Of a DNA stretch of 64,000 bases, positions 1 to 64,000 are shown in pieces. How positions within the stretch are numbered: position 1 is the stretch's first letter; each line of letters opens with the position of its first letter. The translations under genes and the position numbers were made by a program. The DNA lies in the IMG/VR virus record IMGVR_UViG_3300033183_000491, positions 124,001 through 188,000 of that record. One strand, given 5' to 3'. The notes beneath the pieces are model-generated. The model was given only the letters and a program-made list of their open reading frames with translations, did not search any database and was not told the DNA's origin.

Positions 1-24
1 ATAATTCCAATGTTTCTTTTTTTA

Positions 25-2019
25 TTATGATTCTTCGCCATCATCACTTCCCTTATTTTCAAACATATTATCGTCTATAATTATATCATAATCTTTGTCG
101 TTATTTTCTTTTAATAATTTATTTGTATTAATATTTAAAGAATCAGACATTCTTTCTAAATCTTTTGACATTCTAAAAGAGATTTGTTTATCAATAAAAT
201 CATTAATAACCGGACTTTGTGGCATTACATTGTCATTAAGTCCTGAAGAATAAAGCCCTAAACTTTCAGATGAATCTACTGATATTGGATTTAGAGTTCC
301 ACCGTAACCTTTTTCAGACGAAGCTGATGCGAGTGGGTTTTGTGATTTTCCTTTTTTCTTAGAGGCTACTCTTGTAAATTTACCTCTAGTTTTTGGTGAA
401 GCTTTTATCGGGTTTTTATCATTGTTTGATCCCGCATTTTTCATATCTTCAGCGTCCATTTCTTCAATCATTTCGTCATATTGAGAAAGTTCTTCTTCAG
501 ACATTAAATTACCATTTTTAATCTCTCCAGAGAATAAATCAACTCCCCCACCTATTTCTTCAGGGGCTTGTTGATCTTGTTGACCTTCATCACCAAAAAT
601 ATCTGAATCTGACTCTGGGAGCTGTAATCCTTCTAGCTCCATTTCTCTAAGTTTGTCTTTTTCTCTACCTTTTTCAATTCGAGAAATTTCATCATCGTTA
701 AGGTCAATAATATGTTTTCTAATCCACTCTCTATCTACAAAACCTTCGGGAGCTTGAGAAGCTATTTCAAATTTAGTTCTTATTAGCTCTAGTTTTTGTT
801 GTTGAGCAACACTTGAAGGATTACAAAGTTTAAGCTCGAAGTCTAAAATAGATTCATTTGTATAACCATGTGAATATAAATGAATCATTGCTATTTTGTT
901 TAATTCAGATATTAATGTTTTTTGAATTCTTTGAATAGTTCTACTGAATCTGATATCTTCTTGTGCAAGAGTTGCTTTAGACCCGATGTCTTCATCATAA
1001 CCCAAATAAGCTTTAGGAATTTTAAGTGCAGCAAATAGTTTTTTCTGAATATATTCAACATCTTCGATCGCTGTAGTATTTGAACCTCCAGCGAGTGTAT
1101 CAATCCTTGTTCCACTTTCTCCACCTCTTACTGGTAAGAAATAATCTTCATCAACTGAAAGTGGGTTATATCTTAAGTCTACTTGTCCTGTATTTTTGTC
1201 GACAACTGCATTTCTTTTAAGAGAACTTTGAGCTTGTTCAAGATAGTCAGATATATTTTCAGGAGGAATATTACCTACGTCAATATAAAAAACTCTTCTT
1301 TCAGGAGATCTAATGACTCTGTAAACAAGCATGGCATCTTCAATAAGGATTAATTGACGCCAGACTCTTCTTGCTCCTTCAAGTACAGAAGCTCCATAAG
1401 GTAAAAATGCGTCATTACCTAGAAGTCTAAAGTGAGAAACTTGCCAGTTTTCTAAAACTCTATTTCCTTGTGTAACCCATCTAAAGCGGACTGCACCCGG
1501 ATCATCAGGGTCAAATCCTTCTTCTCTTTCAATCTCAGAAATAGGAATTGGAAAACAATTAACAACACCAAATTCAGGATGAATATCATTAAACAGAAAG
1601 AAATCTCCATATTTACATAAGTTTCTTACCCACATAACGAGATTAAAGTCAATATTAAGAGTATCATAAAAAAGTTCGTTTAGAAGTTTTTTGATCATTC
1701 TGTTTTCTGAATAGATGTTTAGTATATTACCTTCAACATCAGGAGAAACACATTCTTCAGCATAAATGTCTAACGCCGAAGCTATTTCTGGTGTTCCTTC
1801 CATTTCTGAAAAGTCTGAATATCTTGCCATTCTGTCATAAGAACCGTAAGCTCTAAGAGTACTATTATAAACATCACTGTGAGCTTTTTTAAAAACTTCT
1901 AACGAAGATTTTGAATATGATTGCTTATTTAAGTTTTTAACTTTTCTTTTAACAACAGGACCTGATCTAAAAAGGTCTGTTAGTTTTTTGAATAAGTTAT
2001 TATTACTTTTATCTGCCAT
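25..2019 (-). CDS. gp20: Portal protein, T4 gp20-like, with long acidic/low-complexity C-terminal extension
   Basis: gp20 hallmark motifs EDAMLVYRVIRSPERRVFYIDVGNIP, EDYFLPVRGG, DVEYIQKKLFAALKIPKAYL and EDIRFSRTIQRIQ; directly downstream of TerL. Confidence 0.95.
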   Translation of the reverse strand: MADKSNNNLFKKLTDLFRSGPVVKRKVKNLNKQSYSKSSLEVFKKAHSDVYNSTLRAYGSYDRMARYSDFSEMEGTPEIASALDIYAEECVSPDVEGNILNIYSENRMIKKLLNELFYDTLNIDFNLVMWVRNLCKYGDFFLFNDIHPEFGVVNCFPIPISEIEREEGFDPDDPGAVRFRWVTQGNRVLENWQVSHFRLLGNDAFLPYGASVLEGARRVWRQLILIEDAMLVYRVIRSPERRVFYIDVGNIPPENISDYLEQAQSSLKRNAVVDKNTGQVDLRYNPLSVDEDYFLPVRGGESGTRIDTLAGGSNTTAIEDVEYIQKKLFAALKIPKAYLGYDEDIGSKATLAQEDIRFSRTIQRIQKTLISELNKIAMIHLYSHGYTNESILDFELKLCNPSSVAQQQKLELIRTKFEIASQAPEGFVDREWIRKHIIDLNDDEISRIEKGREKDKLREMELEGLQLPESDSDIFGDEGQQDQQAPEEIGGGVDLFSGEIKNGNLMSEEELSQYDEMIEEMDAEDMKNAGSNNDKNPIKASPKTRGKFTRVASKKKGKSQNPLASASSEKGYGGTLNPISVDSSESLGLYSSGLNDNVMPQSPVINDFIDKQISFRMSKDLERMSDSLNINTNKLLKENNDKDYDIIIDDNMFENKGSDDGEES

Positions 2020-2022
2020 CTT

Positions 2023-3657
2023 TTATTTCCTTATTAGCCAACTTAAATCTCCTAAGGGATTTCTTGGTGTTGGACGACCATTTTTATTATTATTAAAACT
2101 ACTTTGGGGCATAAAAACAGGAATCATAGGATTAACGCTATTTTGATTATTATTATAAAAAGGAGACATAGCAGTGTTATTAATATTTGTATTATTTATT
2201 TCCATACCTTTTAAAATAGCATCTGCTTGCTCAATTTGAGTAATATTATAAGTACTAGAATTATTATCTGCTAACCAGCATCCAATTGCTATTGACATTA
2301 TTAAATCGTCATTATAGCCTTTCATAGCAGTTATTTTTTTACCATTCCAAATAAAAGTTTTAAGCTCTTGGTATAACCTTGTAGAATATGTTTTAATTCT
2401 ACCATTTCTTAAACTTTCTTCTAGATTGGCTAATATTTTATCTCTACTCTCTTTACTAGTTGTAAATCCTGCTTTACCAATATTGTTCCCTTCACCATAA
2501 AGATAAGAGTATTTTTCTTTTTCTTTTGCAAAATAAATGTTTTTATAACCTAGTTCACTTAATTTAACAAGCATAGTATAACCATATGCATTGTTTTCAG
2601 GACAAACCATAGCAGTGTTAAATCTCTTTGCAGCGTCATAAACAAGAGAAGCAAATTGATCTGGTGGTATTTTTCCTTTAAATTCGCATGATACTGAAAG
2701 TGTTTTGTTATTTATAATATGAAATGTAGAATAGTCTCCACTATCTCCTCTCGCTATATCAGCAGAAAGTGTATAATTTATTCCTTCAATTGGATATTCC
2801 CAATACCAAACGTTATTATTTGGACCACTTTTTTCGATCGGATTTTTTGTTAGCATCCTTATATTTTCTAATATATCATTTCCTAAGAAAGTATCACCTG
2901 AAGATGAGAAGTCGCAGAGAAGCTCTTGTGCAACCTGCTTTTTAGACATGTTTTTAGTTTCTTTTTCAAACCATTCATCATCTCTTTCAGGGTGAACATC
3001 CCACATAAGTTTTATAGGATTAAACTTATTTTCTTTTCTTTCAGCTTTAGTATATATTTCATGATATTGACCACCAACACCATTTGGTGTAGATAATAAA
3101 ATAGCCCTACCACCTGTTGATAATGTTGGATAAAGACCCATCCATAACTCATCAAAATTTCTTACAAAAGCAGCCTCGTCTACAATTAAAAGAGAAAGTG
3201 CTTCAGAACGTCCTGCATCTTCTGAAGTTGGGACTGCTTTTATTTGTGATCCATTTGAAAATTCTATTTGTTGTTTATTGTTTGAAACAATTACTGGGAC
3301 TAACAACCATTTAGGAATTGAATTTATATAAGTTTTTACTTTTCTTATAAAGTTTTGAGCAACTGCTAATTTTGTTGCAATTACAAGAATATTTTTTTCT
3401 TTATAAAAAACTGCTTGCCAAACAGCATATGCAGCAACTAAAGTTGACAAACCTAATTGTCTAGATTTTAAAACGATATTAAACCTGTGATTATTAAAAT
3501 CTTTAACACATTCATCTTGAAAAGGAAAAGTATTAAATCTAATCAAGCCTTTTAATGGATGTTGTATTTTTAAATACTTGTTCATGAAATAAACAGGGTC
3601 TTTACCACACTTTATTATTTCAGCGACTTGACCATTTTTGGACTTGATATTAGACAT
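2023..3657 (-). CDS. terL: Terminase large subunit, T4 gp17-like
   Basis: Walker A region LKSRQLGLST, Walker B LLIVDEAAF, STPNG coupling motif, RNase H-like nuclease motifs SADIARGDSGDYS, PENNAYG and YNDDLIMS. Confidence 0.96.
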   Translation of the reverse strand: MSNIKSKNGQVAEIIKCGKDPVYFMNKYLKIQHPLKGLIRFNTFPFQDECVKDFNNHRFNIVLKSRQLGLSTLVAAYAVWQAVFYKEKNILVIATKLAVAQNFIRKVKTYINSIPKWLLVPVIVSNNKQQIEFSNGSQIKAVPTSEDAGRSEALSLLIVDEAAFVRNFDELWMGLYPTLSTGGRAILLSTPNGVGGQYHEIYTKAERKENKFNPIKLMWDVHPERDDEWFEKETKNMSKKQVAQELLCDFSSSGDTFLGNDILENIRMLTKNPIEKSGPNNNVWYWEYPIEGINYTLSADIARGDSGDYSTFHIINNKTLSVSCEFKGKIPPDQFASLVYDAAKRFNTAMVCPENNAYGYTMLVKLSELGYKNIYFAKEKEKYSYLYGEGNNIGKAGFTTSKESRDKILANLEESLRNGRIKTYSTRLYQELKTFIWNGKKITAMKGYNDDLIMSIAIGCWLADNNSSTYNITQIEQADAILKGMEINNTNINNTAMSPFYNNNQNSVNPMIPVFMPQSSFNNNKNGRPTPRNPLGDLSWLIRK

Positions 3658-3660
3658 TTT

Positions 3661-4038
3661 TTACTTAACCTCGTAAGTATATGTACATGTATATTTTAAT
3701 TTTCTATGAGGACTAAAAGGACTAACTGTTAATGTCTCAAAAGAGTCTTTATCTGATAGTTTTAGTGCTTTTAATGTTCTTCCTGAACATTTTTTAAATT
3801 CTTCTTTAATAGTTCTTAATCTAGACTTAATCATCTCGTCAGACTCTTTTTTAAGACCTACGACCTGATAATGGAGATCTGTTTCCCTAGAAGAGTTTAA
3901 AATAGTCATATAACTAATATGTAATTGGTCACCTGCTAATTTTGCTATTGTTTTTCTAGAGCCATCTTCTGATGTATAATTGTAAACATTGTCTATAGAG
4001 CTTCTTAGACCTTCTAAAACATCATATTCCATCTTCAT
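3661..4038 (-). CDS. Hypothetical protein, first gene of the terL-portal unit
   Basis: 125-aa ORF with SD AAGGA and an upstream ATAATTA/TATAAATA motif; 3-nt gap to terL. Confidence 0.75.
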   Translation of the reverse strand: MKMEYDVLEGLRSSIDNVYNYTSEDGSRKTIAKLAGDQLHISYMTILNSSRETDLHYQVVGLKKESDEMIKSRLRTIKEEFKKCSGRTLKALKLSDKDSFETLTVSPFSPHRKLKYTCTYTYEVK

Positions 4039-4061
4039 TTTCCTTTTAATATATTTATAAA

Positions 4062-4068
4062 TAATTAT
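4062..4068 (-). promoter_or_regulatory. Candidate late promoter ATAATTA, overlapping the TATTTATAAATA palindrome at 4052-4063
   Basis: 23 nt upstream of ATG 4038, the head of the terL-portal unit. Confidence 0.55.
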
Positions 4069-4101
4069 TACTTTGTAATAGTATTTATTAGATCTTCATA
4101 T

Positions 4102-4335
4102 TTAATCTTTATTTTCTTCAAAATCATAGTAATATAGATTATAACAAGATTCACATACATTGTGTTCTTTTATGTATTCAACGTCTTCAACAGAAGATAT
4201 TAAAATTTTACAATTTTTACAGTCTAAAGATAAAGGTTTATCGCCTGCAGGCCTGATGAATTTGATGTCATTTAGAATCAATTCTTCAGTTTCATTATCT
4301 ATTTTTTCCCATTTTTTGTCATGAATAGTAGACAT
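4102..4335 (-). CDS. Small CxxC-x18-CxxC (putative Zn-binding) protein; start re-called to the ATG at 4335
   Basis: CKNC...CESC; AAGGA lies about 10 nt before ATG 4335; the start overlaps the last codons of the SbcDC fusion; the longer 4398 start is buried in that gene. Confidence 0.6.
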   Translation of the reverse strand: MSTIHDKKWEKIDNETEELILNDIKFIRPAGDKPLSLDCKNCKILISSVEDVEYIKEHNVCESCYNLYYYDFEENKD

Positions 4336-7300
4336 AAGAGTCATTTCCTTTTCTTGTAATTTCAATATTTTTATCAACGATATCTTTAATAGAATCAACG
4401 TGTGATATAATCAAAATAGTTTTAAAATATTTCTTAAGACTTGTTAACAGTCTAGAACAAGATTCTATGTTTGAATCATCTAAAGCACCAAAGCCTTCAT
4501 CTATTATAAAGATATTTGATTTTGGTAACGAAGAAAGATTAATCAAAGCTACTCTAATAGCAATTGAAGTAATCATTTTCTCCATTCCACTTGCACATTC
4601 AATTACTCTCTTAGAATCTCCATAATCAATATAAACATTAAGATTATTACCTTCTTCTTCAAGATTTATATTAAATGAAGACACACCTGAAAGTATTTTA
4701 TTTATTTCTTTATTTAATTGAGGAAGACTATTATTAATAATCATTGTTGGAATTCCTTTTTTAGAAACAGAGTATGTAAATAAATCAAAAGTTTTCCATT
4801 CATCGATAATTTTATAATATTCTATTTTTTCTTTTTCAAGAGATTCAATATTAACTTCTGACGAGTAAATATCTTTACCTAAATTGGTTACAAGATTTTC
4901 TTTGTCGTATATGTCAGAAGATATCTCTTTTAATCTCTGTTTTAATTCTTTTTCTTTTATGATTAAATCATTGTTAGAAATGTCTTCTAATTCAGAACAA
5001 ATAATCTCAAGTCTTTTTAGTTTTTCATTGTTAATATTTATTTTTTCTTCATTAATAGATATTTTTTCTTTATTTCTTTCGAGATCAATATTAATCTTAT
5101 ATTCTTTATTTAAAATGTCGTTGAATTTTTTAATTTTTTCTTCTAGATCTTGTTTTTCAATAGACTTAATTGCTGAAGATATTTCTAGTACATTGTTTTC
5201 GATATCTTTAATTTCAGATACTATAGTTTCAATATTATCTTTTGAAGAATATGCATCTTTAATAAATTTGCAACTTGAGTAATTTTCATCACAAGGAACT
5301 TCTTCTAGGATTTTTAGACTATTTTTGTTTCTTTTAAGTTCTTCATCTAAGAATATTTTATTTCTTTTAATATTGTTTAATTTTAACTTTAAACTGTCTA
5401 ATTTTTCTTTGTCTTCTTTTAAGTTTTCAATTGTATAATTTCTTTTAAAATTATCTATCTTTTCTAAGGACTCTGAATCTAATTCTATTTTTCGATTTAA
5501 AGATACTAATTCTTCATTAAAAGATTTTAGTTTTTCCTTTAAATAGTTTTTTTCTTTATTAGCTTGATCTAATGTATATCCTGATGGGTGTTCATTGCTC
5601 TTTTCAATATTGTTTAGTTCTAATTTAATTTCAATCTCTTTTTCTCTTAAAGAAAAAATAATATCTTTTGTCTTTTGTTTTAAATTTTCAAGATCATCAA
5701 TTTTTTCTTTCTGATTTGAAACAAGATCGTCCCAGTTCTTTTTCTCTAAAGATTTTTGTTTATTCTTTAATACAATATAATCTTCTCTAGAGTTTTTATA
5801 TAAAGAATCATATAAGTCTAATTTAAGAAATTTAGATAAAACTGTTTTTCTAGCTGAAGATTTCTCTTGAATGAATGTATTCATTTGTCCTTGTGAAGCG
5901 AAAGTCGTATAAAGAAAATCTTCGGGAGTTCCTATTAGATTCTTTATTATTTTTTCTGTTTCTCTTCTTTGTTCTTCAGTTTGATTTTCTTCTGAAAAGT
6001 TGTCTAGACTAGAAAGATTTAAATTCGTTATAGATGAAATGTTTCCTTTTTTATCTGTTCTTTTCGTAGTACTTCTTTCAATAGTATATCTTGACTGACC
6101 TATTGATATATCAGCAATTGCTTTACAAGATCCTTTTCTAGTATTTACGATATCTTGGTTTTTTAATGATCCTCTATCAGAACTATTAAATAAACAATAC
6201 ATTAAACTACCAGGAATTGAAGATTTACCAGCTCTATTGTTTCCAAATAAACCTACTACACCTTCAAGATTATCAAAATTAATAAAGTTATCTTTTCCAT
6301 ATGAAAATGTATTATCAAACTTTAAACTATGGACAGACCAATGATTTGAGTTAGAGTCGCTTTTTTCAATTGTTACTTCATCTAAGTACTTAGAATATAA
6401 ATTGTTTACTTCATTAATTCTTTCTTCTTCGACTACATCACCAAAAAAGTCATTCAATAAATCTTTTCTTTTAGAAGAATTAGTTATATTAAAGTTTCTA
6501 TTTACAGTGGTATTTAAACTAGAAGTATCTATTTCATTTTTTCCAGTATTTTGATATACGATTTCTTTAGCAAGCTTGTCTTCTTTTAAATAATGATGTA
6601 AAAGTTTAATTTCAACTTGAGTAATACTGCTATTAGATCTAATTCTGAATCTAGATCCTTTTTTAACTGCCATTATATAGGGAAGAGTTTTCTCAACTGA
6701 TCCTTTCCAGTCAATAGTAATAAATGGATGAGGATTATCTACTGAAATGAATTTACTTTTATAATCGTTTGAGTTTTTAATTTCCCATAAAAGAAATCCT
6801 TTTTTAATGTCTTCACCGTAATTTTGTTGTACTGTTGATCCAGGATAAGCTACTCTTTTTTCGTTATCTAAATACTGTAATTTATGTATATCTCCTAGGA
6901 AAGAAAAGTCGTATCCATCAAAAAAACTTAGATTAACTTCGCCTTCTAGTTCCCAGTCAATATCGGTCTTTGATCCCCATACTGCTCCATGAAAGCATGC
7001 TATATTAATATCACCTTTGATAGGTTTAACTTTATCCCAGTTTTCTTCATCAAAACAAGAAAAAACACACCAATTAAAACCATCTATCCCAGTTGGATAG
7101 ACTCCACTATTTTTATAAAGAAAAATATTATCATTTTTTAATGCGCTGATAATTGGAGAAATTGCGTCTTGTCTATCTTTATTTAAGATTAATCCATCAT
7201 GATTTCCAAGAATAACATGCGTTGGTGCAATACTTGCGAGACTATTAAACCACCATGTTAAATTATCAATAATTTCAGGAGATATTCCTTGTGTTTTAGA

Positions 7301-7447
7301 ATGAACAATGTCACCACCAATAAAAATAATATTTGGTTTTTCTTCTTTTAGTTTTTCAAACAATTTTTCAAATACAGATCTATATTCTTCATGTCTTTTA
7401 AGACCTCTCCAATGAATATCTGATATGTGTGCGCATTTAAAAGTCAT
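4319..7447 (-). CDS. Mre11/SbcD-Rad50/SbcC fusion nuclease-ATPase
   Basis: N-terminal metallophosphoesterase motifs HISDIH, GGDIVH, GNHD, FHG, GDIHK; then Walker A GNNRAGKSS, Q-loop FASQGQ, long coiled coil with central C-x6-C, signature ASGME, Walker B FIIDEGFGALD, H-loop ISH; one uninterrupted ORF. Confidence 0.95.
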   Translation of the reverse strand: MTFKCAHISDIHWRGLKRHEEYRSVFEKLFEKLKEEKPNIIFIGGDIVHSKTQGISPEIIDNLTWWFNSLASIAPTHVILGNHDGLILNKDRQDAISPIISALKNDNIFLYKNSGVYPTGIDGFNWCVFSCFDEENWDKVKPIKGDINIACFHGAVWGSKTDIDWELEGEVNLSFFDGYDFSFLGDIHKLQYLDNEKRVAYPGSTVQQNYGEDIKKGFLLWEIKNSNDYKSKFISVDNPHPFITIDWKGSVEKTLPYIMAVKKGSRFRIRSNSSITQVEIKLLHHYLKEDKLAKEIVYQNTGKNEIDTSSLNTTVNRNFNITNSSKRKDLLNDFFGDVVEEERINEVNNLYSKYLDEVTIEKSDSNSNHWSVHSLKFDNTFSYGKDNFINFDNLEGVVGLFGNNRAGKSSIPGSLMYCLFNSSDRGSLKNQDIVNTRKGSCKAIADISIGQSRYTIERSTTKRTDKKGNISSITNLNLSSLDNFSEENQTEEQRRETEKIIKNLIGTPEDFLYTTFASQGQMNTFIQEKSSARKTVLSKFLKLDLYDSLYKNSREDYIVLKNKQKSLEKKNWDDLVSNQKEKIDDLENLKQKTKDIIFSLREKEIEIKLELNNIEKSNEHPSGYTLDQANKEKNYLKEKLKSFNEELVSLNRKIELDSESLEKIDNFKRNYTIENLKEDKEKLDSLKLKLNNIKRNKIFLDEELKRNKNSLKILEEVPCDENYSSCKFIKDAYSSKDNIETIVSEIKDIENNVLEISSAIKSIEKQDLEEKIKKFNDILNKEYKINIDLERNKEKISINEEKININNEKLKRLEIICSELEDISNNDLIIKEKELKQRLKEISSDIYDKENLVTNLGKDIYSSEVNIESLEKEKIEYYKIIDEWKTFDLFTYSVSKKGIPTMIINNSLPQLNKEINKILSGVSSFNINLEEEGNNLNVYIDYGDSKRVIECASGMEKMITSIAIRVALINLSSLPKSNIFIIDEGFGALDDSNIESCSRLLTSLKKYFKTILIISHVDSIKDIVDKNIEITRKGNDSYVYYS

Positions 7448-7460
7448 CTTGTTCCTTTTG

Positions 7461-8450
7461 TTATAGCATTGCTATTTTTCTTAATAGTAAATCGTCTTCT
7501 TTATATTCTTTTGCGTTTTCTAAACACTCTTTAAACTGTGAATGTGTCATATCACCAACATCTTCAGCAATCCTTGTATCAAGAATATTAACTTTAATAT
7601 CATATTCTTTTAAGTTTTTAGCTATTTTAAGTGATTTAAAATAAACATCTTTATCTAAAGCTAAATTAACTTCTGTTTTATTTTCAACTATTTTTTTAAA
7701 TAATTTCATGTCATAGGTTAACGAAGAACCGAATAAACATGTAGAATTGTCATTTGTTTTAATTAAATCTAAAGGTCCTTCAACTAAAGTTATTGGTCTA
7801 TTCCAATCAATATTCATTTCGTTAAAAATAATATCTTTTTTTGAAACAGATGCATTTTTATATTTAATCGGATTTGAAGAATCAACGTCGATTTTTCTCG
7901 AAGTATAAAAATTAATGTCACCATTTTCATCAAATGAAGGGATAATAAGACATCTAGAAAAATCAGAATCTAAAGAAAATCCTAATCTTAAAAACCACAT
8001 TTTATGTTTGTTAACACCTCTTTTAAGAGCATATTTAAAAACATCACGTATATCTGGGTGTCTTGAGTTAAAATTGTTAGCTAGAAGTTTAAATCCAGTA
8101 GGAATATCAACTTTTTCAATAGTGTCTTCTTCATAAGAATCTTCAAATAGATTTATGTTTAAATCAAACTTTTTATTTTGATTTTTAGACTTGAAAAGTT
8201 TTTTAGCTTCACTAACTTTGCTTTTATTAATTCTACTTACGATATAAGATACATCTGATCCTTTTTTATCACATAACCAGCAATGCCAGTAATTTTTCTC
8301 AAGATGTATAGCTAGTTTTAATTTGTTTTTATTATCATGTTTACAAAAAGGACACCAGATAGAAATGTTTAAACTGTCTTGAGTTAATCGACTATTAGAA
8401 GTTAAACTTTCAATAAAATGTATTTTGTTATGTATTTGTGAGTCTTTCAT
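7461..8450 (-). CDS. DNA primase (Zn-binding domain plus TOPRIM), T4 gp61/DnaG-like; start re-called to the ATG at 8450
   Basis: CPFCKH...WHCWLC zinc-binding domain, TOPRIM LVEGPLD and ALDKD; ATG 8450 overlaps the 3' end of the upstream resolvase gene. Confidence 0.9.
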   Translation of the reverse strand: MKDSQIHNKIHFIESLTSNSRLTQDSLNISIWCPFCKHDNKNKLKLAIHLEKNYWHCWLCDKKGSDVSYIVSRINKSKVSEAKKLFKSKNQNKKFDLNINLFEDSYEEDTIEKVDIPTGFKLLANNFNSRHPDIRDVFKYALKRGVNKHKMWFLRLGFSLDSDFSRCLIIPSFDENGDINFYTSRKIDVDSSNPIKYKNASVSKKDIIFNEMNIDWNRPITLVEGPLDLIKTNDNSTCLFGSSLTYDMKLFKKIVENKTEVNLALDKDVYFKSLKIAKNLKEYDIKVNILDTRIAEDVGDMTHSQFKECLENAKEYKEDDLLLRKIAML

Positions 8451-9015
8451 TATAAAGTGCTGCCTTGCAAATGACATAAGCGTCAGACATATCATAACAA
8501 CACTCATCAAATTTTACACTTCCTTTATTTGGTCCCCTACTAATAACCTTTTCAGGCCAATCAAATTCAAAATTATTCTTTTTAAAATCTTCTTTAACCC
8601 ACTGAAATATTTGTTCTTTTGTTGTTGAATTTAATTGTTTATTTATTTTTATTCCTAGATTCTTTCTAGCGCTGTTAACATTTATATATTCTGGGACCAC
8701 AGAATATACTACAGATGAAATATAAGAAACAATACCATTAAACCTATTAAGTTGAGATAAAGTCTTTGCTGATGAAAATCCTTTGCTAAATGATTGAAAA
8801 CTTTCTTCAATACTCAATTTAACATCTTCCTCAAAAGAATATTTTTCTTTATAACTTGTAAATAGTTCTTTTACTTTATTAGATTTATCGAATATACAAG
8901 ATATCTTCTTTAGATTTATATTCTCTAAATTAACTAAATTACCATTTGAATCTAAAAAAGATACTCCAATAATTGATGTTGATATATCTAGTCCAATATA
9001 TTTTATTTTTTCCAT
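8428..9015 (-). CDS. ruvC: RuvC-like Holliday junction resolvase (RNase H fold)
   Basis: N-terminal IGLDISTSIIG, central SIEESF, C-terminal DMSDAYVI acidic catalytic pattern. Confidence 0.8.
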   Translation of the reverse strand: MEKIKYIGLDISTSIIGVSFLDSNGNLVNLENINLKKISCIFDKSNKVKELFTSYKEKYSFEEDVKLSIEESFQSFSKGFSSAKTLSQLNRFNGIVSYISSVVYSVVPEYINVNSARKNLGIKINKQLNSTTKEQIFQWVKEDFKKNNFEFDWPEKVISRGPNKGSVKFDECCYDMSDAYVICKAALYNERLTNT

Positions 9016-12000
9016 TAATAATCCATCTTTAATCTGAAGAGGACGTTATCTGTATCTTTCTTTGGATAAGGCTTAACTATCTTAGCCTTTGCAAGAATAT
9101 TAAGATTTTCGTCATGTAAGTTTATATCAGTAATATAAACAAAATCTTCGTCAGAGTTAAATGCAGACTCATCTAATCTTAAGTCTTCAATTCTAGATTC
9201 ATTATAAGATTTATTTGTTCTTCCAGCGTAAGCAGGTAAATTTAATTCATGAACATGAAGCTTAGATGAAGACTTAAAAGTTAATTTATAATTAAATTCT
9301 CCAAAGTTTTCCAACGACGGATGTAATACTGAAATTATTCCTTCTTTATAAAAGCAATGTCCTACATAGTTCCAGTCTGCATGAGGAGTTTCAGAATCAG
9401 CTCTATACATAACTCCTTTACCATTATCTTTTAATCTAATTTTCTTTGATCCAAAAGTTCCAGCCAGATTAGTATCAAATATCTCTATAGATTCTTTTTC
9501 AATATGTCTTCCTAGTATATTAGAAGATATACAGAAAAACTTAGAATAATTTTCAGATTTAGAATTAAATAAATTGTAAATTGGAAATTCATGTTTATAA
9601 TACTGAATATAATTAGCAGCAGGTACGTTAGAATCTAATCTTTTAATATCGATACTAGGTAAATAAGAAGCTATACTATTCACAAAATCATCGTTAATTT
9701 TTCTACACATAGGATTAGATAAATCTTTAAAATATCTTCCATTTCCTATCTCAATATACGAAATATCTTGATTTAAACGATTCTTATATCTAAGAAAACT
9801 ATTATCTTGATTATCTGAAAGTGTGAAATTTTCTCTAAAATAATTGTCTAAAGAAACATTTTTAAAATTATCATAATTTTCTTTAAAACTAATATTATCA
9901 TTAACTTTAAAATCTAGTCTATTTTCTACTAATTCAAGTTCACCAAGATCTTGAGTATAATCAAACAATTCTCTATTAGAACACTCTGATAATAAATTAT
10001 TTGATTCCAAGATTTGATTGTCGTTAATAGTATTTACTAAACTTACATGACCTAAATCAAAGATATTAATTTCATCTTTATGAATATTTGGTTCTTTATT
10101 TTCTTGATAATAGTTTAAAACATTGTATCTTAATTGATTTTGTAATCCATTATCACATGGAAGAATAAAATTATTTCTGTAAGTAAAATAGTTATCAAAA
10201 AATGTAATCCTATTAGTATTATCAATCAATCTAGTTTGATATGATAATTTCTCATTATATATTTCATTAATACTAGTTCCAGATTTGACATTTGTATTTA
10301 AAAATCCTTGAGGATTTAAAAGATTATCTTCATTAAATGATAACAAATTCATTAAATTAAAAGAAGCTTGATCAGAGTTAATATCACCATTAAAGATAAC
10401 ATTTGGAGAAACTTTATTTACAAATTCATAAACAAAATTTTCAACTATTACTTCATGTCCGCCACATTTATTTGAAAAATAATGATTAACAGGACTATTA
10501 AAAAGAAGATTTCTAGTGTTCAAATCTGATACATTAAAATCATTATTGATCTCGCCATCAATTTCAGTAGATGCATCAACTAAATTATTATTACTAATAC
10601 CATTTAAATTTATTAGTGATTCTCTTTTAACTGGAGTATCATAATAATAAACAGGAATAGAAAAAATTAAATTAGGTGATGCAAAATCTTCTACAGAATT
10701 ATCGCAAATTAAGTACTTAATATCGTTAATGATTTTGTCATATATTCGAATATCGTGAATTTCTGCTGTTAAAGCAAAACTTGTGTCATTTGTAACATAA
10801 TTACTTCCGTCTAGAATTTCTTCTATTTTATTATCTAAAGATAAATCAATTTCAGATATACCTGACTCAAAATATGAATTATTTAAATTGTTACCAAATG
10901 AAATATGTTTTCTTGTATATGGTCCAATAAAATCATTGTTATTATCTTGATTTACTGAAAAGAGTTTTTTGAATATTTCATTTTGATCAATATCTAACGA
11001 GGTAAATTTATTACCAATAGTTAAATAACTTTGACCATTCACTTTCATGTAAGAATCAAAATCATTATTAAAACCATTTACAATTGTTACTGAATTAGTA
11101 TTTTGTATAACATTATCAACGAACAATTCTGTTATTAAAGAATAAGAATTTTGATTATCGTCTCCGGTTTTACTTAGCTTTATACAGACATTATGCCAAT
11201 TATTAAATTTAATAATATTATCTTTGCTTAAATAAAAAGACATTTTATTTTGACCGACTAATAAAATCTCATTAGGATTATCAATATTTTGATTAATAAA
11301 ATCAATTATTTCTGTTTTTTTATTTAAGTCATCACCTAAAACTAATAATATTCTAAATGCATCTGTTAATCCAGATGTATCTACGTTTGAACCTTTTACT
11401 AAATATATACCAATTATACCAGGAATGAATAAAATACATCCAGGATTAAAATGGTAAACTTTTTCTAAACCACCAACATTTACCTTTGAGTTTTTATTAT
11501 TTTGATTAATATAAAACGATATTGTTAGATTGTCTGAATTATTTAAAAAAGTATAAGAATTTTGATTATTTGTATACGGATTTGGATAAGCTAAACAATT
11601 CCTATGAGTCCTATCAGGATTAATACTATTGTTAATATTAAAAAAATTCAAGCAATTATAGTTTGAAAATCCCCAGTTTGGATTTAAAACTTTATGTTGT
11701 AAATTTTCTCTATAATATCTGTAAATATTTTTTATTGATTTTTTTTTATAAAATCCCTCATCGTCTACAAGGAATTTTTGCTTAACCTTTTCGACTCCAA
11801 ATTTATAATCAGTACTATTGTCTAAATAAAGACCTTTGTCTTCAAAGTTATTTATATTAAAAGAATCTTCTGTTTTAATATTATTGATAAATTCTACAAT
11901 AGAATTATTTCCAATTAATTCGTCGAATTTGTCATTAACAATGAAAGTTTTTTTTAGATTAACATCATTTATTGTATAAGAGTTTGAATCTACGAACTTT

Positions 12001-12155
12001 GCATCTAATTGACCATATGTACCTTGACCTTCAACTCCTAATGCATTATAATCATCTTGACTACAAAACTCAGAAGCTGATGTAATAGTAGTTGTAGGTT
12101 GTAATTCGATCGTATTTTTAACGATCATTTTATTATCAATTAGATTTAAAGTCAT
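9015..12155 (-). CDS. Large virion/baseplate protein with a LamG-like domain and a conserved C-terminal module
   Basis: LamG-like strands TISFYIN, WHNVCI, LFVDN, IHDIRIY; C-terminus VYITDINLHD...ILAKAKIVKPYPK...FRLKMDY shared with the next gene. Confidence 0.6.
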   Translation of the reverse strand: MTLNLIDNKMIVKNTIELQPTTTITSASEFCSQDDYNALGVEGQGTYGQLDAKFVDSNSYTINDVNLKKTFIVNDKFDELIGNNSIVEFINNIKTEDSFNINNFEDKGLYLDNSTDYKFGVEKVKQKFLVDDEGFYKKKSIKNIYRYYRENLQHKVLNPNWGFSNYNCLNFFNINNSINPDRTHRNCLAYPNPYTNNQNSYTFLNNSDNLTISFYINQNNKNSKVNVGGLEKVYHFNPGCILFIPGIIGIYLVKGSNVDTSGLTDAFRILLVLGDDLNKKTEIIDFINQNIDNPNEILLVGQNKMSFYLSKDNIIKFNNWHNVCIKLSKTGDDNQNSYSLITELFVDNVIQNTNSVTIVNGFNNDFDSYMKVNGQSYLTIGNKFTSLDIDQNEIFKKLFSVNQDNNNDFIGPYTRKHISFGNNLNNSYFESGISEIDLSLDNKIEEILDGSNYVTNDTSFALTAEIHDIRIYDKIINDIKYLICDNSVEDFASPNLIFSIPVYYYDTPVKRESLINLNGISNNNLVDASTEIDGEINNDFNVSDLNTRNLLFNSPVNHYFSNKCGGHEVIVENFVYEFVNKVSPNVIFNGDINSDQASFNLMNLLSFNEDNLLNPQGFLNTNVKSGTSINEIYNEKLSYQTRLIDNTNRITFFDNYFTYRNNFILPCDNGLQNQLRYNVLNYYQENKEPNIHKDEINIFDLGHVSLVNTINDNQILESNNLLSECSNRELFDYTQDLGELELVENRLDFKVNDNISFKENYDNFKNVSLDNYFRENFTLSDNQDNSFLRYKNRLNQDISYIEIGNGRYFKDLSNPMCRKINDDFVNSIASYLPSIDIKRLDSNVPAANYIQYYKHEFPIYNLFNSKSENYSKFFCISSNILGRHIEKESIEIFDTNLAGTFGSKKIRLKDNGKGVMYRADSETPHADWNYVGHCFYKEGIISVLHPSLENFGEFNYKLTFKSSSKLHVHELNLPAYAGRTNKSYNESRIEDLRLDESAFNSDEDFVYITDINLHDENLNILAKAKIVKPYPKKDTDNVLFRLKMDY

Positions 12156-12171
12156 ATTGTAACTCTTATGT

Positions 12172-13395
12172 TTAGTAGTCTAGTCTAACACTAATAGATA
12201 AATCAACTTCTGGATTTTTCTCTATAGGCCTTGAAGTTTTTGCTACAGCTAATAATTCACCAGAAGCATCATGAAGACCAATTGTTGTAACATAAGAGAA
12301 AGGATCATCACCTTTATCTTGAATACAACGTATATTACCATCCGCATCATGATAAGTTGGATTAGAAGAGAAATTTAACTCATTTGGTCCAACTCTACAA
12401 AAATAAATTGTAGAATTAATACTAGTTTGATTCATAAATCCAATGGCAGATAAGTTGTCTCTTCCAAATCTAGTATCAGCAATGTGATCTAATACATTAT
12501 CGATAGATCCTTTTGTCCATAAATCTGGAATAAATGATCCTTGAAAGCTAATTAGTCCACTTGCGTCATTTATAGAACTTATTGATCCTTTTACAACGTC
12601 AGTAGGAGTAAAGATTTTTTCTGCATCAAAAACAACAATTCCTTTATTATAGAAAATTAGTCCAACTTTGTTACCTGATGCATCTACTAATGATCCAATA
12701 TGACCAGATATAGTTGAAACATTTAAGTTAGATGTTGCACCTGCATCTGAATAAACAATAAAGTCTTCAGACGTATCTGAAATTTTTGTGTCAATATTAT
12801 CAACAGGATTAGCCGGATCTGCTTGTGCATCTAAACTTTTGTGTATCTTTATTGAGAATTGTAATTTTTCTAATCCATCTCTAACAAACAACCTTTTGAA
12901 ATTAATAAACAATGCATTGTTAATTCTAGTGTCATCTGTATCGTCTTCAAATGGAGTATGAAAAGAAGATTCAGCATTTCCAAGTAAAACTTGCGCATAT
13001 TGCTTATAAATACTTATTTTTTCTCTCATCATTAAAGTATCATTTGGAAATACTAATTTTCCACTGGAATCAGTCGTAGGATTTAAATCTGTAACAGTAG
13101 AACTACCTTCAAATGTTCCAATTGTAAGATCTAACATCTCATTAGAAGTTTGATATGTATGATCTTGATCAAAAACAGTTTGATATAAAGAAGAAACAAC
13201 TTCACCAGGATTTTCTAAGCCTCCAGTTTTAAATACTGAGTATTTTTTTCTAGTATTAATATCTGTTATTACAAGTTCATCATCAACAGTTTCTTCATAT
13301 TTACTAGCAATATCAACTTGTAAAACATCAACTATTTGTCTTATGAGTGACTTTTTATAAACTCTATCTGAATCTTCAAATTCAATAAATGTCAT
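12172..13395 (-). CDS. Putative baseplate/fibre-attachment structural protein
   Basis: C-terminus YVTTIGLHDASGELLAVAKTSRPIEK...VRLDY is paralogous to that of 9015..12155; structural gene context. Confidence 0.6.
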   Translation of the reverse strand: MTFIEFEDSDRVYKKSLIRQIVDVLQVDIASKYEETVDDELVITDINTRKKYSVFKTGGLENPGEVVSSLYQTVFDQDHTYQTSNEMLDLTIGTFEGSSTVTDLNPTTDSSGKLVFPNDTLMMREKISIYKQYAQVLLGNAESSFHTPFEDDTDDTRINNALFINFKRLFVRDGLEKLQFSIKIHKSLDAQADPANPVDNIDTKISDTSEDFIVYSDAGATSNLNVSTISGHIGSLVDASGNKVGLIFYNKGIVVFDAEKIFTPTDVVKGSISSINDASGLISFQGSFIPDLWTKGSIDNVLDHIADTRFGRDNLSAIGFMNQTSINSTIYFCRVGPNELNFSSNPTYHDADGNIRCIQDKGDDPFSYVTTIGLHDASGELLAVAKTSRPIEKNPEVDLSISVRLDY

Positions 13396-13412
13396 TTTAT
13401 TTTAATCCTTTT

Positions 13413-14168
13413 TTATTCGTAAGTATTACTAGAGATCATTACAGGAACAATCAAAGTTGACTTAGTAGCATTACCAATTATCTCTACATGGGTTTTAATA
13501 AAGTTTCTATTGTCGCCACTTGCTGAAGTTGCATAGTATTTGTATGAGTCAGAAGTAACTTTTCCAATAGCACTAATTGATATCTTGCCAAATTTTTGAT
13601 TTTCAAATTCAAGATCAACACCTGACTCACCAGATTCAGATACCTGATAATAAGCAATATCTCCGTCTACCTCAGGAGTTAAATCATTTACTTTTAATAA
13701 TTTATCAAAAACTTTAACAGTGAAAGTCGTATCAATTAGACCATTTTCTGATAGTGTAAAGTCTGTGTCTTGATTTACAAAAGTTTTAAAAGAAATTGTT
13801 GCATTCTTTTTAAGATTAGAAGCTGAGTTTGATGATAATGTAATAGATGTTTCTTGAAAGTCTCTAAGAGCTAAATATGGAAATGCATAAATACTAGAAG
13901 TATTATTTGACAAAAATGTTCTCAAGGGATATTTTAAAGCAATTTGTTCATCTGTTGAAGCTTCAAAGATTGGAGTGTTTTTTTCAATTTTTTCTTTTCC
14001 TATAATAAGGCCATATTTTTCTAAAATTGAATAATCTACTTCATCGTCTCCTAAAGTAAATTTTGATATACTAAAAGAATTATCATTTCTAGATAGATAC
14101 TCTCTACCTTTTTCTGTCAATACAGCATCAATAATAATATTATTGGTAGCGTGATTAATAAAACCCAT
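13413..14168 (-). CDS. Putative structural protein
   Basis: N-terminal DAVLTEKGREYL...SKFTLGDDEVDY motif shared with 24017..25018; strong SD AGGAG; upstream ATATTTA/ATAATTA motifs. Confidence 0.6.
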   Translation of the reverse strand: MGFINHATNNIIIDAVLTEKGREYLSRNDNSFSISKFTLGDDEVDYSILEKYGLIIGKEKIEKNTPIFEASTDEQIALKYPLRTFLSNNTSSIYAFPYLALRDFQETSITLSSNSASNLKKNATISFKTFVNQDTDFTLSENGLIDTTFTVKVFDKLLKVNDLTPEVDGDIAYYQVSESGESGVDLEFENQKFGKISISAIGKVTSDSYKYYATSASGDNRNFIKTHVEIIGNATKSTLIVPVMISSNTYE

Positions 14169-14197
14169 ACTAAAGTCTCCTAATTATATTTTATTTA

Positions 14198-14204
14198 TAA
14201 ATAT
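14198..14204 (-). promoter_or_regulatory. Candidate late promoter ATATTTA (palindrome at 14192-14203; second copy ATAATTA at 14181-14187)
   Basis: 29 nt upstream of ATG 14168. Confidence 0.55.
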
Positions 14205-14206
14205 TA

Positions 14207-15847
14207 TTAAATAAAATTTGTTATCTTAAAATCTTTTTCATACTTCTTTAAGTCATTTAATCTAAATATAGTAAATTTAAATTCTTCATCATTATTAAAA
14301 ACATTTTGTTTATCATCTCCAATATTAACTGATTGATAATCTGGAGTTAAATATAAAGTTATATTTTTAATATTTTTACTAATAGGTAGATTATCGATGA
14401 AATTATCATTATATTTAAAGAACATGCTTTTTGGCAATAAAGTCTCGTTCGGAGTGTTTCTTTTAGCGCCTGTATAAGCAATAAAATCATAAATTAATTT
14501 TTCTTCAAAAGGATCATAAAGAATAGCAACTTGTTCTGAATAGTTTGAAAAATAACCATGAGCATCTATTGTTCTGATTGCATAAATTGTAATTTTTCCT
14601 CTTTCATAGTCACTATCGACAAAACGATAAGGAACTTTCCCGGGAGTTCTTTGTATAATTCCTTCAATCACCCTCTCTTCAGGTTCATATAAGTCATTAT
14701 TACTATGACCTTCCAGTTGAGCAATAACTTCAAAAGGACTATCTAAATTATTTCTTTTTAATATTTGATAACCTCTTGCATCTCTTTGATAGTCTGATGG
14801 TTCATCCCATGATATTTCTAATGAAGTTTTTAACTTGTCTTTGTTTAATACTTTAAATCTTATATTATTTGGTGGAGGAGGAGCTTCGTACTCTTTACAT
14901 ACTATATCTTTTGTTACGTAAGGGTGATCACACAACAAATATTTATTAATAATACATGGATCAATTGGATCTAATTCTGAATACAGATAAACATTATAAA
15001 TTACGTACTTATAAGTTTTTCCATATTTGACTGATATATCTTCAATTTGAGAATTTATATTTAAATAATCTGCATTTTCGTCATTAGTTAAAAATTTTCC
15101 ACATAAAAATTTGTATTTTTCTTCTTCGAAGACATATTTTTCAAGTAAAAGCCCACATCTAATACCGTTATATTTAGAAAAATCGTTAGTATAGTCTTCT
15201 ATTTCATTCACAGATTTATTTAACACTTTAAGATTATTAAAAAGACTCCCGTTTTCATTTATTTGATAATTTTTTATTTCTCTATTGATTTCTATGTTAC
15301 TTGTTATTAAGTCATCATAGAAGTTATCTGATGAAACGAGATCGCTTTCTGGAAAGTCTGATGTGGAATTAATCGTATGTAAATTATTATCATAAATTTC
15401 AGGATTAAGATATGACATTCTATAAGAATATTTTATTTTTTCGTCAAAAGAACTTAGATTGTCTTTGTCATAAAACTTTTTAATTTTATTTTTTTCATTT
15501 TCATCTAATTCATTAACAATGTATTTTCTCTTAGAAGATATTTGATCTAATTTGTTAAAAAACTTTATTTGATTTCCTCGTAAAGAGTCTGAAAGAGATA
15601 ACTGGTATATAGTGTCTACAAAATTATCTCTTCTATAATCAAATTTATCTATTGCTAGATTTAAATTGCTTATTTTAATTTTTATAAATCTATTTTTAAA
15701 CTTAGAATCTGATGTCAATGTAATTTTATTGTCTTCGACGATAGTTTCTTTTTCATCATAATAATTGTAAATAAAACTAGACTCTACTTTAATGTCACTT
15801 TGTCTTCTTGAATTCAAAGAAAAAATTTGATCAATTACTTTTATCAT
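14207..15847 (-). CDS. Putative structural protein with a fibronectin type III-like domain
   Basis: PPPPNNI...LEISWDEP...GYQILKR...FVD...YAIRTID..GYFSNYS matches the FN3 W/Y pattern. Confidence 0.6.
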   Translation of the reverse strand: MIKVIDQIFSLNSRRQSDIKVESSFIYNYYDEKETIVEDNKITLTSDSKFKNRFIKIKISNLNLAIDKFDYRRDNFVDTIYQLSLSDSLRGNQIKFFNKLDQISSKRKYIVNELDENEKNKIKKFYDKDNLSSFDEKIKYSYRMSYLNPEIYDNNLHTINSTSDFPESDLVSSDNFYDDLITSNIEINREIKNYQINENGSLFNNLKVLNKSVNEIEDYTNDFSKYNGIRCGLLLEKYVFEEEKYKFLCGKFLTNDENADYLNINSQIEDISVKYGKTYKYVIYNVYLYSELDPIDPCIINKYLLCDHPYVTKDIVCKEYEAPPPPNNIRFKVLNKDKLKTSLEISWDEPSDYQRDARGYQILKRNNLDSPFEVIAQLEGHSNNDLYEPEERVIEGIIQRTPGKVPYRFVDSDYERGKITIYAIRTIDAHGYFSNYSEQVAILYDPFEEKLIYDFIAYTGAKRNTPNETLLPKSMFFKYNDNFIDNLPISKNIKNITLYLTPDYQSVNIGDDKQNVFNNDEEFKFTIFRLNDLKKYEKDFKITNFI

Positions 15848-15849
15848 AT

Positions 15850-18800
15850 TTAAATTACTTCTGACTCTATAATATAAGAAAAACTGTCAAAGAAATCATT
15901 AAAAAGTATGTTTTCTTCATCACCTATTAGTCTAATTATTTCTTCGTTTTCTTGATAATAATTTTTTATAATATTATAAATATCGTTTCTTCCTATTTGA
16001 ACAGAGAAAATGTCATATAATCTATTATCTTCGAATATCTGAGATACGTTACTTATATTTGAATATTTACTTATATTCTTAAAAAATTCTATAAAATGAG
16101 ATTGGCTTTCTATTGTTTTAATTTTTCCATTAAAGTCATTAATTTCTGATATGACTGTTTGTGACTTTTCATAGTTTTCTAAAAATGTCTGTTCAAAATC
16201 CCTTTCAGGCATAGATTCAAACAAACCAATAGATACATCTTCAATTGTATTTGTGCCTTCATTAAAACTTAGAATGTGATTTTCATCTATATTTACTTGC
16301 GTTTTCTTATTAGAATATTTAACAGCATTTGACATTAAAGAATCTGTAACTATTTTTATACTCATATTATTTTTTTCACTAACACCAAAACTCAAGATGT
16401 CTTTTTCTAATCTAAATAATCTTTCATTATTGACTTTTTCTAGTAATCTTTTTTGTATAAATGAATTTACAAAAGAAAAACTTTCTACGTTATATCTTTC
16501 TTTTAGATCTCTTTTAGAAGTATCATAATAAGCTATAAAATCATCTATAAAAATTCCTTCGTTATAATCTCGACTTCCTTCTAAAAGTTTTACGTGAGAA
16601 GGAGTAATTTCTGTTAAAATTGGGGTATAAAATTTATAAATTGAAGGAATATAAATGTTGGGATATTTGTGATTAATTATATTAAATTTTAACTTCAAAA
16701 TTCTCTTGTCAGACAACACTTCAGCTAAGTCATAATCTATTCCTAATCTTATAATATCATATCTCGTATTTAAGTTGTTTAGTAATAAAGATCCTTGATT
16801 TGAAAGTTTACTGATACATTCTTCGTTTTCAATAAATGTACTAAAATATTCTATTGTATTGTCTTTAAGTAATTCATCAAAGTTTTGCTTTAAGTCTTTT
16901 CTTGGGTCTAGATTTATTTTATCTATAAATTTAGAAAATTCTTTTGTTTGATAATAATAATAGTCATTTAATTTTTTAGATACCAGATTAAGCCTAATAT
17001 CGCTTCTGATTATATTTTTTGTATTTGATGAATCTAAAATATTGTCTAAGTTGTTTGTATTTTCAATAATAGACAAAACACTCGATGGATTATTGTTTAA
17101 TTTTTCTAATTCTACTAGATAACTTGAAATTGAATCGAATGACATAATTTCCACGAGATCTGAATTATTTAAAGATTTTTCTATATTAAGGAAATCTGCA
17201 TGAAATTTCGTAAACATAATATCTAAAAATCTCTCATCAGACTCTGAAAATTTCGAGTCCCATTTGTATTTATAATTTCCAGATGATACTAATTTATCAA
17301 TTCCTAATAGATCAAATATATCTTTATTCCACATATCATTTTTAAGAGATATATTATATTGATTTAAATCATAATCATCTAAGAATTTAGGAATACTTTT
17401 AATTATAGACCCTTCAATAACTAAATCAAATATAGAACTATAAATATTACAAGCTATTTTAATAAGATCAAATATTGCTTTACTTTCTTTAGATGAGTCT
17501 TTTACGTAAGAAAATATTTCTTCAATGGAACTAATATTATTAATATCTTCAATAAAATTAGTCTTAGTATATTTAAGAGACTCTATAATAAAATTATTTA
17601 AAAAAGACTTAAAAGGAGATTGATTGTCTAAATTTTTAAGTGAATAATCTTTTATTTTTTCTTTTCGTGAAGTATAATAACCATCTAAATTATCTTGAAG
17701 ATCATCAATACTTTTAGGATTATCTCCACTGAAAGATTTTCGATTTTCTGTTACTAATTGTAATTTTCCATAATAGTTTGTTTCTTGGTCCATATAAAAA
17801 GATCTAAGACTTTCATCACTATTCACGCCTTTTGATGACCTATATATTAAATCAATTATAGCTTCATTATCATTATAATTGAATGAAGTTTTAGTATTTC
17901 CTAATTCACCTGTAACGTCTATACCGTTGTTCAAGTAAACATCATAATTATAAAACTGTGAATAAACAAATTCATAAAGACCTTCTCCAGAATACCCTCC
18001 ATTAAAATATTTAAATCGATTATAATCAACAATTAAATAACCTAGTTTGTTTTCATTAGACGTATCTCTAATTCTGTAAGAAGAACAACCCATATCCGTT
18101 ACATCAATATAAGTGCAGTATTTAGAAGAAATAAAAGGAAAACTTAAAGTATAAGTACTTCCAGGTAACACACCAAAGTCAAAGTCATGATCTAAAATAT
18201 CAAATCGATAACCAGATTCTCCAAAATAAACATTCTCAGGATTATAATACTCGGAATTCTGTGATGGAAAGTTTTGATTTAAAGTAAAATATGTTGTAGG
18301 AAATTCTACAGTTCTCAAAGTATAACTTTTTTGTCTTTGAATGTTTTCAAATGAATAGACACTCTTAATATATTTTTCGTATGAATTATTAGATAACTCG
18401 TTCAATTCATTAAAGTCTTCTTTGTTAACAAATAAATTTTTGTAAGACATTAAAGCTGATGATATCATAACATCGGACATGTCTTTATTTTGATCATGCA
18501 TAATAGCGTCTGATATGAGTTTATCATAACAAAGATTCATTCTATCTTCCGGCGTAAAAGAAGAATCAAAAGAATCTTTAAAAATATTATGAATGTTTTT
18601 TATTAAATGTTGTATTAAGATAGAAGAAGTTTTAAATTCGCTGTCTGTATAATATAAAGAAATAAAATCTTTTAGTTGATCTTTATTAATAGGAAAAACA
18701 ATGTTTTCATTACCGTCGACAAAATAATCAACAGTATTCTTTATATCACCACCTTCAGAAAAATCAAAGTTTTTATAATTTTCCCCACCAGAAGTTTTAA

Positions 18801-21330
18801 TAAATTCACTGTCTTCAAGAGTGCTTATAGATGTTTTAAACAAGTCTGAATATAGGAGACCTAGATATGGTTTACTGTTTTCTACATTATTTACTTTTTT
18901 TGATTTAGATTTAAATTCTTCAAGATAATCTAAAACACTTGATTGATTAGAATTATTTAATTTTATCTTTTTAAGATTAAAAAGACTGTTTCTAATATCG
19001 AAAGCTATTTTTACCCATCCATCTTTTTTAAACCCTACCTTTTTTAAACTTTCAATTGATAATTCTGTGTCATTTTTATCATCTTGATCAAAAGTTGAAG
19101 ATTGTAATATAACTCTATCACTTAAAAATTCGTTTTCTTTTGTTAAAGAATCGTCGTATTTTATAAATTTATCTTTTATTTTTTTAGAATCAAATTCATT
19201 TAAGGTATTTTCAAATAGAACAAATCCTTTAGACGAATATCCTAAACTAATTTCTTTTCGATCTTTTATAAATCTTGAATCGTCGTTGTATAAAGAAGGA
19301 TGAAAGTAATTAATTTTTGATGAATTGTATGCGGGAGTAAAATTATCTTCTTTGACATTAATCTCAAAAAAGGTAGATACCTTTTGATCTTCAAGAAAAT
19401 TTTCTCTATTATCTTCTATATCAAAAGTTCTTATTACAAAATCTTTATTTTTAAATTTTCCTTCTTTTTTATAATAGTCTCTTAAAGATCTTTGAATAAA
19501 GTCAAACTTAATCGGATTAATAAAATGTCTTTCATACTCGTCATTTACGTCAAAATCAGCTTTATCGCCAAGAGAACTCTCTTTATCCTTACGCAAGAAG
19601 TCATTTCCATCTAAGCAAACCTTTAGTATAGGTAAATTACCAACCAAGTCTATAGAAGAAAAATTATTTATAGGTGAATCATAATTTCTATTTAAAAAAT
19701 ATAAGAATTTTGTTGAATTTAAAATATTTTTACTGTTACTAAATCCTATAATTGTTTTATTTTCATTTATACCATGCTCAAAAAAGTCAAAATCTGTTTC
19801 ATATATTGAACTCTCTTTTTCGTCTCCTATGTTTACGATGAAATCACTTATAAGTCTAATCCTAGGGAACAACATCGGATTATAATATCTTGATTTTACA
19901 GTTTGATTAATAAAACCTGACTCATCTACGACGAATTTTTCTTTTAAAAATAAATCAGGTGAAGCAGATCTTGTAGAAGAATGTTTAAACGATAGTGATT
20001 TTTCACTAAGAATATTAGTTAAGTACAGACTATCTTGAAATACTTCATATGATTTTTGATTTAAAGAAGATATTTTTCCATTTCCATCTTTCTTAAATCT
20101 TTCTAAAGAATTAAACCTAGGATATTTGTTCAAGTTAAAAAAATCTTTATTTGAAATACTTAAAGAATAAGCATCATCATTGTTATAGCTATTTAAAACA
20201 TTATTACTATTAGTCTCGATTGAAATAATACTATTTAATTTTATATAAGGGACTTGATTAAATGATAGACTGTCAACGAATCTTAAAAGATCATTTCCTG
20301 ATGTTGATTCCAAACTCTTATCAGACCAAAAATCATATGATAAAGAATCTTTATAAAATCCATTCAAAGATAAGCTTGTATTTAGTAAAATCTGACCAAT
20401 TAATCTATCAGAATTAATAGGTATTTTATTTTCTGAAGAATTTTTTAAATAACTTTCCTTCGAATCATGTAAAGAAACAAGTAAATCAAATATTTCATGC
20501 GACGAGTGTTCTGATCTAAAAGTAAACTCTTCAGTATTATAAAAAAAACTATCTATATTTCTATTAGATTCTTTTATATTTTGATCACCCCTAAATAAAT
20601 CAATGTTACTATTATCAATCAATTCAAAAGCTAATTTTCCTAACGAGGAAGACGAGTTTCCATTTAGGTAGAAATCAGATATCTTATTACCAAAATTGTA
20701 GTTTGTTCTTATTAAGTCAATCTTTTCTAAAGTATTGTCAACACTAGAATAAACTAAATTTAAATTGTTATTAAGGGACGTTAGATTATTTATATGATCT
20801 TCTCTTAAAAATTCACTATTTTCGCTTTTGATGAAATATCTTTCACTATTAGGTTTTTGAATATTATTCAGATAATCTTTTTTAAGATTAAATATTTCAT
20901 CTGAATATATGCTACATTGATTTGTAAGTCTGCCATTTTCATTAATGATAGATTTAGCTTTTACAATTTCATGACTTAAAACATTAGGTAAACTAATATT
21001 GTTAAAAGAATCTTCGTTTGAAGACAATATTTTTGATAAATTATTTAGTATAAAATTGTAACTATCAATGTCGCTATTTTGAAAATAAAAGTCTCTTTGA
21101 GATTGATTTGATACTAGAAAATTAATTGCATTATTAGATGACTCTGTTTGACCGATTAAATGATCTTTTTCTGTAATATCAAGAACGTCTCGAATCGATC
21201 TTTCTTGAGCCTGTCTCGATGTAGATTCTAATTCTCTTGCATTAGGGATCGAACTAGATATAGTCTCTCTTACAAGATTATAACTTTGAGGTCGTGCTTG
21301 ATTATTTACGCCTGATATGTTAATTGACAT
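15850..21330 (-). CDS. Very large hypothetical protein (1826 aa, N/S/D/K/I-rich), probably virion-associated
   Basis: Long ORF with SD AAGG inside the structural block; no recognisable catalytic motif. Confidence 0.7.
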   Translation of the reverse strand: MSINISGVNNQARPQSYNLVRETISSSIPNARELESTSRQAQERSIRDVLDITEKDHLIGQTESSNNAINFLVSNQSQRDFYFQNSDIDSYNFILNNLSKILSSNEDSFNNISLPNVLSHEIVKAKSIINENGRLTNQCSIYSDEIFNLKKDYLNNIQKPNSERYFIKSENSEFLREDHINNLTSLNNNLNLVYSSVDNTLEKIDLIRTNYNFGNKISDFYLNGNSSSSLGKLAFELIDNSNIDLFRGDQNIKESNRNIDSFFYNTEEFTFRSEHSSHEIFDLLVSLHDSKESYLKNSSENKIPINSDRLIGQILLNTSLSLNGFYKDSLSYDFWSDKSLESTSGNDLLRFVDSLSFNQVPYIKLNSIISIETNSNNVLNSYNNDDAYSLSISNKDFFNLNKYPRFNSLERFKKDGNGKISSLNQKSYEVFQDSLYLTNILSEKSLSFKHSSTRSASPDLFLKEKFVVDESGFINQTVKSRYYNPMLFPRIRLISDFIVNIGDEKESSIYETDFDFFEHGINENKTIIGFSNSKNILNSTKFLYFLNRNYDSPINNFSSIDLVGNLPILKVCLDGNDFLRKDKESSLGDKADFDVNDEYERHFINPIKFDFIQRSLRDYYKKEGKFKNKDFVIRTFDIEDNRENFLEDQKVSTFFEINVKEDNFTPAYNSSKINYFHPSLYNDDSRFIKDRKEISLGYSSKGFVLFENTLNEFDSKKIKDKFIKYDDSLTKENEFLSDRVILQSSTFDQDDKNDTELSIESLKKVGFKKDGWVKIAFDIRNSLFNLKKIKLNNSNQSSVLDYLEEFKSKSKKVNNVENSKPYLGLLYSDLFKTSISTLEDSEFIKTSGGENYKNFDFSEGGDIKNTVDYFVDGNENIVFPINKDQLKDFISLYYTDSEFKTSSILIQHLIKNIHNIFKDSFDSSFTPEDRMNLCYDKLISDAIMHDQNKDMSDVMISSALMSYKNLFVNKEDFNELNELSNNSYEKYIKSVYSFENIQRQKSYTLRTVEFPTTYFTLNQNFPSQNSEYYNPENVYFGESGYRFDILDHDFDFGVLPGSTYTLSFPFISSKYCTYIDVTDMGCSSYRIRDTSNENKLGYLIVDYNRFKYFNGGYSGEGLYEFVYSQFYNYDVYLNNGIDVTGELGNTKTSFNYNDNEAIIDLIYRSSKGVNSDESLRSFYMDQETNYYGKLQLVTENRKSFSGDNPKSIDDLQDNLDGYYTSRKEKIKDYSLKNLDNQSPFKSFLNNFIIESLKYTKTNFIEDINNISSIEEIFSYVKDSSKESKAIFDLIKIACNIYSSIFDLVIEGSIIKSIPKFLDDYDLNQYNISLKNDMWNKDIFDLLGIDKLVSSGNYKYKWDSKFSESDERFLDIMFTKFHADFLNIEKSLNNSDLVEIMSFDSISSYLVELEKLNNNPSSVLSIIENTNNLDNILDSSNTKNIIRSDIRLNLVSKKLNDYYYYQTKEFSKFIDKINLDPRKDLKQNFDELLKDNTIEYFSTFIENEECISKLSNQGSLLLNNLNTRYDIIRLGIDYDLAEVLSDKRILKLKFNIINHKYPNIYIPSIYKFYTPILTEITPSHVKLLEGSRDYNEGIFIDDFIAYYDTSKRDLKERYNVESFSFVNSFIQKRLLEKVNNERLFRLEKDILSFGVSEKNNMSIKIVTDSLMSNAVKYSNKKTQVNIDENHILSFNEGTNTIEDVSIGLFESMPERDFEQTFLENYEKSQTVISEINDFNGKIKTIESQSHFIEFFKNISKYSNISNVSQIFEDNRLYDIFSVQIGRNDIYNIIKNYYQENEEIIRLIGDEENILFNDFFDSFSYIIESEVI

Positions 21331-21344
21331 TTGATAATTAACCT

Positions 21345-24017
21345 TTATTTATAGTAAAGTTTTAAATTAGATATTTTAGTATTTTCATCTAGTAAATATG
21401 TTTTATTTGAAATGGTCTCTTCTAAACTATAATCTTTTTTAATATAATTGTTTATTAAAATTATATTCGAATTCTTATTATCTTCAATGACAGTAACACA
21501 AAATCTTTCTAATATGTTTTTAAAATATAATCTTTTATTATCACCCCAAATATTATTAAGTCTATCAACAACCCTATCAGACAATGTATGATTCTTGTTA
21601 GTGTGAGGACTATAAATCAAAAGATTATCGTTTTTAATTTTAAAACGTAAGTTATTAAACGAAAAAATACATTCTGGGTCTAAATAAACTGAGTCATTAA
21701 TAACTCTTTCAGAAATCTTTAGATTCGGCTTATTTATTGAATTATGATCAAAAGCTAACGTAACTAAATAAGAAATATTAAATCTCAAATTATCATAATT
21801 TTTATTTTCTAAGTCTTTTAATAGGCCTTTAATATCGAATTTAGCTATTAATTGATCTCTTTTTTTCTTGAAGATTACTATTGTATTGTTTTCTATTTTA
21901 AAATTGTTGAAAAATTCAAAATTTCTTTTGTCGCTAAAATTTTCTTTTGATATATTATTTAATTCCTTATTTGAATTAGAAATTGATAATCTAACACCTT
22001 CGTTTTCAAAGTTATCCTCTATAGGATTTTGTAAATTTTCATTCTCGTTATTTAAGTCTTCATTGAGAATAAAAGATTTTTCAAGCCTTTTAGAACTTAA
22101 TTTAAAAATTTCTTGAAATATTAATGTCTCGGATTTATTATAAGATTTAGAAAACAGGTATTTATTAATAATATTATTAACTTTTCTATATTTTCTCGGG
22201 AAAGATTCATTCAAGAAAACAGCAACACTTTCCTTATCTTCGTCTAACTCTGAATCATTTAATATTTTTTGAAGCATCCCATCAGGAAAAGTAATAGTGT
22301 CTATTTTAAGAACAGCATTCTTGTTATTTCCACTAAAATTAGTGAATTCATACTTAATATCTCCATTAATATCGACTAAATCAGACATTTTTCTATAATG
22401 TATTTCTTCGTAAAACTCATTTTGTGAAGTATTATAATTTACTGAATATTTTATTATTGAATTGCTCATTACATCTTCTAAAAGATAATCATTACTATCT
22501 GTATTATACCCTAAATCTTTTAAATGATTGTTTTTGCTTAATAATTTGCTTTTATTTAATGACATTTTGGGCATGTCAAGTGATAAATTTACTTGACTAA
22601 CTAAATCGTTACTAACAAAGTCAGTATTTCTATTTGTTCTATCTGATAGTAGAAAATTAGAACTAAAAGAGTCATATTTAAATGTTTTACCAAAATTTAA
22701 ATTTGGTCTTATTGAGTTAAAATCATTACGTTGAAAATCGTCTATAGACAAATTATTTTCTATTAAAGGATAAACTTGAATTCCTTTAAATTTAATGATT
22801 ATACCATTTTGATTTAGGTCTTGTTTTTTAACATAAAATATATTACTGTTTTCATTTGGAAAGAAAACATTAAAACTAAATTCTTTATTTGAGTTTGAAA
22901 GAATAACAGAAGATTCATTAAACGATAAAGTCGTATAAACTTTATCAATTTGAGTTCCACTTAACGACAAAACAAATTTTGACTCATCCAATTCAGTTAA
23001 TAAAAAACTTTTGTCTAATACGTTAAACTTTAATCTAATACTATCTAATTGGTTAATTACTTCAATTATATTTCTAAAATAGTACTTAAGAAAATTGTAT
23101 TTGAATTTTTTAAAATAAGACTTATATAAAGATAAAATTTTACTTTTAGAAATAGTTTTTTCTTTAAGGATTAAATCATTCTTGTAAGAAAATTGCAAAG
23201 AAAGAGTTTTATTATCTTCATCTACATCTAGTAGATTTTCATATAGTGAATATATTAAATCTGATCTAAATTCTTCTAATAATCTAGTAGAAAAACCAGA
23301 TATGTCAGGATATGTAAATGTTTTATTTGTTCCGTTTATTGTTATAGACAAAGATAGTCTACTTAAATTAAAATCATTTATATCTTCTAAAATAGGATTA
23401 TAAACAACACGTGGTCCATTTTCATTATTATTAGAATAATCTTCAAAGTTAATATCTAGTGAATTAGTTAAAAAATTAATGACTTCATCGTTAAAATCTT
23501 CTGACAAATAGTCTTTAAATCTTATATTTTTATTTTGTTTAAAGAGATAATTTTCAATAACATTTTTTTTATTATCTAAAAAAAAGACTTTAAAGCTATG
23601 AGCAGCACTTTCTAAAAGATCATTTAGAATATTGTCATTAGGATTTTCGCTTTCTAAATAAGCGTTATATATGTTCTCTGGAACAACTTGATAAATATCT
23701 GATAATTTTTTTGAAAAAGTATATTCTTCATATGTTCTATCGCTATTTATATTCAAGATGATTGAATCATTTTCGTATTTATATAATCTTAATTTTCTTT
23801 TGTCATTCCTAGATACAAGATTCCTATATGAAGAAATAAATCCTTCGCTTGCATCTTTAGAATATTCTAAATCTTTTGTTTTAATAACACAGATTTTAAT
23901 ATACCTTATATTCTTTGTCCTTAAAGAGTTATTATTTAAAACAAAAGTAAAATATAAATTGTTTCCATCTGAATTTATATTTTCTACGCTAAATGATTTT
24001 ATTACTGTATTACTCAT
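21345..24017 (-). CDS. Large hypothetical protein (890 aa), probably virion-associated
   Basis: TAATG stop/start overlap with the upstream gene at 24017; no recognisable motif. Confidence 0.7.
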   Translation of the reverse strand: MSNTVIKSFSVENINSDGNNLYFTFVLNNNSLRTKNIRYIKICVIKTKDLEYSKDASEGFISSYRNLVSRNDKRKLRLYKYENDSIILNINSDRTYEEYTFSKKLSDIYQVVPENIYNAYLESENPNDNILNDLLESAAHSFKVFFLDNKKNVIENYLFKQNKNIRFKDYLSEDFNDEVINFLTNSLDINFEDYSNNNENGPRVVYNPILEDINDFNLSRLSLSITINGTNKTFTYPDISGFSTRLLEEFRSDLIYSLYENLLDVDEDNKTLSLQFSYKNDLILKEKTISKSKILSLYKSYFKKFKYNFLKYYFRNIIEVINQLDSIRLKFNVLDKSFLLTELDESKFVLSLSGTQIDKVYTTLSFNESSVILSNSNKEFSFNVFFPNENSNIFYVKKQDLNQNGIIIKFKGIQVYPLIENNLSIDDFQRNDFNSIRPNLNFGKTFKYDSFSSNFLLSDRTNRNTDFVSNDLVSQVNLSLDMPKMSLNKSKLLSKNNHLKDLGYNTDSNDYLLEDVMSNSIIKYSVNYNTSQNEFYEEIHYRKMSDLVDINGDIKYEFTNFSGNNKNAVLKIDTITFPDGMLQKILNDSELDEDKESVAVFLNESFPRKYRKVNNIINKYLFSKSYNKSETLIFQEIFKLSSKRLEKSFILNEDLNNENENLQNPIEDNFENEGVRLSISNSNKELNNISKENFSDKRNFEFFNNFKIENNTIVIFKKKRDQLIAKFDIKGLLKDLENKNYDNLRFNISYLVTLAFDHNSINKPNLKISERVINDSVYLDPECIFSFNNLRFKIKNDNLLIYSPHTNKNHTLSDRVVDRLNNIWGDNKRLYFKNILERFCVTVIEDNKNSNIILINNYIKKDYSLEETISNKTYLLDENTKISNLKLYYK

Positions 24018-25018
24018 TATTCAATCACCAATGTAAACATATTGACAAAACTATAGTCATTATTAATTTTGTAAGTATATCTTTTGTTGTTTGAATTAAT
24101 TTCTTCTTTAATACTACTAGACAAATATACTTTTCCTACCAAATAAACATTTTTAAAATTATATTCTTTTTTATCATAAAACTCACCAATATTTATAAAT
24201 GATAATTTTTCTAATTTATTTGTATCACTTTCATTATTAACTAATCGATGTAATTCAAACAAAAATACGTCTTCGTCGATCATTTTGTCTTCGTTGAGAA
24301 TATATTCTAATTTAAATAATTCATCGCTTGATTTTATCATATTTAAAATATTTACAATATAGTCATTCTTATTAGTAAAATCAGGTAAATCCTGATTGAT
24401 ACTTAAACTTTTAAAAATATGATCAATATTACTTGAATTACTTTGATTGTTTTCAATTTTAAAAGAATTTCTAGGAGGTAAAACTTTATTTCTAGTTTTA
24501 TCTATAAATCTTTTATCATTTTTAATATAATCAATATTTGTCAAATTAACTGATGTATATTTGATTGTTGGATAAGAAAAAGAAGATTGGTTAAAATTAA
24601 ATTCTCCATTATTTTCATGTAAATAATCAAAGTTTATTTCTCTATTATCATAATCTGAAGATAGATTTTTATTGTCTATATACTTTAATTCTACCAATGA
24701 ATCAGATAATGTTCTGTTTGTTTGTTTATTTGTGAATAATAAGTTATCATCAATTTGGTCAAAACTTATAATAGAAGACAAACTGTATTCAGGATTTAAT
24801 ATATTATTAACATTTGTATCTACTTCGAAAGGAAGAAAATTATTTAGATTAGAAACCTTGAAGCTTTTTTCTGTATTCAAGTCTTCATTGTAAACAATAC
24901 TACTATCAGAAAAGGTGTAATATTTTAAATCAAATGTTCCTAAAGATAATTTATCCCGACCAAACTCAGTAAGCTTATAATCTATTAGTCTTTTATCTTT
25001 TTCTAGAAATCCCGACAT
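24017..25018 (-). CDS. Putative structural protein
   Basis: N-terminal IDYKLTEFGRDKL...YYTFSDSSIVY is paralogous to 13413..14168; SD AAGGA. Confidence 0.6.
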   Translation of the reverse strand: MSGFLEKDKRLIDYKLTEFGRDKLSLGTFDLKYYTFSDSSIVYNEDLNTEKSFKVSNLNNFLPFEVDTNVNNILNPEYSLSSIISFDQIDDNLLFTNKQTNRTLSDSLVELKYIDNKNLSSDYDNREINFDYLHENNGEFNFNQSSFSYPTIKYTSVNLTNIDYIKNDKRFIDKTRNKVLPPRNSFKIENNQSNSSNIDHIFKSLSINQDLPDFTNKNDYIVNILNMIKSSDELFKLEYILNEDKMIDEDVFLFELHRLVNNESDTNKLEKLSFINIGEFYDKKEYNFKNVYLVGKVYLSSSIKEEINSNNKRYTYKINNDYSFVNMFTLVIE

Positions 25019-25044
25019 TTATATAGTCCTTCTAACATAATACA

Positions 25045-28000
25045 TTAAATATCTAAAAATGTTAAGTTGTCTGTACTATAATATGAATTTTTATTTGTAT
25101 TAAAACTTAATAATTCTTCGCCTGATATTATACTAAAGTTTTCATATAATACATTTGGTCCAGATTTTTTCAAGCTTATGTCACAAGATTTAAATTTACC
25201 AGGAACAGTTATATCAAAATTAATTTTATATATTTCTGATGCACTCTCAGAATCATTATAAGAAGATTCAACATTAAAATCAGATATTGAATTTACTGAA
25301 AGAATAATTTGGTCAACGATGTCAAATATTCTTTTTTTAACATCATTGAATTTTGGTGGCAAAGTTGTATCAAAATTTAAATTTTCAAAATCATCAGTTA
25401 TACTTTCAGGAAAATTTAAATAATAGTAATAGTCATCATTCTCATATACTAGACCAGAAGGTAATCCATTTGTATATGCTAATTTGTCATCTGCTATCTG
25501 AAGTATGAACTTTACTTTTTTTGAATCATTGTCAGTAATATCAAATTTTAGCTGATGTATATCTGATGAATAATTTCCACTTATATCTTCCCAAGAAAAA
25601 ACATCTTTTTCTAAGAAAATCTTTTCTAATAAGAAATTCTTTCCAGTAAAACTTTGTATATTAGTAAAATCTAAAGATATACTTCCCGAAACTTTACATG
25701 GATCTTTTTGAAGATAGTATCCCTTCATGAATCTTTTATTAACATTCTTATACTTAGAATCTATGAAGTCATAAATTGTATTATATAACAACTTGTCAGA
25801 TATCATCCCATATTTAGTCTTGTTGAAATAATGTTTAAGAATATAAATAGAATTAAGATTTTCTGCTATTTTATAATAATCGCTTTTAATATCTAACCCA
25901 TTTCTAAAGATTGACTGTAAATTGTAATCTTCATTACTGTAAGATCCATCATTTACATTAGGAAGACTAAATCTATCACCAAGTTTAATTTTATTTTTTG
26001 ATGAATTTATCTTTTTTGTAATAGTAAATCCACTTCTTCCAAAAGAATTCCTGTCATAATAGTTTTGTTCAATTATTGGACTATTACTTCCGAATTTATC
26101 TACAACTTCTAAATTAGAAAATCCTATTCTCTTAGATCTTTTATATTTTTTTATAGATTTATTAGTAATTTTCTTTTTGGAATCATTTTCTAAGTAATGT
26201 CCAATCAAATGAACTTTAAATGGATAATTTTCTGAATTTGATATTTTAACTAAGTCTTCGCCAAATCTTACATTATTTGGTAAATCTTCGTCTTCATGGG
26301 TTTTAAAAGAAGGTGTCAAAGAGACACCAAAAACTAATCTATCTTCAGGAAGAAGAATATAGTTACTTTCTTCATAAGAATTTTCATTAATATTAATTTG
26401 AACACCATTTACATCATTAATTGTCTCTTTTGTTCCAGAATTATCTAAATTTTCTCCTGGTAGAGATCTTTTAGAATCAATATCAATATTAGTACGATTA
26501 CCTTCAGGTTTTTCAGGGTAAATATTAAATTTAGTAAACTTAGATAAATTTTTGTTCTTATAAAAGTGTTTAACAGGAGAAATAACCATTATTTTTTCAT
26601 CTGTATAAATACATTCTGAATTATTGTTTTCGTCTTGAAGAGGTGTCTGAGATTTGTTAATTACTAAATCAACTGTTTCTGTAATTTTGTCTAAATTAAT
26701 AATATGATTATCTGGATTATTCTTCCCAGCAGAATAATTTGCTATTGTAATTGAAGATATTAAGTCTCTTTGTTGAAGACTGTTTGTTTTGTTATCGATT
26801 CCGTCAATCTCGTTTAGATGGATATACTGGCTTTCATGAATACTGTCACCAAGAACTTGTCCATGATAAGACATGTCACTAATTTCAGATTCATTAAAAG
26901 TTCTATTTTCTTCTTTATTGTTTGTAGTAAAAATTGAATCATTACTGTAATCAATTGGACTTATCGTTAATGTATTTTCATCTTGATCATAATACCTTGT
27001 AGTTAAAGAATCCTTTAAAACAGAAGTATTTAGATTACCTTTTTGATTTATTAAAAAGAAATTAACAAAATTTATACTAGGAGTGATATCACTAATACCT
27101 GAAGTTAAAGACCAATTTGACATTGTTAACTCTAAGCATATCTTTTCTATTACAAAAGGTTTTGTAATATATTCTGATGCGTTTATTGTATGTCTATCTT
27201 TAGGACTAAACTTTGATTCATGTGGAAATCCAAAATTATTAATTGGGATAGATCCGTAAGATACTTTTTTAATATTATCTGATTCTTGTGGATTAGAAAC
27301 TATGTCTAAGACAATATTTCTGGGGGTTATCCCGCTAAAACAAATAGGAGATTTTTCTATAAAGGTTCCGATATCTGACTTATAATCTGATGAGATGTTT
27401 CCTAAATAATCATAAGGTCCAAAATTATTCTTTATATACTTTGGGTTGTAAAAATATGCTGTATTACCATTAAAAGAATAATAAGATGTTCCGTCTGGAA
27501 AAGAAATTTGTCTAGTATTTTCATTCTTACTAAAAGACAAATATAAATCAAAATTATTGCTTTTTCTTAAATTGTAATCCAAAGTAATTATATCATTATC
27601 CTCAAGAGAACTAAAGTCCCCTGAAGTAGTAATATTACTTTCATCAATATTTTCAAATCTTCCTTTTAATTGAAGATTTCCAGTTTCTTCATAACAGACA
27701 TAGCTTGAATCTAAATAGTTTTCTTTTAGTAAATGGTTATACACAAAAATTTCAGGACTTTGTGTTGAAATTTCTAAATCTTCGTCGTTAATTGAAATTT
27801 TGTTAGGAGAAGATAAAACTTTGTTTTGTTCTAAAAAATTTATATCATTTAAATATTTTTGTTCAATTCCGAATCTTAGAGATACTTCTTTTTCAATAAA
27901 ATTTATTGTTTTATTATCATCGTAAGGTTTTGAAGAATCATTACTAGTATCACCATGAATTATTTCGTTAGAAAAGAAGTCATGAGACAGATCTTGATTA

Positions 28001-28122
28001 ACTTTTAATTTTCTAGTATCATAAGTCATAACTCCAGATTTAAACATACTGTTAACTAAACCTGAACTTTGGTTGATTTTATTGTAACCAAAACTATTTG
28101 TTTTATGTCTTATTTTTGGCAT
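25045..28122 (-). CDS. Large hypothetical structural protein (1025 aa)
   Basis: TAATG overlap with the upstream gene at 28122; beta-rich composition; structural context. Confidence 0.65.
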   Translation of the reverse strand: MPKIRHKTNSFGYNKINQSSGLVNSMFKSGVMTYDTRKLKVNQDLSHDFFSNEIIHGDTSNDSSKPYDDNKTINFIEKEVSLRFGIEQKYLNDINFLEQNKVLSSPNKISINDEDLEISTQSPEIFVYNHLLKENYLDSSYVCYEETGNLQLKGRFENIDESNITTSGDFSSLEDNDIITLDYNLRKSNNFDLYLSFSKNENTRQISFPDGTSYYSFNGNTAYFYNPKYIKNNFGPYDYLGNISSDYKSDIGTFIEKSPICFSGITPRNIVLDIVSNPQESDNIKKVSYGSIPINNFGFPHESKFSPKDRHTINASEYITKPFVIEKICLELTMSNWSLTSGISDITPSINFVNFFLINQKGNLNTSVLKDSLTTRYYDQDENTLTISPIDYSNDSIFTTNNKEENRTFNESEISDMSYHGQVLGDSIHESQYIHLNEIDGIDNKTNSLQQRDLISSITIANYSAGKNNPDNHIINLDKITETVDLVINKSQTPLQDENNNSECIYTDEKIMVISPVKHFYKNKNLSKFTKFNIYPEKPEGNRTNIDIDSKRSLPGENLDNSGTKETINDVNGVQININENSYEESNYILLPEDRLVFGVSLTPSFKTHEDEDLPNNVRFGEDLVKISNSENYPFKVHLIGHYLENDSKKKITNKSIKKYKRSKRIGFSNLEVVDKFGSNSPIIEQNYYDRNSFGRSGFTITKKINSSKNKIKLGDRFSLPNVNDGSYSNEDYNLQSIFRNGLDIKSDYYKIAENLNSIYILKHYFNKTKYGMISDKLLYNTIYDFIDSKYKNVNKRFMKGYYLQKDPCKVSGSISLDFTNIQSFTGKNFLLEKIFLEKDVFSWEDISGNYSSDIHQLKFDITDNDSKKVKFILQIADDKLAYTNGLPSGLVYENDDYYYYLNFPESITDDFENLNFDTTLPPKFNDVKKRIFDIVDQIILSVNSISDFNVESSYNDSESASEIYKINFDITVPGKFKSCDISLKKSGPNVLYENFSIISGEELLSFNTNKNSYYSTDNLTFLDI

Positions 28123-29045
28123 TAATCTATACTTTCGCTAAATAAAAAAGAACTTGTCCCAGAAGACAAAGAGTAATCATAATTTTTTCCTCTTGGAGAA
28201 TATAAAATCGACTCTTCGACTGCTTTGTTTATATCTCTATTTTCCAATATAGTATTGTTTATAACTTCGTCTGTAAATACATATCTATTAAATTTATTCT
28301 CTAAAGATTTTTGATTTTCGTTATAAGATTTATCAATAAATGGACTGATATGTTTTTCTTCATATGCGAAATACCTAACTTCAGGTGATTTAATATTTTT
28401 CTTGACATATGTCACTGTGTTTATAATCACACCATTGATAGGATTAACATTTTGATTAATTTTACTAACAACAATCTCGTCTAATTCGTTAAAGATAAAA
28501 CTGGGATTTACGTTATCTTCATAATGATATACAGTAGGATCAAATTTTGAATAATGACTTTGGATATTTAAATTATTGCCAAAAGCATCAGAAGATTTCC
28601 CTAACATATCTCCTCTAAAACCTTTAAGTTTATCAATATGATCTTCTGACATTTGAATTTTTTTAATGTTACCAAAAACATCGACTCTATTCGTTCTAGT
28701 AAAAAAATTATCGTAATTAAAAGAAAAAGGATATACTGAATCTGGCAAATTATGATTATTTATAATAATTTCAGATGAAAAAGAGTTTCTATCTACAAAT
28801 GGAGATTCCTCATATGGATGGCTTTTAAATCCTATTTTTATACTTGAAAACTTGTTTTTAACCTTAACAAATTTTCTCGTAGGAGTATCTAAAAAAGGCT
28901 CTAAATTAAAACTTTCAGAATAAAGCTCGTTATATTTCTCTTCTGTTATATAAATTTCATTTGTATCTATAGTATTAGACTTTTTAAAATTAAATCTAAT
29001 TCTTTTACTATTTTGATAACTTTGGAATCTTGATAAGTTTCTCAT
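28122..29045 (-). CDS. Hypothetical protein (307 aa)
   Basis: SD AAGGA upstream; translationally coupled to the next gene. Confidence 0.65.
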   Translation of the reverse strand: MRNLSRFQSYQNSKRIRFNFKKSNTIDTNEIYITEEKYNELYSESFNLEPFLDTPTRKFVKVKNKFSSIKIGFKSHPYEESPFVDRNSFSSEIIINNHNLPDSVYPFSFNYDNFFTRTNRVDVFGNIKKIQMSEDHIDKLKGFRGDMLGKSSDAFGNNLNIQSHYSKFDPTVYHYEDNVNPSFIFNELDEIVVSKINQNVNPINGVIINTVTYVKKNIKSPEVRYFAYEEKHISPFIDKSYNENQKSLENKFNRYVFTDEVINNTILENRDINKAVEESILYSPRGKNYDYSLSSGTSSFLFSESID

Positions 29046-29054
29046 TCATCATCC

Positions 29055-32000
29055 TTAATTTGAGATTTTTTTCTTAATAACAGATTTTTCTTTTCTATCT
29101 AAGACATCGTCTGTTCTATATTTAATAATACTTCGATTATAATCTTGATATCTAAATTCTTCTGAAGATGAAAAAGGTAATCGACTATCACTATTTTTAT
29201 GAGTAAATTTATTTCTTTCAAGAATATGAGATTCATATACAAAATTAAACCCTAAATAATTTACTCTTGAAGGTATTGCTTCATATAACAAATCTTCTAA
29301 GACGTTATCAAAATATTTATATACTTGATATAACATATTAAAATTTATTTCTTCATCTGATTTTAATCTCTCGAAATATTTATCTCTTAAAGATCTAAAG
29401 TCAAAATAATCTTGTTCATATAAATAAGTTGATTTTGATAAAACATCTGTGAAATATTCGTTGATAGATAGTAATTTAGATATATCTTTATTTAAAAAAT
29501 TAACTGCGGAAAAATCTATGTAAAGTCTTTGATCATCATGATACAAATATTCAGGATGCAATTGTGTAGATTCACTTAAATTATAATTCTTATATTGATC
29601 TTTAAAATAATTTTCATCAAAAGAATTAATGTAAACCTTGTTTGAATTAGATAAAGTATCTATTTCATTGTTCTGTTCTAAAAGAATAAATTTGTCCTTT
29701 GATAACACTCTATCAGAGTTGATACTATTACCAGTATACAAATTATCTCCGATATAAATAAATGGAGATCCATCACTTGATGTAAACAAATTGTCTGTGG
29801 AAAAATTATTTAAATATATAAAATTATTATTAATATTTAACAATTCGTCAAATTTTTCTGTCATGTCAACGTTTAATATTAGTCCTTCTGACGGATTATA
29901 AATATTACCAGAATCTTTTGATGTAATATTACTTCCAATAAAATCAATGTCTTTTGATTTAATTCTTATAATTTCATCTTCAATGTATTTTGAATATATT
30001 CTTTGTTTTGTTATTCTTCCTTCAAAATTACCTTCAATATTATCTGAATCGTAATTATAGTCTCCAATATTAAAACTCATAATCTCACGAGATAAATATG
30101 GATAATTGTCTAATTCAATACTTAATCCAAATGACTTAACATATGATAAACTTCCTGAGGGAGTTATTAATAAATGGTATTCGTATTTATTTCTTGATAT
30201 ATTGAATCTTTTTCTTAGAACTAAATGGTATAAGACTCCATTTAATAAATTTATATTATTTAATGATTCTTCATGCGTTGAAGTTCCATCTGACAATGAT
30301 AACGTTAAAGTACCATTATCGATAAAATTGTTTAGTCTCTCAAATTTAACGTTAATAAAATTAGATTTTATATTATTGTTTTCTAAATCTACTTTTAATA
30401 ATGTTTGGATATTATTGTATTTTTTTATTTTGTTCTTGTCAAATTGTATATAAGATTCATATGTCCAATCAATTCCAACATTGTTTATTTTACGTTGGAT
30501 ATTGTCTGATGATAAAAATATCCGATTATTATAAAAACGATCTTCTTGACTTGTTAAAGTCTTATCTTCAAATATTTTTTCATGTTTATTAAAATCAACA
30601 AACTTTAAGTCTTTTGTCCTGGAAACGAATTGATTTGTTATATTAAATCTATTCTGTCCTGTAATTTCTTTGATAGAAATAAATTTATCTGCTTCTAGTC
30701 CGAAAGAATTAAAAACTGATCTAATACTCCTAGAAGTCCCTTTAGACATTAAATAATCTTTGGAATTTAAAATAAATCTTTTCCATAGAATATTTTGAAT
30801 CTGTCTAATACTAGTGTCTGATAATATTTCTTCGTGAGTTAAATTTTTATTGTTTAACTTTTCTTCAATAGGAAAGTGGTACATCTCTCTAAATTTAAAT
30901 CCCATTTGATTTAAAGTTAAAGGTAATATAATACCATCAATTTTTTTATTCGTATTAACAGAATCATAGCTAAAATCTAACATTTCAGTAAAGCTGTCAA
31001 TATACATCTTAATTTGATCAAAAAATCTTGCCCATATTGATATTAACTTAATAATTTCTTGATTTATAGATTTTTCTGTTCCGAAAACATTTTCTGATTT
31101 TTTAGTTTTAGTACTAACATATATTTCTTCTATATTATCATAATCTGAGCCTTCAAGAAATATATTTTTAGGAAAAAGTTTCCAGAAAGAATTTGGATTT
31201 TCTAAATCATATTCGCTAGCAAGATTTAGCAAATTATTTTTTTGTGTTTGAGACATCGAAGAAAATAAAACAGGATTTAGATTAATATTTTCATATTTTA
31301 AAGGAGTGTCATTGTTGTTATAGTTTCTAGTAAAAGAAGTAAAATCTTCTAAAGTAAAAATTCTATTGTTTTCAACGTCTAAAACTTCATGAATTAACCC
31401 GTGAAGTTTATTACCTGAATAATCAATTATCAGATTATTATTTGGATAATTTCCACCGGGTTCATTAAATTTATAATATAATACTAAATCAGAAGTTGAA
31501 TAAGAGTTTTCATCTTTAAATTTTAAAATATCATTATATTCTCTTTTATCACCTATAAAAATTTTTAAATCATCTAAAAATCCATAAAATCCTGTCTCGA
31601 AATTTTTTTGTTCATTATTAACGGTTACAGAAATATCTTTAGAAGATCCAATATACAAGCCAGATGTCTTAAAATTTTCATTATTAAAATCAAGACTAAA
31701 ATTTCTTATATCACCATTAATATCTTCATTATTAATATAAGAAATCTTTCTCCCATTCAGATAAAAATTATATACTTTTTCTATATCATTATCTACTAAT
31801 AGATTATTAGTTATTTCAAAAAATACATGTTGAAATGTATCTTCTTCGATTTCGTATGACATTTTAAAAAAACTATTATTTTCTTCAAAATAAAAATGTA
31901 ATTTACATGGATTCCTTGTTAATGTAATAAAAAATCCATATGAATCACTGTGTTTTTGAAGAATACATTCTTCATTAGAGATGGTTAAACTGCTAGAATC

Positions 32001-32546
32001 TTTAGGTTTAATCCAAAAATCAAAAGAAATAGATTTACCATTAGGATTAAAATTATCTAATATTTTATTTCCTGTATAATCTTTAAGGATACTTCCACGT
32101 GCATCTTTTATTACAACAGCTGTGTTTCCATTAAATTCTAAATAATTTAAAGATTTTTCTACTTTGTTGTCAAGAATATATTTTGTAAATCCATCTAGTT
32201 TTTTTAGATATTGATCAATTTTATATTTTGAACTATCATATGGAAATTCGTTTATAGATTTATCAAATGCATAGTTGACTTTTTCTACAGCTGAGTCAAA
32301 AAAGACATGATTAGAAAAGTCTTCATAATCAATACTTTCAATCTGTTGAGTACTTATAAAACCATCGTATCCATCAATTCTTTCAAAAAAGTCTGTTTCA
32401 TTACTTAAATACAAATCTAAGAATGATTTAAAGTCTGAGTTTTCAAGAGACTTTTTAGAAGTCACATACTTGTTGTGAGATTTTCTTTTGTTTGTATTTT
32501 GTATAGTATTAGCAAAATCTTTTTTAAGAGAAACTATGTTTGACAT
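29055..32546 (-). CDS. Baseplate wedge-like protein (gp7/P2 gpI-like core) with two LamG-like domains
   Basis: LWKRFILNSKDYLMSKGTSRSIRSVFNSFG resembles the K-GT-x2-I wedge motif; LamG-like strands ISFDFWIKP, FQHVF, FYLNG, GFLDDLKIF and WTYESYI, YHLVL, FEGRITKQRIY. Confidence 0.6.
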   Translation of the reverse strand: MSNIVSLKKDFANTIQNTNKRKSHNKYVTSKKSLENSDFKSFLDLYLSNETDFFERIDGYDGFISTQQIESIDYEDFSNHVFFDSAVEKVNYAFDKSINEFPYDSSKYKIDQYLKKLDGFTKYILDNKVEKSLNYLEFNGNTAVVIKDARGSILKDYTGNKILDNFNPNGKSISFDFWIKPKDSSSLTISNEECILQKHSDSYGFFITLTRNPCKLHFYFEENNSFFKMSYEIEEDTFQHVFFEITNNLLVDNDIEKVYNFYLNGRKISYINNEDINGDIRNFSLDFNNENFKTSGLYIGSSKDISVTVNNEQKNFETGFYGFLDDLKIFIGDKREYNDILKFKDENSYSTSDLVLYYKFNEPGGNYPNNNLIIDYSGNKLHGLIHEVLDVENNRIFTLEDFTSFTRNYNNNDTPLKYENINLNPVLFSSMSQTQKNNLLNLASEYDLENPNSFWKLFPKNIFLEGSDYDNIEEIYVSTKTKKSENVFGTEKSINQEIIKLISIWARFFDQIKMYIDSFTEMLDFSYDSVNTNKKIDGIILPLTLNQMGFKFREMYHFPIEEKLNNKNLTHEEILSDTSIRQIQNILWKRFILNSKDYLMSKGTSRSIRSVFNSFGLEADKFISIKEITGQNRFNITNQFVSRTKDLKFVDFNKHEKIFEDKTLTSQEDRFYNNRIFLSSDNIQRKINNVGIDWTYESYIQFDKNKIKKYNNIQTLLKVDLENNNIKSNFINVKFERLNNFIDNGTLTLSLSDGTSTHEESLNNINLLNGVLYHLVLRKRFNISRNKYEYHLLITPSGSLSYVKSFGLSIELDNYPYLSREIMSFNIGDYNYDSDNIEGNFEGRITKQRIYSKYIEDEIIRIKSKDIDFIGSNITSKDSGNIYNPSEGLILNVDMTEKFDELLNINNNFIYLNNFSTDNLFTSSDGSPFIYIGDNLYTGNSINSDRVLSKDKFILLEQNNEIDTLSNSNKVYINSFDENYFKDQYKNYNLSESTQLHPEYLYHDDQRLYIDFSAVNFLNKDISKLLSINEYFTDVLSKSTYLYEQDYFDFRSLRDKYFERLKSDEEINFNMLYQVYKYFDNVLEDLLYEAIPSRVNYLGFNFVYESHILERNKFTHKNSDSRLPFSSSEEFRYQDYNRSIIKYRTDDVLDRKEKSVIKKKISN

Positions 32547-34390
32547 TATATAAACCTTAGAATCGTATTGTCATTTAAAACTTTTTTATATAATCCTGTT
32601 AAAGGATCTACAAATTTAAAAATAAAATTAACTCTCTTGTTTTTAAAATTCTCTGAAGAGAATAAATTCATATTATAATGTCGTCCATTAAAGTTTAATT
32701 GTGTAAAGTAACCATCTTCTTTAATAAGAGTTACTCCAGAATCAACATCGTACATTTCATATGTAATATCGCCAAGATCTTCTGAATAAAGCTTGGTAGG
32801 AACATTTACTGACTTGTATTGTTTGTTTATGTCAATAAAACTTATTTTTAAGTTTGTAAAAGTATTATTTGCTTTTAAATCCTTTTGAAGTAAATCTATT
32901 GATACTCTAATATTTCTGTCTCCAAAAGATATTTCTTCTTCACTAGATTCAGGAAGATAAAACTTTTCTTTGTCTTTTTTAATTACAGATTGATTTCCGT
33001 CACCGTCTTCATAAAAATATTCTAGTTCTATATTTGCATAACCGTAATTAGAAATTTGTGAATTAAAAATAGAATCATTACTCAATTGACTAATACTAGT
33101 ATCAGACAAAATAAACTTTCTAATACCAATAATTTCTTCGCCTTTATAATTGTATATTGTACTTCCTGTAATTTCTATGTCTGAAAGGATGTTTGTATCA
33201 TCGTCACCAATAAAATTAAATCTTAGTTTAACATCGCTGTTTTCAATAAAATTAGAAGTTTTATTTCCTTTAATGTTCAAGCAGAAAAAAGTTTCTTCAT
33301 TATCAAAATATCTTTTTTTACCTGTTAAAATATTTTCAATTTCTCTATCATCTATCTTTAATATTAGTTGTGGAACAAACTGTTTATTTTTTAGATTTCT
33401 GCTTCCAAACCTTTTAACAAAGTATGTGTTGCTATCAAAGAGATATTCTAAGGGAAAGTGTATTACAAAGTTATTTTTATCGAAACTAGCTGTTTCTTTA
33501 AAAAACTCATGAATGTAGTTAGTAATATCAAAGTTTAAATCTTCTTTTCCTGTGTCTATATCATTATTAGAAAACTGAGAATTGACATTTTCAAACAAAT
33601 CGCTTCCAGAAACTATTCCGGGATTATTCCAAGAAATATTATTTGTACTATCAAGAACACTAAAGTTTGCATCGTCTATATCTGAAAAGTGGACGACATC
33701 TTTACCAAGGCCTTCTTTAAAATCATTGTTTAAAACACTTAACCCTAAAGAAAAGTTTTTAGGTCTTGTTGAAGATTGGCCAACATCTATTAGTTTAATA
33801 AAAGCAGAAAATTTTGTAGTATTACTAAATACTGAATTTGCTATTTTTGTAATATCAGGTAAATGTGTATTTTTTAATTCATTTAAATCAAAGCTTAATA
33901 ATCCTGCAGAATGTTCAAATCTTATAAAATTGTATTTTCCTAGATTAACCCCAGAAACTGTTATTTCTGTGTCTCCAGATTCACCAGATTTGTCTTGTTT
34001 TAAAAGAATTGAATTATCATATAGTTTACTGGAAGTTATTCCAAAGTTATTAACTGCATTGATTACGTTGATTGTATTTGTAACTGTATCATCAATCGTT
34101 AATCCTATATTTATTAATATATTATCTCCTACAACTAATGCATCATTATCAAATTCAAAAGTCTTAGATGTTCCAGAAGAATCGATTAGACTAAAAGTAT
34201 CTCCGTCATTAGGTTGTAATGAAGATTTAAATTCCAAAAGACCTCTTGCGTTTGTCTTTTTATTTTCTCCTGATATTTTAAATAGATCTATAGTTGAACT
34301 TTGACCAACATTTGAATAAAGTCCATCATTACTATAAGTCTTAATATCAGTAACGTAAGTATCTTTAACTGGATTTTGTATAATTATCAT
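32546..34390 (-). CDS. Baseplate-associated protein with DNRLRE-like beta-sandwich motifs
   Basis: PVKDTYV...RGLLEF / LLSFDL...LILK pattern; lies immediately after the gp6-like gene (TAA-ATG abutting). Confidence 0.5.
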   Translation of the reverse strand: MIIIQNPVKDTYVTDIKTYSNDGLYSNVGQSSTIDLFKISGENKKTNARGLLEFKSSLQPNDGDTFSLIDSSGTSKTFEFDNDALVVGDNILINIGLTIDDTVTNTINVINAVNNFGITSSKLYDNSILLKQDKSGESGDTEITVSGVNLGKYNFIRFEHSAGLLSFDLNELKNTHLPDITKIANSVFSNTTKFSAFIKLIDVGQSSTRPKNFSLGLSVLNNDFKEGLGKDVVHFSDIDDANFSVLDSTNNISWNNPGIVSGSDLFENVNSQFSNNDIDTGKEDLNFDITNYIHEFFKETASFDKNNFVIHFPLEYLFDSNTYFVKRFGSRNLKNKQFVPQLILKIDDREIENILTGKKRYFDNEETFFCLNIKGNKTSNFIENSDVKLRFNFIGDDDTNILSDIEITGSTIYNYKGEEIIGIRKFILSDTSISQLSNDSIFNSQISNYGYANIELEYFYEDGDGNQSVIKKDKEKFYLPESSEEEISFGDRNIRVSIDLLQKDLKANNTFTNLKISFIDINKQYKSVNVPTKLYSEDLGDITYEMYDVDSGVTLIKEDGYFTQLNFNGRHYNMNLFSSENFKNKRVNFIFKFVDPLTGLYKKVLNDNTILRFI

Positions 34391-36235
34391 TTAACCACTC
34401 ACAATCTCAATGTCACTCGCGTATTTTAATTGAAATATTCCGCCTTTAGGTGGAGTTATAATACCTTCATCATATCGGTCAAATACAGAGAATGAGTTAT
34501 TATTATAGAACCTATTAGTATTATTCAAATTAATTCTACTAAGATTTTCATTTGTTATTGATCTAACAATTGTTTTAAAGTTAGAAGAAATTGTTAAAAC
34601 TCCCGGTGTGTCTAATGCAATTTTAACAATTTTATTTACGTTTATTGGCTCACCAATTTGAAGTTTTTCGAATCTCATTAATGTAAATATTTTTGTCTGA
34701 ACTTCAGAAACGACATCTTTTTGATCGTAATTAGACGATATTTTAATTTTTAAGTAAACAGAAATATTAAATACATCTGCATCAATAATATTATATGTGT
34801 CACCAATTAACCTATATTCATTTAAAAACTTTGATAAATTATATTTTAAAGCATCGTTTGCTTTTACATAATAGCCTTCGTCATTACTACAAACAATATA
34901 TAAATCTTTTGCAGATTTTGAATAAGGATTATCTAAAATTGCTACTTTTTTTACTCTTCCAAAGTCTGAAGGCATGCTGTATATTCTTGCTAACAAATCT
35001 TCGTGTGTAACAATTCGTGATTGGGATTTCATTGAAGAGCTAATATGGTCTTTTAAGTCTTCAAGAGATAAAGCATTTGTTCCACCTACAGCTTCTCTTT
35101 CATTTTCAACAGAAACAGAGTTTATAATAAAGTCTGTGTTGAATCCTTCTTGTTCAAGATTCGGGAAGTTATAGATTAGATTATCAATTGAATTAATACT
35201 TCTAGCTTGAACGTTATGATCTTCTCCACCCCCAAATTTATATTTTACATTTAAAACCTTACCAGCAGGTGAAACACCTAAGCTGCTACTTCCTAAAAGT
35301 TTTTTAGGGTCCAAAGAAAAGTTATTTATATAATCTCGGGAAAGTAATGGTAGAGAAAGTTCCTCTGGGTTTGTTAAAATTCCGTCTTCAATAATCTTGT
35401 TTGATCCACTATTACCAAATCTTAATGAAGTCAAGCCATTTTCGAAGTCTCTTTCAATAGTATACTTGAAAGATGCAGGAACAATATTAATAAAACTTGA
35501 ATCTCCTATTTGCGTTTTTTCGTATATAGTATCTTGTGACAAGAATTCAACTTCTTTGTATTCATTCAAATCCGAGGAATTGTCTACTACTTTTAGAATT
35601 TTTGTAACATTATCGTTGTTTAATGTAAAAGTTAAAAATTCTCCTTCGCTATTTTCATTAAAAGCAAAAGATTCATTTGTTATCTGTCCTGACGTGCATA
35701 TTCCACTTTTTCTAAGCAAAAGATATCTATTTCCTCCAGAATCAACGTCTCTTAAAATCTCTGGATTTTTTGAAAAATCAACGTCTTCTTCTAAAATAAA
35801 AGTTATGTCTCCAATAGAACTTAATTGTGTTTCTCTTTTGAAGACAGGGCAATAACTAATATCAGGATCATCAGTATTATTAACAGCAGGTACTAAAACA
35901 TAGAAATATACTTCAACACTAGATGGTGAAGCGAGACCTGATGTAACATTAGCTTTTCTTAAATGATTTAGAATACTATATTCTGAAGATGCTGTTTCAT
36001 AATCTAATTCATTAATTTGTTGATCAATATAATATGTTAAAGATTCACCAACAATTGCAGCAAAATCTAATAACATTCCTCCGAGAGAAGCCTCAGAAAA
36101 ATCAGAGATCTTGTCAGGAAAGTTGCTCTTAGCATAATCTAAAAGCTCACTTTTAAACTCTTCTTTATTTTTGTTAATTAATCTTTTTCTATTAAAGTAA
36201 TTTTTTTCTTTATTTAAGATACTTACGTTTGCCAA
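34391..36235 (-). CDS. gp6: Baseplate wedge protein, T4 gp6/baseplate J-like (TTG start)
   Basis: SDFSEASLGGMLLDFAAIVGESLTYYIDQQINE, LRFGN, YKFGGG, AVGGTN, SRIVTHEDL; SD GAGG before TTG; follows the gp25-like gene. Confidence 0.88.
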   Translation of the reverse strand: MANVSILNKEKNYFNRKRLINKNKEEFKSELLDYAKSNFPDKISDFSEASLGGMLLDFAAIVGESLTYYIDQQINELDYETASSEYSILNHLRKANVTSGLASPSSVEVYFYVLVPAVNNTDDPDISYCPVFKRETQLSSIGDITFILEEDVDFSKNPEILRDVDSGGNRYLLLRKSGICTSGQITNESFAFNENSEGEFLTFTLNNDNVTKILKVVDNSSDLNEYKEVEFLSQDTIYEKTQIGDSSFINIVPASFKYTIERDFENGLTSLRFGNSGSNKIIEDGILTNPEELSLPLLSRDYINNFSLDPKKLLGSSSLGVSPAGKVLNVKYKFGGGEDHNVQARSINSIDNLIYNFPNLEQEGFNTDFIINSVSVENEREAVGGTNALSLEDLKDHISSSMKSQSRIVTHEDLLARIYSMPSDFGRVKKVAILDNPYSKSAKDLYIVCSNDEGYYVKANDALKYNLSKFLNEYRLIGDTYNIIDADVFNISVYLKIKISSNYDQKDVVSEVQTKIFTLMRFEKLQIGEPINVNKIVKIALDTPGVLTISSNFKTIVRSITNENLSRINLNNTNRFYNNNSFSVFDRYDEGIITPPKGGIFQLKYASDIEIVSG

Positions 36236-36239
36236 TTTA

Positions 36240-36728
36240 TTACCTCGACGTTAATAATTTAATTATTAATACATTTTTTTCTTCAATAGAATCAATAGTA
36301 TAATTAATTTTTATTTCATAGTATTTTGGATTGTCGAATGATTCCGGAATTTCAACTGAAGTATAATTTACTAGATTAACAAAAGGCATATATGTACTGA
36401 CAGAATTTTGTATTTCTGACATTGCAATACTCTCAATGTTTTCTAGATCTGTTCTATTATATATGTCAATTAAATTTGTCCCAAAGTTAGGAGAACAGAG
36501 ATATTCTCCTTTTCTTGTCAAAATTAAATTTTTTAAATTATTTTTAACTTGATCTTCAATTGTATATGTCATCTCAAAAAGAGATTCATTACTTAATTTT
36601 TTAGGTGTTAAAGGTAATTTAATTCCTAAAGGTTGTTTGTTAGACTCAAGTATTTTATTTTTATACTTTTCTTTTTTAACAAAATCTTTTCTAAGTTTTC
36701 CTGTATTTTTAAATTTTATCTTTGACAT
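36240..36728 (-). CDS. gp25: Baseplate gp25/GPW-like protein
   Basis: DQVKNNLKNLILTRKGE...PNFGTNL...IQNSVSTYMP...IKINY is typical of the GPW_gp25 family. Confidence 0.88.
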   Translation of the reverse strand: MSKIKFKNTGKLRKDFVKKEKYKNKILESNKQPLGIKLPLTPKKLSNESLFEMTYTIEDQVKNNLKNLILTRKGEYLCSPNFGTNLIDIYNRTDLENIESIAMSEIQNSVSTYMPFVNLVNYTSVEIPESFDNPKYYEIKINYTIDSIEEKNVLIIKLLTSR

Positions 36729-36757
36729 TTAAAAACCTAAACTGAATTATCAAAATA

Positions 36758-36764
36758 TAATTAT
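36758..36764 (-). promoter_or_regulatory. Candidate late promoter ATAATTA within the palindrome ATATAATTATAT (36755-36766)
   Basis: 29 nt upstream of the gp25-like ATG at 36728. Confidence 0.55.
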
Positions 36765-36780
36765 ATGTTTTTAAAATAAG

Positions 36781-38613
36781 TCATGATGTTTTAGTAAACT
36801 TACTAAGTATTTTATTAAGATTATTTTCAATATTATTTAGTCTGTTTATAAGGTCTTCTTCGTTACTAGCCTTAAAATTATCAATTTGAGTCTGATATGC
36901 ATCAATTTTAATATTAGACATTTTAGATATAGATGTCGTATAAGTTTGGATTAAACTTGCAGATTGAGCTGAAATTGGAGTACCTGATAAACTTGATCCA
37001 AATGTGTTAATCCCGTTTAATAAATTATCTAATGTGTCTTTAGTAAATTTATCGATCTCTTTTGATTGCTTAAACAAGTCTTTTATTAAGATTAAACTTT
37101 CTTTTTGGATATTTAATATTTCTTTTAAAAATGCCTCTAATTGTTCACCTAAGACTAAACTTTGCATTTCTGATGAATATCCTAAATATAATGAAGCATT
37201 TACTCCATGACTATTTAAACTAGATCTAGAATAATCTCCAATAACAATTTTATCTGCGTTTATATGAATATTTCCACCTTCAGATAAAGATAAATAACTC
37301 GGGTTTTCTCCATTTGGGTTTATAAGAGTAACACTACCAGATGAATTTCTATGTGAACTTATTGTTATATTATCTGAAATTGCACTTATACTTGAAAGTA
37401 ATTCATTATTATGAGAGTTATTTGATGTATAATCTGGGATAAGAGTTATATAATTTTTATTTTTATTTTCGTTGATTGAAAAAGAATTTAATATTTGAGG
37501 TATATTAAACGATATATTCTTTTTAAGACTTACACTCTCTTCGCTTAAATCTGATATTACTAAAGACGATTTATTTTCTTTGATATCGTTAATTTTTTTA
37601 CTACTAAGTTTTTCTCTGATATCGCTCGATAAATTCTCATTGTTTATAAATTGATTTTTTGATTTAACTGTTTCGAAAAATAAACCATTGTTAATTTCTG
37701 GATTACATTCTTTATATAAACTTATAATTGAACCATCTTCATCTATAGAGTTATCTTTATTTATTAATTTTACTTTTCTTGAAGACTCAAAACTATTTTC
37801 TTTGTATTTTTCTTTAACACCTGATATTATTTGTATCTTTCCAGATTTGCTTTCGGTAAAATCAGTATTAGAATTTATATCTTTTTTGTTTTTTATAGTA
37901 TTAGAGCTCAAACTTAATAAAGTATTATATGTTCCTTGGAAAACAACATCTTCAGTATTTACCGAAAGATTACTTGATGGCTTGAGTTTTAGATTTTCAA
38001 GCTCTTTTTTATAGTACTGATTTGTCAATATTTCTTTAGATGTATCCGTAACAGGAAGAATATCTAACGAATATATTGCATCTTCTGTGTTACCAAAATA
38101 TTCATTTTCTAACTCTATTACCTCTAAAATTCCTACATCGCTGTTTTCATAGTCTTCGATATCATCTTCTTCACCTCTAAAAAATACTTTTTCTCTATCT
38201 GAAAAGCAATATGAAGTATCTTCAGTATTTAAAAAGCTGTGAACTCTTCCTAAATAATACCCATCGATGTTATAAGATTTTTCTATCGTGTTGTTTTGAG
38301 AATCAGAATTATATCTATAAAACCAGACTGTTTCTCCTACTTTTACTGGAAAGTTAACATGTGAAGATAAAAAAGGAATTGCAATATTAGTATATTTTCC
38401 TGAGATATTTTTTCCGGCTTTGAAGTTTTCATTTATACAAAAAACAGTCTTTTCTGGTAAAGAAGATATAAAATTTGTAAAAACTTTGTTGTTTAAATCT
38501 GACTTTTGGAAAAAGTAATTATATATGTTTTTTTCAATTAGGTCTTTTATAATACTTTTAGGATCATTAGAATTGTCTTTGATAATATATACAACTTTAG
38601 ATTGAACAAACAT
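36781..38613 (-). CDS. Putative baseplate central spike/hub protein (gp5/VgrG-like N-terminal OB fold)
   Basis: PFLSSHVNFPVKVGETVW...YYLGRV, EDVVFQGTYN, beta-repeat middle, SLVLGEQL followed by a coiled coil; directly upstream of gp25-gp6. Confidence 0.5.
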   Translation of the reverse strand: MFVQSKVVYIIKDNSNDPKSIIKDLIEKNIYNYFFQKSDLNNKVFTNFISSLPEKTVFCINENFKAGKNISGKYTNIAIPFLSSHVNFPVKVGETVWFYRYNSDSQNNTIEKSYNIDGYYLGRVHSFLNTEDTSYCFSDREKVFFRGEEDDIEDYENSDVGILEVIELENEYFGNTEDAIYSLDILPVTDTSKEILTNQYYKKELENLKLKPSSNLSVNTEDVVFQGTYNTLLSLSSNTIKNKKDINSNTDFTESKSGKIQIISGVKEKYKENSFESSRKVKLINKDNSIDEDGSIISLYKECNPEINNGLFFETVKSKNQFINNENLSSDIREKLSSKKINDIKENKSSLVISDLSEESVSLKKNISFNIPQILNSFSINENKNKNYITLIPDYTSNNSHNNELLSSISAISDNITISSHRNSSGSVTLINPNGENPSYLSLSEGGNIHINADKIVIGDYSRSSLNSHGVNASLYLGYSSEMQSLVLGEQLEAFLKEILNIQKESLILIKDLFKQSKEIDKFTKDTLDNLLNGINTFGSSLSGTPISAQSASLIQTYTTSISKMSNIKIDAYQTQIDNFKASNEEDLINRLNNIENNLNKILSKFTKTS

Positions 38614-38626
38614 ATTAAACCTTTTA

Positions 38627-39004
38627 TTAATTATTTATTTTATCAAATATATCATCAACAGAAATTTCAGCTGATTTTTCTTCTTCTTTTGAAATCAATT
38701 CAGCTAATTTTAATATTTGATCATTTGATTTACTCATTCTTTCAATATACTTCGATAAAATTGAACCAATATTCATATGCTCGTTAGTCCCACCAGACAT
38801 TGAAATATATGCATCATTAAATAATAACTTTGCTTTTTCTCTATCTTCGACAGAGTTTTCATATATTTCTTTCCAAAGCATTTTTTTCTTGTCTTCAAGT
38901 GTATCAAGATTTTCTAAAATATCAGAGAAGTTTTTAATTTTTTCTTCTTTTGATTCCATTTTGTCCATTTTGTTTGATATCGATTCAACTTGTTCTGGTT
39001 TCAT
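38627..39004 (-). CDS. All-helical protein, candidate small terminase (T4 gp16-like)
   Basis: MSKSNDQILKLAE resembles the recalled T4 gp16 helix MTTTNREILKLHK; size and helical pattern fit. Confidence 0.4.
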   Translation of the reverse strand: MKPEQVESISNKMDKMESKEEKIKNFSDILENLDTLEDKKKMLWKEIYENSVEDREKAKLLFNDAYISMSGGTNEHMNIGSILSKYIERMSKSNDQILKLAELISKEEEKSAEISVDDIFDKINN

Positions 39005-39013
39005 GTTATTCCT

Positions 39014-39718
39014 TTAAAATATGTCAAACATCTTATCTGGTCCAGCTACTTTTTTATAGTGCTTTCTTATTGAAGATAAAGAAGAACTTAGTTCTGAACT
39101 ATTTAGGCCAGAAATTTCTCTCAAATATACGAAAATAGCTCTTTTATTTAAATAGTCTAAATTATCTACATTAGTAAATATCTGTTGTATAGCTTTAATA
39201 CACCTTATATCTTTTTCATCTTTTAGTTGATCTTCGATATAAAGAAGCATTTCATCTATTACACTCGGTATATTTTCTTTTCTTTCTTTTTCATCGGGCG
39301 ATAATTCTATACTAGTCTCTGAAAGATATTTCTTGTCTGAAAATGATAAGTTTTCTGGAGCATTTAATGATACACTTCTATTCGCGTTTTTTGCTAATCG
39401 TCTAGAATTAATCGTTAACCAGTTTTTTGCGACAACATTAAAATAAGAAAAAGCTTTCGTACCATTTTCAGGATTCCACTTGTTAATTGTTTCAAATAAA
39501 AAGGTAGAACAATCGTTTTTTAAATGGCCAATATCTTCTATAGAAGCTTTAAATTTATAAACAGACACTAAACTGTGAACTAATTCATTAAAAGCTGGCA
39601 TTATATGATGTTCATATATTTTATCTTTTTCTTTTTTAGAATCAGTCTTTTGATAGAGAACTATTTTTTCTTGTGTCTCCATCGTGAAATATTGTTTTCT
39701 TTTTCTTTTTTTGGCCAA
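39014..39718 (-). CDS. gp55: Phage RNA polymerase sigma factor, T4 gp55-like (TTG start)
   Basis: YFT...QEKIV, PAFNELVHSLV..YKF, region-2-like KWNPENGTKAFSYFNVVAKNWL; C-terminal HTH-like segment; SD AAGGA before TTG. Confidence 0.75.
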   Translation of the reverse strand: MAKKRKRKQYFTMETQEKIVLYQKTDSKKEKDKIYEHHIMPAFNELVHSLVSVYKFKASIEDIGHLKNDCSTFLFETINKWNPENGTKAFSYFNVVAKNWLTINSRRLAKNANRSVSLNAPENLSFSDKKYLSETSIELSPDEKERKENIPSVIDEMLLYIEDQLKDEKDIRCIKAIQQIFTNVDNLDYLNKRAIFVYLREISGLNSSELSSSLSSIRKHYKKVAGPDKMFDIF

Positions 39719-39730
39719 TTTACTATTCCT

Positions 39731-40030
39731 TTAAATATTTTCTTCTTCTTTTTCTTCTTCATCAATAAATTTATTATTACTTAAATTAGAAGAAATTTCT
39801 AAGACTATATCTTTTACTTCTTTAATTTCTCCTAGAAGTCTTCTAATTTCTGGACTATCAAAAAATAAAGGAATCTCTAAGATTTCACTTATTCTATTGT
39901 ACTTGTCATCTATTTTATCTAAAGAATCTTCAATTACATCTTGCATCCTGATTATGACTAATGCAAATTTAATACAGAAAAAAGCAAAAAATAAAAGTAA
40001 AAAAGATAGTATTGAAATTATTGTTATCAT
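39731..40030 (-). CDS. Small membrane-anchored coiled-coil protein
   Basis: Hydrophobic N-terminus IIISILSFLLLFFAFFCIKFALVII, then a helical acidic tail; upstream TATAAT. Confidence 0.7.
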   Translation of the reverse strand: MITIISILSFLLLFFAFFCIKFALVIIRMQDVIEDSLDKIDDKYNRISEILEIPLFFDSPEIRRLLGEIKEVKDIVLEISSNLSNNKFIDEEEKEEENI

Positions 40031-40049
40031 TTTTAAGTTCTCAAAATCT

Positions 40050-40055
40050 ATTATA
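40050..40055 (-). promoter_or_regulatory. Sigma70-type -10 hexamer TATAAT for the 99-aa/sigma/125-aa unit
   Basis: Exact TATAAT 19 nt before ATG 40030; no convincing -35. Confidence 0.4.
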
Positions 40056-40064
40056 TATTTCTTA

Positions 40065-40096
40065 TTTTATTAAACTTAAAACTTTGTTTAATAAAA
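40065..40096. repeat. 11-bp inverted repeat with 10-nt spacer (operator-like or weak hairpin)
   Basis: TTTTATTAAAC (40065-40075) / GTTTAATAAAA (40086-40096). Confidence 0.7.
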
Positions 40097-40112
40097 ATCT
40101 TTAGACGAAAAA

Positions 40113-40946
40113 TTATTTACAATGAATAGTATTTTTAAAATCACAAAACATACAAGAATTTTTATTTTTCAGGAAAAGATTTTTTTCAACAGTTTTAATC
40201 ATACTTCTAACTAGTTTTTGAGATTTTTCTAAGTTTTTTGGCCCGCTAGAAACTTTAATCAATTGACATGATTTTCCAACTGTTTTTACCTTTTTTAATA
40301 AAATAAATCCACATTGAATATCTTTCATTTGAATTTCATTTTTAGTTCCCCAAAAATGCTTATAAAGAATAACTTGTGCTTGCGTGTTAAAGTCTCTTTG
40401 TTTTTCCAAAGACCATCCTCTACCATTTGATGTTTTCCAATCTAATACCCAATATTTATATTTTCCTTTATACGGAACCTTAATGATACAGTCAATATAT
40501 CCTTTAAATTTCGTATCAATAGACTCTATACTTTCATATAACGCCTCTTCGGCAGATTGATATTCCCAATCTGGGAAAGTTTCATCTAAGAAATCAGGAA
40601 CAGATCTTATACTAGTCTCTGCCCATTGTAACCAGTCTTTTAATTTATTATGTTTATATTTCCATCCCTGCAATTCAGCTCTTTGAGTTTGTAATTGAAT
40701 AAAATCTTCTGCGTCAAATCCATGTTCATCCCAAGCTAATTTAATCTTATTTTGAGCTTCTTCGATTTTAAGTTCTTTTGTTTTAAGATAATGTTCGCAT
40801 GCATCATGAATTATTGTTCCATAATGTAAATGTGGGCTTTCTTCAAAAGTTGTTAATTTATCAATATATAATAATTTATGTCTCCAAGAACATTCTTTCC
40901 ATTGTTTAACTTCAGAATAAGATACATGTTCCTTCATTATAGTCAT
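40113..40946 (-). CDS. PD-(D/E)XK exonuclease, Cas4/AddB/RecB-like, with a 1+3 Cys (Fe-S) pattern
   Basis: SYSEVKQWKEC, GTIIH, E...GYID...LDWKT, QVILY, C-terminal CMFCDFKNTIHC; SD GAGAGG. Confidence 0.88.
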   Translation of the reverse strand: MTIMKEHVSYSEVKQWKECSWRHKLLYIDKLTTFEESPHLHYGTIIHDACEHYLKTKELKIEEAQNKIKLAWDEHGFDAEDFIQLQTQRAELQGWKYKHNKLKDWLQWAETSIRSVPDFLDETFPDWEYQSAEEALYESIESIDTKFKGYIDCIIKVPYKGKYKYWVLDWKTSNGRGWSLEKQRDFNTQAQVILYKHFWGTKNEIQMKDIQCGFILLKKVKTVGKSCQLIKVSSGPKNLEKSQKLVRSMIKTVEKNLFLKNKNSCMFCDFKNTIHCK

Positions 40947-40968
40947 AACAGACCTCTCTTTCGTTTAT

Positions 40969-40974
40969 ATTATA
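40969..40974 (-). promoter_or_regulatory. Sigma70-type -10 hexamer TATAAT for the Cas4-like gene
   Basis: Exact TATAAT 22 nt before ATG 40946; TTTATA lies 18 nt upstream. Confidence 0.4.
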
Positions 40975-41012
40975 TAAAATTTTATTTACATTTATAAATC
41001 ATTTTAAACTGA

Positions 41013-41019
41013 ATATTTA
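41013..41019 (+). promoter_or_regulatory. Candidate late promoter ATATTTA
   Basis: 38 nt upstream of the plus-strand fibre gene ATG at 41058. Confidence 0.5.
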
Positions 41020-41057
41020 GATTAGCGATTTATTATTTTTTAGAAAGGCATAATTCT

Positions 41058-42995
41058 ATGGCAAACTACACACTCGGAAACGGTGACGGAATCCAGATTT
41101 GGAATCAAAGTAGTGCATCTACTAAGATTGCTCAAGGAAGTGATTCTGTTGAAATTAACGATATTGTAATTTCAGGTAATTCACCAAAACTTACAGTTCC
41201 TGTCGGGAGTCTATATTTAGGTGCAACGCAGATTACTGTTGAGGCGACAGAACTTAATACACTTGATGGTTTAACAGCTTCTACTACAGAACTTAATTAC
41301 TTAGATATTACTACTTTAGGTACAGCGCAAGCATCAAAAGCAATTACTGTTGATGGTTCATCACAAGTAGATGCTAGTGCAATCACATTTACAGATTTAG
41401 GTACAGTTACTACTGTTGATATTAATGGTGGTACTCTTGACGGAGTAACTATTGGAGGAGCTTCTGCAGGTGCAGGTACATTTACATCTTTAGATTGTAA
41501 TGACGGAGCATTTGCGATTGCAAATCTAGACATTGATGGCGGGACTGATATTGGTGCTGCTTTAGTCGATAGTGACTTATTTATTGTTGACGATGGAGCA
41601 GGTGGAACAAATAGAAAATCTGAATTATCACGTCTTAAAACTTATTTAGAGACATCATCACTTTCATTTTCTGGAGCAAATACATTTGAAAACGCTACAG
41701 GACAAACTTTCCAAGGTGATGAAGGAAACGCAGCTTCAATTTATCTTAAGGCAGATCAAGGTGATGATGCAGGTGACTCTTGGGAAATCTCTGTTGCTGA
41801 TGGTGGCGTATTAACATTCGGAAATGACTCAGCAGTTCAAGGAACTTATGCAGCTCACGTTACTCTTACACCAAATGCAGTCGCTGGTTCATCTTCAGCA
41901 TTATTTGCTGGAAATCTTACAGTTAATGGTGACCTTACTGTTAATGGTGATACAACTACACTTAGTACTTCTACTTTAACTGTCGAAGACATCAATATCG
42001 TAGTTGCAAATGGAGCAGCAGACGCAGCAGCAGCTGATGGTGCTGGTTTAACTATTGACGGTGCAGATGCTACTTTAACTTGGGTTAATGCTAGTTCTCA
42101 TCTCGCTTTTAATAAAGATGTTAACTTCATTACAGACGGTATCAAGATTAATGGAACAGCAGTTACTGCTACTGCAGCAGAACTTAATACATTAGATGGA
42201 ATCACAGCTAATGTTGGTGAACTTAATGTTCTTGACGGAATTACAGCTTCAACTTCAGAACTTAATCTTCTCGATGCAACAGCAGGATCAACATTAGCTT
42301 TAGCAGCTGGTGACGGTCTTATTATCAATGATGCATCTGATGGTAATGCAACAAAGAAAGTGCTTGTTAGCGATCTTACAAGTTTCTTTGCTACAAGTGG
42401 TTCTACAACAGCTGATAATATTACATCAGGATCAAGTGCAGTAGAAATTACTACGACTTCTGGTGACGTTGTAGTAGATGCCCCTACAGGACAAAGCGTT
42501 AATCTTCAAGTTAATGGCTCTGACGTTATTGAAGTTGCTGGTGGACGCGTTGACGTTTCACAACCTCTTATTCTTACAAATGCAGGTCTTAGCTTACAAC
42601 CAGCTGCAACACACCCAGCATTCTCTGTTGGACACGTTCTTGCTTTTGAAAGTAATGCTGCAAATGGTGGTTTAGAACTTGCAGATTGTGACGATACAGC
42701 AACTAGTTATCTAAATGCTCCTTTAGGTATTGCTTTAGAAACTTCTGCAGAAAACAGCACAAGTGCTATTATGGTTCATACTCTTCATGGTGCACGTGTT
42801 AATGTACAAATTTCTTCAAGTACAACAGCACAAGGACAATGGATTTACCTAAGCGACACACCCGGTGTTGCTACAACAACAGCACCGACAAGCGGTATGG
42901 TTTGGAGACTAGGTCTTTGTGTAGAACATAATGGAACTGCTGTAACTGATACTGATATTATTTGGATGCCACAATTCTTAGTAGATCTAGGATAA
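41058..42995 (+). CDS. Fibre protein with 13-aa ELNxLD repeats and a C-terminal beta-clip-like module
   Basis: G/A/T/S/D-rich; ELNTLDG repeats; DGGTDIG..LVDSDLFIVDDG module shared with 43743..45944; SD AAAGG. Confidence 0.75.
   Translation: MANYTLGNGDGIQIWNQSSASTKIAQGSDSVEINDIVISGNSPKLTVPVGSLYLGATQITVEATELNTLDGLTASTTELNYLDITTLGTAQASKAITVDGSSQVDASAITFTDLGTVTTVDINGGTLDGVTIGGASAGAGTFTSLDCNDGAFAIANLDIDGGTDIGAALVDSDLFIVDDGAGGTNRKSELSRLKTYLETSSLSFSGANTFENATGQTFQGDEGNAASIYLKADQGDDAGDSWEISVADGGVLTFGNDSAVQGTYAAHVTLTPNAVAGSSSALFAGNLTVNGDLTVNGDTTTLSTSTLTVEDINIVVANGAADAAAADGAGLTIDGADATLTWVNASSHLAFNKDVNFITDGIKINGTAVTATAAELNTLDGITANVGELNVLDGITASTSELNLLDATAGSTLALAAGDGLIINDASDGNATKKVLVSDLTSFFATSGSTTADNITSGSSAVEITTTSGDVVVDAPTGQSVNLQVNGSDVIEVAGGRVDVSQPLILTNAGLSLQPAATHPAFSVGHVLAFESNAANGGLELADCDDTATSYLNAPLGIALETSAENSTSAIMVHTLHGARVNVQISSSTTAQGQWIYLSDTPGVATTTAPTSGMVWRLGLCVEHNGTAVTDTDIIWMPQFLVDLG
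42180..42275 (+). repeat. 39-nt (13-aa) tandem repeat, three units; two further units at 41250-41300
   Basis: GAACTTAAT recurs at 42180, 42219 and 42258, and at 41250 and 41289 (period 39), encoding ELNxLD. Confidence 0.85.
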
Positions 42996-43011
42996 AATAG
43001 GTATAATTAAT

Positions 43012-43070
43012 ATCTCCAGTAATATATTTATTAACATCAATCCTAATTAAAATAATATATTACTGGAGAT
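43012..43070 (+). promoter_or_regulatory. Perfect 17-bp inverted repeat sequestering the SD of the 126-aa gene, with an internal ATATTTA (43024-43030)
   Basis: ATCTCCAGTAATATATT (43012-43028) is the exact reverse complement of AATATATTACTGGAGAT (43054-43070); GGAG at 43065-43068; ATG at 43075. Confidence 0.85.
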
Positions 43071-43074
43071 TTAA

Positions 43075-43455
43075 ATGTCAAGTAAAGAAAAAATTCTAAG
43101 AATAGGTTTAGGCGAAGCAATTTCAAGATTAATGAAACTTGAAAGTATGAGATCAAATAGACTTCACCCAATGCCAAGTCAAGCAATTGCTGAAAGAGAA
43201 ATGCTTTATTTAGCTCTAAATGAGATTAAAATTGATCTTGGTTTCGATTGTGATGATGATGGTCTTCCTGATTCTGTTGAAATTTTTGAACAAAGTGCTC
43301 GATCTTCTTGTTGCCGACTAGTTCAGTCTGAAGATAGTGGTCCGAAAAAGTCTAGAATTAATAGAGCAAAAGTTCAAAGAGGACAAGTTACAAAACAAGA
43401 AAAACCTAAAGAAGAAATCAAAAAGGCAAGAAAATCTCGCTCTAGAAAGAAATAA
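43075..43455 (+). CDS. Hypothetical protein with a DxDxDG-like loop and a K/R-rich C-terminal tail
   Basis: DCDDDGLPDS; tail KKARKSRSRKK; SD GGAG lies inside a 17-bp hairpin. Confidence 0.75.
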   Translation: MSSKEKILRIGLGEAISRLMKLESMRSNRLHPMPSQAIAEREMLYLALNEIKIDLGFDCDDDGLPDSVEIFEQSARSSCCRLVQSEDSGPKKSRINRAKVQRGQVTKQEKPKEEIKKARKSRSRKK

Positions 43456-43482
43456 ATATAATACTTGAAAGGAGTCACAGAT

Positions 43483-43746
43483 TTGTCTCTGTTTGAACTT
43501 TTATTTTGCTATGGATTAACATTTGGAATGATGAATAAAACATCATGGATTCAAAACAGAATTCAAATTTTAGATGATATGTTAGCTTGCTCATATTGCA
43601 CTGGGTTTCATGCAGGCTGGATTAGTCTTTTGCTTTTACATCCTACATTATTTAAAGACCCACAAACTATTTTGTTTTGGGCCTTTGTTTCTTCGTCATT
43701 TAGTTATATTATAGACACTTTTGTTGCCTATTTAGAAGATAATTAA
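43483..43746 (+). CDS. Small membrane protein, DUF1360-like (CxxC in a hydrophobic segment); start re-called to the TTG at 43483
   Basis: MLACSYCTGFHAGW resembles the DUF1360 LLxCxxCxxxW motif; 2-3 hydrophobic stretches; AAGGAG 8 nt before TTG 43483. Confidence 0.6.
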   Translation: MSLFELLFCYGLTFGMMNKTSWIQNRIQILDDMLACSYCTGFHAGWISLLLLHPTLFKDPQTILFWAFVSSSFSYIIDTFVAYLEDN

Positions 43747-45944
43747 ATGATAAACCAGTTTGATCCATCACAAATAGCAGTAATGCTTGAATATTGACTT
43801 GATAGGGCGAATGTTGCAGCACCATCAATAGTTTCTGAACCACTTGGATCAACAGTAATTGTATTTGCTGACAGGTTCTTTATTTGATATTTGTAACCGC
43901 TTCCTGCTGTTGCAGCTGCTGGTAAATTAACTGTAATATCAACTGAAGGTGTCAACAAGAATACTTCTTCGATTCCTGATGTTGTTGAAATAGTGTATGT
44001 TGAGCTTGGTGATGCTGAAGTAATTGTCGGAACTGATCCTCCACCACCTCCACCTGCAGCAGCTGCCCAATGTAAACCATTTGCAGTTGTATATGTTAAC
44101 ACATCATTGTCAGCAGGAGATTCTACAGAAACATCAAGTGCATTTAATTCTGTTGCAGATGAAGTAACAATATCTCCATCTAAGAAAAGTCCTGAATCGA
44201 CACCATTATGAGCAAGAATATTAACTTTCGATTTAAATGAGTCTCCAGAGATACCATCAATTTGAAGACCCGCGTTAAATCCTGGTATTGCATAAAGATG
44301 AAGACGACCAACATCTAAATTGCTTCCTGCAGCTGGGTCTAAAATTCTACAATTGATATTGGCATATATATTGTTTGCACCTGATGCGCCGGTAACATTT
44401 CCTTTGAAAGTAACACTACCAATAATATCATTTGCTGCAGGACTTGCCGAGTCAGCTTTAAAAGTAATATTTGCAGAAGATGAACCAGTATAATCACTAA
44501 GTAATGTAAAACTTGGATCATTGATACTAGCACCACTCATCTTTAAAATCAAGCCATCATCAGCGTCATGTTCAAGTCTAATTTCTTGATCATTACCAAA
44601 ATATAAAATTGAACCATCACCAAGGTATAGGTCTGACCAAGTATTAGATGCACTCCCTAAAGTTCTTCCGTTATTTGTTCCAGGGTACAAGTTTCCTGAA
44701 ATTTCTGTGTTAGTTCCTCCTAAAATATTTGTACCTGTTTGGCCAACACAAGTTGTAATAGGCGCGTAAAATTCTGCACGACCGTTTTGATTTCTATTAA
44801 AATTTAAAACGTCGATTGGTGAAGACCCTGTATTTGTGTGTTTAAGAGTAAATGCTCCTGAACCTGAATTGTTTATTATAAGGCTTCCAGAAGATGTTTC
44901 AATATTAACATTTGTACTTGCTGTTGTAATATCACTAGCAGCAACACTACCGCCTCCTGCGACTGTAAACGTACCTGTGTCTGTTGCAGAAGCATCTCCA
45001 CTTACAGATGAGAAAATATATTTCTTAAGTCTTGTAAGAGCAGACTTTCTGTTTGTTCCTGCTGCACCATCATCAACAATAAATAAATCACTGTCAACAA
45101 GATCAGCACCAATATCTGTACCACCATCTAAATCAAGTGATGTTAAAGAAACTTTATTTGCATCTGAGATTGTGTTTAACTTTGCATTTTCAATCGAACC
45201 TGCTAACATTGCATTAGTAATGCCGCTTGCAGAAACGTCGAGTGTATTTCCTGTTTTAGTTAATCCATCTCCTGCGATAATTTCTCCTGCTCCACTAAAT
45301 TGTGAGAAATCAAGAGAATCAGTCCCTACAACATCGCTTCCTGTGTTTGACGTACAAACAAATCCTTTATCTGCATTAACTGTTCCTTCTTCAACAAAGA
45401 CGAAAATACCAGCAGCTGCATCTGAAGCTGATAGGTCATCTGCTCTTGTCGGTGCGCCAGAAGCTGCAACAATATAGATACCATTTTCAGAAGCTGTAGA
45501 CTGATCTTTAACAAGTATTCTGTCACCAGTTGCCAGTGTAACTGAGGTGTCTAATGTGTCACCATTTTCTAGATCTGTAGCTAGTGTAACTGGACCAGTT
45601 GTAGCTGCTCTTACAGAAGATTTTACGTCTAATCCTTGTAATACAGAATCAACATAAGCTTTAGTTGCAGCATCACTTGAAGCTGAAGGCGCGCCAACAT
45701 TAACAATTCTTTGTGAACTTAAAGAAAGTTGTCCTGTAAGAGTAGCATTAGCAAGTGATGAAGACCCTGCAACAGTAAGTCCTTGTTCAATTGTCAAAGG
45801 TGCATCTTTTACTTTAAGAACATTACTCTCTTCAGTGATAGATGATGTTCCATAAACTGATTTTGTTTGGTGAACTTCGTTCCATAATTTTGAGCTGCTT
45901 CCTAGCGTGCCAACATTATTGACTTTAGGTACTAAATTAGCCAT
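43743..45944 (-). CDS. Mosaic fibre protein (733 aa)
   Basis: DAATKAYVD..., DRILVKDQ..ENGIY module, AGDGLTKTGN, DGGTDIG module, C-terminal LP..A...IKN...TIDG...DGSNWFII domain. Confidence 0.8.
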   Translation of the reverse strand: MANLVPKVNNVGTLGSSSKLWNEVHQTKSVYGTSSITEESNVLKVKDAPLTIEQGLTVAGSSSLANATLTGQLSLSSQRIVNVGAPSASSDAATKAYVDSVLQGLDVKSSVRAATTGPVTLATDLENGDTLDTSVTLATGDRILVKDQSTASENGIYIVAASGAPTRADDLSASDAAAGIFVFVEEGTVNADKGFVCTSNTGSDVVGTDSLDFSQFSGAGEIIAGDGLTKTGNTLDVSASGITNAMLAGSIENAKLNTISDANKVSLTSLDLDGGTDIGADLVDSDLFIVDDGAAGTNRKSALTRLKKYIFSSVSGDASATDTGTFTVAGGGSVAASDITTASTNVNIETSSGSLIINNSGSGAFTLKHTNTGSSPIDVLNFNRNQNGRAEFYAPITTCVGQTGTNILGGTNTEISGNLYPGTNNGRTLGSASNTWSDLYLGDGSILYFGNDQEIRLEHDADDGLILKMSGASINDPSFTLLSDYTGSSSANITFKADSASPAANDIIGSVTFKGNVTGASGANNIYANINCRILDPAAGSNLDVGRLHLYAIPGFNAGLQIDGISGDSFKSKVNILAHNGVDSGLFLDGDIVTSSATELNALDVSVESPADNDVLTYTTANGLHWAAAAGGGGGGSVPTITSASPSSTYTISTTSGIEEVFLLTPSVDITVNLPAAATAGSGYKYQIKNLSANTITVDPSGSETIDGAATFALSSQYSSITAICDGSNWFII

Positions 45945-45968
45945 TATCTTTCCTTTTCGATTTATTTA

Positions 45969-45975
45969 TAAATAT
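45969..45975 (-). promoter_or_regulatory. Candidate late promoter ATATTTA (palindrome TATTTATAAATA at 45963-45974)
   Basis: 24 nt upstream of the fibre gene ATG at 45944. Confidence 0.55.
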
Positions 45976-45992
45976 AAAGTAATTTTTCTTAA

Positions 45993-46268
45993 TTAAGTTT
46001 TTGGCGTAATATCGCCATTTTCGTCTAATTCAAAGTTATCATCTGTATTTTGAAGTATATCATCAGGTAAATTTACTGTAAGCGTTCCTGAATTGTTTGT
46101 TTCATCGATATCAACAAGAAACAAGCCAGTACCGTTTGTTAAGTCGTCTTGAATAGTATAATCAGATCCGTTAGCTATAAAAAGACTACCGTCTCCAACG
46201 ACTTTTGTGCTTAAAGCAAATCCGTTATTGTTTTCATCGACGTTTATTTTTTTAATTCCGTAAGACAT
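45993..46268 (-). CDS. Small hypothetical protein, possible fibre adaptor
   Basis: SD AAGGA; C-terminal FELDENGDITP is similar to FEFDSEGNVMP of 57715..58239. Confidence 0.6.
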   Translation of the reverse strand: MSYGIKKINVDENNNGFALSTKVVGDGSLFIANGSDYTIQDDLTNGTGLFLVDIDETNNSGTLTVNLPDDILQNTDDNFELDENGDITPKT

Positions 46269-46287
46269 TTTTAATCCTTATAAAATA

Positions 46288-49200
46288 TTAAATTATTTCC
46301 CAAGAGTCTACACCATCGCTAATCAAATCTAAACTTTGTCCTGGTGTTTGTGAATCTGTCATAACAAAAGAAGCTAATCCTTCAATATTATCGCCACTAT
46401 AAGGTATGACGGTTAGAAGGTTTGTTCCAGCTTTGAATTTGATCCTTAGTTGCTGGCCAGCTACTGTACTACTTACTTGGGGTAATGTAATGTTAATAGC
46501 TGAATTTGTTGTATTTACGCTATAGTGGTAATTTATTTGTGCATTAAATGATGTTGTCTTTGCTGAATATGTATAATGCATATTCGTTAATTGTGAACCA
46601 TCGACAGCAGGAAGTTTAGCATTAGCATCTAATTGTACAATATTATTAGCAGCAGTTCCTACGTCTAAGGCAGCAGCAGTTCCTAATGTTGGTAAGTCTG
46701 TCCAGCTTAAGACTCCGTTTCCATCTGTTCTAAGAACTTGATTTAAGTTTCCGCTAGATGTAGGAAGTGTCAGAGTATAATTTGCTGCAGCAGAGTGTGC
46801 TGGTCCTTGAATAGCTACCCAGTGTGTATTTTGTTCACACTTAAATCTAATTAGACCACTACCTCTTGTTGAGTTACCTTGAAGTGTAACATACCCTGCA
46901 CCGTTTGGATCAAGGTTGATGTGATATCCTAAACTTGTTGTTCTAATATCATATCCCCCAAGATCTAGATGTCCTCCTAGTACAGGCGAAGAATCTTCTG
47001 ATAGTGATTCAATGCCTCCTGTAGAATCAGACCATACAACATGTCCATTTGCATTATCCCAAGTTAAAACTTGTCCATCAGTAGGTGTATCATGACCAAT
47101 CTGAGTAACTTGACCATCTTGATTTGCTTTTAAGAACGTGTTGTGTGTAAAGTTACCCCAGTTTGACCCTAGATATGCACCAAAAACTCCTTTTGTTGAA
47201 TTAAATTCAATATCAAAGTCTGTATTAAGATCTGTATCAGCACCTTTAACTTTTTCAATATGGAAGAATGGATAAGGACCAGATAAGTCAATTCTTCTAG
47301 ATGAATCTGTAAATATAAACTTTCTACTTGCAGATTGAAGTACTAAATTAGAGTCTGAATTGTTTCCATAAGAATCAGCGATCAGTGCTTGTTGTGTACC
47401 TAAAACAAGAGACTTAGCTTGCGCAGTAACTGCTGATTCACCTGTAATCAAGATTTCAGATCCAGGATAGCCTGTTCCTCCAGCTCCTTCTGATGTTAAA
47501 GTCGTAAGAGTTCTTAAATTCATTCCGTCTTTAAATCTAATTTGTCGAGTATAATCTCCATTACTTAAAGATGAACTTATGACAAGAGAATCTGCAACAC
47601 CATTTAGATTAAAATCAATGTCTGCACTTGCAGAAGCGTTTGTTATTTCTATATTACCTGTACTACCAAGAGTCAATGTTCCGTTAGATGTTTCAAAAGC
47701 AATATTTCCACTGCCTTGAGTAATATCATCAGCAGAAGTTGATGTAGCTAATCCACTAACAAAATTAGCTTTGGTCATTTTCTTAAGATTGTTATTATCT
47801 TCAGAATCTGCTAATAAAATAATGTCATTGTCGTTAATTGCAAGTTTTTCAGTTTGACCTGTTAATGCTAAAGATTCTAAACTAAGTGTACCTGTACTTG
47901 TAATAGAAGCATCGCCAGAAACTTTTCCAAAGTTATAAGCAGCAATACTAGATGCTTCTACTTGATAGTTTATTCCTGAAGCTTCGTTATCTACTATAAA
48001 TAGATCTGAGTCTGTAATAGAAGCTAAATTATTTCCTCCATCAATATCAATAGAACTTAAAGCGACTTTGTTAGCAACTGTGAGAGTATTAAGCTTAGAG
48101 TTAGCAATACTCCCTGCAAGCATTGCACTTGTAATTCCGCCGCTTTTAACTTTAATGTTGTCATTAACATCTATTTCGATAGAAGCGTTATCCACATTAG
48201 CATCAATAACATTGCCATTCTTTGTTAAGCCAGCACCAGCGTCAACTTGGCCAGCTGAAGAGAATTGATAAACTGAAACGTCATCTGTTCCAACTACAAA
48301 TGTTGATGGATCTGAGACAACTTGAACCCATCCTGTACCTTCATTTGTCGTACCACTAGCAACAAATACGTATGCACCAGGAATTTCGTTAGATTCGTCA
48401 CAATATCCACATCGTGTCAAAATCCAGTCAGTAGCAGCGTCACCTATTTGTGATACATAATATCGACCATTTTGAAATGCTGATGTTTGGTCTTTTAATA
48501 AGACGCCGTCATATTGTGCCCAAGTAGTTACACCATCAATGTCTAATGTAGCACTTGCTCCTAGATTAAGAGTTGCACCTACACCATCATCTGCAATTCC
48601 ATTATCATATGTTCCTACTAAGTTTTGTGTTGTTGCAGCAAGAACTGAAGGTTTTGCAATGATTCCTTGTGCTACTTCGTCAACGTAAGCTTTATTAGCA
48701 GCATCACCATTTTCAGTTGGATTTGCAAGATTTGTAATCTTATTAGAGTTAAGATTTAAATCAACACTTTGTCCTGTTAAATCAACCGATGCTATTTCTG
48801 TATTGGAAGAGATCACCAGATTACCTGAGTTAACACTTATTTCAACGTTTGATGTATTGTTTGAATCTAACGTCCCCTTATCAACACGATCAATCTGGAG
48901 ATATTTTGGAGCTGTGACTGCATATGGATTGACTCTTGTATTAATCTTAAGACTGTTCTTTGATGCCATTAAGATTTCGCCGTCTGTTTGTGTACCATCA
49001 CCTGCTACTAAATGTAATCCGTGTGCAGATTGAGTCACAACATCCATTCCAATGTTACCACCAGTTATAAATCTTGTATTACGAGTTCCTGCGTGTGATG
49101 ACTGATTATACGCGTCATTTGTAAAAATACCTGCATAACTCTGCACATTACCTTCAGGGTCAGCCTCACCTACATCGTTTGTATGCGCTGCACCTTTAAC

Positions 49201-49746
49201 TCTTAATGCAGTTGCATTATCTTTTTGACCAATAATAACACCACTTGCTGTTAAGTCTTGACCTATTTGGACGTGTGACGAAGAGTTACCAATTAAAATA
49301 TCACTACTACTACCTATTTCAGATGAAATCCTTAGTTCTCCTGAAGTGTTGTTTATTAAGGAGTTGGTTCCATCGTGAGTTATAACTAAATCACTATCAG
49401 AACCCCATTTTAATTGAAAAGTATCTGGAATAATTGACGAAGAATTTTGGTCAAATGTTAATACTTTTGAATTCTCTGCTTGTCCTAATACAGATAAATC
49501 ATTATAATTCAACTCTAAAGAAGATGCAGTTATTCCTAATGACAAGATCGAATTATCAGGATTCTTGTTTATCCAAAATCCTTGTGTAGAGTCGTATATT
49601 AAAAAATGATTATCTTGAATATTATTTATATTGACATTGTTTAGATTATTAATATTACCGAGTGATAACAATTCTTCTACTTCGATTACTTCTGATGACA
49701 GTAGACTTGGATTGTCAATGTCACTATTAATAAAAATCGTATTCAT
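46288..49746 (-). CDS. Mosaic fibre protein (1152 aa)
   Basis: DAANKAYVD, VLLKDQ..QNGRY module, AGAGLTKNGN, SPVLGGHLD, GQVLTWD, C-terminal domain ending DGVDSWEII as in the 733-aa fibre. Confidence 0.8.
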   Translation of the reverse strand: MNTIFINSDIDNPSLLSSEVIEVEELLSLGNINNLNNVNINNIQDNHFLIYDSTQGFWINKNPDNSILSLGITASSLELNYNDLSVLGQAENSKVLTFDQNSSSIIPDTFQLKWGSDSDLVITHDGTNSLINNTSGELRISSEIGSSSDILIGNSSSHVQIGQDLTASGVIIGQKDNATALRVKGAAHTNDVGEADPEGNVQSYAGIFTNDAYNQSSHAGTRNTRFITGGNIGMDVVTQSAHGLHLVAGDGTQTDGEILMASKNSLKINTRVNPYAVTAPKYLQIDRVDKGTLDSNNTSNVEISVNSGNLVISSNTEIASVDLTGQSVDLNLNSNKITNLANPTENGDAANKAYVDEVAQGIIAKPSVLAATTQNLVGTYDNGIADDGVGATLNLGASATLDIDGVTTWAQYDGVLLKDQTSAFQNGRYYVSQIGDAATDWILTRCGYCDESNEIPGAYVFVASGTTNEGTGWVQVVSDPSTFVVGTDDVSVYQFSSAGQVDAGAGLTKNGNVIDANVDNASIEIDVNDNIKVKSGGITSAMLAGSIANSKLNTLTVANKVALSSIDIDGGNNLASITDSDLFIVDNEASGINYQVEASSIAAYNFGKVSGDASITSTGTLSLESLALTGQTEKLAINDNDIILLADSEDNNNLKKMTKANFVSGLATSTSADDITQGSGNIAFETSNGTLTLGSTGNIEITNASASADIDFNLNGVADSLVISSSLSNGDYTRQIRFKDGMNLRTLTTLTSEGAGGTGYPGSEILITGESAVTAQAKSLVLGTQQALIADSYGNNSDSNLVLQSASRKFIFTDSSRRIDLSGPYPFFHIEKVKGADTDLNTDFDIEFNSTKGVFGAYLGSNWGNFTHNTFLKANQDGQVTQIGHDTPTDGQVLTWDNANGHVVWSDSTGGIESLSEDSSPVLGGHLDLGGYDIRTTSLGYHINLDPNGAGYVTLQGNSTRGSGLIRFKCEQNTHWVAIQGPAHSAAANYTLTLPTSSGNLNQVLRTDGNGVLSWTDLPTLGTAAALDVGTAANNIVQLDANAKLPAVDGSQLTNMHYTYSAKTTSFNAQINYHYSVNTTNSAINITLPQVSSTVAGQQLRIKFKAGTNLLTVIPYSGDNIEGLASFVMTDSQTPGQSLDLISDGVDSWEII

Positions 49747-49790
49747 TTAATTTACCTTTATATTTTAATATTTTTATCTTGTTATGCTAT

Positions 49791-52700
49791 TTATCTTGAC
49801 GAACCAATAAATTGCCAAACGTAAGCATCAACTTCATCGATTATGTCACCCGGTGCAGTAGTTGTCCAGTTATCATTACCATGAACTTTAGTTATGTTTC
49901 CAAAACTATTTCTTGTCAATTCGAAAGTCAGTAATAAAGAACTAGAAGCTCGTAGGGAAAGAGACGTGTTTTTATAAAAATTAAGTCTATCATATGATGC
50001 ATAGGCACCGTGGCTCAACTTTCCAATAAACGTACATTGAGGAAATGAATTTTCTTTTGTTATAGCTCCCGGATTACCGTATTTATTGTCATCTGGATGC
50101 GGATAGACTCCAAAAGGAACCCAAATAGAGCCGTTAAAATTTGGCCCTCTGTCAACTTTTATAGTTATACGTGATCCAAATCCATAAGACGTTCTAACGC
50201 TTTCAGCAGATGGTAAATATATTTTTCTAGTTATATTATCTACATTATAAAAATTACCTAAAATAGCTAATCTATAAAAATCAAAACCGCTTTTAATTGA
50301 CATATAATATTCCTCGATAGTCCTTGAAGAAGCTTCAAAAGAAACATTTGCGATTGAATTAGTATCTTCTAAATCTAGTTGGACTGTGAGATTATCGTCA
50401 TTTATATTATAAGAGTTTAAATCACCTCCAGACAAGCTAGAGACGCTAAGAGATCCTACTGAAGCTGATATGTGTTGCTTTATAGCTTCTGCTGTTGCTA
50501 AATTTGAGTGTTTATCTGGTATATCATCTGATAAGTTATCTAAGACATTGACTTCACTAACATTTTGTGGGTTTGTTAAAGTTCCTACGTATCCTAGAAC
50601 TTTATTAGGATTAACTTTTTCAAGTTTTGATTTTGTGACTGCATTCTCATTTATCTTGGATGTTATAATTGCATTGTCACTAATATTTACAGATTGAATT
50701 GTTCCTTTTATAAGGGATGTACCTGATGAGTCGAACTTTAATACTTTATTAGAATCTTCAGAAGAACCTGTTAACGCTGATGGGAGTGTTACATCTTCGA
50801 CTTCATCAATATAATTTTCAATTAACCAACAATATTTGTTATTATATTCTTCTATAAAAGTAATTACTACTTTTTTAATTCCTTCTCCAGAAAATTTAAT
50901 TGTTTTTTGATTCGTAAAACCAAATTCCAAGTAATTACTATTATTAGTTGCATCTGATCTTTGCCATATATCATTTTGAGAAGAATTAATAATTAATTTT
51001 TGTAAGGCAATATCTGTAAAGTAAAAAGTCTTTTTGTCGCCGTTTATAAATCCATTTTCATAAGCTTCCAGTGCAGATGGTATATTCACAGACCTTGTAG
51101 TAGTCGCTCCAGTATCTCCTAAAGTTACTGAGTTTTTTTGTCGCCAAAGTGAAATATTGCTAAACTCTATAGGAGCTTGTGTTCCAGTTAGTTCATAATA
51201 AGAGTTATCATGAAAATCTTTTTTATCTAAAATACTAGCAAACCACCTTGTCCCATCGTATAAAAATTCTTTCGGGGAATGAAAATCTGTTCCATTATAA
51301 TAGATAACTAAATCATTTCCTAAATCTACTTTTACATTTAATTTTAAACTTGAAAATCTTCCTCTATTATTATGACTCTCTTCATAATAAGAATTCGGTG
51401 AATCGGGATAAGACATTGATATTTTTACAATGTCACCTTCTGATATGTCATTGAAACTTGTTAAGTTAAAAGTAAATAAAGATCCATCACTAACATTATC
51501 TTTAATATGATAGTGTTTGTTAGCTTTATATATATCACCTGGGTTAACAGTCGGAGTGATTAAACCAGCATTTGTAACAGGAATATATTCTAAATCATTA
51601 GGGATGTTTAAGCCTGACTTAAATTCAGAAATTGTAACTTTTTTATGTGTAGTAGATTCACTATCTTTTAAAACAATTAAGTCGTTATCTGTTACACTAT
51701 CATTTATTGAAAGCGGATTAAAATTCTCAATATCAAAACTATTTGCTGATTTTATATCAGAAAATGCAACTTTTTTAAGTAATGTAGATGAATCATCATA
51801 TACCAAGAAAGTATCGTCATCAGATAAAGGGCCATCACTGTTTGGATCGTTTGGATCTGAGTTGTAAAGAGTTTGTTCACTTATTGATTTTGAAGTTAAC
51901 GAAGAAGATAATTTTTGTACGCCATTGTCATCAACTACGCTAAATCCAACTTGACCTATCGAATCAGTAATATCTGCTCTTATATAATTTTTTAATACAG
52001 ATGCAGTGGATTTTGTTGTTAAACCATTTGGTGAATTAGCGCTAACATCTCTTACAATAAATAAATCATCATCAGCAATTGAATTTAAAACTGTATCGAT
52101 ATCATCCGGGTTAATTGCATTTTCGTTCACTGAAGAAGCTATAATATCTCCTGATATTTTACTAACAGGAATATCGGGAAGTCTAGCTACGTCAATTGTA
52201 CCAGTAAGAAGAGTAGAATCTACATTTTTTATTTTTAGATAATTATTATCAGGATCAACTTCGATTGATGTACCATCTGTTTTAACATCAAATACATTAC
52301 CTGTTTTTGATAAAGCAGCCCCAGCTTCGGTTTGGCCTGCCGCAGAGAATTTTGCAAATAAGATATCGTCATTTCCAACTGTATCAGCTGTTTCAGGCGA
52401 AGTACATATAAACCCAGATTGAGCATAAGTGTCACCTTCTTCGACAAATACAAACTTGGCTGAGACTTCATCGTTTAATTCAAAATCACTAGACCTTACA
52501 GCAGCACCTGATGCTTGAACTATATAAATACCATTATCGCGAGGGTCATTTTGATCTCTAACTAAAATTCTATCACCTGTTGAAACATTAACACCATCAA
52601 TCAAATCATTATTTTCAAGTTGGTCTGCAAGATTTATATTTGTTGTAGTTGCAAGCCTTACAGGTTGTAATACCTCTCTAAGACCTTGTACAACAAGATC

Positions 52701-54161
52701 AACATATTGTTTGTTTGCAGCGTCAGCATCATTTTGCGGTTGCTCTACAAGCGTTAAAGAGTTTAAAGATGCATCACCATTTGATTGAATATAATTTGTT
52801 AAATCAGGTAAATCAGCTGCTGTGATAAAGTCTGTAATTTCATCGTCTGTAACATAGTTGTCTAAACTAGATGAAGTTAAGAATCCCTGGTCTGAAACCC
52901 AGCCTTGAGTTGCAAAATATGCTGTTCTAGTGTCAATCTCTGATTGTGTTGGATCGTTAAACTTATATGTAAAAGTGAGTGGAATATTGTTGTTTGTAAA
53001 GAAAGTATCGTCAACATTTTCTATTCTTAAACTTTTTCCTCCTTGTGTTTCAAGACTTAGTTTTGTGTCTCCATTTGTGTTAGATGTAACTACTAAAACA
53101 TTACCACTGTCAGTACTTTGCAATTTTAATTTTGCATTGTCTGCTGCAGAGTCAGATTTTGCAATCATTCTTAATTCATCTGCTGATGTTTTAATAGAGT
53201 GAGTACCAACTGAAAGATCTCCTCCTAGAACTGGTGCAGGATCATCTTCGACTGCTTCTAATCCACCACTTCCTAGTTTAACCCATTTCATATTTGAAGT
53301 AGCAGTTCTAGAACTTCCATCTGTATGTGGAACTGTAAAGAATATCTTTTGAGTATTACTATCACCTTTTAATACAGCAACTCTTACTCCAGAAAAGTCA
53401 CTCGTAGCAATTAAGTCATTTGCTCTAACTGCAGGACCTTCTGCTGCAGAAACGATGTAAATACCATTTTCAGAAGGTGTGGCCTGATCTTTGACTAGGA
53501 CTCTGTCACCTGTTGTTAGAATCTGTCCATCAATCTCAATCCCGTTTACAAGTGCCGTTGTTAAATCAATCGGTTCTGTTGTTGCAAACTTAACATCTTC
53601 TAATGACGTAGTTACATTTTCATAGACCAAGCTCTCATTGACTAAAGTACCAATTTGTAAATTTTTAGATGCATTATCAATTCTTAAGTTTGAACTACCA
53701 AGATTTAAACCATCGTTAAGGAGATAAAGATCACGAATTGGTAAACTAGAAAGACCAAGATCAAAATCGCTTACTCTAGGAACAAAGTGACCTTGATCAT
53801 TTATGTACCACTTTTCATCACCTGATATTGAAAAAGATATTTTGTTCTCTAATGGGTCTGATGTCTTAATCGCTTCAACACTTGTCTGAGCACCTTCTTC
53901 ACCTTCGAAAATTTTATCGACCTGAGATGATCCTGCTGAAGAAGAACTTATTTTATAATGAATTCCTGATCCATCTTCAAAATTTTCTATGGTAATATTA
54001 TCTCCAGAAACTAATAAAGGTGCACCAGATGTGTTATTCAGGGTATCAGTTTTCATTTCTTGGATTAATCCAAGAGTTGCATTAATTCCTGCCCATCTTC
54101 TTGTTGGAAGGCCTAATTTTCCTTCACTATCTTGTCTAGGTACTAAATTCTTAGTTGCCAT
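49791..54161 (-). CDS. Mosaic fibre protein (1456 aa)
   Basis: N-terminus NLVPR..GKLG...W as in the 733-aa fibre; two DR(V/I)LV(K/R)DQ..NGIY modules; three DxD.(F/L)(I/L)V.D...KK modules; SD AGGAG. Confidence 0.8.
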   Translation of the reverse strand: MATKNLVPRQDSEGKLGLPTRRWAGINATLGLIQEMKTDTLNNTSGAPLLVSGDNITIENFEDGSGIHYKISSSSAGSSQVDKIFEGEEGAQTSVEAIKTSDPLENKISFSISGDEKWYINDQGHFVPRVSDFDLGLSSLPIRDLYLLNDGLNLGSSNLRIDNASKNLQIGTLVNESLVYENVTTSLEDVKFATTEPIDLTTALVNGIEIDGQILTTGDRVLVKDQATPSENGIYIVSAAEGPAVRANDLIATSDFSGVRVAVLKGDSNTQKIFFTVPHTDGSSRTATSNMKWVKLGSGGLEAVEDDPAPVLGGDLSVGTHSIKTSADELRMIAKSDSAADNAKLKLQSTDSGNVLVVTSNTNGDTKLSLETQGGKSLRIENVDDTFFTNNNIPLTFTYKFNDPTQSEIDTRTAYFATQGWVSDQGFLTSSSLDNYVTDDEITDFITAADLPDLTNYIQSNGDASLNSLTLVEQPQNDADAANKQYVDLVVQGLREVLQPVRLATTTNINLADQLENNDLIDGVNVSTGDRILVRDQNDPRDNGIYIVQASGAAVRSSDFELNDEVSAKFVFVEEGDTYAQSGFICTSPETADTVGNDDILFAKFSAAGQTEAGAALSKTGNVFDVKTDGTSIEVDPDNNYLKIKNVDSTLLTGTIDVARLPDIPVSKISGDIIASSVNENAINPDDIDTVLNSIADDDLFIVRDVSANSPNGLTTKSTASVLKNYIRADITDSIGQVGFSVVDDNGVQKLSSSLTSKSISEQTLYNSDPNDPNSDGPLSDDDTFLVYDDSSTLLKKVAFSDIKSANSFDIENFNPLSINDSVTDNDLIVLKDSESTTHKKVTISEFKSGLNIPNDLEYIPVTNAGLITPTVNPGDIYKANKHYHIKDNVSDGSLFTFNLTSFNDISEGDIVKISMSYPDSPNSYYEESHNNRGRFSSLKLNVKVDLGNDLVIYYNGTDFHSPKEFLYDGTRWFASILDKKDFHDNSYYELTGTQAPIEFSNISLWRQKNSVTLGDTGATTTRSVNIPSALEAYENGFINGDKKTFYFTDIALQKLIINSSQNDIWQRSDATNNSNYLEFGFTNQKTIKFSGEGIKKVVITFIEEYNNKYCWLIENYIDEVEDVTLPSALTGSSEDSNKVLKFDSSGTSLIKGTIQSVNISDNAIITSKINENAVTKSKLEKVNPNKVLGYVGTLTNPQNVSEVNVLDNLSDDIPDKHSNLATAEAIKQHISASVGSLSVSSLSGGDLNSYNINDDNLTVQLDLEDTNSIANVSFEASSRTIEEYYMSIKSGFDFYRLAILGNFYNVDNITRKIYLPSAESVRTSYGFGSRITIKVDRGPNFNGSIWVPFGVYPHPDDNKYGNPGAITKENSFPQCTFIGKLSHGAYASYDRLNFYKNTSLSLRASSSLLLTFELTRNSFGNITKVHGNDNWTTTAPGDIIDEVDAYVWQFIGSSR

Positions 54162-54194
54162 ATTCTACAATCTCCTAGATATTTCTTTTAATAC

Positions 54195-54201
54195 TAATTA
54201 T
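54195..54201 (-). promoter_or_regulatory. Candidate late promoter ATAATTA flanked by a 7-bp inverted repeat (54188-54208)
   Basis: 33 nt upstream of the 1456-aa fibre gene ATG; arms TTAATAC/GTATTAA. Confidence 0.5.
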
Positions 54202-54243
54202 GTATTAATGTTTGTTTAACTTAGATAATATCAAATAAATTTT

Positions 54244-54825
54244 TTAACTGTTTAAATTGTATCCATTAGGTGCGAATGGATTATAAAAATAAAATCCTGT
54301 GCCGTCTCTTCCTGTAGTGCCTAAAGCTGCACTTTGAGACGATCCTGTAGGTCCGCTAAAGTCGATTCTAAATGCATCTCCTCCACCTCGGTCACCTACC
54401 ATTGCTTTAATAGGATAATAAACACCAGCACTTAAGCTAATCGATCCATCACCATTGATTTCACCGTGTGCTCCTCCTGCATCACAAAGAGCATTATTTT
54501 TATTTAGGTCCCACTCTAGGCTTTTTGCATCATCACCAATCCATAAGTATCCAGCATCGTCACATCTAATTCTAAATTCCCAAGTCCCTGTAACATCTGG
54601 TTTAAAAAGGCCGCAAACTACGTGTGTATCTAAGTCTGCTATAACAGACGATCTGTTGATCTGAGTTAAAGCTCCTTCACCTGACCAAGAAGAGTCCAGG
54701 TTTCCTTCTAACCTGCTTGGATCATCATTTGTCCCGGGATGATCACCTGAAGTGTCTGCATTTATGTATGCATCAAACTTTCTAATATAAAGTCCACTTT
54801 TAAGTTGTTTTCTAAATATAAACAT
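54244..54825 (-). CDS. Stand-alone PA14/GLEYA carbohydrate-binding domain protein
   Basis: GLFKPDVTGTWEFRIRCDDAGYLWIG...HG...ISLSAGVYYPI...GGG is the PA14 consensus; TAATG overlap with the upstream fibre gene. Confidence 0.85.
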   Translation of the reverse strand: MFIFRKQLKSGLYIRKFDAYINADTSGDHPGTNDDPSRLEGNLDSSWSGEGALTQINRSSVIADLDTHVVCGLFKPDVTGTWEFRIRCDDAGYLWIGDDAKSLEWDLNKNNALCDAGGAHGEINGDGSISLSAGVYYPIKAMVGDRGGGDAFRIDFSGPTGSSQSAALGTTGRDGTGFYFYNPFAPNGYNLNS

Positions 54826-57692
54826 TAGTTCCTCGTAAAGAATAAGTTAGCTCTTAACCCTTGCGCATTTGCAGGTGTAGCTGTTATAGCTAAAGTTAAT
54901 GCATCACCTGCGTCACAAGAAGAATTAGAAACAGTTGTTGTTGAGCCAGACGTTGTTGTTGTTCCTAAAGTTAAAGTAATCATAGACAAACTATCAGTTG
55001 TGTTTGTTAAAGTTACTGTTACATCACCAGAAGTTGTATGTTGGTCTAGATATAATTCTAATTTAGAAACTGTAAGACCAAACGGACAATTAAATCTGAA
55101 TGCATTCGTATCTGTTTGTAGATCAACCCCTGGAATACTCAATTCTGCAACAATAACTTCTTCGGGTTTGTCCCAAGTTAAAGAAGAACCATTATACATT
55201 AAAAAGTCATTTGTTGAAGGAGCTTCGACAGAAGTATCTAATTTGTTTAGTTCATCTGCAGTAGATGTTACTAATGTACTTCCAAGAGTTAAGCCTTCGT
55301 CCACGCCGTTATGACGAGGTATAATCGTTATACAACCGTCAGCAGTTCCATCAATTCTAAACCCTTCGTATCCACCACCATTTCCTCCACCTTGAACGTA
55401 TATATTGAGTCGGCCTTCTTCAGCACCAACTGTAGTGTCAATCATTTGAGTTCTAATCTTTGAAAACTCATGAATTCCGCCACCGGCATTTTCTCCATAA
55501 AACTCTATAGTCCCTGCATATCCTGCGCCAGTTGAATAATTTTGAATTCTTAAAGTAGGACCTAAAGAGTTTGTATCACCATTTTCAGTCGATATAGTAA
55601 ATCTAGGCTCAAAAGTCCCTGAGGCAGAAGATGGCATCGACATAGTTAATCCTTCATCAGGACTATGTCTAAGATAAACGTCGCTGTCATTTCCAAATTT
55701 AATATAAGAACCGTCTCCTAAGTATAAATATTTCCACTCAGCATTGACAGCACCTAAATTATACGTATTAACTGCTGAAGGTAGTAGATGTCCTGTGATT
55801 CCAAACCCATTAGGATCTAAGTTGCCACCTAATTGAGGTGTTGTATCATCAACTAAGTCTGAGCTACCTGAAGAAGCTGTTGCAAAAGTTAGCTGGCCAC
55901 TTCCATTTGTTTGTAAAACTTGTCCAGAAGTTCCATCGGACGTTGGAAATGAATATGCATTATTAAATGTAATAATACCAGTTTCATCAATTTTGAGTCT
56001 GTTAGAAGTTGTACCGCCTGTTCCTGTATTAAATTCTAACGTACCACCATAAGTTGAACCGCTTACTGTTGCACTTGATTTAATTACTGCACTTTCTAGA
56101 AAAGACGTTCCATTGTGGCCATACATTACAAATTTACCAAGCTCGTCTGCAGCAGAAACTGCAGTTGGTGTCGAAACTGTTCCCCTTGCTTTTTGTAATA
56201 AAACATCAGGACCATCTGCAGATGTATGATACTGGTCTATTCTCATTGAACCTTCATATTGTACGTCTCCCACTAAGTGTAATGTTCTTGCGGGAGAACT
56301 AGTTCCAATACCTATACGATCATTTGTTGTATCTATCGTTAATAAATCTGTAGACAATACACTAGAACCATCACTATTAGCAACCAATATAGCATTATTA
56401 GTTAAAGTAGAAGGCATTGAGTAACCATCACCAACCAAAAAAGTTCCTGATAAGTCTGGTAAAGTTAAAGTTCTGTTTGATGAAAGAGAGCTTTGGCCTT
56501 GAATTTGTATGTAGTTTGTTCCGTGTTTTTCGCCTGTTCCATCTTCATATATTCTTAAGGGATTATCATAATGAAAACCAACAGAGTTAACGTCAATCCA
56601 CATACGTGCATTTTCTGGGTGTGCTCCAGTTCCACCAGATGCATCTGATGCACCTTTGTCTGGGAGTTCGAGATAAAAACCAACTCTTCTATTTGCAGCA
56701 CCTGCTTGATCATCAATTGCCCCAAACCATTGTTCATACCATAATTGGCCTTGTCCGTATTGTCTTGTGTTAGAAGAGTACCAATTTGCAAACTTTACCT
56801 TTACAGTATCTTCATTGTAAGCAAAAAATTGCGACCCTGATCCTCCGAGAGATAGCCTATTAGATACTGTGATATTCTGTGATGTCAATAAACCATTACT
56901 ATCAGCACCTCCAGTATTGTTCCAAGTTAGATTTGAACTTAAAGACACGCTAGAACTGTCACTATTAGATGTCAAGACAGCGTTATTAGTAAGTGTTGAA
57001 GGCAATTGATAGCTACTCTGTGTAGACTGATTCGATGCATTACCAATAAAGAATTTACCTTCATTTAAGTTAGGTGTAGCATTTGTTCTTCCCGCACCTC
57101 CAACCAAAACCTCACCATTATTCACATGAGCTTTTACAATTTTACCAATGTTTTGAATTAAGTTAGATCCTGTTGGTGCTGATGTTTGGAATCCTCCTGC
57201 AGTTGTAGAGCTTACATAAAGTGTGTCACCCTCACTATTCGCACCGTCTGTATCGATACCTTTAAATAAACCGCTGTAAACAACATATCCTTCAGCTTCA
57301 GCTGCAATATCGTTTTGAACAAAACCAAAAGCAGGCATTGTTGCAGAAGAATTTGACTGCGCTAAAGAAACTTCTGGTTTATTACCACTATGTCCTGATA
57401 TGTAAACTAATTGTCCTTTAGTTAAAGCAGTTGTAGTAGAAGGGTTTTTTACCGGGAATGATAACGCTTTTGGCAAAGAGTCACCTTGTAAAAGAGCAAT
57501 ATCTCCATCTTCGTCAGGAAAGTTAATTGTTCTATCATCAGTAGGATCAGTAACTGTTAATTGTAATTCAAAATCGTTACTAGTTTCTCCTTCAAATGCT
57601 AGCCCACCTGAACCAATAACTATTCTATCAGTTGGTTTTAAGACCTTTTTTGATCCATTTTCATAATATACAAACTTATCAATATCTGCCAT
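54825..57692 (-). CDS. Mosaic fibre protein (955 aa)
   Basis: TDPTDDRTINFPD, beta-clip-like GQLVYIS...PAFG...GDTLYVS...IQNIG, RIGIGTSSP, FPTSDGTSGQVL, TPQLGGNLD, WKYLYLGDG, ELNKLD. Confidence 0.8.
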   Translation of the reverse strand: MADIDKFVYYENGSKKVLKPTDRIVIGSGGLAFEGETSNDFELQLTVTDPTDDRTINFPDEDGDIALLQGDSLPKALSFPVKNPSTTTALTKGQLVYISGHSGNKPEVSLAQSNSSATMPAFGFVQNDIAAEAEGYVVYSGLFKGIDTDGANSEGDTLYVSSTTAGGFQTSAPTGSNLIQNIGKIVKAHVNNGEVLVGGAGRTNATPNLNEGKFFIGNASNQSTQSSYQLPSTLTNNAVLTSNSDSSSVSLSSNLTWNNTGGADSNGLLTSQNITVSNRLSLGGSGSQFFAYNEDTVKVKFANWYSSNTRQYGQGQLWYEQWFGAIDDQAGAANRRVGFYLELPDKGASDASGGTGAHPENARMWIDVNSVGFHYDNPLRIYEDGTGEKHGTNYIQIQGQSSLSSNRTLTLPDLSGTFLVGDGYSMPSTLTNNAILVANSDGSSVLSTDLLTIDTTNDRIGIGTSSPARTLHLVGDVQYEGSMRIDQYHTSADGPDVLLQKARGTVSTPTAVSAADELGKFVMYGHNGTSFLESAVIKSSATVSGSTYGGTLEFNTGTGGTTSNRLKIDETGIITFNNAYSFPTSDGTSGQVLQTNGSGQLTFATASSGSSDLVDDTTPQLGGNLDPNGFGITGHLLPSAVNTYNLGAVNAEWKYLYLGDGSYIKFGNDSDVYLRHSPDEGLTMSMPSSASGTFEPRFTISTENGDTNSLGPTLRIQNYSTGAGYAGTIEFYGENAGGGIHEFSKIRTQMIDTTVGAEEGRLNIYVQGGGNGGGYEGFRIDGTADGCITIIPRHNGVDEGLTLGSTLVTSTADELNKLDTSVEAPSTNDFLMYNGSSLTWDKPEEVIVAELSIPGVDLQTDTNAFRFNCPFGLTVSKLELYLDQHTTSGDVTVTLTNTTDSLSMITLTLGTTTTSGSTTTVSNSSCDAGDALTLAITATPANAQGLRANLFFTRN

Positions 57693-57714
57693 TTTAATTT
57701 ATTCTTTCTATTTT

Positions 57715-58239
57715 CTATTCTGTTTGACAAGCGTTGACATACATGTCTTCATCGATAGGCATAACGTTGCCTTCACTGTCAAATTCAAAATATCTGTCTG
57801 ATGCTGTTTCTCTTATCGTCATAGTATATTGTATGTGTTCTAAAGTTCCTTCGTCATTAAAAGTATTAAGGTCTAAAGCAAACAATCCTGTTGTTCCATC
57901 TAGTATGTTTGTTGGAATAAGATTATTTTCATCTAAAGGATCAATTTGCCACAAAGAATCTTCAGACCTATCGTTATAAAGATGTCCTCTTATGATAACA
58001 TCTCCTCCAAATTCTACGACAGAATCTGGTAAGTTATTTTTCTTTCCACAGATTTTTCCGCTTACATAAAGATAAGTTGATTCGTCAACATTTTGAAGCA
58101 TGCTTTCTGGAATAGATCCACGATCATCTAATGCTAATTCTGGAGTATTAGGATAGACAATTAATTTTGGCCCTGTTTCACCAGAACCAATTATCTTTGA
58201 GGTTTTAATTTGATTAGCTAAAAAGTCTCTTGCTGCCAT
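57715..58239 (-). CDS. Hypothetical protein, possible fibre adaptor
   Basis: SD AAGG; FEFDSEGNVMP motif shared with 45993..46268; directly precedes the 955-aa fibre gene. Confidence 0.65.
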   Translation of the reverse strand: MAARDFLANQIKTSKIIGSGETGPKLIVYPNTPELALDDRGSIPESMLQNVDESTYLYVSGKICGKKNNLPDSVVEFGGDVIIRGHLYNDRSEDSLWQIDPLDENNLIPTNILDGTTGLFALDLNTFNDEGTLEHIQYTMTIRETASDRYFEFDSEGNVMPIDEDMYVNACQTE

Positions 58240-58244
58240 AATAT

Positions 58245-58463
58245 TTACCTTGATATAACTATATAATGAACATTTATTTCACTATTACTGGATTTGTTTA
58301 TTTTAAAATTATTTGTAGAAGTTTCTGATATGAAAATGTTTTCGCATGAATCAGAAGTTATTTTTATTACTGGGATTTGATTATAATTACTAGTAAGATT
58401 TACTATTTTTTCACTTTCATTAGAAAGAATTGTAACTTTTCCAGTCTCAAATTCAACTGCCAT
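58245..58463 (-). CDS. Small H-type-lectin-like beta-sandwich protein
   Basis: YNQIPVIKIT...NIFIS..STNNFKI...VHYIVI; paralogous to 58466..58792; SD GGAG. Confidence 0.5.
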   Translation of the reverse strand: MAVEFETGKVTILSNESEKIVNLTSNYNQIPVIKITSDSCENIFISETSTNNFKINKSSNSEINVHYIVISR

Positions 58464-58465
58464 AA

Positions 58466-58792
58466 TTATTCTCCTTCATAAACATGGATATGAACTTTTC
58501 CCGTAAAGTTATTTGAACTTTCAACAGTAATACTAGAAGTAGTTAGAGAAGTAATAAACACGTTGACATTTTCATCTTCAGGTGTTAAAGCAATAACAGG
58601 AAGAGAATTATAATTTTCTGTAAAGAAATAATCCTCACTATAAGAGTTTACAAAGTCTATCGTAGCAACTTCAACTTTGATACCTCCTGCATCTATAACT
58701 TCTTGAGTTGTTAGATATTGTTTATAAATTGGCTTGACACGAATAAGCGGATAATTTTTTCTTAATCTATTTGCATCGAATAATTTAGACAT
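58466..58792 (-). CDS. Small protein with an H-type-lectin-like beta-sandwich
   Basis: FTENYNSLPVIALT...NVFITSLTTSSITV...VHIHV; SD AAGGA. Confidence 0.5.
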   Translation of the reverse strand: MSKLFDANRLRKNYPLIRVKPIYKQYLTTQEVIDAGGIKVEVATIDFVNSYSEDYFFTENYNSLPVIALTPEDENVNVFITSLTTSSITVESSNNFTGKVHIHVYEGE

Positions 58793-58801
58793 TTTTATTC
58801 C

Positions 58802-60130
58802 TTAAAGTTTTGCTGCAACTATATTTGCAAGATCTGATCTATATCCCTTAGTGAAATTAATATGACCTGTTAAAGATTCTTCTTTTAATTTTTCAACTGT
58901 AAGAGTTAATCCATTCGATAATTTATTAATATAAGGTAAATCAACTTGTTCTATATCACCTAACAAAATTATTTTTGAATTTTTGCCTGTTCTAGTAATT
59001 ACAGTTTTTAATTCATGGACAGTTGCATTTTGAGCTTCGTCAACAATCATTACAGAGTCATTAAAACTTCTTCCTCTGATATGTGATAAAGGTGCTACGT
59101 CAATCTGACCTTTTTCCATCATCATTTCGAAATAAGAAAGATCTCCAAATTGATTTCTAAAGTTATCTACAATTGGTGATAACCAAGGAGACATCTTTTC
59201 ATTTAAGTCTCCGGGCAAGAAGCCAATATCTTTCCCTACTGTCTGAATAGGTCTTGTAAATATGATTCTTTTCTTTGAACCTTTTTCTATAAACTTTAAT
59301 GCAGTCATTAAAGCTAAGTATGTCTTACCACTACCAGGAACGCCTGTTAGAGAAACTAAAGGTATATTTTCATCTAATAAAAGACTTAAAGCAAATATTT
59401 GTTCTTTATTTTTAGGTTCAATACCAGAATTTTTATATAACTCTTTTTTTCCGTCCAAAACAATCAAACGATCATCTTTTCTTATTAGAAGACATGATTG
59501 ATTACTTCCGTTGTTAGATTTAAGAATTAAAAATTCATTTTCAGAAATGTCTATATTATAGTTTTCTTCAACAAGGTCTTCTTTTATCTTCAAATGATTA
59601 CCAGAATAGGCTCTGTTTATAACATCTGGGTCAACTAATAGTTCAACATACCCTTGGAATAAATTGTCTTTCTGCACAAATTCGTAATCTGCATAATAAT
59701 CATCTGCTTCTATTCCTACAGAATCACATTTTACTCTTAGATTAATGTCTTTAGTAATTAAAACAACTTTATTACTTAAATTTTTAAAATAGTTTGCATT
59801 AGAAATTATTTTATTATCATTTTGGTTTTGATCTAATCCTTGTAAACCTGACCAATCACATTCAGCATTTACTGTTATTGATATATCTTTATCTTCAACA
59901 TATATTCCTGAATGTAGGCTTCCTAATTTTCTTAAATCGTCTAGATATCTATTAAAAAATCTAGCATGTTCTCCTAAAATACCCTCTCTTGTTTTAAATT
60001 TATCTAGTTCTTCTAAAACAACTAAAGGTATTACTATATCATTTCCTTTCATATTAAACAAAGAAAATTTGTCATAAAGTAAAACGCTAGTGTCAACAAT
60101 AAAAGTTTTTCTAATATGTTTTTTACTCAT
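58802..60130 (-). CDS. phoH: PIN-PhoH protein (PhoH2/YlaK type)
   Basis: PIN motifs VDTSVLL, LEELD, DNKII, ITKDINLR; PhoH motifs GVPGSGKT, RGRSF, IVDEAQN, LLGDIEQVD. Confidence 0.93.
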   Translation of the reverse strand: MSKKHIRKTFIVDTSVLLYDKFSLFNMKGNDIVIPLVVLEELDKFKTREGILGEHARFFNRYLDDLRKLGSLHSGIYVEDKDISITVNAECDWSGLQGLDQNQNDNKIISNANYFKNLSNKVVLITKDINLRVKCDSVGIEADDYYADYEFVQKDNLFQGYVELLVDPDVINRAYSGNHLKIKEDLVEENYNIDISENEFLILKSNNGSNQSCLLIRKDDRLIVLDGKKELYKNSGIEPKNKEQIFALSLLLDENIPLVSLTGVPGSGKTYLALMTALKFIEKGSKKRIIFTRPIQTVGKDIGFLPGDLNEKMSPWLSPIVDNFRNQFGDLSYFEMMMEKGQIDVAPLSHIRGRSFNDSVMIVDEAQNATVHELKTVITRTGKNSKIILLGDIEQVDLPYINKLSNGLTLTVEKLKEESLTGHINFTKGYRSDLANIVAAKL

Positions 60131-60157
60131 TATCTAGTAAAATCTTTCTTTTAAATC

Positions 60158-60163
60158 TATAAT
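60158..60163 (+). promoter_or_regulatory. Sigma70-type -10 hexamer TATAAT for the stand-alone sigma-4 gene
   Basis: Exact TATAAT 39 nt before ATG 60203, in a divergent intergenic region. Confidence 0.35.
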
Positions 60164-60167
60164 AAAA

Positions 60168-60174
60168 TAAATAT
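60168..60174 (-). promoter_or_regulatory. Candidate late promoter ATATTTA upstream of the PIN-PhoH/lectin/fibre unit
   Basis: 37 nt upstream of ATG 60130. Confidence 0.45.
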
Positions 60175-60202
60175 CAAATTTATTAGAAAGGTTTATTAAA
60201 TA

Positions 60203-60466
60203 ATGAGTAATAATACAGATAGTTTAAATAATGTAACATGCTATAATGCACATAAACTAAAAAACAAAAGCTGTAAAAATAAAAAATGCAGATACTGGCA
60301 TGATCTAAACGATGATGACAATAACTGCATTTTAAACAAGGTAAATTCTGATAAGGATTTTACTTTGCAAGAAATAGGCGATTTATTTGGTATTACTAGA
60401 ATGAGAGTATGTCAAATCGAGAAAGGAATTCTCGATAAAATTAAAAAGAACTTAACTCTTGCCTAG
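60203..60466 (+). CDS. Stand-alone sigma-70 region 4 HTH protein with a Cys/His-rich N-terminus
   Basis: FTLQEIGDLFGITRMRVCQIEK matches sigma70 region 4.2 (TLEEVG..F.VTRERIRQIE); CxxxH..CxxxxCxxWH..C in the N-terminus. Confidence 0.85.
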   Translation: MSNNTDSLNNVTCYNAHKLKNKSCKNKKCRYWHDLNDDDNNCILNKVNSDKDFTLQEIGDLFGITRMRVCQIEKGILDKIKKNLTLA

Positions 60467-60676
60467 AGTAAATTTAACAAAATCTCCAGTGAATCCTTTT
60501 AGGTGTCGGAGGCTTTTTCTAAGTCTAACTCCTGCAGCTTTGTTTCCTTTATTAGCTTTCAAAGAATCTGATTCAATACTTTCTACTAAAAGTTTTAGAT
60601 GATCAAAGTGATCACTAATAGACTCAAGAGTAATTTCTTCTGTTGTAACTTCATTTTCTGTAGTCTCTGTTGACAT
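60452..60676 (-). CDS. Histone H1-like (Hc1 family) small DNA-binding protein
   Basis: KGNKAAGVRLRKSL matches the recalled KGNKAAGTRARK motif of short Hc1-family proteins; SD AAGGAG. Confidence 0.7.
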   Translation of the reverse strand: MSTETTENEVTTEEITLESISDHFDHLKLLVESIESDSLKANKGNKAAGVRLRKSLRHLKGFTGDFVKFTLGKS

Positions 60677-60685
60677 GTTTTCTCC

Positions 60686-60907
60686 TTAAATAATTAGATT
60701 TTCTTTTTTAATTTCAACGTTTTCTTCAGTAGGTCTTACTATCTTGTGGATAGATCTCATCATTTCTGTGTTTTCTAACTCATATGATAGTATCTCAATA
60801 ATTTTAATAATTTCTTTATCATTAACACCAAAATTAACAATTTCAGATGTAATATTTCTACATTTTTCGATTGATTTAATATCTTCAATTTTACTTGCAT
60901 CTAACAT
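60686..60907 (-). CDS. Hypothetical protein (73 aa)
   Basis: TAATG overlap with the upstream gene at 60907; operon context. Confidence 0.65.
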   Translation of the reverse strand: MLDASKIEDIKSIEKCRNITSEIVNFGVNDKEIIKIIEILSYELENTEMMRSIHKIVRPTEENVEIKKENLII

Positions 60908-61374
60908 TACAAATACCTTTGTGTAACTTCTTTTTTAAGTTTAAATTTTCCATCATTAAATTCTATGAGATTAATTACTATATTATTATCAATTTCATTT
61001 TTGTTTAATACTAAAATGCCACTTTCACCACTTTCGATCAAATATTCTGTTAATTCCCAGTCTGAAATGTGGCATTGATTTTTTTCTAAAAGACTAACTA
61101 AAGTATCTAAGTTATTAGACAATAAATTAAATTTTATATCTTCTTTTGTGTTTATAAGAGATACTAAACTCTCGTTTCCCCATTTAATTTCACTTTTACA
61201 AACTTCGGTAACAAAGTGAATAATGTTACAATTTTCACACATAACATATTTTTCTTCAACATTGTTATCATTCATTTTAGAAAAAACTGGGAATTTGTGA
61301 TAAACTGGTTTTGTTTTATTTTTAAATAAAGAAAGTGTACATTGACACTCTATAAGATGTTTTATGTAATTCAT
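60907..61374 (-). CDS. Hypothetical Cys/His-containing (putative Zn-binding) protein
   Basis: KHLIECQC and CENCNIIH..TEVC; ATGA-type overlap with the chaperonin-like gene. Confidence 0.7.
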   Translation of the reverse strand: MNYIKHLIECQCTLSLFKNKTKPVYHKFPVFSKMNDNNVEEKYVMCENCNIIHFVTEVCKSEIKWGNESLVSLINTKEDIKFNLLSNNLDTLVSLLEKNQCHISDWELTEYLIESGESGILVLNKNEIDNNIVINLIEFNDGKFKLKKEVTQRYL

Positions 61375-62576
61375 AAATTTTCTCTTTTATTTTGTATGAC
61401 AATATAACCAATAGAATCTAAAGTATTTTTTAATTTATTTCCTAATATTTTAGTAGACTCTATACATTTTTTAGAATATAAATTTTCTTTGTACTCTTTA
61501 AGACCATAGATAGCTAAATTGTTATAGCAGACGATTAAATATTTGATCTCTGTTAACATTTCTATGTTAGACCTAGGAATTAATATTTCAACTATGTTTG
61601 TGTTAATCCTAGACTTTCTCTTGAACAAATATTCTTTTAAGTCAGAATCATTACAATTATTGATTTTTTTATTTATTTCTTCGTTTAATTCTTTGTTTGG
61701 ATTAAATATTTCAATAGAATCTTGCTTAATCTTTAATAAACCTGAAGATGATTTTTTAACTGAGTCTTTATAAATTCCGTCACCTGACTCTGCATTAATC
61801 ATACTACAACCTAAAACTTTTGACAAGTCTTCTAGTTTAAAAGGATCTTCGTTTTCAAATTTTACAATATATGGTAAAACATATATGTTATTTCTTAAAA
61901 TAATACTTTTAATTGCATTTGAAGCGTTATCTGACAAACCCCTGCAAAAAACTATCAAAGATAAATTGTTATCTTTTGCTTTATCCATTAAAGGAATCAA
62001 TTCAGATTCTCTTTCAATATATGCATCCATTACAGATATTAAAAAAGTTTGAGTTTTAGTTTTATTTTTACTAAAATATATTGAACTAAAATCCTTATGT
62101 ATAGAAATGTCAAACACTGGATTTTTATTTTTTTTAACTGTAATATTGTTATTATCTGAAGGATTGCAGATCAATGTTGCATTTGGTCCAGAAAATTCTA
62201 AAACATTTTTAAGTAACTCAAAACTTCTTTTTGATGTAGTTTGAGAAAAATATTTGTAAACATTTTCTAAATTTTTTTCTACATCTTTAAAACCTTGAAA
62301 TATATTTTCTTTCTTTAAGAACAAACCAACAATATAATTTGAAAGATAATACGATCCTCCAGGATATAATCTTTCTGATTTGATAAAATAGTTTAGTAAA
62401 ATATCACAATATGGAAGATTTTTAAAATCTTTATTTGAAGAAATATATCTAAAGTAGCTGAATTTTGATTTATGAATTCTATTACTAGAAAGAATCCTCA
62501 ACTTGTCATTAGAAAATTTATTATTTAAATTGTTAAGAAAAACAATAGTTTTTATCAAATTTTTATTTTCAATCAT
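61371..62576 (-). CDS. Degenerate GroEL/Cpn60-like protein: apical domain retained, ATP-binding motif absent
   Basis: ISVMDAYIERESELIPLMDKAKDNNLSLIVFCRGLSDNA...KLEDLSKVLGC aligns by eye with GroEL [39 protein letters not shown]...MLQDIATLTGG; no GDGTT motif; only 401 aa. Confidence 0.7.
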   Translation of the reverse strand: MIENKNLIKTIVFLNNLNNKFSNDKLRILSSNRIHKSKFSYFRYISSNKDFKNLPYCDILLNYFIKSERLYPGGSYYLSNYIVGLFLKKENIFQGFKDVEKNLENVYKYFSQTTSKRSFELLKNVLEFSGPNATLICNPSDNNNITVKKNKNPVFDISIHKDFSSIYFSKNKTKTQTFLISVMDAYIERESELIPLMDKAKDNNLSLIVFCRGLSDNASNAIKSIILRNNIYVLPYIVKFENEDPFKLEDLSKVLGCSMINAESGDGIYKDSVKKSSSGLLKIKQDSIEIFNPNKELNEEINKKINNCNDSDLKEYLFKRKSRINTNIVEILIPRSNIEMLTEIKYLIVCYNNLAIYGLKEYKENLYSKKCIESTKILGNKLKNTLDSIGYIVIQNKRENL

Positions 62577-62582
62577 AGAAAT

Positions 62583-62596
62583 ATTATAATATTATA
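62583..62596 (-). promoter_or_regulatory. Tandem TATAAT hexamers; the proximal one lies 6 nt before the ATG (leaderless-type geometry)
   Basis: Coding strand reads TATAAT-AT-TATAAT-ATTTCT-ATG with no SD. Confidence 0.45.
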
Positions 62597-63070
62597 TTAT
62601 TTGATGTTTAATAAAGCCCAATCTAAAACTTCACTTAAATAATCAGGTAACTTATTTTTTATAGTCAAAGAATTAGATTCCCAAATAAATCCTTTATGTT
62701 CTTTAAATAAAGTTTTTTCATTCGGCAATATTTTAATATTTTTATTTAAATCAGGAATTCCTTGAATATCTTCAACATCTAGGATGTATTCTCCTATATA
62801 CATAACTAATCCATCACTGAATGTTTTATTTATATTATCTAGACAAACGTAATTTTTATTTATCTTTAATGAAGATTCTTCTTCAGTCTCTCTTATCGCA
62901 CATGAGTATGAGTCTTCATAAGGATCAATTGCTCCTTTTGGAAAATCATACATATCATTATTGTCGATTAACAATAAAAACAATATATCGTTAGGTTTAT
63001 CTAAAATAATATTTTTTCTATTATCAAAATAAATTACAAAACCTGCTCCAGTAATCTCTTTGTTTAACAT
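62597..63070 (-). CDS. Nudix hydrolase (Ap4A hydrolase-like)
   Basis: Nudix box FPKGAIDPYEDSYSCAIRETEEES; downstream EHKGFIW. Confidence 0.9.
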   Translation of the reverse strand: MLNKEITGAGFVIYFDNRKNIILDKPNDILFLLLIDNNDMYDFPKGAIDPYEDSYSCAIRETEEESSLKINKNYVCLDNINKTFSDGLVMYIGEYILDVEDIQGIPDLNKNIKILPNEKTLFKEHKGFIWESNSLTIKNKLPDYLSEVLDWALLNIK

Positions 63071-63077
63071 AATTTTC

Positions 63078-64000
63078 TCACGCTATTATATAACTTTCAA
63101 TAAAATTCTTTGGGAGATAGTGTTTATTTTTAGAATAAACTCTTTCCCAGTCTTTATCAAGTATATATGTTATTGCTTCGTCATCTTCAGATCTTATACT
63201 TCTACCGACACTTTGAATAACAGTCCTTATAGTCTGAAGGTCATACCACCATTTCCATTTTTTGATTTTTTTGCCAACAACTTTATCGCCTAAATATGGA
63301 AATGGTATCTTGCATAATATTTGAAATTTTGATAAATCGCCTTTTAAATTAACGCCTTCAGCCATAGAAGGTGATAATAATATAGTAGGTTCTTTTGAGT
63401 TAATATGCCTTTCTAATATTTTATCTCTATTTTCACCAAAAGCAATTAAAATCCTTCTAGACTTTATTTTTTTCTTAAGAAACTCTGCGATTTTTATATT
63501 GTGAGTATGAATTATACCTTTATCTTTAGGGTGATTTTTTATTATTTCTTTTATCATAGAAACCATTACAGGTAAAGTTTTATCAATGTTTTTCATAGAC
63601 ATACTTCCTGATGGTGAATATATTATTGGACTTTTGTTCGGTTCAAAAGGAGATTCTTCTCTAACGAAAACTGTCTTTTCAGTAGGAAGCCCTAACGTTA
63701 GTGAGAAACCTTCGTGAGACAAAATAGTAGCTGACATGAAGATTACATAGTCTGCATATTTCATCAAATAGTCATGAGCATATTCAGCAACTTCAATAGG
63801 TTTAAAAATAAATTTTCTATAACTTCCGTTACTATTGTCTATATCAAAAACCCAATTATCTTTATCATATAAATTAATAAAGTTTAATATTTTTTTCTCG
63901 TGTGAAACGAGCATATCATATCTTTTTGTTATTTTTGTAAACTCTTCTAATTTTTGAGTAGACAATCCAAATTTTTCCATTTGAGAAGATATAAACTTAA
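63078..64000 (-). CDS. DinG/YoaA/XPD-family SF2 helicase, C-terminal part (5' end lies outside the window)
   Basis: IFMSATI, KGIIHT, EGVNLKGD..KFQILCKIPFP, motif VI QSVGRSIRSEDD; the frame stays open from ATG 63980 to the window edge. Confidence 0.88.
   Translation of the reverse strand, partial: KFISSQMEKFGLSTQKLEEFTKITKRYDMLVSHEKKILNFINLYDKDNWVFDIDNSNGSYRKFIFKPIEVAEYAHDYLMKYADYVIFMSATILSHEGFSLTLGLPTEKTVFVREESPFEPNKSPIIYSPSGSMSMKNIDKTLPVMVSMIKEIIKNHPKDKGIIHTHNIKIAEFLKKKIKSRRILIAFGENRDKILERHINSKEPTILLSPSMAEGVNLKGDLSKFQILCKIPFPYLGDKVVGKKIKKWKWWYDLQTIRTVIQSVGRSIRSEDDEAITYILDKDWERVYSKNKHYLPKNFIESYIIA

What the first reader, a model, noticed from the sequence alone, without database searches (positions are those of the whole stretch)
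4062..60174. Two promoter classes: a non-T4 late motif ATA(A/T)TTA versus TATAAT, alongside a phage gp55-like sigma factor
Seen: ATAWTTA lies on the coding strand 23-44 nt upstream of eight start codons that open structural or late-type units (4038, 14168, 36728, 41058, 43075, 45944, 54161, 60130). The gaps before non-structural genes (40030, 40946, 60203, 62576) lack it and carry exact TATAAT instead. Known: T4 gp55 reads a single -10-type element, TATAAATA, and only three of the eight sites here contain that sequence. Inference: the sigma at 39014-39718 may recognise a different consensus. Caveat: intergenic DNA is extremely AT-rich and I did not count background occurrences.
Basis: partly seen in the sequence, partly recalled or inferred. 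Interest (0 to 1): 0.65.

Follow-up and report, generated by a model that had tools for sequence, protein, structure and literature searches.

The report
Non-T4 late promoter ATAnTTA in marine phages
A 7-base signal, ATAnTTA, sits 15-40 bases upstream of virion genes in this 240-kb marine phage and its whole clade; it is most likely their late promoter, read by a very divergent T4-gp55-like sigma factor, and this can be tested in two cultured relatives.

Summary
All eight ATAWTTA sites are where stated. The genome is 29% GC, so about half of such hits here could be chance (63 sense against 32 antisense in promoter windows).

The evidence from relatives is decisive:
- In five relatives of 40-50% GC, an unbiased 7-mer ranking puts ATATTTA first (53 seen, 1.8 expected, 3 antisense). 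ATACTTA, ATAGTTA and ATAATTA also rank high.
- The same holds in the cultured Flavobacterium phage immuto.
- T4's TATAAATA is not enriched in this clade, although the same pipeline recovers it in T4.

Six of the eight sites are conserved at orthologous genes. The site at 45944 is undecided. The site at 60130 precedes PhoH, which is not structural, and is not conserved.

There is no -35-like element. Every downstream gene that can be named is a virion gene.

The protein at 39014-39718 has no sequence match to any known family. Its N-terminal domain model best matches T4 gp55 (Z 10.7), and it carries an extra sigma-region-4-like domain.

The link between this sigma and the motif rests on co-occurrence, not on experiment.

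The TATAAT class is a two-part promoter, GTGTAAAT-N15-TATAAT. Only 40946 fits it fully and 60203 nearly.

The genome also holds a canonical sigma that lacks region 4 and a stand-alone region-4 protein.

The parts
4062..4068 (-). ATAATTA, 23 nt upstream of the 125-aa gene that opens the unit with the large terminase and portal genes
   Evidence: Distant orthologs carry ATANTTA in 2 of 3 cases. Terminase and portal identified.
14198..14204 (-). ATATTTA, 29 nt upstream of the 251-aa gene. A second copy, ATAATTA, lies at 14181-14187.
   Evidence: 4 of 5 distant orthologs carry ATANTTA 16-25 nt upstream. The overlapping TATAAATA is not conserved.
36758..36764 (-). ATAATTA, 29 nt upstream of the gp25-like baseplate wedge gene (36240-36728)
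   Evidence: 39 of 43 distinct orthologous upstream regions carry sense ATANTTA, and 15 of 15 in loci with GC >= 0.37. Matches Pfam GPW_gp25 at E 3.6e-6 (27.1 bits, just under the 27.2-bit cut-off), backed by PHROG baseplate-wedge families.
41013..41019 (+). ATATTTA, 38 nt upstream of the 645-aa gene of unknown function
   Evidence: 3 of 3 close orthologs keep ATAWTTA at the same place within otherwise changed flanks.
43024..43030 (+). ATATTTA, 44 nt upstream of the 126-aa gene
   Evidence: 8 of 8 distinct orthologous upstream regions carry ATANTTA.
45969..45975 (-). ATATTTA, 24 nt upstream of the 733-aa gene with a head-decoration/fibre-like domain. Undecided.
   Evidence: The only ortholog with an aligned N-terminus (L010) lacks an exact copy. 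PHROG matches.
54195..54201 (-). ATAATTA, 33 nt upstream of the 1456-aa gene with a decoration/fibre-like domain
   Evidence: 5 of 5 orthologs (L170-L174) carry ATANTTA 30-37 nt upstream. PHROG matches.
60168..60174 (-). ATATTTA, 37 nt upstream of phoH. Probably a chance copy.
   Evidence: The gene is PhoH-like, phrog_2765 at 1.8e-100. 0 of 2 orthologs carry the motif.
39014..39718 (-). Divergent sigma factor of 234 aa with a TTG start: a gp55-like sigma-2 domain (residues ~9-112), a linker, and a sigma-4-like domain (residues ~145-234)
   Evidence: No Pfam, PHROG or PDB sequence hit. 2367 homologs. AF2 model with pLDDT 80. All 50 top Foldseek PDB hits are sigma factors. VIA best hit is 7d7d_F = gp55, Z 10.7. 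The C-terminal domain matches sigma region 4 at Z 5.5-6.5.
40969..40997 (-). Two-part promoter TTATAAAT-N15-TATAAT in front of the PD-(D/E)XK exonuclease gene (40113-40946). This is the class that heads the sigma-containing gene row.
   Evidence: The same architecture is conserved in relatives. ATANTTA is present in only 1 of 49 orthologous upstream regions.
60135..60163 (+). Near match to the two-part class (TAGTAAAA-N15-TATAAT) in front of the 87-aa gene
60203..60466 (+). Stand-alone sigma-70 region-4 protein of 87 aa
   Evidence: Pfam Sigma70_r4 at 8.2e-10, above the cut-off. phrog_351 match.

Best explanation
ATAnTTA (ATAWTTA in this AT-rich genome) is the late promoter of this phage and of its whole clade. 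It is a single -10-type element without a -35 partner, lying 15-40 nt upstream of the start codons of virion-gene units.

The element lines up with T4's late element at five of its specified bases: nATAnTTA against TATAAATA. The A at the sixth place of the T4 element is T here, and the fifth place is free.

It is most likely read by host core RNA polymerase carrying the phage protein encoded at 39014-39718. The N-terminal domain of that protein is folded like T4 gp55. It also has its own sigma-4-like domain, so it may combine in one chain what T4 splits between gp55 and gp33.

The sigma gene has no ATAnTTA of its own. It lies in a gene row headed by a two-part promoter (GTGTAAAT-like box, 15 nt, TATAAT), which would allow it to be made before the late genes.

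Shown: the motif, its orientation, its position, its conservation, the kinds of genes behind it, the absence of a -35 element, the fold of the sigma, and the co-occurrence of sigma and motif.
Inferred: that the motif is a transcription start signal, that it acts late, and that this sigma reads it.
For: Unbiased discovery:
- Among 831 upstream windows of five relatives with 40-50% GC, ATATTTA ranks first of all 7-mers (53 seen, 1.8 expected, 3 antisense). ATACTTA (19 vs 1.15), ATAGTTA (16 vs 1.1) and ATAATTA (10 vs 1.0) are also strongly enriched.
- Per genome, 10-37 sense sites against 0.2-1.9 expected and 0-5 antisense.
- In the cultured Flavobacterium phage immuto, ATATTTA ranks first (34 vs 1.7, antisense 3). 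In Microcystis phage Mel-JY01 it is 22 vs 4.5.
- In the window's own genome, ATAATTA ranks first and ATATTTA third.

Control: the same pipeline run on T4 ranks ATAAATA and TATAAAT first and second, and does not enrich ATAWTTA.

Conservation at orthologous genes:
- gp25-like baseplate gene: 39/43 upstream regions, and 15/15 in GC-rich loci.
- Exonuclease gene 1/49 and the sigma gene 0/62.
- Tail tube, tail sheath and head-tail adaptor-like genes: 5/5 each.
- Window sites 54161: 5/5; 43075: 8/8; 41058: 3/3.
- Across 61 genes, presence of the motif here goes with presence at the orthologs (Fisher p 0.0045).

Other points:
- No position from -50 to -1 carries information over 98 sites.
- The downstream genes in G001 that can be named are portal, sheath, adaptor, tail fibre and protease, plus one weak cytidyltransferase match. 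None belongs to DNA metabolism.
- In this genome the two classes divide the map: the region from 200 kb to the end plus 0-10 kb has 17 two-part promoters and 5 motif sites, against 8 and 40 in the rest (Fisher p 1.6e-6).
- The hosts differ (Flavobacterium, Microcystis, unknown marine hosts) while the motif stays the same, which argues for recognition by a phage protein.
- Sigma fold.
- The G001 and G002 homologs give the same kind of sub-threshold Sigma70_r2 hit as T4 gp55.
- immuto and Mel-JY01 have this sigma and the motif but no canonical sigma.
Against: - No transcription start site data. The one metatranscriptome run holds only contigs over 41349-42599.
- No sequence similarity to gp55 (hhalign probability 0.2%).
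- The role of a sigma-4-like domain at a promoter without a -35 element is unexplained.
- No gp45-type sliding clamp was detected, so T4-style clamp activation cannot be assumed.
- The genome also encodes a canonical sigma (regions 1.2-3) and a separate region-4 protein, which could be involved.
- The tail tube and the larger sheath gene of this genome carry TAATATATAATATAAAG instead of an exact ATAnTTA, so the true specificity is looser than the 7-mer.
- 'Late' timing is inferred from the kinds of genes only.
- 13 of the 20 genes scanned in G001 have no annotation.
Confidence: 0.6

Rival explanations
1. The motif is a promoter, but it is read by something other than the 39014-39718 protein. 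Candidates are the phage's canonical sigma (249 aa, regions 1.2-3, at genome 25962-26711) with or without the stand-alone region-4 protein (window 60203-60466), a host sigma, or a phage-encoded RNA polymerase.
For: - A canonical Sigma70_r2/r3 protein and a separate Sigma70_r4 protein exist in this genome, and the canonical sigma also in G001 and G002.
- The assignment to the gp55-like protein rests on co-occurrence and fold only.
Against: - immuto and Mel-JY01 show the motif strongly but give no Sigma70_r2 match at all, while both have the gp55-like homolog.
- The hosts belong to different phyla, yet the motif is constant.
- ATAnTTA does not fit the TAnnnT pattern of a sigma-70 -10 element (established knowledge).
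- None of the large window proteins matches an RNA polymerase family. The rest of the genome was not scanned protein by protein.
Confidence: 0.15
2. The motif acts in the RNA, not as a promoter. It could be a leader element such as a processing site, a binding site for a translational regulator, or an AU-rich translation enhancer placed upstream of the ribosome-binding site.
For: - It lies 15-40 nt before start codons and is strand-specific, as an RNA element would be.
- No start-site data exist.
Against: - Six invariant positions around one free position, with no further structure or flanking conservation, look like a protein-DNA site of the -10 type.
- It occurs at the heads of gene rows, in intergenic gaps, rather than before every gene (33-37 of 342 genes in G001).
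- It aligns with the T4 late element at five of its specified bases.
- It co-occurs with a gp55-like sigma.
Confidence: 0.12
3. The motif is the binding site of a late activator or repressor that works with host sigma-70 at nearby TATAAT-like sequences.
For: - Three of the eight window gaps also hold TATAAT.
- TATAATA is itself enriched upstream of genes.
Against: In the GC-rich relatives the sites have no conserved TATAAT or any other conserved position within 50 nt upstream or 10 nt downstream.
Confidence: 0.08
4. The pattern is chance in AT-rich intergenic DNA.
For: Intergenic GC is 22%. Antisense copies in the same windows number 32 against 63 sense.
Against: There is a 12- to 50-fold sense enrichment in relatives with 40-50% GC, first rank among all 7-mers, conservation at orthologous genes, and a working positive control.
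Confidence: 0.02

Closest known systems
Bacteriophage T4 late promoters (TATAAATA) read by gp55 with gp33 and the gp45 sliding clamp
   Same: - A single -10-type element of 7-8 bp with no -35 element, placed shortly upstream of virion genes.
- Five of the specified bases coincide (ATA..TA).
- The sigma's N-terminal domain is folded most like gp55 (Z 10.7).
- Like T4 gp55, homologs give only sub-threshold matches to Sigma70_r2.
   Different: - The consensus is ATAnTTA. TATAAATA is not enriched.
- No sequence similarity to gp55.
- The protein carries a sigma-4-like domain in the same chain, whereas T4 supplies the flap-binding part as a separate protein, gp33 (PMC2988020).
- No gp45-type clamp was found.
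- gp55's C-terminal clamp-binding tail is absent. Only an internal LDYL stretch weakly resembles it.
Two-domain (sigma-2 plus sigma-4) sigma factors, such as ECF sigmas and phage sigmas of the phiEco32 gp36 type
   Same: Size (about 230 aa) and domain order: a sigma-2-like domain, a linker and a sigma-4-like helix-turn-helix domain.
   Different: - Those factors read two-part -35/-10 promoters. Here no -35 element accompanies the motif.
- The Pfam sigma models do not reach threshold.
Late promoters of T4-like cyanophages and other T4 relatives, reported as close variants of TATAAATA (from my own knowledge; PMC1524935 was listed by the paper search but not opened)
   Same: Variation on a single late element within the wider T4-like world. 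The terminase, portal, sheath and baseplate genes here are distantly T4-like.
   Different: As I recall them, those variants keep the AAATA core. This clade has TTA in its place and a free fourth base, together with a sigma that the gp55 family models do not find.

Membership tests
T4-type late promoter | A single conserved -10-type element without a conserved -35 element | tested here: met
   98 sites from five relatives: information only at the 7-bp core, none from -50 to -1.
T4-type late promoter | Consensus TATAAATA | tested here: not met
   TATAAAT and ATAAATA show no sense enrichment in this genome or in seven relatives, but rank first and second in T4 with the same pipeline.
T4-type late promoter | Placed before late (virion) genes | tested here: met
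   The motif precedes tail tube, sheath, adaptor, baseplate hub and wedge, portal, tail fibre and the terminase unit. None of the genes that could be named belongs to DNA metabolism. Actual timing was not measured.
T4-type late promoter | Transcription starts a fixed few bases downstream of the element and needs gp55, gp33 and a DNA-loaded clamp | not testable with these tools
   The only RNA run is kept as contigs and covers 41349-42599. A gp45-type clamp was not detected.
gp55 family of late sigma factors | Sigma region-2-like fold that docks on the beta-prime coiled coil | tested here: met
   Model residues 9-109 against 7d7d_F (gp55): Z 10.7, rmsd 2.7, 97 residues aligned. This is the best of 48,161 chains. 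Docking itself was not tested.
gp55 family of late sigma factors | Detectable sequence relationship to gp55 | tested here: not met
   hhalign of the family profile against T4 gp55 gives probability 0.2%. No PHROG or Pfam hit.
gp55 family of late sigma factors | No sigma-4 domain, with the flap-binding function on a separate protein (gp33) | tested here: not met
   The C-terminal 99 residues fold like sigma region 4, matching 7vpd_F, 4xln_F, 3mzy, 6ono, 3hug and 2h27 at Z 5.5-6.5.
gp55 family of late sigma factors | C-terminal sliding-clamp-binding motif (SLDFL type) | tested here: inconclusive
   Only an internal, conserved LDYL segment (residues about 186-190) aligns with it, E 0.34.
Sigma-70 family (Pfam Sigma70_r2 / r4) | Matches to the curated region 2 and region 4 models above threshold | tested here: not met
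   No match for this protein. Its G001 and G002 homologs reach only E 0.02-0.05 on Sigma70_r2.
Sigma-70-type two-part promoter (the TATAAT class) | A -10 TATAAT plus an upstream box at -35 spacing | tested here: met
   27 sites match [GT]T[GA]TA[AT]AN-N13-17-TA[TAC]A[AT]T (consensus GTGTAAAT-N15-TATAAT), and 23 of them have a 15-nt spacer. In the window, 40969-40997 matches and 60135-60163 nearly does. The box is not TTGACA, and in G001 it is TCGTGCAA.

The most novel reading that the evidence does not exclude
This large clade of mostly marine phages (2367 homologs of the sigma in the word search, including cultured Flavobacterium and Microcystis phages) uses a so far unrecognised sigma family. 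It would be a natural one-chain counterpart of T4's split gp55 + gp33, reading its own single-element late promoter, ATAnTTA, without a -35 element and perhaps without a gp45-type clamp. Alongside it, the phage would carry a second, oppositely split sigma: regions 1.2-3 on one protein and region 4 on another.
Probability: 0.4. Interest if true: 0.75.

Novelty: new variant of a known kind. Interest (0 to 1): 0.62.

Why it matters
- It gives a testable late-transcription code for an abundant but barely studied clade of large marine phages. ATAnTTA can be used to call late genes and operon heads in hundreds of metagenomic genomes where most proteins have no annotation.
- It identifies a protein family, annotated as hypothetical even in the cultured isolates, as a probable sigma factor.
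- It offers a natural experiment on how gp55-type factors choose their -10 bases, and on whether a fused sigma-4 domain can stand in for gp33.

Tried and rejected
- Megablast of window 38000-46000 against the phage collection found nothing.
- My own EM motif search with a zero-order background gave only low-information AT-rich patterns in this genome, and noise in pooled loci where many 'gaps' were uncalled genes. One run hit the time limit. I replaced it with k-mer ranking against the rest of the genome, with the antisense strand as control.
- Single-sequence and profile searches of the sigma against Pfam, PHROGs and PDB sequences found nothing.
- hhalign against T4 gp55 found no similarity.
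- T4 gp45 protein and Pfam DNA_PPF against the genome found no match. This is not proof of absence.
- RNA evidence: one metatranscriptome run with 6% of the words, kept as contigs. It covers only 41349-42599 at 93-100% identity and gives no start sites.
- The ESM Atlas look-up of the 645-aa protein returned only unnamed viral clusters.
- The literature search found no paper linking ATATTTA or ATAATTA to a phage late promoter, and nothing on Mel-JY01. Papers that mention immuto deal with DNA polymerases and base modification.
- Bacteroidetes -7 box (TAnnTTTG, from my own knowledge) considered and rejected. The final base here is an invariant A, the spacing differs by one, the base before ATA is not T-enriched, and the motif also occurs in a cyanophage.


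Full report
**Setting.** The window is bases 124001-188000 of a 239,550-bp virus record with 141-bp direct terminal repeats and 29% GC. It carries distantly T4-like morphogenesis genes:
- portal (25-2019) and large terminase (2023-3657);
- an SbcC-like nuclease subunit (4319-7447);
- gp25-like and gp6-like baseplate wedge genes (36240-36728 and 34391-36235);
- three large genes sharing a decoration/fibre-like domain (43743-54161);
- phoH (58802-60130).

The nearest cultured phages are Flavobacterium phage vB_FspM_immuto (terminase 39% identical) and Microcystis phage Mel-JY01.

**The observation.** Exactly three of them overlap TATAAATA. The four comparison gaps lack the motif and hold TATAAT. 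Three of the eight 'late' gaps also contain TATAAT, and the gene at 60130 is PhoH rather than a structural gene.

**Background in this genome.** I called 280 genes with a simple ORF and codon-usage procedure.
- In upstream gaps, ATAWTTA occurs 55 times against 31.6 in dinucleotide shuffles, z 4.5.
- In windows 10-45 nt upstream of all starts, it occurs 63 times in sense and 32 in antisense (p 0.001). The rest of the genome predicts 6.1.
- ATAATTA is the top-ranked 7-mer there and ATATTTA the third.

So there is a signal, but in 22%-GC spacers about half of the individual hits may be chance.

**Relatives settle it.** The sigma-like protein has 2367 homologs in the word search, many from ocean surveys, and at least 554 viral contigs encode it. 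I fetched 80 loci and then five whole relatives with 40-50% GC.
- In 831 upstream windows of these five, ATATTTA ranks first of all 16,384 possible 7-mers (53 seen, 1.8 expected, 3 antisense; z 33). ATACTTA, ATAGTTA and ATAATTA are also strongly enriched.
- Each genome alone shows 10-37 sense sites against 0.2-1.9 expected.
- The motif is therefore ATAnTTA. The fourth base is mostly T, is A or T in AT-rich members, and can be any base in GC-rich ones.
- The cultured phage immuto again has ATATTTA as its top 7-mer (34 vs 1.7, antisense 3). Mel-JY01 has 22 vs 4.5.
- As a positive control, the same script on T4 ranks ATAAATA and TATAAAT first and second and does not enrich ATAWTTA.
- Conversely, TATAAAT(A) shows no sense enrichment anywhere in this clade.

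**Anatomy.** Over 98 sites, no position from -50 to -1 carries information, and the immediate flanks carry none either. The motif ends 14-43 nt before the start codon. It is a single-element signal, like a T4 late promoter. Written in register, nATAnTTA and TATAAATA share ATA..TA. The sixth base of the T4 element (A) is T here, and the fifth is free.

**Which genes.**

| Gene (start) | Orthologous upstream regions with sense ATAnTTA |
|---|---|
| gp25-like baseplate wedge (window 36728) | 39 of 43; 15 of 15 in GC-rich loci |
| Tail tube | 5/5 |
| Tail sheath | 5/5 |
| Head-tail adaptor-like | 5/5 |
| Baseplate hub | 2/4 |
| Window 54161 | 5/5 |
| Window 43075 | 8/8 |
| Window 41058 | 3/3 |
| Window 14168 | 4/5 |
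| Window 4038 (terminase unit) | 2/3 |
| Exonuclease (window 40946) | 1/49 |
| Sigma gene (window 39718) | 0/62 |
| phoH (window 60130) | 0/2 |

- The site at 45944 has no informative ortholog.
- Of 20 G001 genes behind the motif, those that can be named are portal, sheath, adaptor, tail fibre and protease, plus one weak cytidyltransferase match. None belongs to DNA metabolism, and 13 have no PHROG match.

**The other class.** The strongest word in this genome's spacers is GTGTAAAT (17 seen, 0.6 expected).
- It is the upstream box of a two-part promoter, GTGTAAAT-N15-TATAAT, often followed by AAACCAtAAGGTCC.
- There are 27 sites, and 23 of them have exactly 15 nt between box and TATAAT.
- They cluster before the small genes at 200-239 kb and 0-10 kb. 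That region has 17 of them against 5 ATAnTTA sites, versus 8 and 40 in the rest of the genome (Fisher p 1.6e-6).
- In G001 the box reads TCGTGCAA and the -10 is extended, TGTGGTATAAT.
- In the window, only the exonuclease promoter (40969-40997) fits fully and 60135-60163 nearly. The TATAAT copies at 40030 and 62576 have no box.
TATAAT alone is a poor marker for the second class.

**The sigma.**
- The 234-aa product of 39014-39718 matches nothing by sequence.
- With a 25-sequence alignment, AlphaFold gives pLDDT 80.
- All 50 best Foldseek PDB matches are sigma-70-family factors.
- In an exhaustive structural scan, the best match of residues 9-109 is chain F of 7d7d (Z 10.7, rmsd 2.7, 97 residues). 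That chain is T4 gp55 (PMC7892883).
- The C-terminal 99 residues, folded alone (pLDDT 87), match sigma region 4 domains at Z 5.5-6.5. These values are modest for a helical domain, but sigma region 4 chains make up most of the best-ranked matches.
- hhalign finds no sequence relationship to gp55. The only aligned stretch is gp55's clamp-binding tail SLDFL against an internal, conserved LDYL (E 0.34, a weak lead).
- The G001 and G002 homologs give sub-threshold Sigma70_r2 hits of the same kind as T4 gp55.
- So 'gp55-like' is fair for the fold of the N-terminal domain. The protein is not a member of the gp55 family as defined by sequence or by architecture.
- Geiduschek and Kassavetis describe gp55 plus gp33 as a split sigma and report that artificial gp55-gp33 fusions work (PMC2988020). 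This family may be a natural unsplit counterpart. That is inference.

**Linking sigma and motif.** The motif is constant while the hosts differ (Flavobacterium, Microcystis, unknown marine bacteria), which points to a phage-encoded reader.

This genome has two more sigma-related genes:
- a canonical sigma with regions 1.2, 2 and 3 but no clear region 4 (249 aa, genome 25962-26711, behind a two-part promoter);
- a stand-alone region-4 protein (87 aa, window 60203-60466).

The canonical sigma is present in G001 and G002 but absent from immuto and Mel-JY01. Both of those still have the motif and the gp55-like homolog.

The sigma gene itself has no ATAnTTA (0 of 62). It lies downstream of the exonuclease gene's two-part promoter in one gene row, which fits expression before the late genes.

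**What could not be done.** No transcription start data exist. The single metatranscriptome run holds contigs only over 41349-42599. No gp45-type clamp was found. The tail tube and the larger sheath gene of this genome carry TAATATATAATATAAAG in place of an exact ATAnTTA, although their orthologs have the motif. The real specificity is therefore somewhat looser than the 7-mer.

**Verdict.** The motif is real and conserved across the clade, and it is distinct from T4's. It is best read as a T4-style single-element late promoter with a changed consensus. Its likely reader is a very divergent sigma with a gp55-like fold that also has a sigma-4-like domain. It is a new variant of a known kind, and it can be tested directly in two cultured phages.

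Noticed in passing
genome 25962-26711 (-), outside the window (L182:10962-11711), and window 60203-60466 (+): The phage encodes a canonical sigma with regions 1.2, 2 and 3 but no clear region 4 (249 aa), and 158 kb away a stand-alone Sigma70_r4 protein (87 aa). This may be a sigma split the opposite way to T4's gp55/gp33. Both genes have orthologs in G001 and G002. Which promoters they serve is unknown; the two-part class, whose box differs between relatives, is a candidate.
   Followed up: partly
genome 205-235 kb (+) and 6-65 kb (-); in the window only 40969-40997: There are 27 promoters of the form GTGTAAAT-N15-TATAAT, many followed at once by the conserved AAACCAtAAGGTCC, which would be the first transcribed bases. 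In G001 the box is TCGTGCAA and the -10 is an extended TGTGGTATAAT. The box changes between related phages, which is unusual for a host -35 element.
   Followed up: partly
related loci L006, L014, L019, L023, L024, L045, L056 and others, upstream of the exonuclease ortholog (equivalent to window 40947-41057): An inverted repeat (GACCTCAC ... GTGAGGTC) brackets the -10 box and ends in the ribosome-binding site. It shows compensating changes (L006: GACCTCTC ... GAGAGGTC). A transcript reading through from upstream would hide the ribosome-binding site, while one started at the promoter would not. The window's own copy lacks the 5' arm.
   Followed up: no
genome 97250-101623 and 101666-104773 (L136:1250-8773): Two adjacent tail-sheath paralogs (1457 and 1035 aa), both matching phrog_23. 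Each has its own upstream signal.
   Followed up: no
window 43743-45944, 46288-49746, 49791-54161: Three consecutive large genes share one head-decoration/fibre-like domain (phrog_2647, 30390, 27782). They lie in a stretch of raised GC (30-37% against 23-30% over most of the rest of the window).
   Followed up: no
sigma protein residues about 179-190 (window about 39149-39184): [quoted passage not shown]
   Followed up: partly
genome about 45751-45810, upstream of the gene starting at 45811: Three tandem copies of AAAAACATATTT, which gives three ATATTTA motifs in a row before a 132-aa gene.
   Followed up: no
genome about 222.9 kb and 205362-208278: A stretch that looks like a tRNA 3' end (GGTCCCCAGTTCAATCCTGGG) lies upstream of the gene at 222991. 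There is also a 2.9-kb stretch without called genes. tRNA genes in the early region are likely but were not scanned.
   Followed up: no
window 38627-39004 and 39731-40030: The 125-aa and 99-aa genes flanking the sigma gene are conserved next to it in 80 and 74 of 80 related loci, and have no family match. They are candidates for partners of the sigma.
   Followed up: no
genome 114963-116342 (L136:18963-20000): An HNH/homing-endonuclease-like gene (phrog_3339, 1.9e-78) sits within the structural region.
   Followed up: no

What the first reader, a model, noticed from the sequence alone, without database searches (positions are those of the whole stretch)
41058..58792. An 18-kb array of five mosaic fibre genes built from one shared module set
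Seen: the 645-, 733-, 1152-, 1456- and 955-aa proteins reuse the same modules in different orders. These include DA(A)xKxYVD + DR(I/V)LVKDQ..NG(I/R)Y + AGxGLxKxGN (733, 1152, twice in 1456); D.DLFIV.D...(K/R)K (645, 733, 1152, several in 1456); ADxITxGS/ASDITTAS (645, 733, 1152); D..PxLGGxL (1152, 1456, 955); W..LYLGDG..FGND....H (733, 955); and ELNxLD (645, 733, 955). No S74 intramolecular-chaperone or depolymerase domain is apparent. Inference: a multi-fibre virion diversified by intragenomic module shuffling, possibly giving broad or switchable adsorption.
Basis: partly seen in the sequence, partly recalled or inferred. Interest (0 to 1): 0.6.

Follow-up and report, generated by a model that had tools for sequence, protein, structure and literature searches.

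The report
Mosaic fibre gene cluster, jumbo marine phage
A 239.5-kb marine phage carries five large virion-fibre genes and a small sugar-binding gene built from shared protein modules that are recombined differently in each close relative, which is a clear but ordinary example of how phage fibre genes evolve, with no sign of a programmed switch.

Summary
The paralogous modules are old: 33-50% amino-acid identity, and at most 120 nt at 76% at DNA level. Each module-A copy groups with its positional orthologue in a relative, not with its paralogues.

Shuffling is real between relatives. The 1152/733 slots show a different architecture in each of the four related loci whose DNA was compared with the window. 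The 955 slot shows three forms. Flanking genes stay colinear at 55-93% identity.

Fold searches place two modules with known phage fibre parts: a C-terminal knob like T4 gp10 and CBA120 TSP4 (Z 12.1) and a beta-rich fibre domain (Z 8.0). Module A is found in more than 7,500 proteins and has no Pfam family and no solved-structure match. A GLEYA/PA14 lectin ORF overlaps the 955 stop codon (TAATG) and co-occurs with the 955 C-terminus.

The genome has no invertase, tyrosine recombinase or reverse transcriptase, and metagenome contigs show no inverted form. Verdict: a new member of a known kind.

The parts
41058..42995 (+). 645-aa fibre protein. ELNxLD repeats at res 65-83 and 375-406; DIDGG/DSDLFIV module at res 153-200 (41514-41657); ADNITSGS at res 452; C-terminal Phage_cement_2-like domain at res 514-570 (42597-42767).
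   Evidence: Orthologues are 73-75% identical in G001 and L021.
43075..43746 (+). Two small ORFs (126 aa at 43075-43455; 93 aa at 43465-43746) downstream of the 645 gene on the same strand. No family match. Possible assembly or accessory proteins; this is inference only.
   Evidence: They are 60-81% identical to their counterparts in relatives and always follow the 645 homologue.
43743..45944 (-). 733-aa fibre protein. Module A at res 56-328 (44961-45779; confident core 105-215); DIDGG/DLFIV at res 266-313; ASDITTAS at res 336; module B at res 415-626 (44067-44702); ELNALD at res 599; gp10/TNF-like knob at res 637-733 (43746-44036).
45993..46268 (-). 91-aa ORF between the 1152 and 733 genes. 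It is conserved in L021 (66%) and L020 (49%) and absent where the two genes are one (G001).
46288..49746 (-). 1152-aa fibre protein. ELNYND at res 78; module A at res 310-623 (47878-48819); DSDLFIV near res 577; ADDITQGS at res 672; PxLGG motif block at res 899-938 (46933-47052); knob at res 1050-1152 (46291-46599).
49791..54161 (-). 1456-aa fibre protein. Partial module A at res 188-397 with PxLGG at res 307; full module A at res 462-732 (51966-52778); three DLFIV-like repeats at res 697-833; unique C-terminal ~600 aa (49794-51614) with no family match.
   Evidence: Only 29% identical to its colinear G001 counterpart.
54244..54825 (-). 193-aa GLEYA/PA14 lectin-domain protein. Its ATG overlaps the 955 stop codon (TAATG).
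   Evidence: Pfam PF10528 at 54.6 bits (cut-off 26.2) and PF07691 at 31.1 bits. Overlap shown; the same overlap occurs in L009. Absent from G001.
54825..57692 (-). 955-aa fibre protein. N-terminal anchor-like res 1-67; Phage_cement_2-like domain at res 85-194 (57111-57440); widely shared mid domain at res 260-384 (56541-56915); PxLGG plus module B at res 616-840 (55173-55847); ELNKLD at res 814; C-terminal domain at res 853-955 (54828-55136).
57715..58792 (-). They contain no fibre modules and have no family match.
   Evidence: 57-64% identical in G001 and L009

Best explanation
The region encodes a paralogous family of long, beta-rich, probably trimeric virion fibre proteins plus a translationally coupled PA14/GLEYA lectin. 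The host genome is a complete 239.5-kb marine myovirus of the T4 superfamily.

The proteins are assembled from a pool of at least eight modules:
- module A, a repeatable shaft 'bead';
- the DIDGG/DLFIV linker;
- the ADxITxGS motif;
- the PxLGG motif;
- module B, a beta-rich fibre domain of the kind seen in T5 pb1, T4 gp34 and Bdellovibrio fibres;
- ELNxLD repeats;
- a gp10/TNF-like knob;
- a cement-like beta domain.

Each protein ends in a different distal part: a knob in 733 and 1152, a cement-like domain in 645, a small C-terminal domain plus the separate lectin for 955, and a unique ~600-aa region in 1456.

Inferred mechanism: the virion displays several receptor-binding ends at once, giving multivalent or multi-receptor adsorption. 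Diversity arises by recombination between phages at the short conserved linker motifs, and by duplication or deletion of modules. It does not arise from a programmed switch.

Shown: the modules, their folds, their reshuffling among relatives, and the absence of switch enzymes. Inferred: virion location, trimer state, receptor binding, and the pairing of the 955 C-terminus with the lectin.
For: Genome context:
- gp23-type capsid protein, sheath, portal, large terminase and a gp6-like baseplate wedge are present.
- The record is complete, with terminal repeats.

Modules:
- blastp and phmmer define the shared modules.
- The motifs are confined to these genes.

Folds of the 733 protein (model; structure search):
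- Knob res 637-733 vs CBA120 TSP4 res 78-175: Z 12.1, rmsd 1.9 over 90 residues.
- Knob vs T4 gp10: Z 9.6. Knob vs T4 gp9: Z 9.0. Knob vs the Pa223 capsid-spike knob: Z 10.1.
- Module B vs Bdellovibrio Bd2439 fibre: Z 8.0. Vs T5 pb1: Z 6.6. Vs T4 gp34: Z 5.7.
- The 955 protein also hits Bd2439 by sequence (E 1.6e-4).

Distribution of module A:
- PHROG tail-fibre families match.
- More than 7,592 homologues were found, one labelled COG5301.
- Isolate-phage records mostly label it tail fibre.
- Many proteins carry 2-5 copies that cluster within the protein, which fits a repeatable shaft unit.

Reshuffling among relatives:
- G001 has a single 1660-aa gene made of the 1152 N-terminal half, several B modules and a 733-type knob. 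Identity is 75-77% up to residue 681, right after ADDITQGS, and then diverges.
- L021 has a 489-aa gene, a 91-aa ORF and a 1152-aa gene with two A copies.
- A Logan contig has a 663-aa gene in the 733 slot.
- The 955 slot holds 1087 aa in G001, diverging after residue 852, and 346 aa in L009.
- Flanking genes are 55-93% identical.

Native origin: GC3 of the fibre genes (0.14-0.19) equals the genome mean (0.165 +/- 0.028), so they are not recent imports.

Lectin pairing:
- GLEYA/PA14 domain.
- TAATG overlap conserved in the window and L009.
- The lectin and the 955 C-terminus are both present in the window and L009, and both absent in G001.
Against: - There is no direct evidence that any of these proteins is in the virion or on the tail.
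- Module A has no solved structural relative (Foldseek best E 0.42; VIA best Z 4.5), and some databases label it 'head decoration'.
- The Phage_cement_2-like domains hint at capsid attachment for 955 and 645.
- The cluster is separated from the baseplate genes by an exonuclease gene.
- The lectin pairing rests on three genomes only, and the complex prediction could not be run.
- Monomer models of trimeric fibres are weak outside the globular domains (mean pLDDT 68).
Confidence: 0.7

Rival explanations
1. The genes encode consecutive segments of one or two long compound fibres joined end to end, as T4 gp34-gp35-gp36-gp37 form one long tail fibre. They would then not be five independent fibres.
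For: - The phage belongs to the T4 superfamily (gp23-like capsid protein, gp6-like wedge).
- The genes lie in tandem on one strand with short gaps.
- In G001, two of the genes appear as one 1660-aa gene, showing that the pieces can function in a single chain.
- gp10-like knobs are docking domains in T4 and CBA120; this comes from established knowledge, with the fold match.
Against: - No sequence homology to gp34-37 was found.
- 733 and 1456 share an N-terminal NLVP...G.LG...W motif, as if each attaches independently.
- Each protein has its own distinct C-terminal end.
- The 645 gene lies on the opposite strand with its own small ORFs.
Confidence: 0.2
2. Some of the proteins, especially 955 and 645, are capsid or neck fibres anchored through the cement-like domain. 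They would then be head decoration rather than tail fibres.
For: - PF09956 Phage_cement_2 scores 26.6 bits against the 955 N-terminal fragment (cut-off 24) and 22.8 bits against the 645 C-terminal fragment.
- ESM Atlas neighbours of the 955 N-terminus carry PF09956.
- The 733 knob matches the Pa223 capsid-spike knob at Z 10.1. That spike is a trimeric triple beta-helix on the capsid 3-fold axes (bioRxiv 10.1101/2025.06.11.659172).
- Module A carries 'head decoration' labels in PHROG 2647 and in some actinophage records.
Against: - Scores lie at or below the Pfam cut-off. Direct pairwise alignment of the two cement-like regions is not significant (z 1.7).
- The same 955 N-terminal domain is annotated tail-fibre-like in cyanomyoviruses and in Flavobacterium phage immuto.
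- Homologues of the 955 mid domain sit beside sheath and tube genes in other phages (L013 and L016).
- The database labels are not experimental.
Confidence: 0.15
3. Programmed switching of host range, either by inversion between the convergent 645 and 733 genes (Mu G or P1 C segment style) or by a diversity-generating retroelement.
For: - 645 (+) and 733 (-) are convergent and share an inverted 120-nt repeat at 76% identity (41526-41645 / 45018-45137). This is the best-conserved shared module (73% amino-acid identity).
- Module A co-occurs with Mtd_N in some ESM Atlas clusters.
Against: - The complete genome contains no resolvase/invertase, no tyrosine recombinase and no reverse transcriptase; the controls for these searches were positive.
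- Contigs about 95% identical from four studies are colinear with no strand-change joints.
- The orientation is the same in G001, L021 and the Logan contig.
- No TR/VR-like repeat was found.
Confidence: 0.02

Closest known systems
Mosaic tail-fibre genes of tailed phages (T-even gp34/36/37/12 shared motifs; P2/Mu/P1/lambda fibre mosaics). Cited from established knowledge, not tested here.
   Same: Fibre genes are built from shared modules. Exchange occurs at short conserved motifs. Distal ends vary between close relatives while flanking genes stay conserved.
   Different: There is no detectable sequence homology to those fibres. The module set is a different one, typical of marine phages, including module A, which has no Pfam family and no solved structure.
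gp10-like (XD) domains of T4 gp10 and CBA120 TSP4, as used in branched receptor-binding complexes
   Same: The C-terminal knob of 733 (and, by homology, of 1152) has this beta-sandwich fold. Z 12.1 to TSP4 res 78-175 and Z 9.6 to T4 gp10 res 49-146.
   Different: Here the domain is the extreme C-terminal tip, not an N-terminal docking platform. No depolymerase beta-helix is present.
Bdellovibrio bacteriovorus chimeric (mosaic adhesive trimer) fibres, e.g. Bd2439 (PMC10769870; PDB 8ol4/8onf)
   Same: One genome holds a family of long fibres that share shaft modules and carry different tips. Module B resembles the Bd2439 C-terminal domains (Z 8.0). The 955 protein hits the Bd2439 sequence at E 1.6e-4.
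   Different: Those are fibres of a bacterial predator's cell surface, not of a virion. Only one domain is shared.
Multi-fibre jumbo myoviruses (RaK2/phiK64-1 branched tailspikes; 'hairy' CBB and phAPEC6). Found in the literature search.
   Same: A jumbo genome with many large fibre genes in one cluster.
   Different: No homology was shown. The fibres here lack enzymatic domains. The morphology of this phage is unknown.
Pseudomonas phage Pa223 capsid spike gp52 (PDB 9ny6; bioRxiv 10.1101/2025.06.11.659172)
   Same: A trimeric beta-helical fibre ending in a knob of the same fold (Z 10.1).
   Different: gp52 is 295 aa and sits on the capsid 3-fold axes through a 40-residue N-terminal anchor. No anchor homology was tested here.

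Membership tests
Mosaic phage fibre gene family (modular exchange) | Significant shared modules among several fibre genes of one genome | tested here: met
   blastp E from 2e-49 to 7e-16 and phmmer hits. The motifs are absent from other ORFs.
Mosaic phage fibre gene family (modular exchange) | Module content differs between close relatives, with breakpoints at module borders | tested here: met
   G001, L021, L020, L009 and a Logan contig were compared. Breakpoints fall after residue 681 of 1152 and residue 852 of 955.
Mosaic phage fibre gene family (modular exchange) | Proteins are virion (tail) components | not testable with these tools
   Only indirect evidence is available: fold matches, PHROG labels and gene neighbourhoods.
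T4 long tail fibre set (gp34-gp37) | Sequence homology to gp34/35/36/37 | tested here: not met
   No Pfam, PHROG, NCBIfam or PDB-sequence hit to these proteins.
T4 long tail fibre set (gp34-gp37) | Shaft fold like the gp34 C-terminal region | tested here: inconclusive
   Z 5.7, rmsd 5.5 over 84 residues. This is below the level the tool regards as specific.
gp10-like XD branched tailspike complexes (CBA120, G7C, RaK2) | gp10-like beta-sandwich domain | tested here: met
   Z 12.1 to TSP4 res 78-175 and Z 9.6 to T4 gp10.
gp10-like XD branched tailspike complexes (CBA120, G7C, RaK2) | The XD domains lie in the N-terminal part of a scaffold tailspike that also carries a depolymerase | tested here: not met
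   The domain is at the C-terminal end, res 637-733. No depolymerase or S74 domain was found.
Invertible fibre segments (Mu G, P1 C; Gin/Cin) | Site-specific invertase gene | tested here: not met
   PF00239 and PF00589 are absent from the complete genome, with positive controls.
Invertible fibre segments (Mu G, P1 C; Gin/Cin) | Both orientations present in populations | tested here: not met
   No strand-change joints in contigs of four runs. Relatives share the same orientation. Contigs can miss rare forms.
Diversity-generating retroelement (BPP-1 Mtd type) | Reverse transcriptase and a TR/VR repeat pair | tested here: not met
   PF00078 is absent. No near-identical repeat lies in the cluster.
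Pfam PF09956 Phage_cement_2 | Score at or above the gathering cut-off (24 bits) | tested here: inconclusive
   955 scores 23.3 bits as a whole protein and 26.6 bits as an N-terminal fragment. The 645 C-terminal fragment scores 22.8 bits. Pairwise alignment between the two regions is not significant.
Pfam PF10528 GLEYA / PF07691 PA14 lectin domain (193-aa ORF) | Score above the gathering cut-off | tested here: met
   54.6 bits against a cut-off of 26.2, and 31.1 bits against 24.

The most novel reading that the evidence does not exclude
Module A is a very widespread fibre 'bead' with no Pfam family and no solved structural relative. It carries a nearly invariant polar constellation (D..R.L.K.Q.....NG.Y....R..D). 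On this reading it is a ligand-binding (glycan-binding) unit rather than a passive shaft element. The four copies in three fibres, the knobs and the PA14 lectin would then make this jumbo phage a multivalent lectin array. The host could be SAR11, because the nearest isolate matches of several modules are Pelagibacter phages and the genome is about 25-29% GC.
Probability: 0.1. Interest if true: 0.65.

Novelty: new member of a known kind. Interest (0 to 1): 0.35.

Why it matters
Fibre genes set host range. This locus gives a clean natural series: the same two or three gene slots are filled with different module combinations in relatives that are otherwise 55-93% identical. The recombination joints can be read off at short conserved motifs. 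That makes it useful for learning the grammar of fibre modules in uncultured marine phages, and it points to a very common domain (module A) that still lacks a structure and a function. It does not reveal a new mechanism.

Tried and rejected
- **Inversion switch.** The only sizeable inverted repeat is 120 nt at 76%. No recombinase is encoded. No inverted joints were seen. Rejected.
- **DGR.** No reverse transcriptase is encoded. Rejected.
- **Foreign origin of the GC-richer fibre genes.** GC3 equals the genome mean, so the excess GC comes from amino-acid composition. Rejected. The lectin ORF is a mild exception (GC3 0.232).
- **Recent intragenomic gene conversion.** The module-A tree groups copies by slot, not by genome. 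Rejected.
- **Knob copies in the 1456 C-terminal region.** I suspected these by eye. A knob HMM did not detect them. That HMM's seed was noisy because non-significant hits were included, so only its strong hits are used.
- **645 C-terminus vs 955 N-terminus.** Direct alignment is not significant (z 1.7). The link rests on borderline Pfam hits only.
- **Searches that found nothing.** The search for related loci with the 1152 and 1456 proteins found no relatives. NCBIfam gave no hits. tblastn of the lectin against isolate phages gave no hits. PDB sequence searches for 733 and 1456 found nothing relevant. A literature search for DUF2190 gave nothing useful.

Full report
**Context**

The window is bases 124001-188000 of a 239,550-bp IMG/VR virus record with direct terminal repeats, rated 100% complete. 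The genome has about 25-29% GC. It encodes a T4 gp23-type capsid protein, a sheath, a portal, a large terminase, an SbcC-like nuclease, a gp6-like baseplate wedge and PhoH. It is therefore a jumbo myovirus of the T4 superfamily. The nearest isolate by large terminase is Flavobacterium phage immuto, at only 38.6% identity. Near-identical words of the fibre region occur in estuary, seawater and marine metagenomes from 10 studies.

**Observation check**

Every listed motif is present in the stated proteins, and none occurs in any other ORF of 60 aa or more in the genome. blastp and phmmer turn the motifs into modules:
- Module A, about 270 aa, runs from DAATKAYVD to DSDLFIV. It lies at 733:56-328, 1152:310-623 (41% identity, E 2e-49), 1456:462-732 (40%) and, as a partial copy, 1456:190-388 (36%).
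- Module B lies at 733:415-626 and 955:632-840 (36%, E 3e-26).
- The DIDGG/DLFIV piece is the best conserved: 645:153-200 against 733:266-313 is 73% identical.

- A C-terminal knob is shared by 733, 1152 and a 201-aa ORF at genome position 193268-193873, outside the window.
- A Phage_cement_2-like domain lies at the N-terminus of 955 (26.6 bits as a fragment) and the C-terminus of 645 (22.8 bits; cut-off 24). Direct alignment of these two regions is not significant, so this link is tentative.

Module order is mostly colinear: A, DLFIV, ADxIT, B, ELNxLD, knob. There are a few permutations. PxLGG lies before the full A copy in 1456 but after A in 1152. ELNxLD lies before DLFIV in 645.

**What the modules are**

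An AlphaFold2 model of the 733 protein, built with 42 homologues, has three confident domains. Structure searches gave the following:
- The knob (res 637-733) matches CBA120 TSP4 res 78-175 (Z 12.1, rmsd 1.9 Å over 90 residues), T4 gp10 (Z 9.6), T4 gp9 (Z 9.0), a tailspike C-terminus of Acinetobacter phage Solidus (Z 11.6) and the knob of the Pa223 capsid spike (Z 10.1).
- Module B matches the Bdellovibrio Bd2439 fibre (Z 8.0), T5 pb1 (Z 6.6) and T4 gp34 (Z 5.7). The 955 protein also hits Bd2439 by sequence (E 1.6e-4).

The module-A core (pLDDT above 90) has no solved relative. Foldseek's best hit is E 0.42 and the wide VIA search peaks at Z 4.5. It has no Pfam or NCBIfam family. Yet more than 7,592 proteins match the 733 protein at E ≤ 1e-10, mostly through this part. 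In 120 isolate-phage records the core occurs essentially once per genome (121 places). The labels there are 'tail fiber', 'tail protein' or 'head decoration'. Metagenomic proteins often carry 2-5 copies that cluster within the protein. Module A therefore behaves as a repeatable shaft bead.

**The lectin ORF**

The 193-aa ORF at 54244-54825 is a GLEYA/PA14 lectin domain (54.6 bits). Its ATG overlaps the 955 stop codon as TAATG, both in the window and in relative L009. The lectin and the 955 C-terminal domain (res 853-955) are both present in the window and in L009. In L009 that C-terminal domain is 87% identical, against 60-64% for the flanking genes. Both are absent from G001. I infer a tip-plus-adhesin cassette.

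**Shuffling**

Within this genome the paralogous modules are old:
- They share 33-50% amino-acid identity.
- DNA repeats reach at most 120 nt at 76%.
- GC3 of the fibre genes equals the genome mean.
- In a tree of module-A cores, each window copy pairs with its positional orthologue in G001 or with other phages' proteins, never with its own paralogues.

Recent intragenomic shuffling is therefore not supported.

Between relatives, shuffling is obvious. Flanking genes (exonuclease, the 645 protein, the 126- and 93-aa ORFs, the 174- and 108-aa ORFs, PhoH) are colinear at 55-93% identity. The fibre slots differ:
- *G001* (211 kb) has one 1660-aa gene. It is 75-77% identical to 1152 up to residue 681, just after ADDITQGS, and then continues with several B modules and a 733-type knob.
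- *L021* has a 489-aa gene made of the two ends of 1152 without module A, then the 91-aa ORF, then a 1152-aa gene with 733-like ends and two A copies.
- *A Logan contig* has a 663-aa gene in the 733 slot.
- *L020* shows yet another combination.
- *The 955 slot* holds 1087 aa in G001, identical in pattern up to residue 852 and then an extra B module. In L009 it holds 346 aa, with the internal modules gone.
- *The 1456 protein* is colinear with its G001 counterpart but only 29% identical.

**Switching**

The genome encodes no resolvase/invertase, no tyrosine recombinase and no reverse transcriptase; the control genomes gave positive hits in the same searches. Contigs about 95% identical from four studies run colinearly through 41000-46500 with no strand-change joints. 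Many other contigs match only the short conserved motifs and then diverge, which fits these modules sitting in many other contexts. Only assembled contigs were available, not raw reads, so rare forms could be missed.

**Mechanism and rivals**

The best reading (confidence about 0.7) is a set of virion fibres with different distal ends, giving multivalent adsorption, and diversified by recombination at linker motifs between phages. Three points remain open:
- whether the fibres are separate or are segments of compound fibres, as in T4 gp34-37 (about 0.2);
- whether some are head or neck fibres, given the cement-like domains, the Pa223-like knob and the 'head decoration' labels (about 0.15);
- what the strongly conserved polar residues of module A do (nearly invariant D132, R142, K146, Q148, N154, Y157, R167 and D170 in alignment A1).

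**Comparison and novelty**

Mosaic fibre genes with exchangeable modules are a textbook feature of tailed phages. Jumbo phages with many fibre genes are also described in the literature. The Bdellovibrio chimeric fibre family (PMC10769870) is a close conceptual analogue. This locus is a new member of that known kind. It has a good natural series of recombinants and a common, structurally unsolved domain. Interest: 0.35.

Noticed in passing
window 54244-54825 (-), and L009 3977-4558: A PA14/GLEYA lectin-domain ORF overlaps the stop codon of the 955 gene (TAATG). Its GC3 of 0.232 is about 2.4 SD above the genome mean. It is absent from relative G001 and has no match in 50,697 isolate-phage records.
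   Followed up: partly
genome G000:C1:193268-193873 (-), outside the window (equivalent to window position 69268-69873): A 201-aa mini-fibre ORF. It carries a module-B start motif (similar to 1456 res 101-163, 733 res 416-464 and 955 res 632-671) and the same C-terminal knob as 733 and 1152. It is a sixth family member, about 11.5 kb beyond the cluster.
   Followed up: partly
window 49791-54161 (-): The 1456-aa protein is only 29% identical to its colinear counterpart in G001, while neighbouring genes are 55-86% identical. Its C-terminal ~600 aa matches no family in Pfam or PHROGs. It is a likely specificity determinant or a replaced allele.
   Followed up: partly
window 41058-45944; isolate-phage hits H1, H58-H60: The nearest isolate-phage matches of the 645 motifs, of module A and of the PxLGG region are Pelagibacter phages (HTVC106P, HTVC033P, HTVC115P, Mosig). 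Together with the ~25-29% GC and the marine habitat, this hints at a SAR11 host for a 239-kb phage. The large terminase, however, is nearest to a Flavobacterium phage (38.6%).
   Followed up: no
window 43006-43076: A 23-nt inverted repeat (91% complementary, 25-nt loop) lies between the stop codon of the 645 gene and the start of the 126-aa ORF. It may be a terminator or attenuator hairpin.
   Followed up: no
733 protein residues 132-187 (window about 45384-45551), alignment A1: Module A has a nearly invariant polar set (D132, R142, L144, K146, Q148, N154, G155, Y157, R167, D170, G187) across 43 diverse homologues. That is unusual for a purely structural shaft element. Its function is unknown.
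   Followed up: no
window 9015-39718 (-): A run of very large ORFs (1046, 1826, 890, 1025, 1163, 614, 614 and 610 aa) has no PHROG or Pfam match, apart from one gp6-like wedge. They are presumably a highly divergent baseplate and tail module. In G001, the ORFs just beyond the exonuclease (418 aa and at least 325 aa) have no counterpart in this genome.
   Followed up: no
955 protein residues 260-384 (window 56541-56915); loci L010-L016: This mid domain is 52-71% identical to parts of 334-1014-aa proteins in many other viral contigs. Some of those genes sit next to sheath and tube genes. It is a widely exchanged globular module of unknown role.
   Followed up: partly

What the first reader, a model, noticed from the sequence alone, without database searches (positions are those of the whole stretch)
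43002..43075. Perfect 17-bp hairpin hides an RBS and carries a late-promoter motif inside it: a T4-style translational timing switch
Seen: arms 43012-43028 and 43054-43070 are exact reverse complements around a 25-nt loop. The right arm contains the GGAG SD of ATG 43075. ATATTTA (43024-43030), the motif found before structural operons, sits at the end of the left arm, and TATAAT/ATAATTA (43002-43009) sits just before the hairpin. The upstream gene is on the same strand, so the repeat is not a by-product of two divergent RBSs. Known: T4 genes e, soc, 49 and I-TevI are silenced on long early transcripts by RBS-sequestering hairpins and released by a late promoter inside the hairpin. Inference: read-through or TATAAT-driven mRNAs fold and are not translated, while transcripts from the internal motif lack the left arm and are translated, so the two downstream genes are probably harmful if made too early.
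Basis: partly seen in the sequence, partly recalled or inferred. Interest (0 to 1): 0.75.

Follow-up and report, generated by a model that had tools for sequence, protein, structure and literature searches.

The report
RBS-hiding hairpin with embedded promoter box
In a marine T4-like jumbo phage, a conserved RNA hairpin buries the ribosome-binding site of a small gene behind a tail-fibre gene, and a conserved promoter-like box sits where the gene's own transcripts would escape it: a trick known from phage T4, seen here in a new lineage.

Summary
Arms 43012-43028 and 43054-43070 are perfect complements around a 25-nt loop, CTCC pairs with the GGAG Shine-Dalgarno of ATG 43075, and no shuffle folds as well. 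The window belongs to a complete 239.5-kb, 29% GC phage with T4-type capsid and tail-tube genes. Relatives from metagenomes keep the gene order (fibre gene, 126-aa gene, small membrane-protein gene). About 16 distinct relatives keep a hairpin over the Shine-Dalgarno with different arm sequences: 84.6% of cells pair against 59.6% in shuffles, and 12 of 15 positions show compensatory changes. The same design recurs at other genes of this genome, and the one after the tail-tube gene is conserved with covariation. Other relatives carry an ordinary terminator at this position. Most likely the hairpin silences translation on read-through transcripts from the fibre gene, while transcripts started at the embedded box lack the 5' arm. 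No transcript 5' ends could be obtained. The box is not the phage's TATAAATA late motif. The upstream gene is itself structural, so insulation fits better than an early-to-late timing switch. This is a new member of a known kind.

The parts
41058..42995 (+). Upstream tail-fibre-like gene (645 aa), the likely source of read-through transcripts. Its stop codon is at 42993-42995, 16 nt before the 5' arm.
   Evidence: ORF list. Short DNA similarity to annotated tail-fibre genes of Roseobacter phages CRP-9 and CRP-13. The position before the 126-aa gene is conserved in relatives. No terminator-like site lies between it and 43075.
43002..43009 (+). First box TATAATTA (perfect TATAAT), just upstream of the hairpin. 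A start about 43014 would keep 15 of the 17 stem pairs.
   Evidence: Sequence. Top 0.02% of the genome by the phage's own -10 matrix. Not conserved in the nearest relative with an upstream region, L116. Opening energy for a start at 43014 is 15.4 kcal/mol.
43012..43028 (+). 5' arm of the hairpin. It contains the anti-SD CTCC at 43014-43017.
   Evidence: Covaries with the 3' arm among relatives.
43023..43030 (+). Second box TATATTTA (-10-like TATATT plus TA). It spans the last 6 nt of the 5' arm and the first 2 loop nt, and is the proposed embedded promoter element. Predicted start is about 43034-43036.
   Evidence: The only invariant block in the alignment of 13 relatives apart from A50 and the AT of the start codon. 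ATA[A/T]TTA is present 27-53 nt before the ATG in all 22 AT-rich relatives. The following 9 nt are identical between WIN and L116, while the rest of the loop matches at only 3 of 16 positions.
43029..43053 (+). 25-nt loop. The first 9 nt are conserved in the closest clade and the rest is free to vary.
43054..43070 (+). 3' arm of the hairpin. It contains the SD GGAG at 43065-43068.
43075..43455 (+). Regulated gene: a 126-aa protein of unknown function. It has a GLGEA motif, a DxDxDG-like DCDDDG motif, an SCCR motif and a very basic C-terminal tail.
   Evidence: ORF. The N-terminus is conserved in homologues, which fixes the start codon. 140 homologues have E <= 1e-10. No Pfam or PHROG hit. AF2 model is low-confidence and helical.
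43483..43746 (+). Second downstream gene: a small membrane protein, DUF1360-like. The probable start is TTG 43483 (87 aa) with SD AAAGGAG at 43468-43474, not the TTG 43465 of the ORF list.
   Evidence: Sequence. Homologues are called at 87-92 aa. Atlas feature hits to DUF1360 phage clusters score 0.91-0.93. Not confirmed by a Pfam HMM.
43054..43081 (-). Antisense sigma-70-like promoter match, TTGACA-16-TATATT (11 of 12). It is formed by the codons ATG-TCA-A and the palindromic arm. Function doubtful.
   Evidence: The region as a whole has 13 promoter-like matches against 10.0 +/- 3.6 in shuffles.

Best explanation
The hairpin is a cis-acting translational insulator of the T4 type. On mRNA that reads through from the upstream fibre gene, the 5' arm (anti-SD CTCC) pairs with the Shine-Dalgarno region, so ribosomes cannot start at ATG 43075. 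This probably also applies to mRNA started at the TATAAT box at 43002-07. A promoter-like box, TATATTTA at 43023-30, lies at the end of the DNA that encodes the 5' arm. Transcripts started a few bases downstream of it, in the loop, lack the 5' arm and carry a free ribosome-binding site. The 126-aa gene and the membrane-protein gene behind it are therefore expressed only from their own promoter, uncoupled from the fibre message. Shown here: the structure, its selection, the constancy of the box, and the recurrence of the design. Inferred: that the box is an active promoter, where transcripts start, and that translation is repressed.
For: Structure and chance. Energetics: opening 43063-43077 costs 16.1 kcal/mol in read-through RNA, 15.4 from a start at 43014 and 5.4 from a start at 43035. 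Selection: twelve of the 22 relatives' upstream regions tested have an SD-covering helix that beats 200 of 200 shuffles, and their arms differ. Between WIN and L116 the arms differ only by one G-C to A-U double change, while 13 of the last 16 loop bases differ. Anchored on the SD, 84.6% of 240 cells pair, against 59.6 +/- 2.6% in partner shuffles (0 of 1000 reach it) and 41-50% with slid partners. Twelve of 15 positions show compensatory double changes. Box: ATA[A/T]TT is the only invariant block in the alignment apart from A50 and the AT of the start codon. ATA[A/T]TTA is found in all 22 AT-rich relatives. Its last bases are unpaired loop bases, and the mirror position beside the 3' arm is not conserved. 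ATAATTA is 6.8-fold enriched upstream of genes in this genome. Relatives L121 and L016 have TTGACT 16-17 nt upstream of the box, and L128 has TTAACA (read from the sequences). Recurrence: the same architecture (same-strand upstream gene, SD in the 3' arm, TATAAT-like hexamer in the 5' arm or loop) occurs at genome positions 96646, 63645, 18435 and 65402. The one after the tail-tube gene is conserved with different arms in 10 relatives. Relatives L018 and L025 and most GC-richer ones have an intrinsic terminator at the same place. Blocking read-through here and restarting therefore appears to be the conserved need. Precedent: T4 genes e, soc, 49 and I-TevI, where the promoter lies in the DNA encoding the 5' strand (PMC3014915, PMC2988022). 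The phage has T4-type gp23 and gp19.
Against: No 5' ends are available. Four metatranscriptomes gave only contigs of 90-97% relatives, covering the fibre gene with no coverage of 43008-43191. In this AT-rich DNA a suitably placed -10-like hexamer is found as often on the antisense control strand (14 of 16) as on the sense strand (16 of 16), so such hexamers alone prove nothing. The internal TATATT scores below the reporting threshold of 3 with a matrix trained on the phage's early promoters, whereas the upstream TATAAT scores high, and its transcripts would still fold. An unbiased count gives 7 G.U against 2 A.C inside the stems, p = 0.18, so sense-strand RNA pairing is favoured but not proven over a DNA palindrome. 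Two divergent gene pairs (genome 52551-52624 and 184120-184213) carry similar repeats that cannot form in either mRNA if the promoters lie in the loop. The relatives are phylogenetically related, so the counts are not independent events.
Confidence: 0.6

Rival explanations
1. A true T4-style temporal switch. Early or middle transcripts cross the region and are silent, a late promoter inside the hairpin releases translation late, and the purpose is to avoid premature synthesis of harmful products.
For: The architecture matches T4 e, soc, 49 and I-TevI. The phage is T4-like. A small membrane protein lies downstream, and in T4 the holin gene follows the fibre genes (own knowledge).
Against: The only same-strand upstream gene is a fibre-like structural gene carrying the same ATATTTA-type box plus a TATAAATC. 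The roughly 30-40 early-type promoters lie at 6-80 kb and 205-237 kb of the genome and none feeds this plus-strand island. The box is not the TATAAATA late motif. At the sibling hairpin, the tail-tube gene and the gene behind it have promoters of the same kind. There is no evidence of toxicity.
Confidence: 0.15
2. An RNA processing or stability element. The long stem is cut by host RNase III or acts as a 3' protective hairpin for the abundant fibre mRNA. The overlap with the SD is secondary, or serves to inactivate or activate the downstream cistron after cleavage.
For: Stems of 14-22 bp after high-copy structural genes, both fibre and tail tube. T7 uses RNase III sites between genes (own knowledge).
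Against: In every relative the 3' arm covers the SD or the start codon, although the 79-nt spacer would leave room for a compact hairpin elsewhere. The large 16-31-nt loops weaken a pure stability element but are needed to house a start site. No phage RNase III or RegB was found. The host is unknown.
Confidence: 0.14
3. A non-canonical transcription terminator or attenuator for the fibre gene.
For: Orthologous spacers in L018, L025, L005, L007 and most GC-rich relatives hold canonical terminators.
Against: The loop is 25 nt, the stem has only 4 G-C pairs, and only three U follow it. The terminator scan does not flag it. Relatives show no consistent U-run. The genome makes ordinary terminators elsewhere, for example at genome 238823-238855.
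Confidence: 0.05
4. A DNA-level palindrome: an operator for a dimeric protein, a cruciform, or a by-product of two mirror-image promoters, including the antisense TTGACA-16-TATATT.
For: The repeat is a perfect DNA palindrome. There is an antisense promoter match of 11 of 12. Divergent gene pairs elsewhere carry similar repeats. The G.U over A.C excess is not significant.
Against: The arms change freely between close relatives while pairing is kept, which a sequence-specific DNA site would not allow. Spacing between the arms of 16-31 nt is unlike operators. Several relatives rely on G.U pairs that are mismatches in DNA (L141, L124, L001). The antisense -35 is made of the Met-Ser codons.
Confidence: 0.05

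Closest known systems
Phage T4 inhibitory leader hairpins of genes e (lysozyme), soc, 49 and I-TevI, with relatives I-TevII/III, segB and Aeh1 mobE (Uzan and Miller 2010, PMC3014915; Edgell et al. 2010, PMC2988022)
   Same: The SD and/or AUG is sequestered in a stem on long transcripts. A promoter lies in the DNA that encodes the 5' strand, so its own transcripts lack that strand. The setting is a T4-like myovirus. Several genes in one genome use the device.
   Different: Here the embedded element is a TATA[A/T]TTA box, not TATAAATA. The stem is longer (17 bp perfect) with a 25-nt loop. The upstream transcript probably belongs to the same structural-gene class, so the effect would be insulation from read-through rather than an early-to-late switch. 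No transcript starts or translation data exist.
Intrinsic (Rho-independent) terminators between phage structural genes
   Same: The hairpin sits in the same orthologous spacer where other relatives have terminators. Both stop expression carried over from the upstream gene.
   Different: There is no U-run, the loop is long and the stem is AU-rich. It acts, if at all, on translation rather than on transcription.
T7-type RNase III processing hairpins
   Same: A long intercistronic stem follows a highly expressed gene.
   Different: No internal loops or bulges, no evidence of cleavage, and the SD is always inside the stem.

Membership tests
T4-type RBS-sequestering leader hairpin with embedded promoter | A stable stem in which the SD and/or the start codon is paired | tested here: met
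   17 perfect pairs, with GGAG 43065-68 paired to CTCC 43014-17. MFE -21.4, z -3.9. 16 kcal/mol is needed to open the start site.
T4-type RBS-sequestering leader hairpin with embedded promoter | The structure is maintained by selection (kept in relatives through compensatory changes) | tested here: met
   about 16 distinct relatives, 84.6% paired against 59.6% in shuffles, 12 of 15 positions with double changes.
T4-type RBS-sequestering leader hairpin with embedded promoter | A promoter in the DNA encoding the 5' strand, or in the loop, so that its transcripts lack the 5' arm | tested here: inconclusive
   The conserved box ATA[A/T]TTA lies at the arm-loop junction and some relatives have -35-like hexamers. 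The antisense control shows that -10-like hexamers are common. No 5' ends are available.
T4-type RBS-sequestering leader hairpin with embedded promoter | Longer transcripts from upstream traverse the hairpin | tested here: inconclusive
   A same-strand gene ends 79 nt upstream and no terminator-like site intervenes. Transcripts themselves were not observed across 43008-43191.
T4-type RBS-sequestering leader hairpin with embedded promoter | The embedded promoter is of the T4 late type, TATAAATA | tested here: not met
   The sequence is TATATTTA followed by TTAACA, and the best overlap, TATTAACA, is 6 of 8. Genuine TATAAATA boxes precede the capsid gene and other structural genes of this genome.
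T4-type RBS-sequestering leader hairpin with embedded promoter | The long transcripts belong to an earlier temporal class than the embedded promoter (timing switch) | not testable with these tools
   The genome layout argues against it. The upstream gene is structural and the early-type promoters are elsewhere. No time-course data exist.
Intrinsic terminator | G+C-rich stem, loop of 3-8 nt, run of U directly after the stem | tested here: not met
   The loop is 25 nt, the stem has 4 G-C pairs, and the tail is UUUAAAUG. It is not reported by the scan.
RNase III site | Cleavage of a roughly 20-bp duplex by RNase III | not testable with these tools
   The stem length (17-19 bp) is compatible. There is no phage RNase III and the host is unknown.
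Repeated mobile element (MITE-like) or known RNA family | Multiple copies in the genome, or a match to a curated model | tested here: not met
   The arm sequence is unique in the window. Rfam gives only chance hits below threshold.

The most novel reading that the evidence does not exclude
In this lineage of AT-rich marine T4-like phages, RBS-occluding hairpins with a promoter built into the 5' arm would be a general insulator between structural genes, interchangeable in evolution with intrinsic terminators at the same orthologous spacer. In relative L018 the same box sits inside a real terminator. The embedded ATA[A/T]TTA box would define a promoter class read by the phage's unusual split sigma factor, which has regions 1.2-3 and region 4 on separate genes.
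Probability: 0.2. Interest if true: 0.6.

Novelty: new member of a known kind. Interest (0 to 1): 0.4.

Why it matters
Gene regulation in uncultured marine jumbo phages is almost unknown. This locus gives a clean, comparatively validated example of post-transcriptional control: about 16 natural compensatory variants of one hairpin. It also shows that the T4 device of a promoter inside an RBS-sequestering stem reaches far beyond the T-even phages. The constant ATA[A/T]TTA box gives a concrete candidate promoter to test. The alternation between RBS hairpins and terminators at one orthologous spacer shows two interchangeable ways of uncoupling a low-copy gene from an abundant structural message. 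For annotation, long perfect inverted repeats at gene starts in such phages should be read as regulatory leaders, not as terminators or mobile elements.

Tried and rejected
- Metatranscriptome mapping: only assembled contigs of 90-97% relatives were available. They cover the fibre gene and stop before the spacer, so they give no 5' ends.
- RNAalifold on the MAFFT alignment found no pairs because the covarying arms are out of register. A covariance model from WIN + L116 retrieved the relatives but also their minus strands and chance hits, so alignment A4 was unfit for the pair-count tool. I used an SD-anchored count in Python instead.
- Test for a suitably placed -10-like hexamer: rejected as uninformative after the antisense control gave the same rate.
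- Bipartite early-promoter matrix: no match at the hairpin.
- G.U against A.C asymmetry: my first count (14 to 1) was biased by the helix finder. The unbiased count is 7 to 2, which is not significant.
- Searches in the genome for T4 gp55, RNase III, RegB and a multisubunit RNAP: no hits.
- Search for the tail-tube gene in the three relatives' records via handles found nothing. The viral-contig scan worked instead.
- Rfam: only sub-threshold chance hits.
- Function of the 126-aa protein: no Pfam or PHROG family. Atlas leads are weak, only TSP3/dockerin-like Ca-binding motifs. The AF2 model has pLDDT 67.5 and was not taken to fold search.
- Translational coupling by a terminating ribosome was considered and rejected as the conserved logic. 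The distance from the stop codon to the 5' arm varies from 0 to about 25 nt among relatives.

Full report
**1. What is in the sequence**

- 43012-43028 and 43054-43070 are exact reverse complements around a 25-nt loop. With two mismatches the repeat extends to 43006-43028 / 43054-43076.
- CTCC 43014-17 pairs with GGAG 43065-68, which lies 6 nt before ATG 43075.
- TATAAT is at 43002-07 and ATATTTA at 43024-30.
- The upstream ORF 41058-42995 is on the same strand, and two ORFs follow: 43075-43455 and 43465/43483-43746.

As RNA the region folds at -21.4 kcal/mol, with z = -3.9 and none of 200 shuffles as stable.

**2. The genome**

The window is bases 124001-188000 of a complete 239,550-bp virus record with direct terminal repeats and 29.3% G+C.
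- It encodes a T4-type major capsid protein (PF07068, E 4e-66) and a gp19-like tail tube.
- It has no multisubunit RNA polymerase.
- It has a sigma factor with regions 1.2, 2 and 3, and a separate 87-aa protein with only region 4.
- T4 gp55, RNase III and RegB were not found.

K-mer enrichment upstream of genes reveals several promoter-like classes.
- A bipartite GTGTA[A/T]-N17-TATAATA class of about 30-40 sites lies at 6-80 kb and 205-237 kb. This looks early.
- A TATATAATA class has no -35 element.
- ATAATTA(GA) is enriched 6.8-fold.
- T4-like TATAAATA boxes sit 21-31 nt before the capsid gene and other structural genes.

**3. Is the hairpin unusual in this genome?**

Yes. Only five perfect inverted repeats of 17 bp or more exist in the genome. 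Repeats with 15 or more matched pairs number 11, against 0-1 in simulated genomes. When the 299 gene starts are ranked by pairing probability of SD plus AUG, eight stand apart above 0.8, where the 95th percentile is 0.76. This gene ranks 6th.

Four of those eight share the same design: a same-strand upstream gene, the SD in the 3' arm, and a TATAAT-like hexamer in the 5' arm or loop. They are this gene and the genes starting at genome 96646, 63645 and 18435. A fifth gene, at 65402, has the start site enclosed by an 18-bp stem but was not among the 25 highest-ranked starts. The other four outliers are two divergent gene pairs whose two start regions are mirror images (52551-52624 and 184120-184213).

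**4. Relatives**

Scans with the 126-aa protein and its alignment gave about 100 loci. Look-ups of ten homologues that are 67-99% identical gave 30 more. The order fibre gene, 126-aa gene, small membrane-protein gene is kept.

Every close, AT-rich relative has a helix whose 3' arm covers the SD or the start codon, and the arms differ. Examples:
- L116 differs from the window by a single G-C to A-U double change.
- L124, L128, L016, L132, L136 and L141 have largely different arms of 14-22 pairs.
- L141 pairs GGAGGA with UUCUUC through two G.U pairs.

Twelve of the 22 upstream regions tested beat all 200 shuffles. Anchored on the SD, 84.6% of 16 x 15 cells form standard pairs. Partner shuffles give 59.6 +/- 2.6% (0 of 1000 reach the observed value) and slid partners give 41-50%. 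Twelve of 15 positions show compensatory double changes.

Between the window and L116, the 34 arm bases differ only by the compensated pair and the first 9 loop bases are identical. Thirteen of the remaining 16 loop bases differ. This is the signature of selection on the stem and on the start of the loop.

**5. The constant element**

In the alignment of 13 relatives the only invariant block, apart from A50 and the AT of the start codon, is A-T-A-[T/A]-T-T at 43024-29, part of TATA[A/T]TTA. The box ATA[A/T]TTA is present 27-53 nt before the ATG in all 22 AT-rich relatives. This includes those that have a terminator instead of an SD hairpin.

Its last bases are unpaired loop bases, and the mirror position next to the 3' arm is not conserved. 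The constraint is therefore on a sense-strand sequence and not merely on pairing.

Two relatives have TTGACT 16-17 nt upstream of the box, and one has TTAACA (sequences). The same box type precedes the fibre gene in the window and in L001 and L002.

The window has a second, upstream copy, TATAATTA at 43002-09, which the nearest relative with an upstream region (L116) lacks.

**6. Consequences for folding**

The cost of opening 43063-43077 depends on where the transcript starts.

| Transcript | Opening cost (kcal/mol) |
|---|---|
| Read-through RNA | 16.1 |
| Start at 43014 (expected from the upstream TATAAT) | 15.4 |
| Start at 43035 (expected from the internal box) | 5.4 |

**7. A second, independent case**

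The hairpin after the tail-tube gene (genome 96647-96709) is kept in ten relatives, L160-L170. Their arms are different, 12-28 pairs long, and cover the SD and often the AUG. More distant relatives with a different downstream gene lack it.

**8. What other relatives have at this spot**

L018, L025 and L026 (AT-rich) and most GC-richer relatives have a classical terminator just before the SD. In L018 the box lies at the 5'-arm/loop junction of that terminator. The conserved need therefore seems to be to stop what comes from the fibre gene and restart. The window's clade does this at the level of translation.

**9. Interpretation**

The best reading is a T4-type inhibitory leader. The stem silences the 126-aa gene on read-through, and probably also on transcripts started from 43002-07. 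Transcripts from the embedded box escape. T4 genes e, soc, 49 and I-TevI work this way, with the promoter in the DNA that encodes the 5' strand (PMC3014915, PMC2988022).

- The box is not the phage's TATAAATA late motif.
- The only plausible read-through comes from a structural gene with the same kind of box. No early-type promoter feeds this plus-strand island. Insulation or stoichiometry control is therefore more likely than an early-to-late switch.
- Nothing shows the products to be harmful.

**10. Limits**

- There are no 5' ends. The metatranscriptome contigs of relatives stop before the spacer.
- In this AT-rich DNA a suitably placed -10-like hexamer is as common on the antisense control strand. 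The promoter claim therefore rests on positional conservation, not on motif matching.
- The early-promoter matrix does not score the internal box above its reporting threshold.
- The G.U over A.C excess, 7 to 2, is not significant.
- The divergent mirror-image start regions elsewhere remain unexplained by an RNA model.
- The relatives are not independent samples.

**11. Rivals**

- A terminator is unlikely: long loop, no U-run, not flagged.
- A sequence-specific DNA operator is unlikely because the arms vary.
- A mobile repeat or a known RNA family is excluded.
- An RNase III or stability role cannot be excluded. It does not explain why the SD is always inside the stem.

**12. Verdict**

This is a real, selected, RBS-occluding hairpin with a conserved promoter-like box in its 5' arm, in a marine T4-like jumbo phage. 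It is a new member of a known kind. It is interesting mainly for the unusually clear natural covariation and for the alternation with terminators.

Noticed in passing
window 60203-60466 (+) and genome G000:C1:25962-26711 (-): The phage seems to carry a split sigma factor. A 249-aa protein has Sigma70 regions 1.2, 2 and 3 but no region 4. A separate 87-aa protein matches only Sigma70 region 4. This could relate to promoter classes that lack a -35 element.
   Followed up: partly
window 60120-60213 (genome 184120-184213), and genome 52551-52624: Two divergent gene pairs have mirror-image start regions: a 14-bp repeat with one mismatch for the PhoH/PIN gene and the region-4 gene, and a 17-bp perfect repeat for two unknown genes. 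If the promoters lie in the loop, neither mRNA carries both arms, so RBS sequestration does not explain them.
   Followed up: partly
genome G000:C1 6-80 kb (- strand) and 205-237 kb (+ strand): A sharp bipartite promoter class, GTGTA[A/T]-N17-TATAATA, is often followed by AACCATAAGG. It has about 30-40 sites before small genes and its -35 element is unlike TTGACA.
   Followed up: partly
window 43054-43081 (- strand): A near-consensus sigma-70 promoter match, TTGACA-16-TATATT, points antisense into the fibre gene. It is built from the Met-Ser codons and the palindromic arm, and similar matches occur in L116 and L141 (sequences).
   Followed up: partly
window 41058-42995 (+), 43743-45944 (-), 46288-49746 (-): Three fibre-like genes share a roughly 30-residue module (DIDGG..., SDLFIVDD...GTN). 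Parts of the 733-aa gene are 73-79% identical at DNA level to tail-fibre or structural genes of Pelagibacter podophages, which hints at a SAR11-type host.
   Followed up: no
window 43465-43485: The ORF list starts the membrane-protein gene at TTG 43465, but that codon is part of the SD AAAGGAG. The likely start is TTG 43483, giving 87 aa as in homologues. The gene's stop overlaps the stop of the convergent 733-aa gene by 4 nt.
   Followed up: yes
loci L044, L053, L057, L068, L073 and others (upstream of the 126-aa homologue): In GC-richer relatives a TATAAT-like hexamer often sits directly before the 5' arm of the terminator hairpin, so a start about 7 nt downstream would fall inside that arm. 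This may be the same 'own transcripts escape the hairpin' logic applied to terminators.
   Followed up: no
genome G000:C1:81264-81321, 80660-80704, 89937-89967: Several long perfect inverted repeats (20, 14 and 14 bp) lie inside large coding genes, away from any gene start. Their role is unknown.
   Followed up: no
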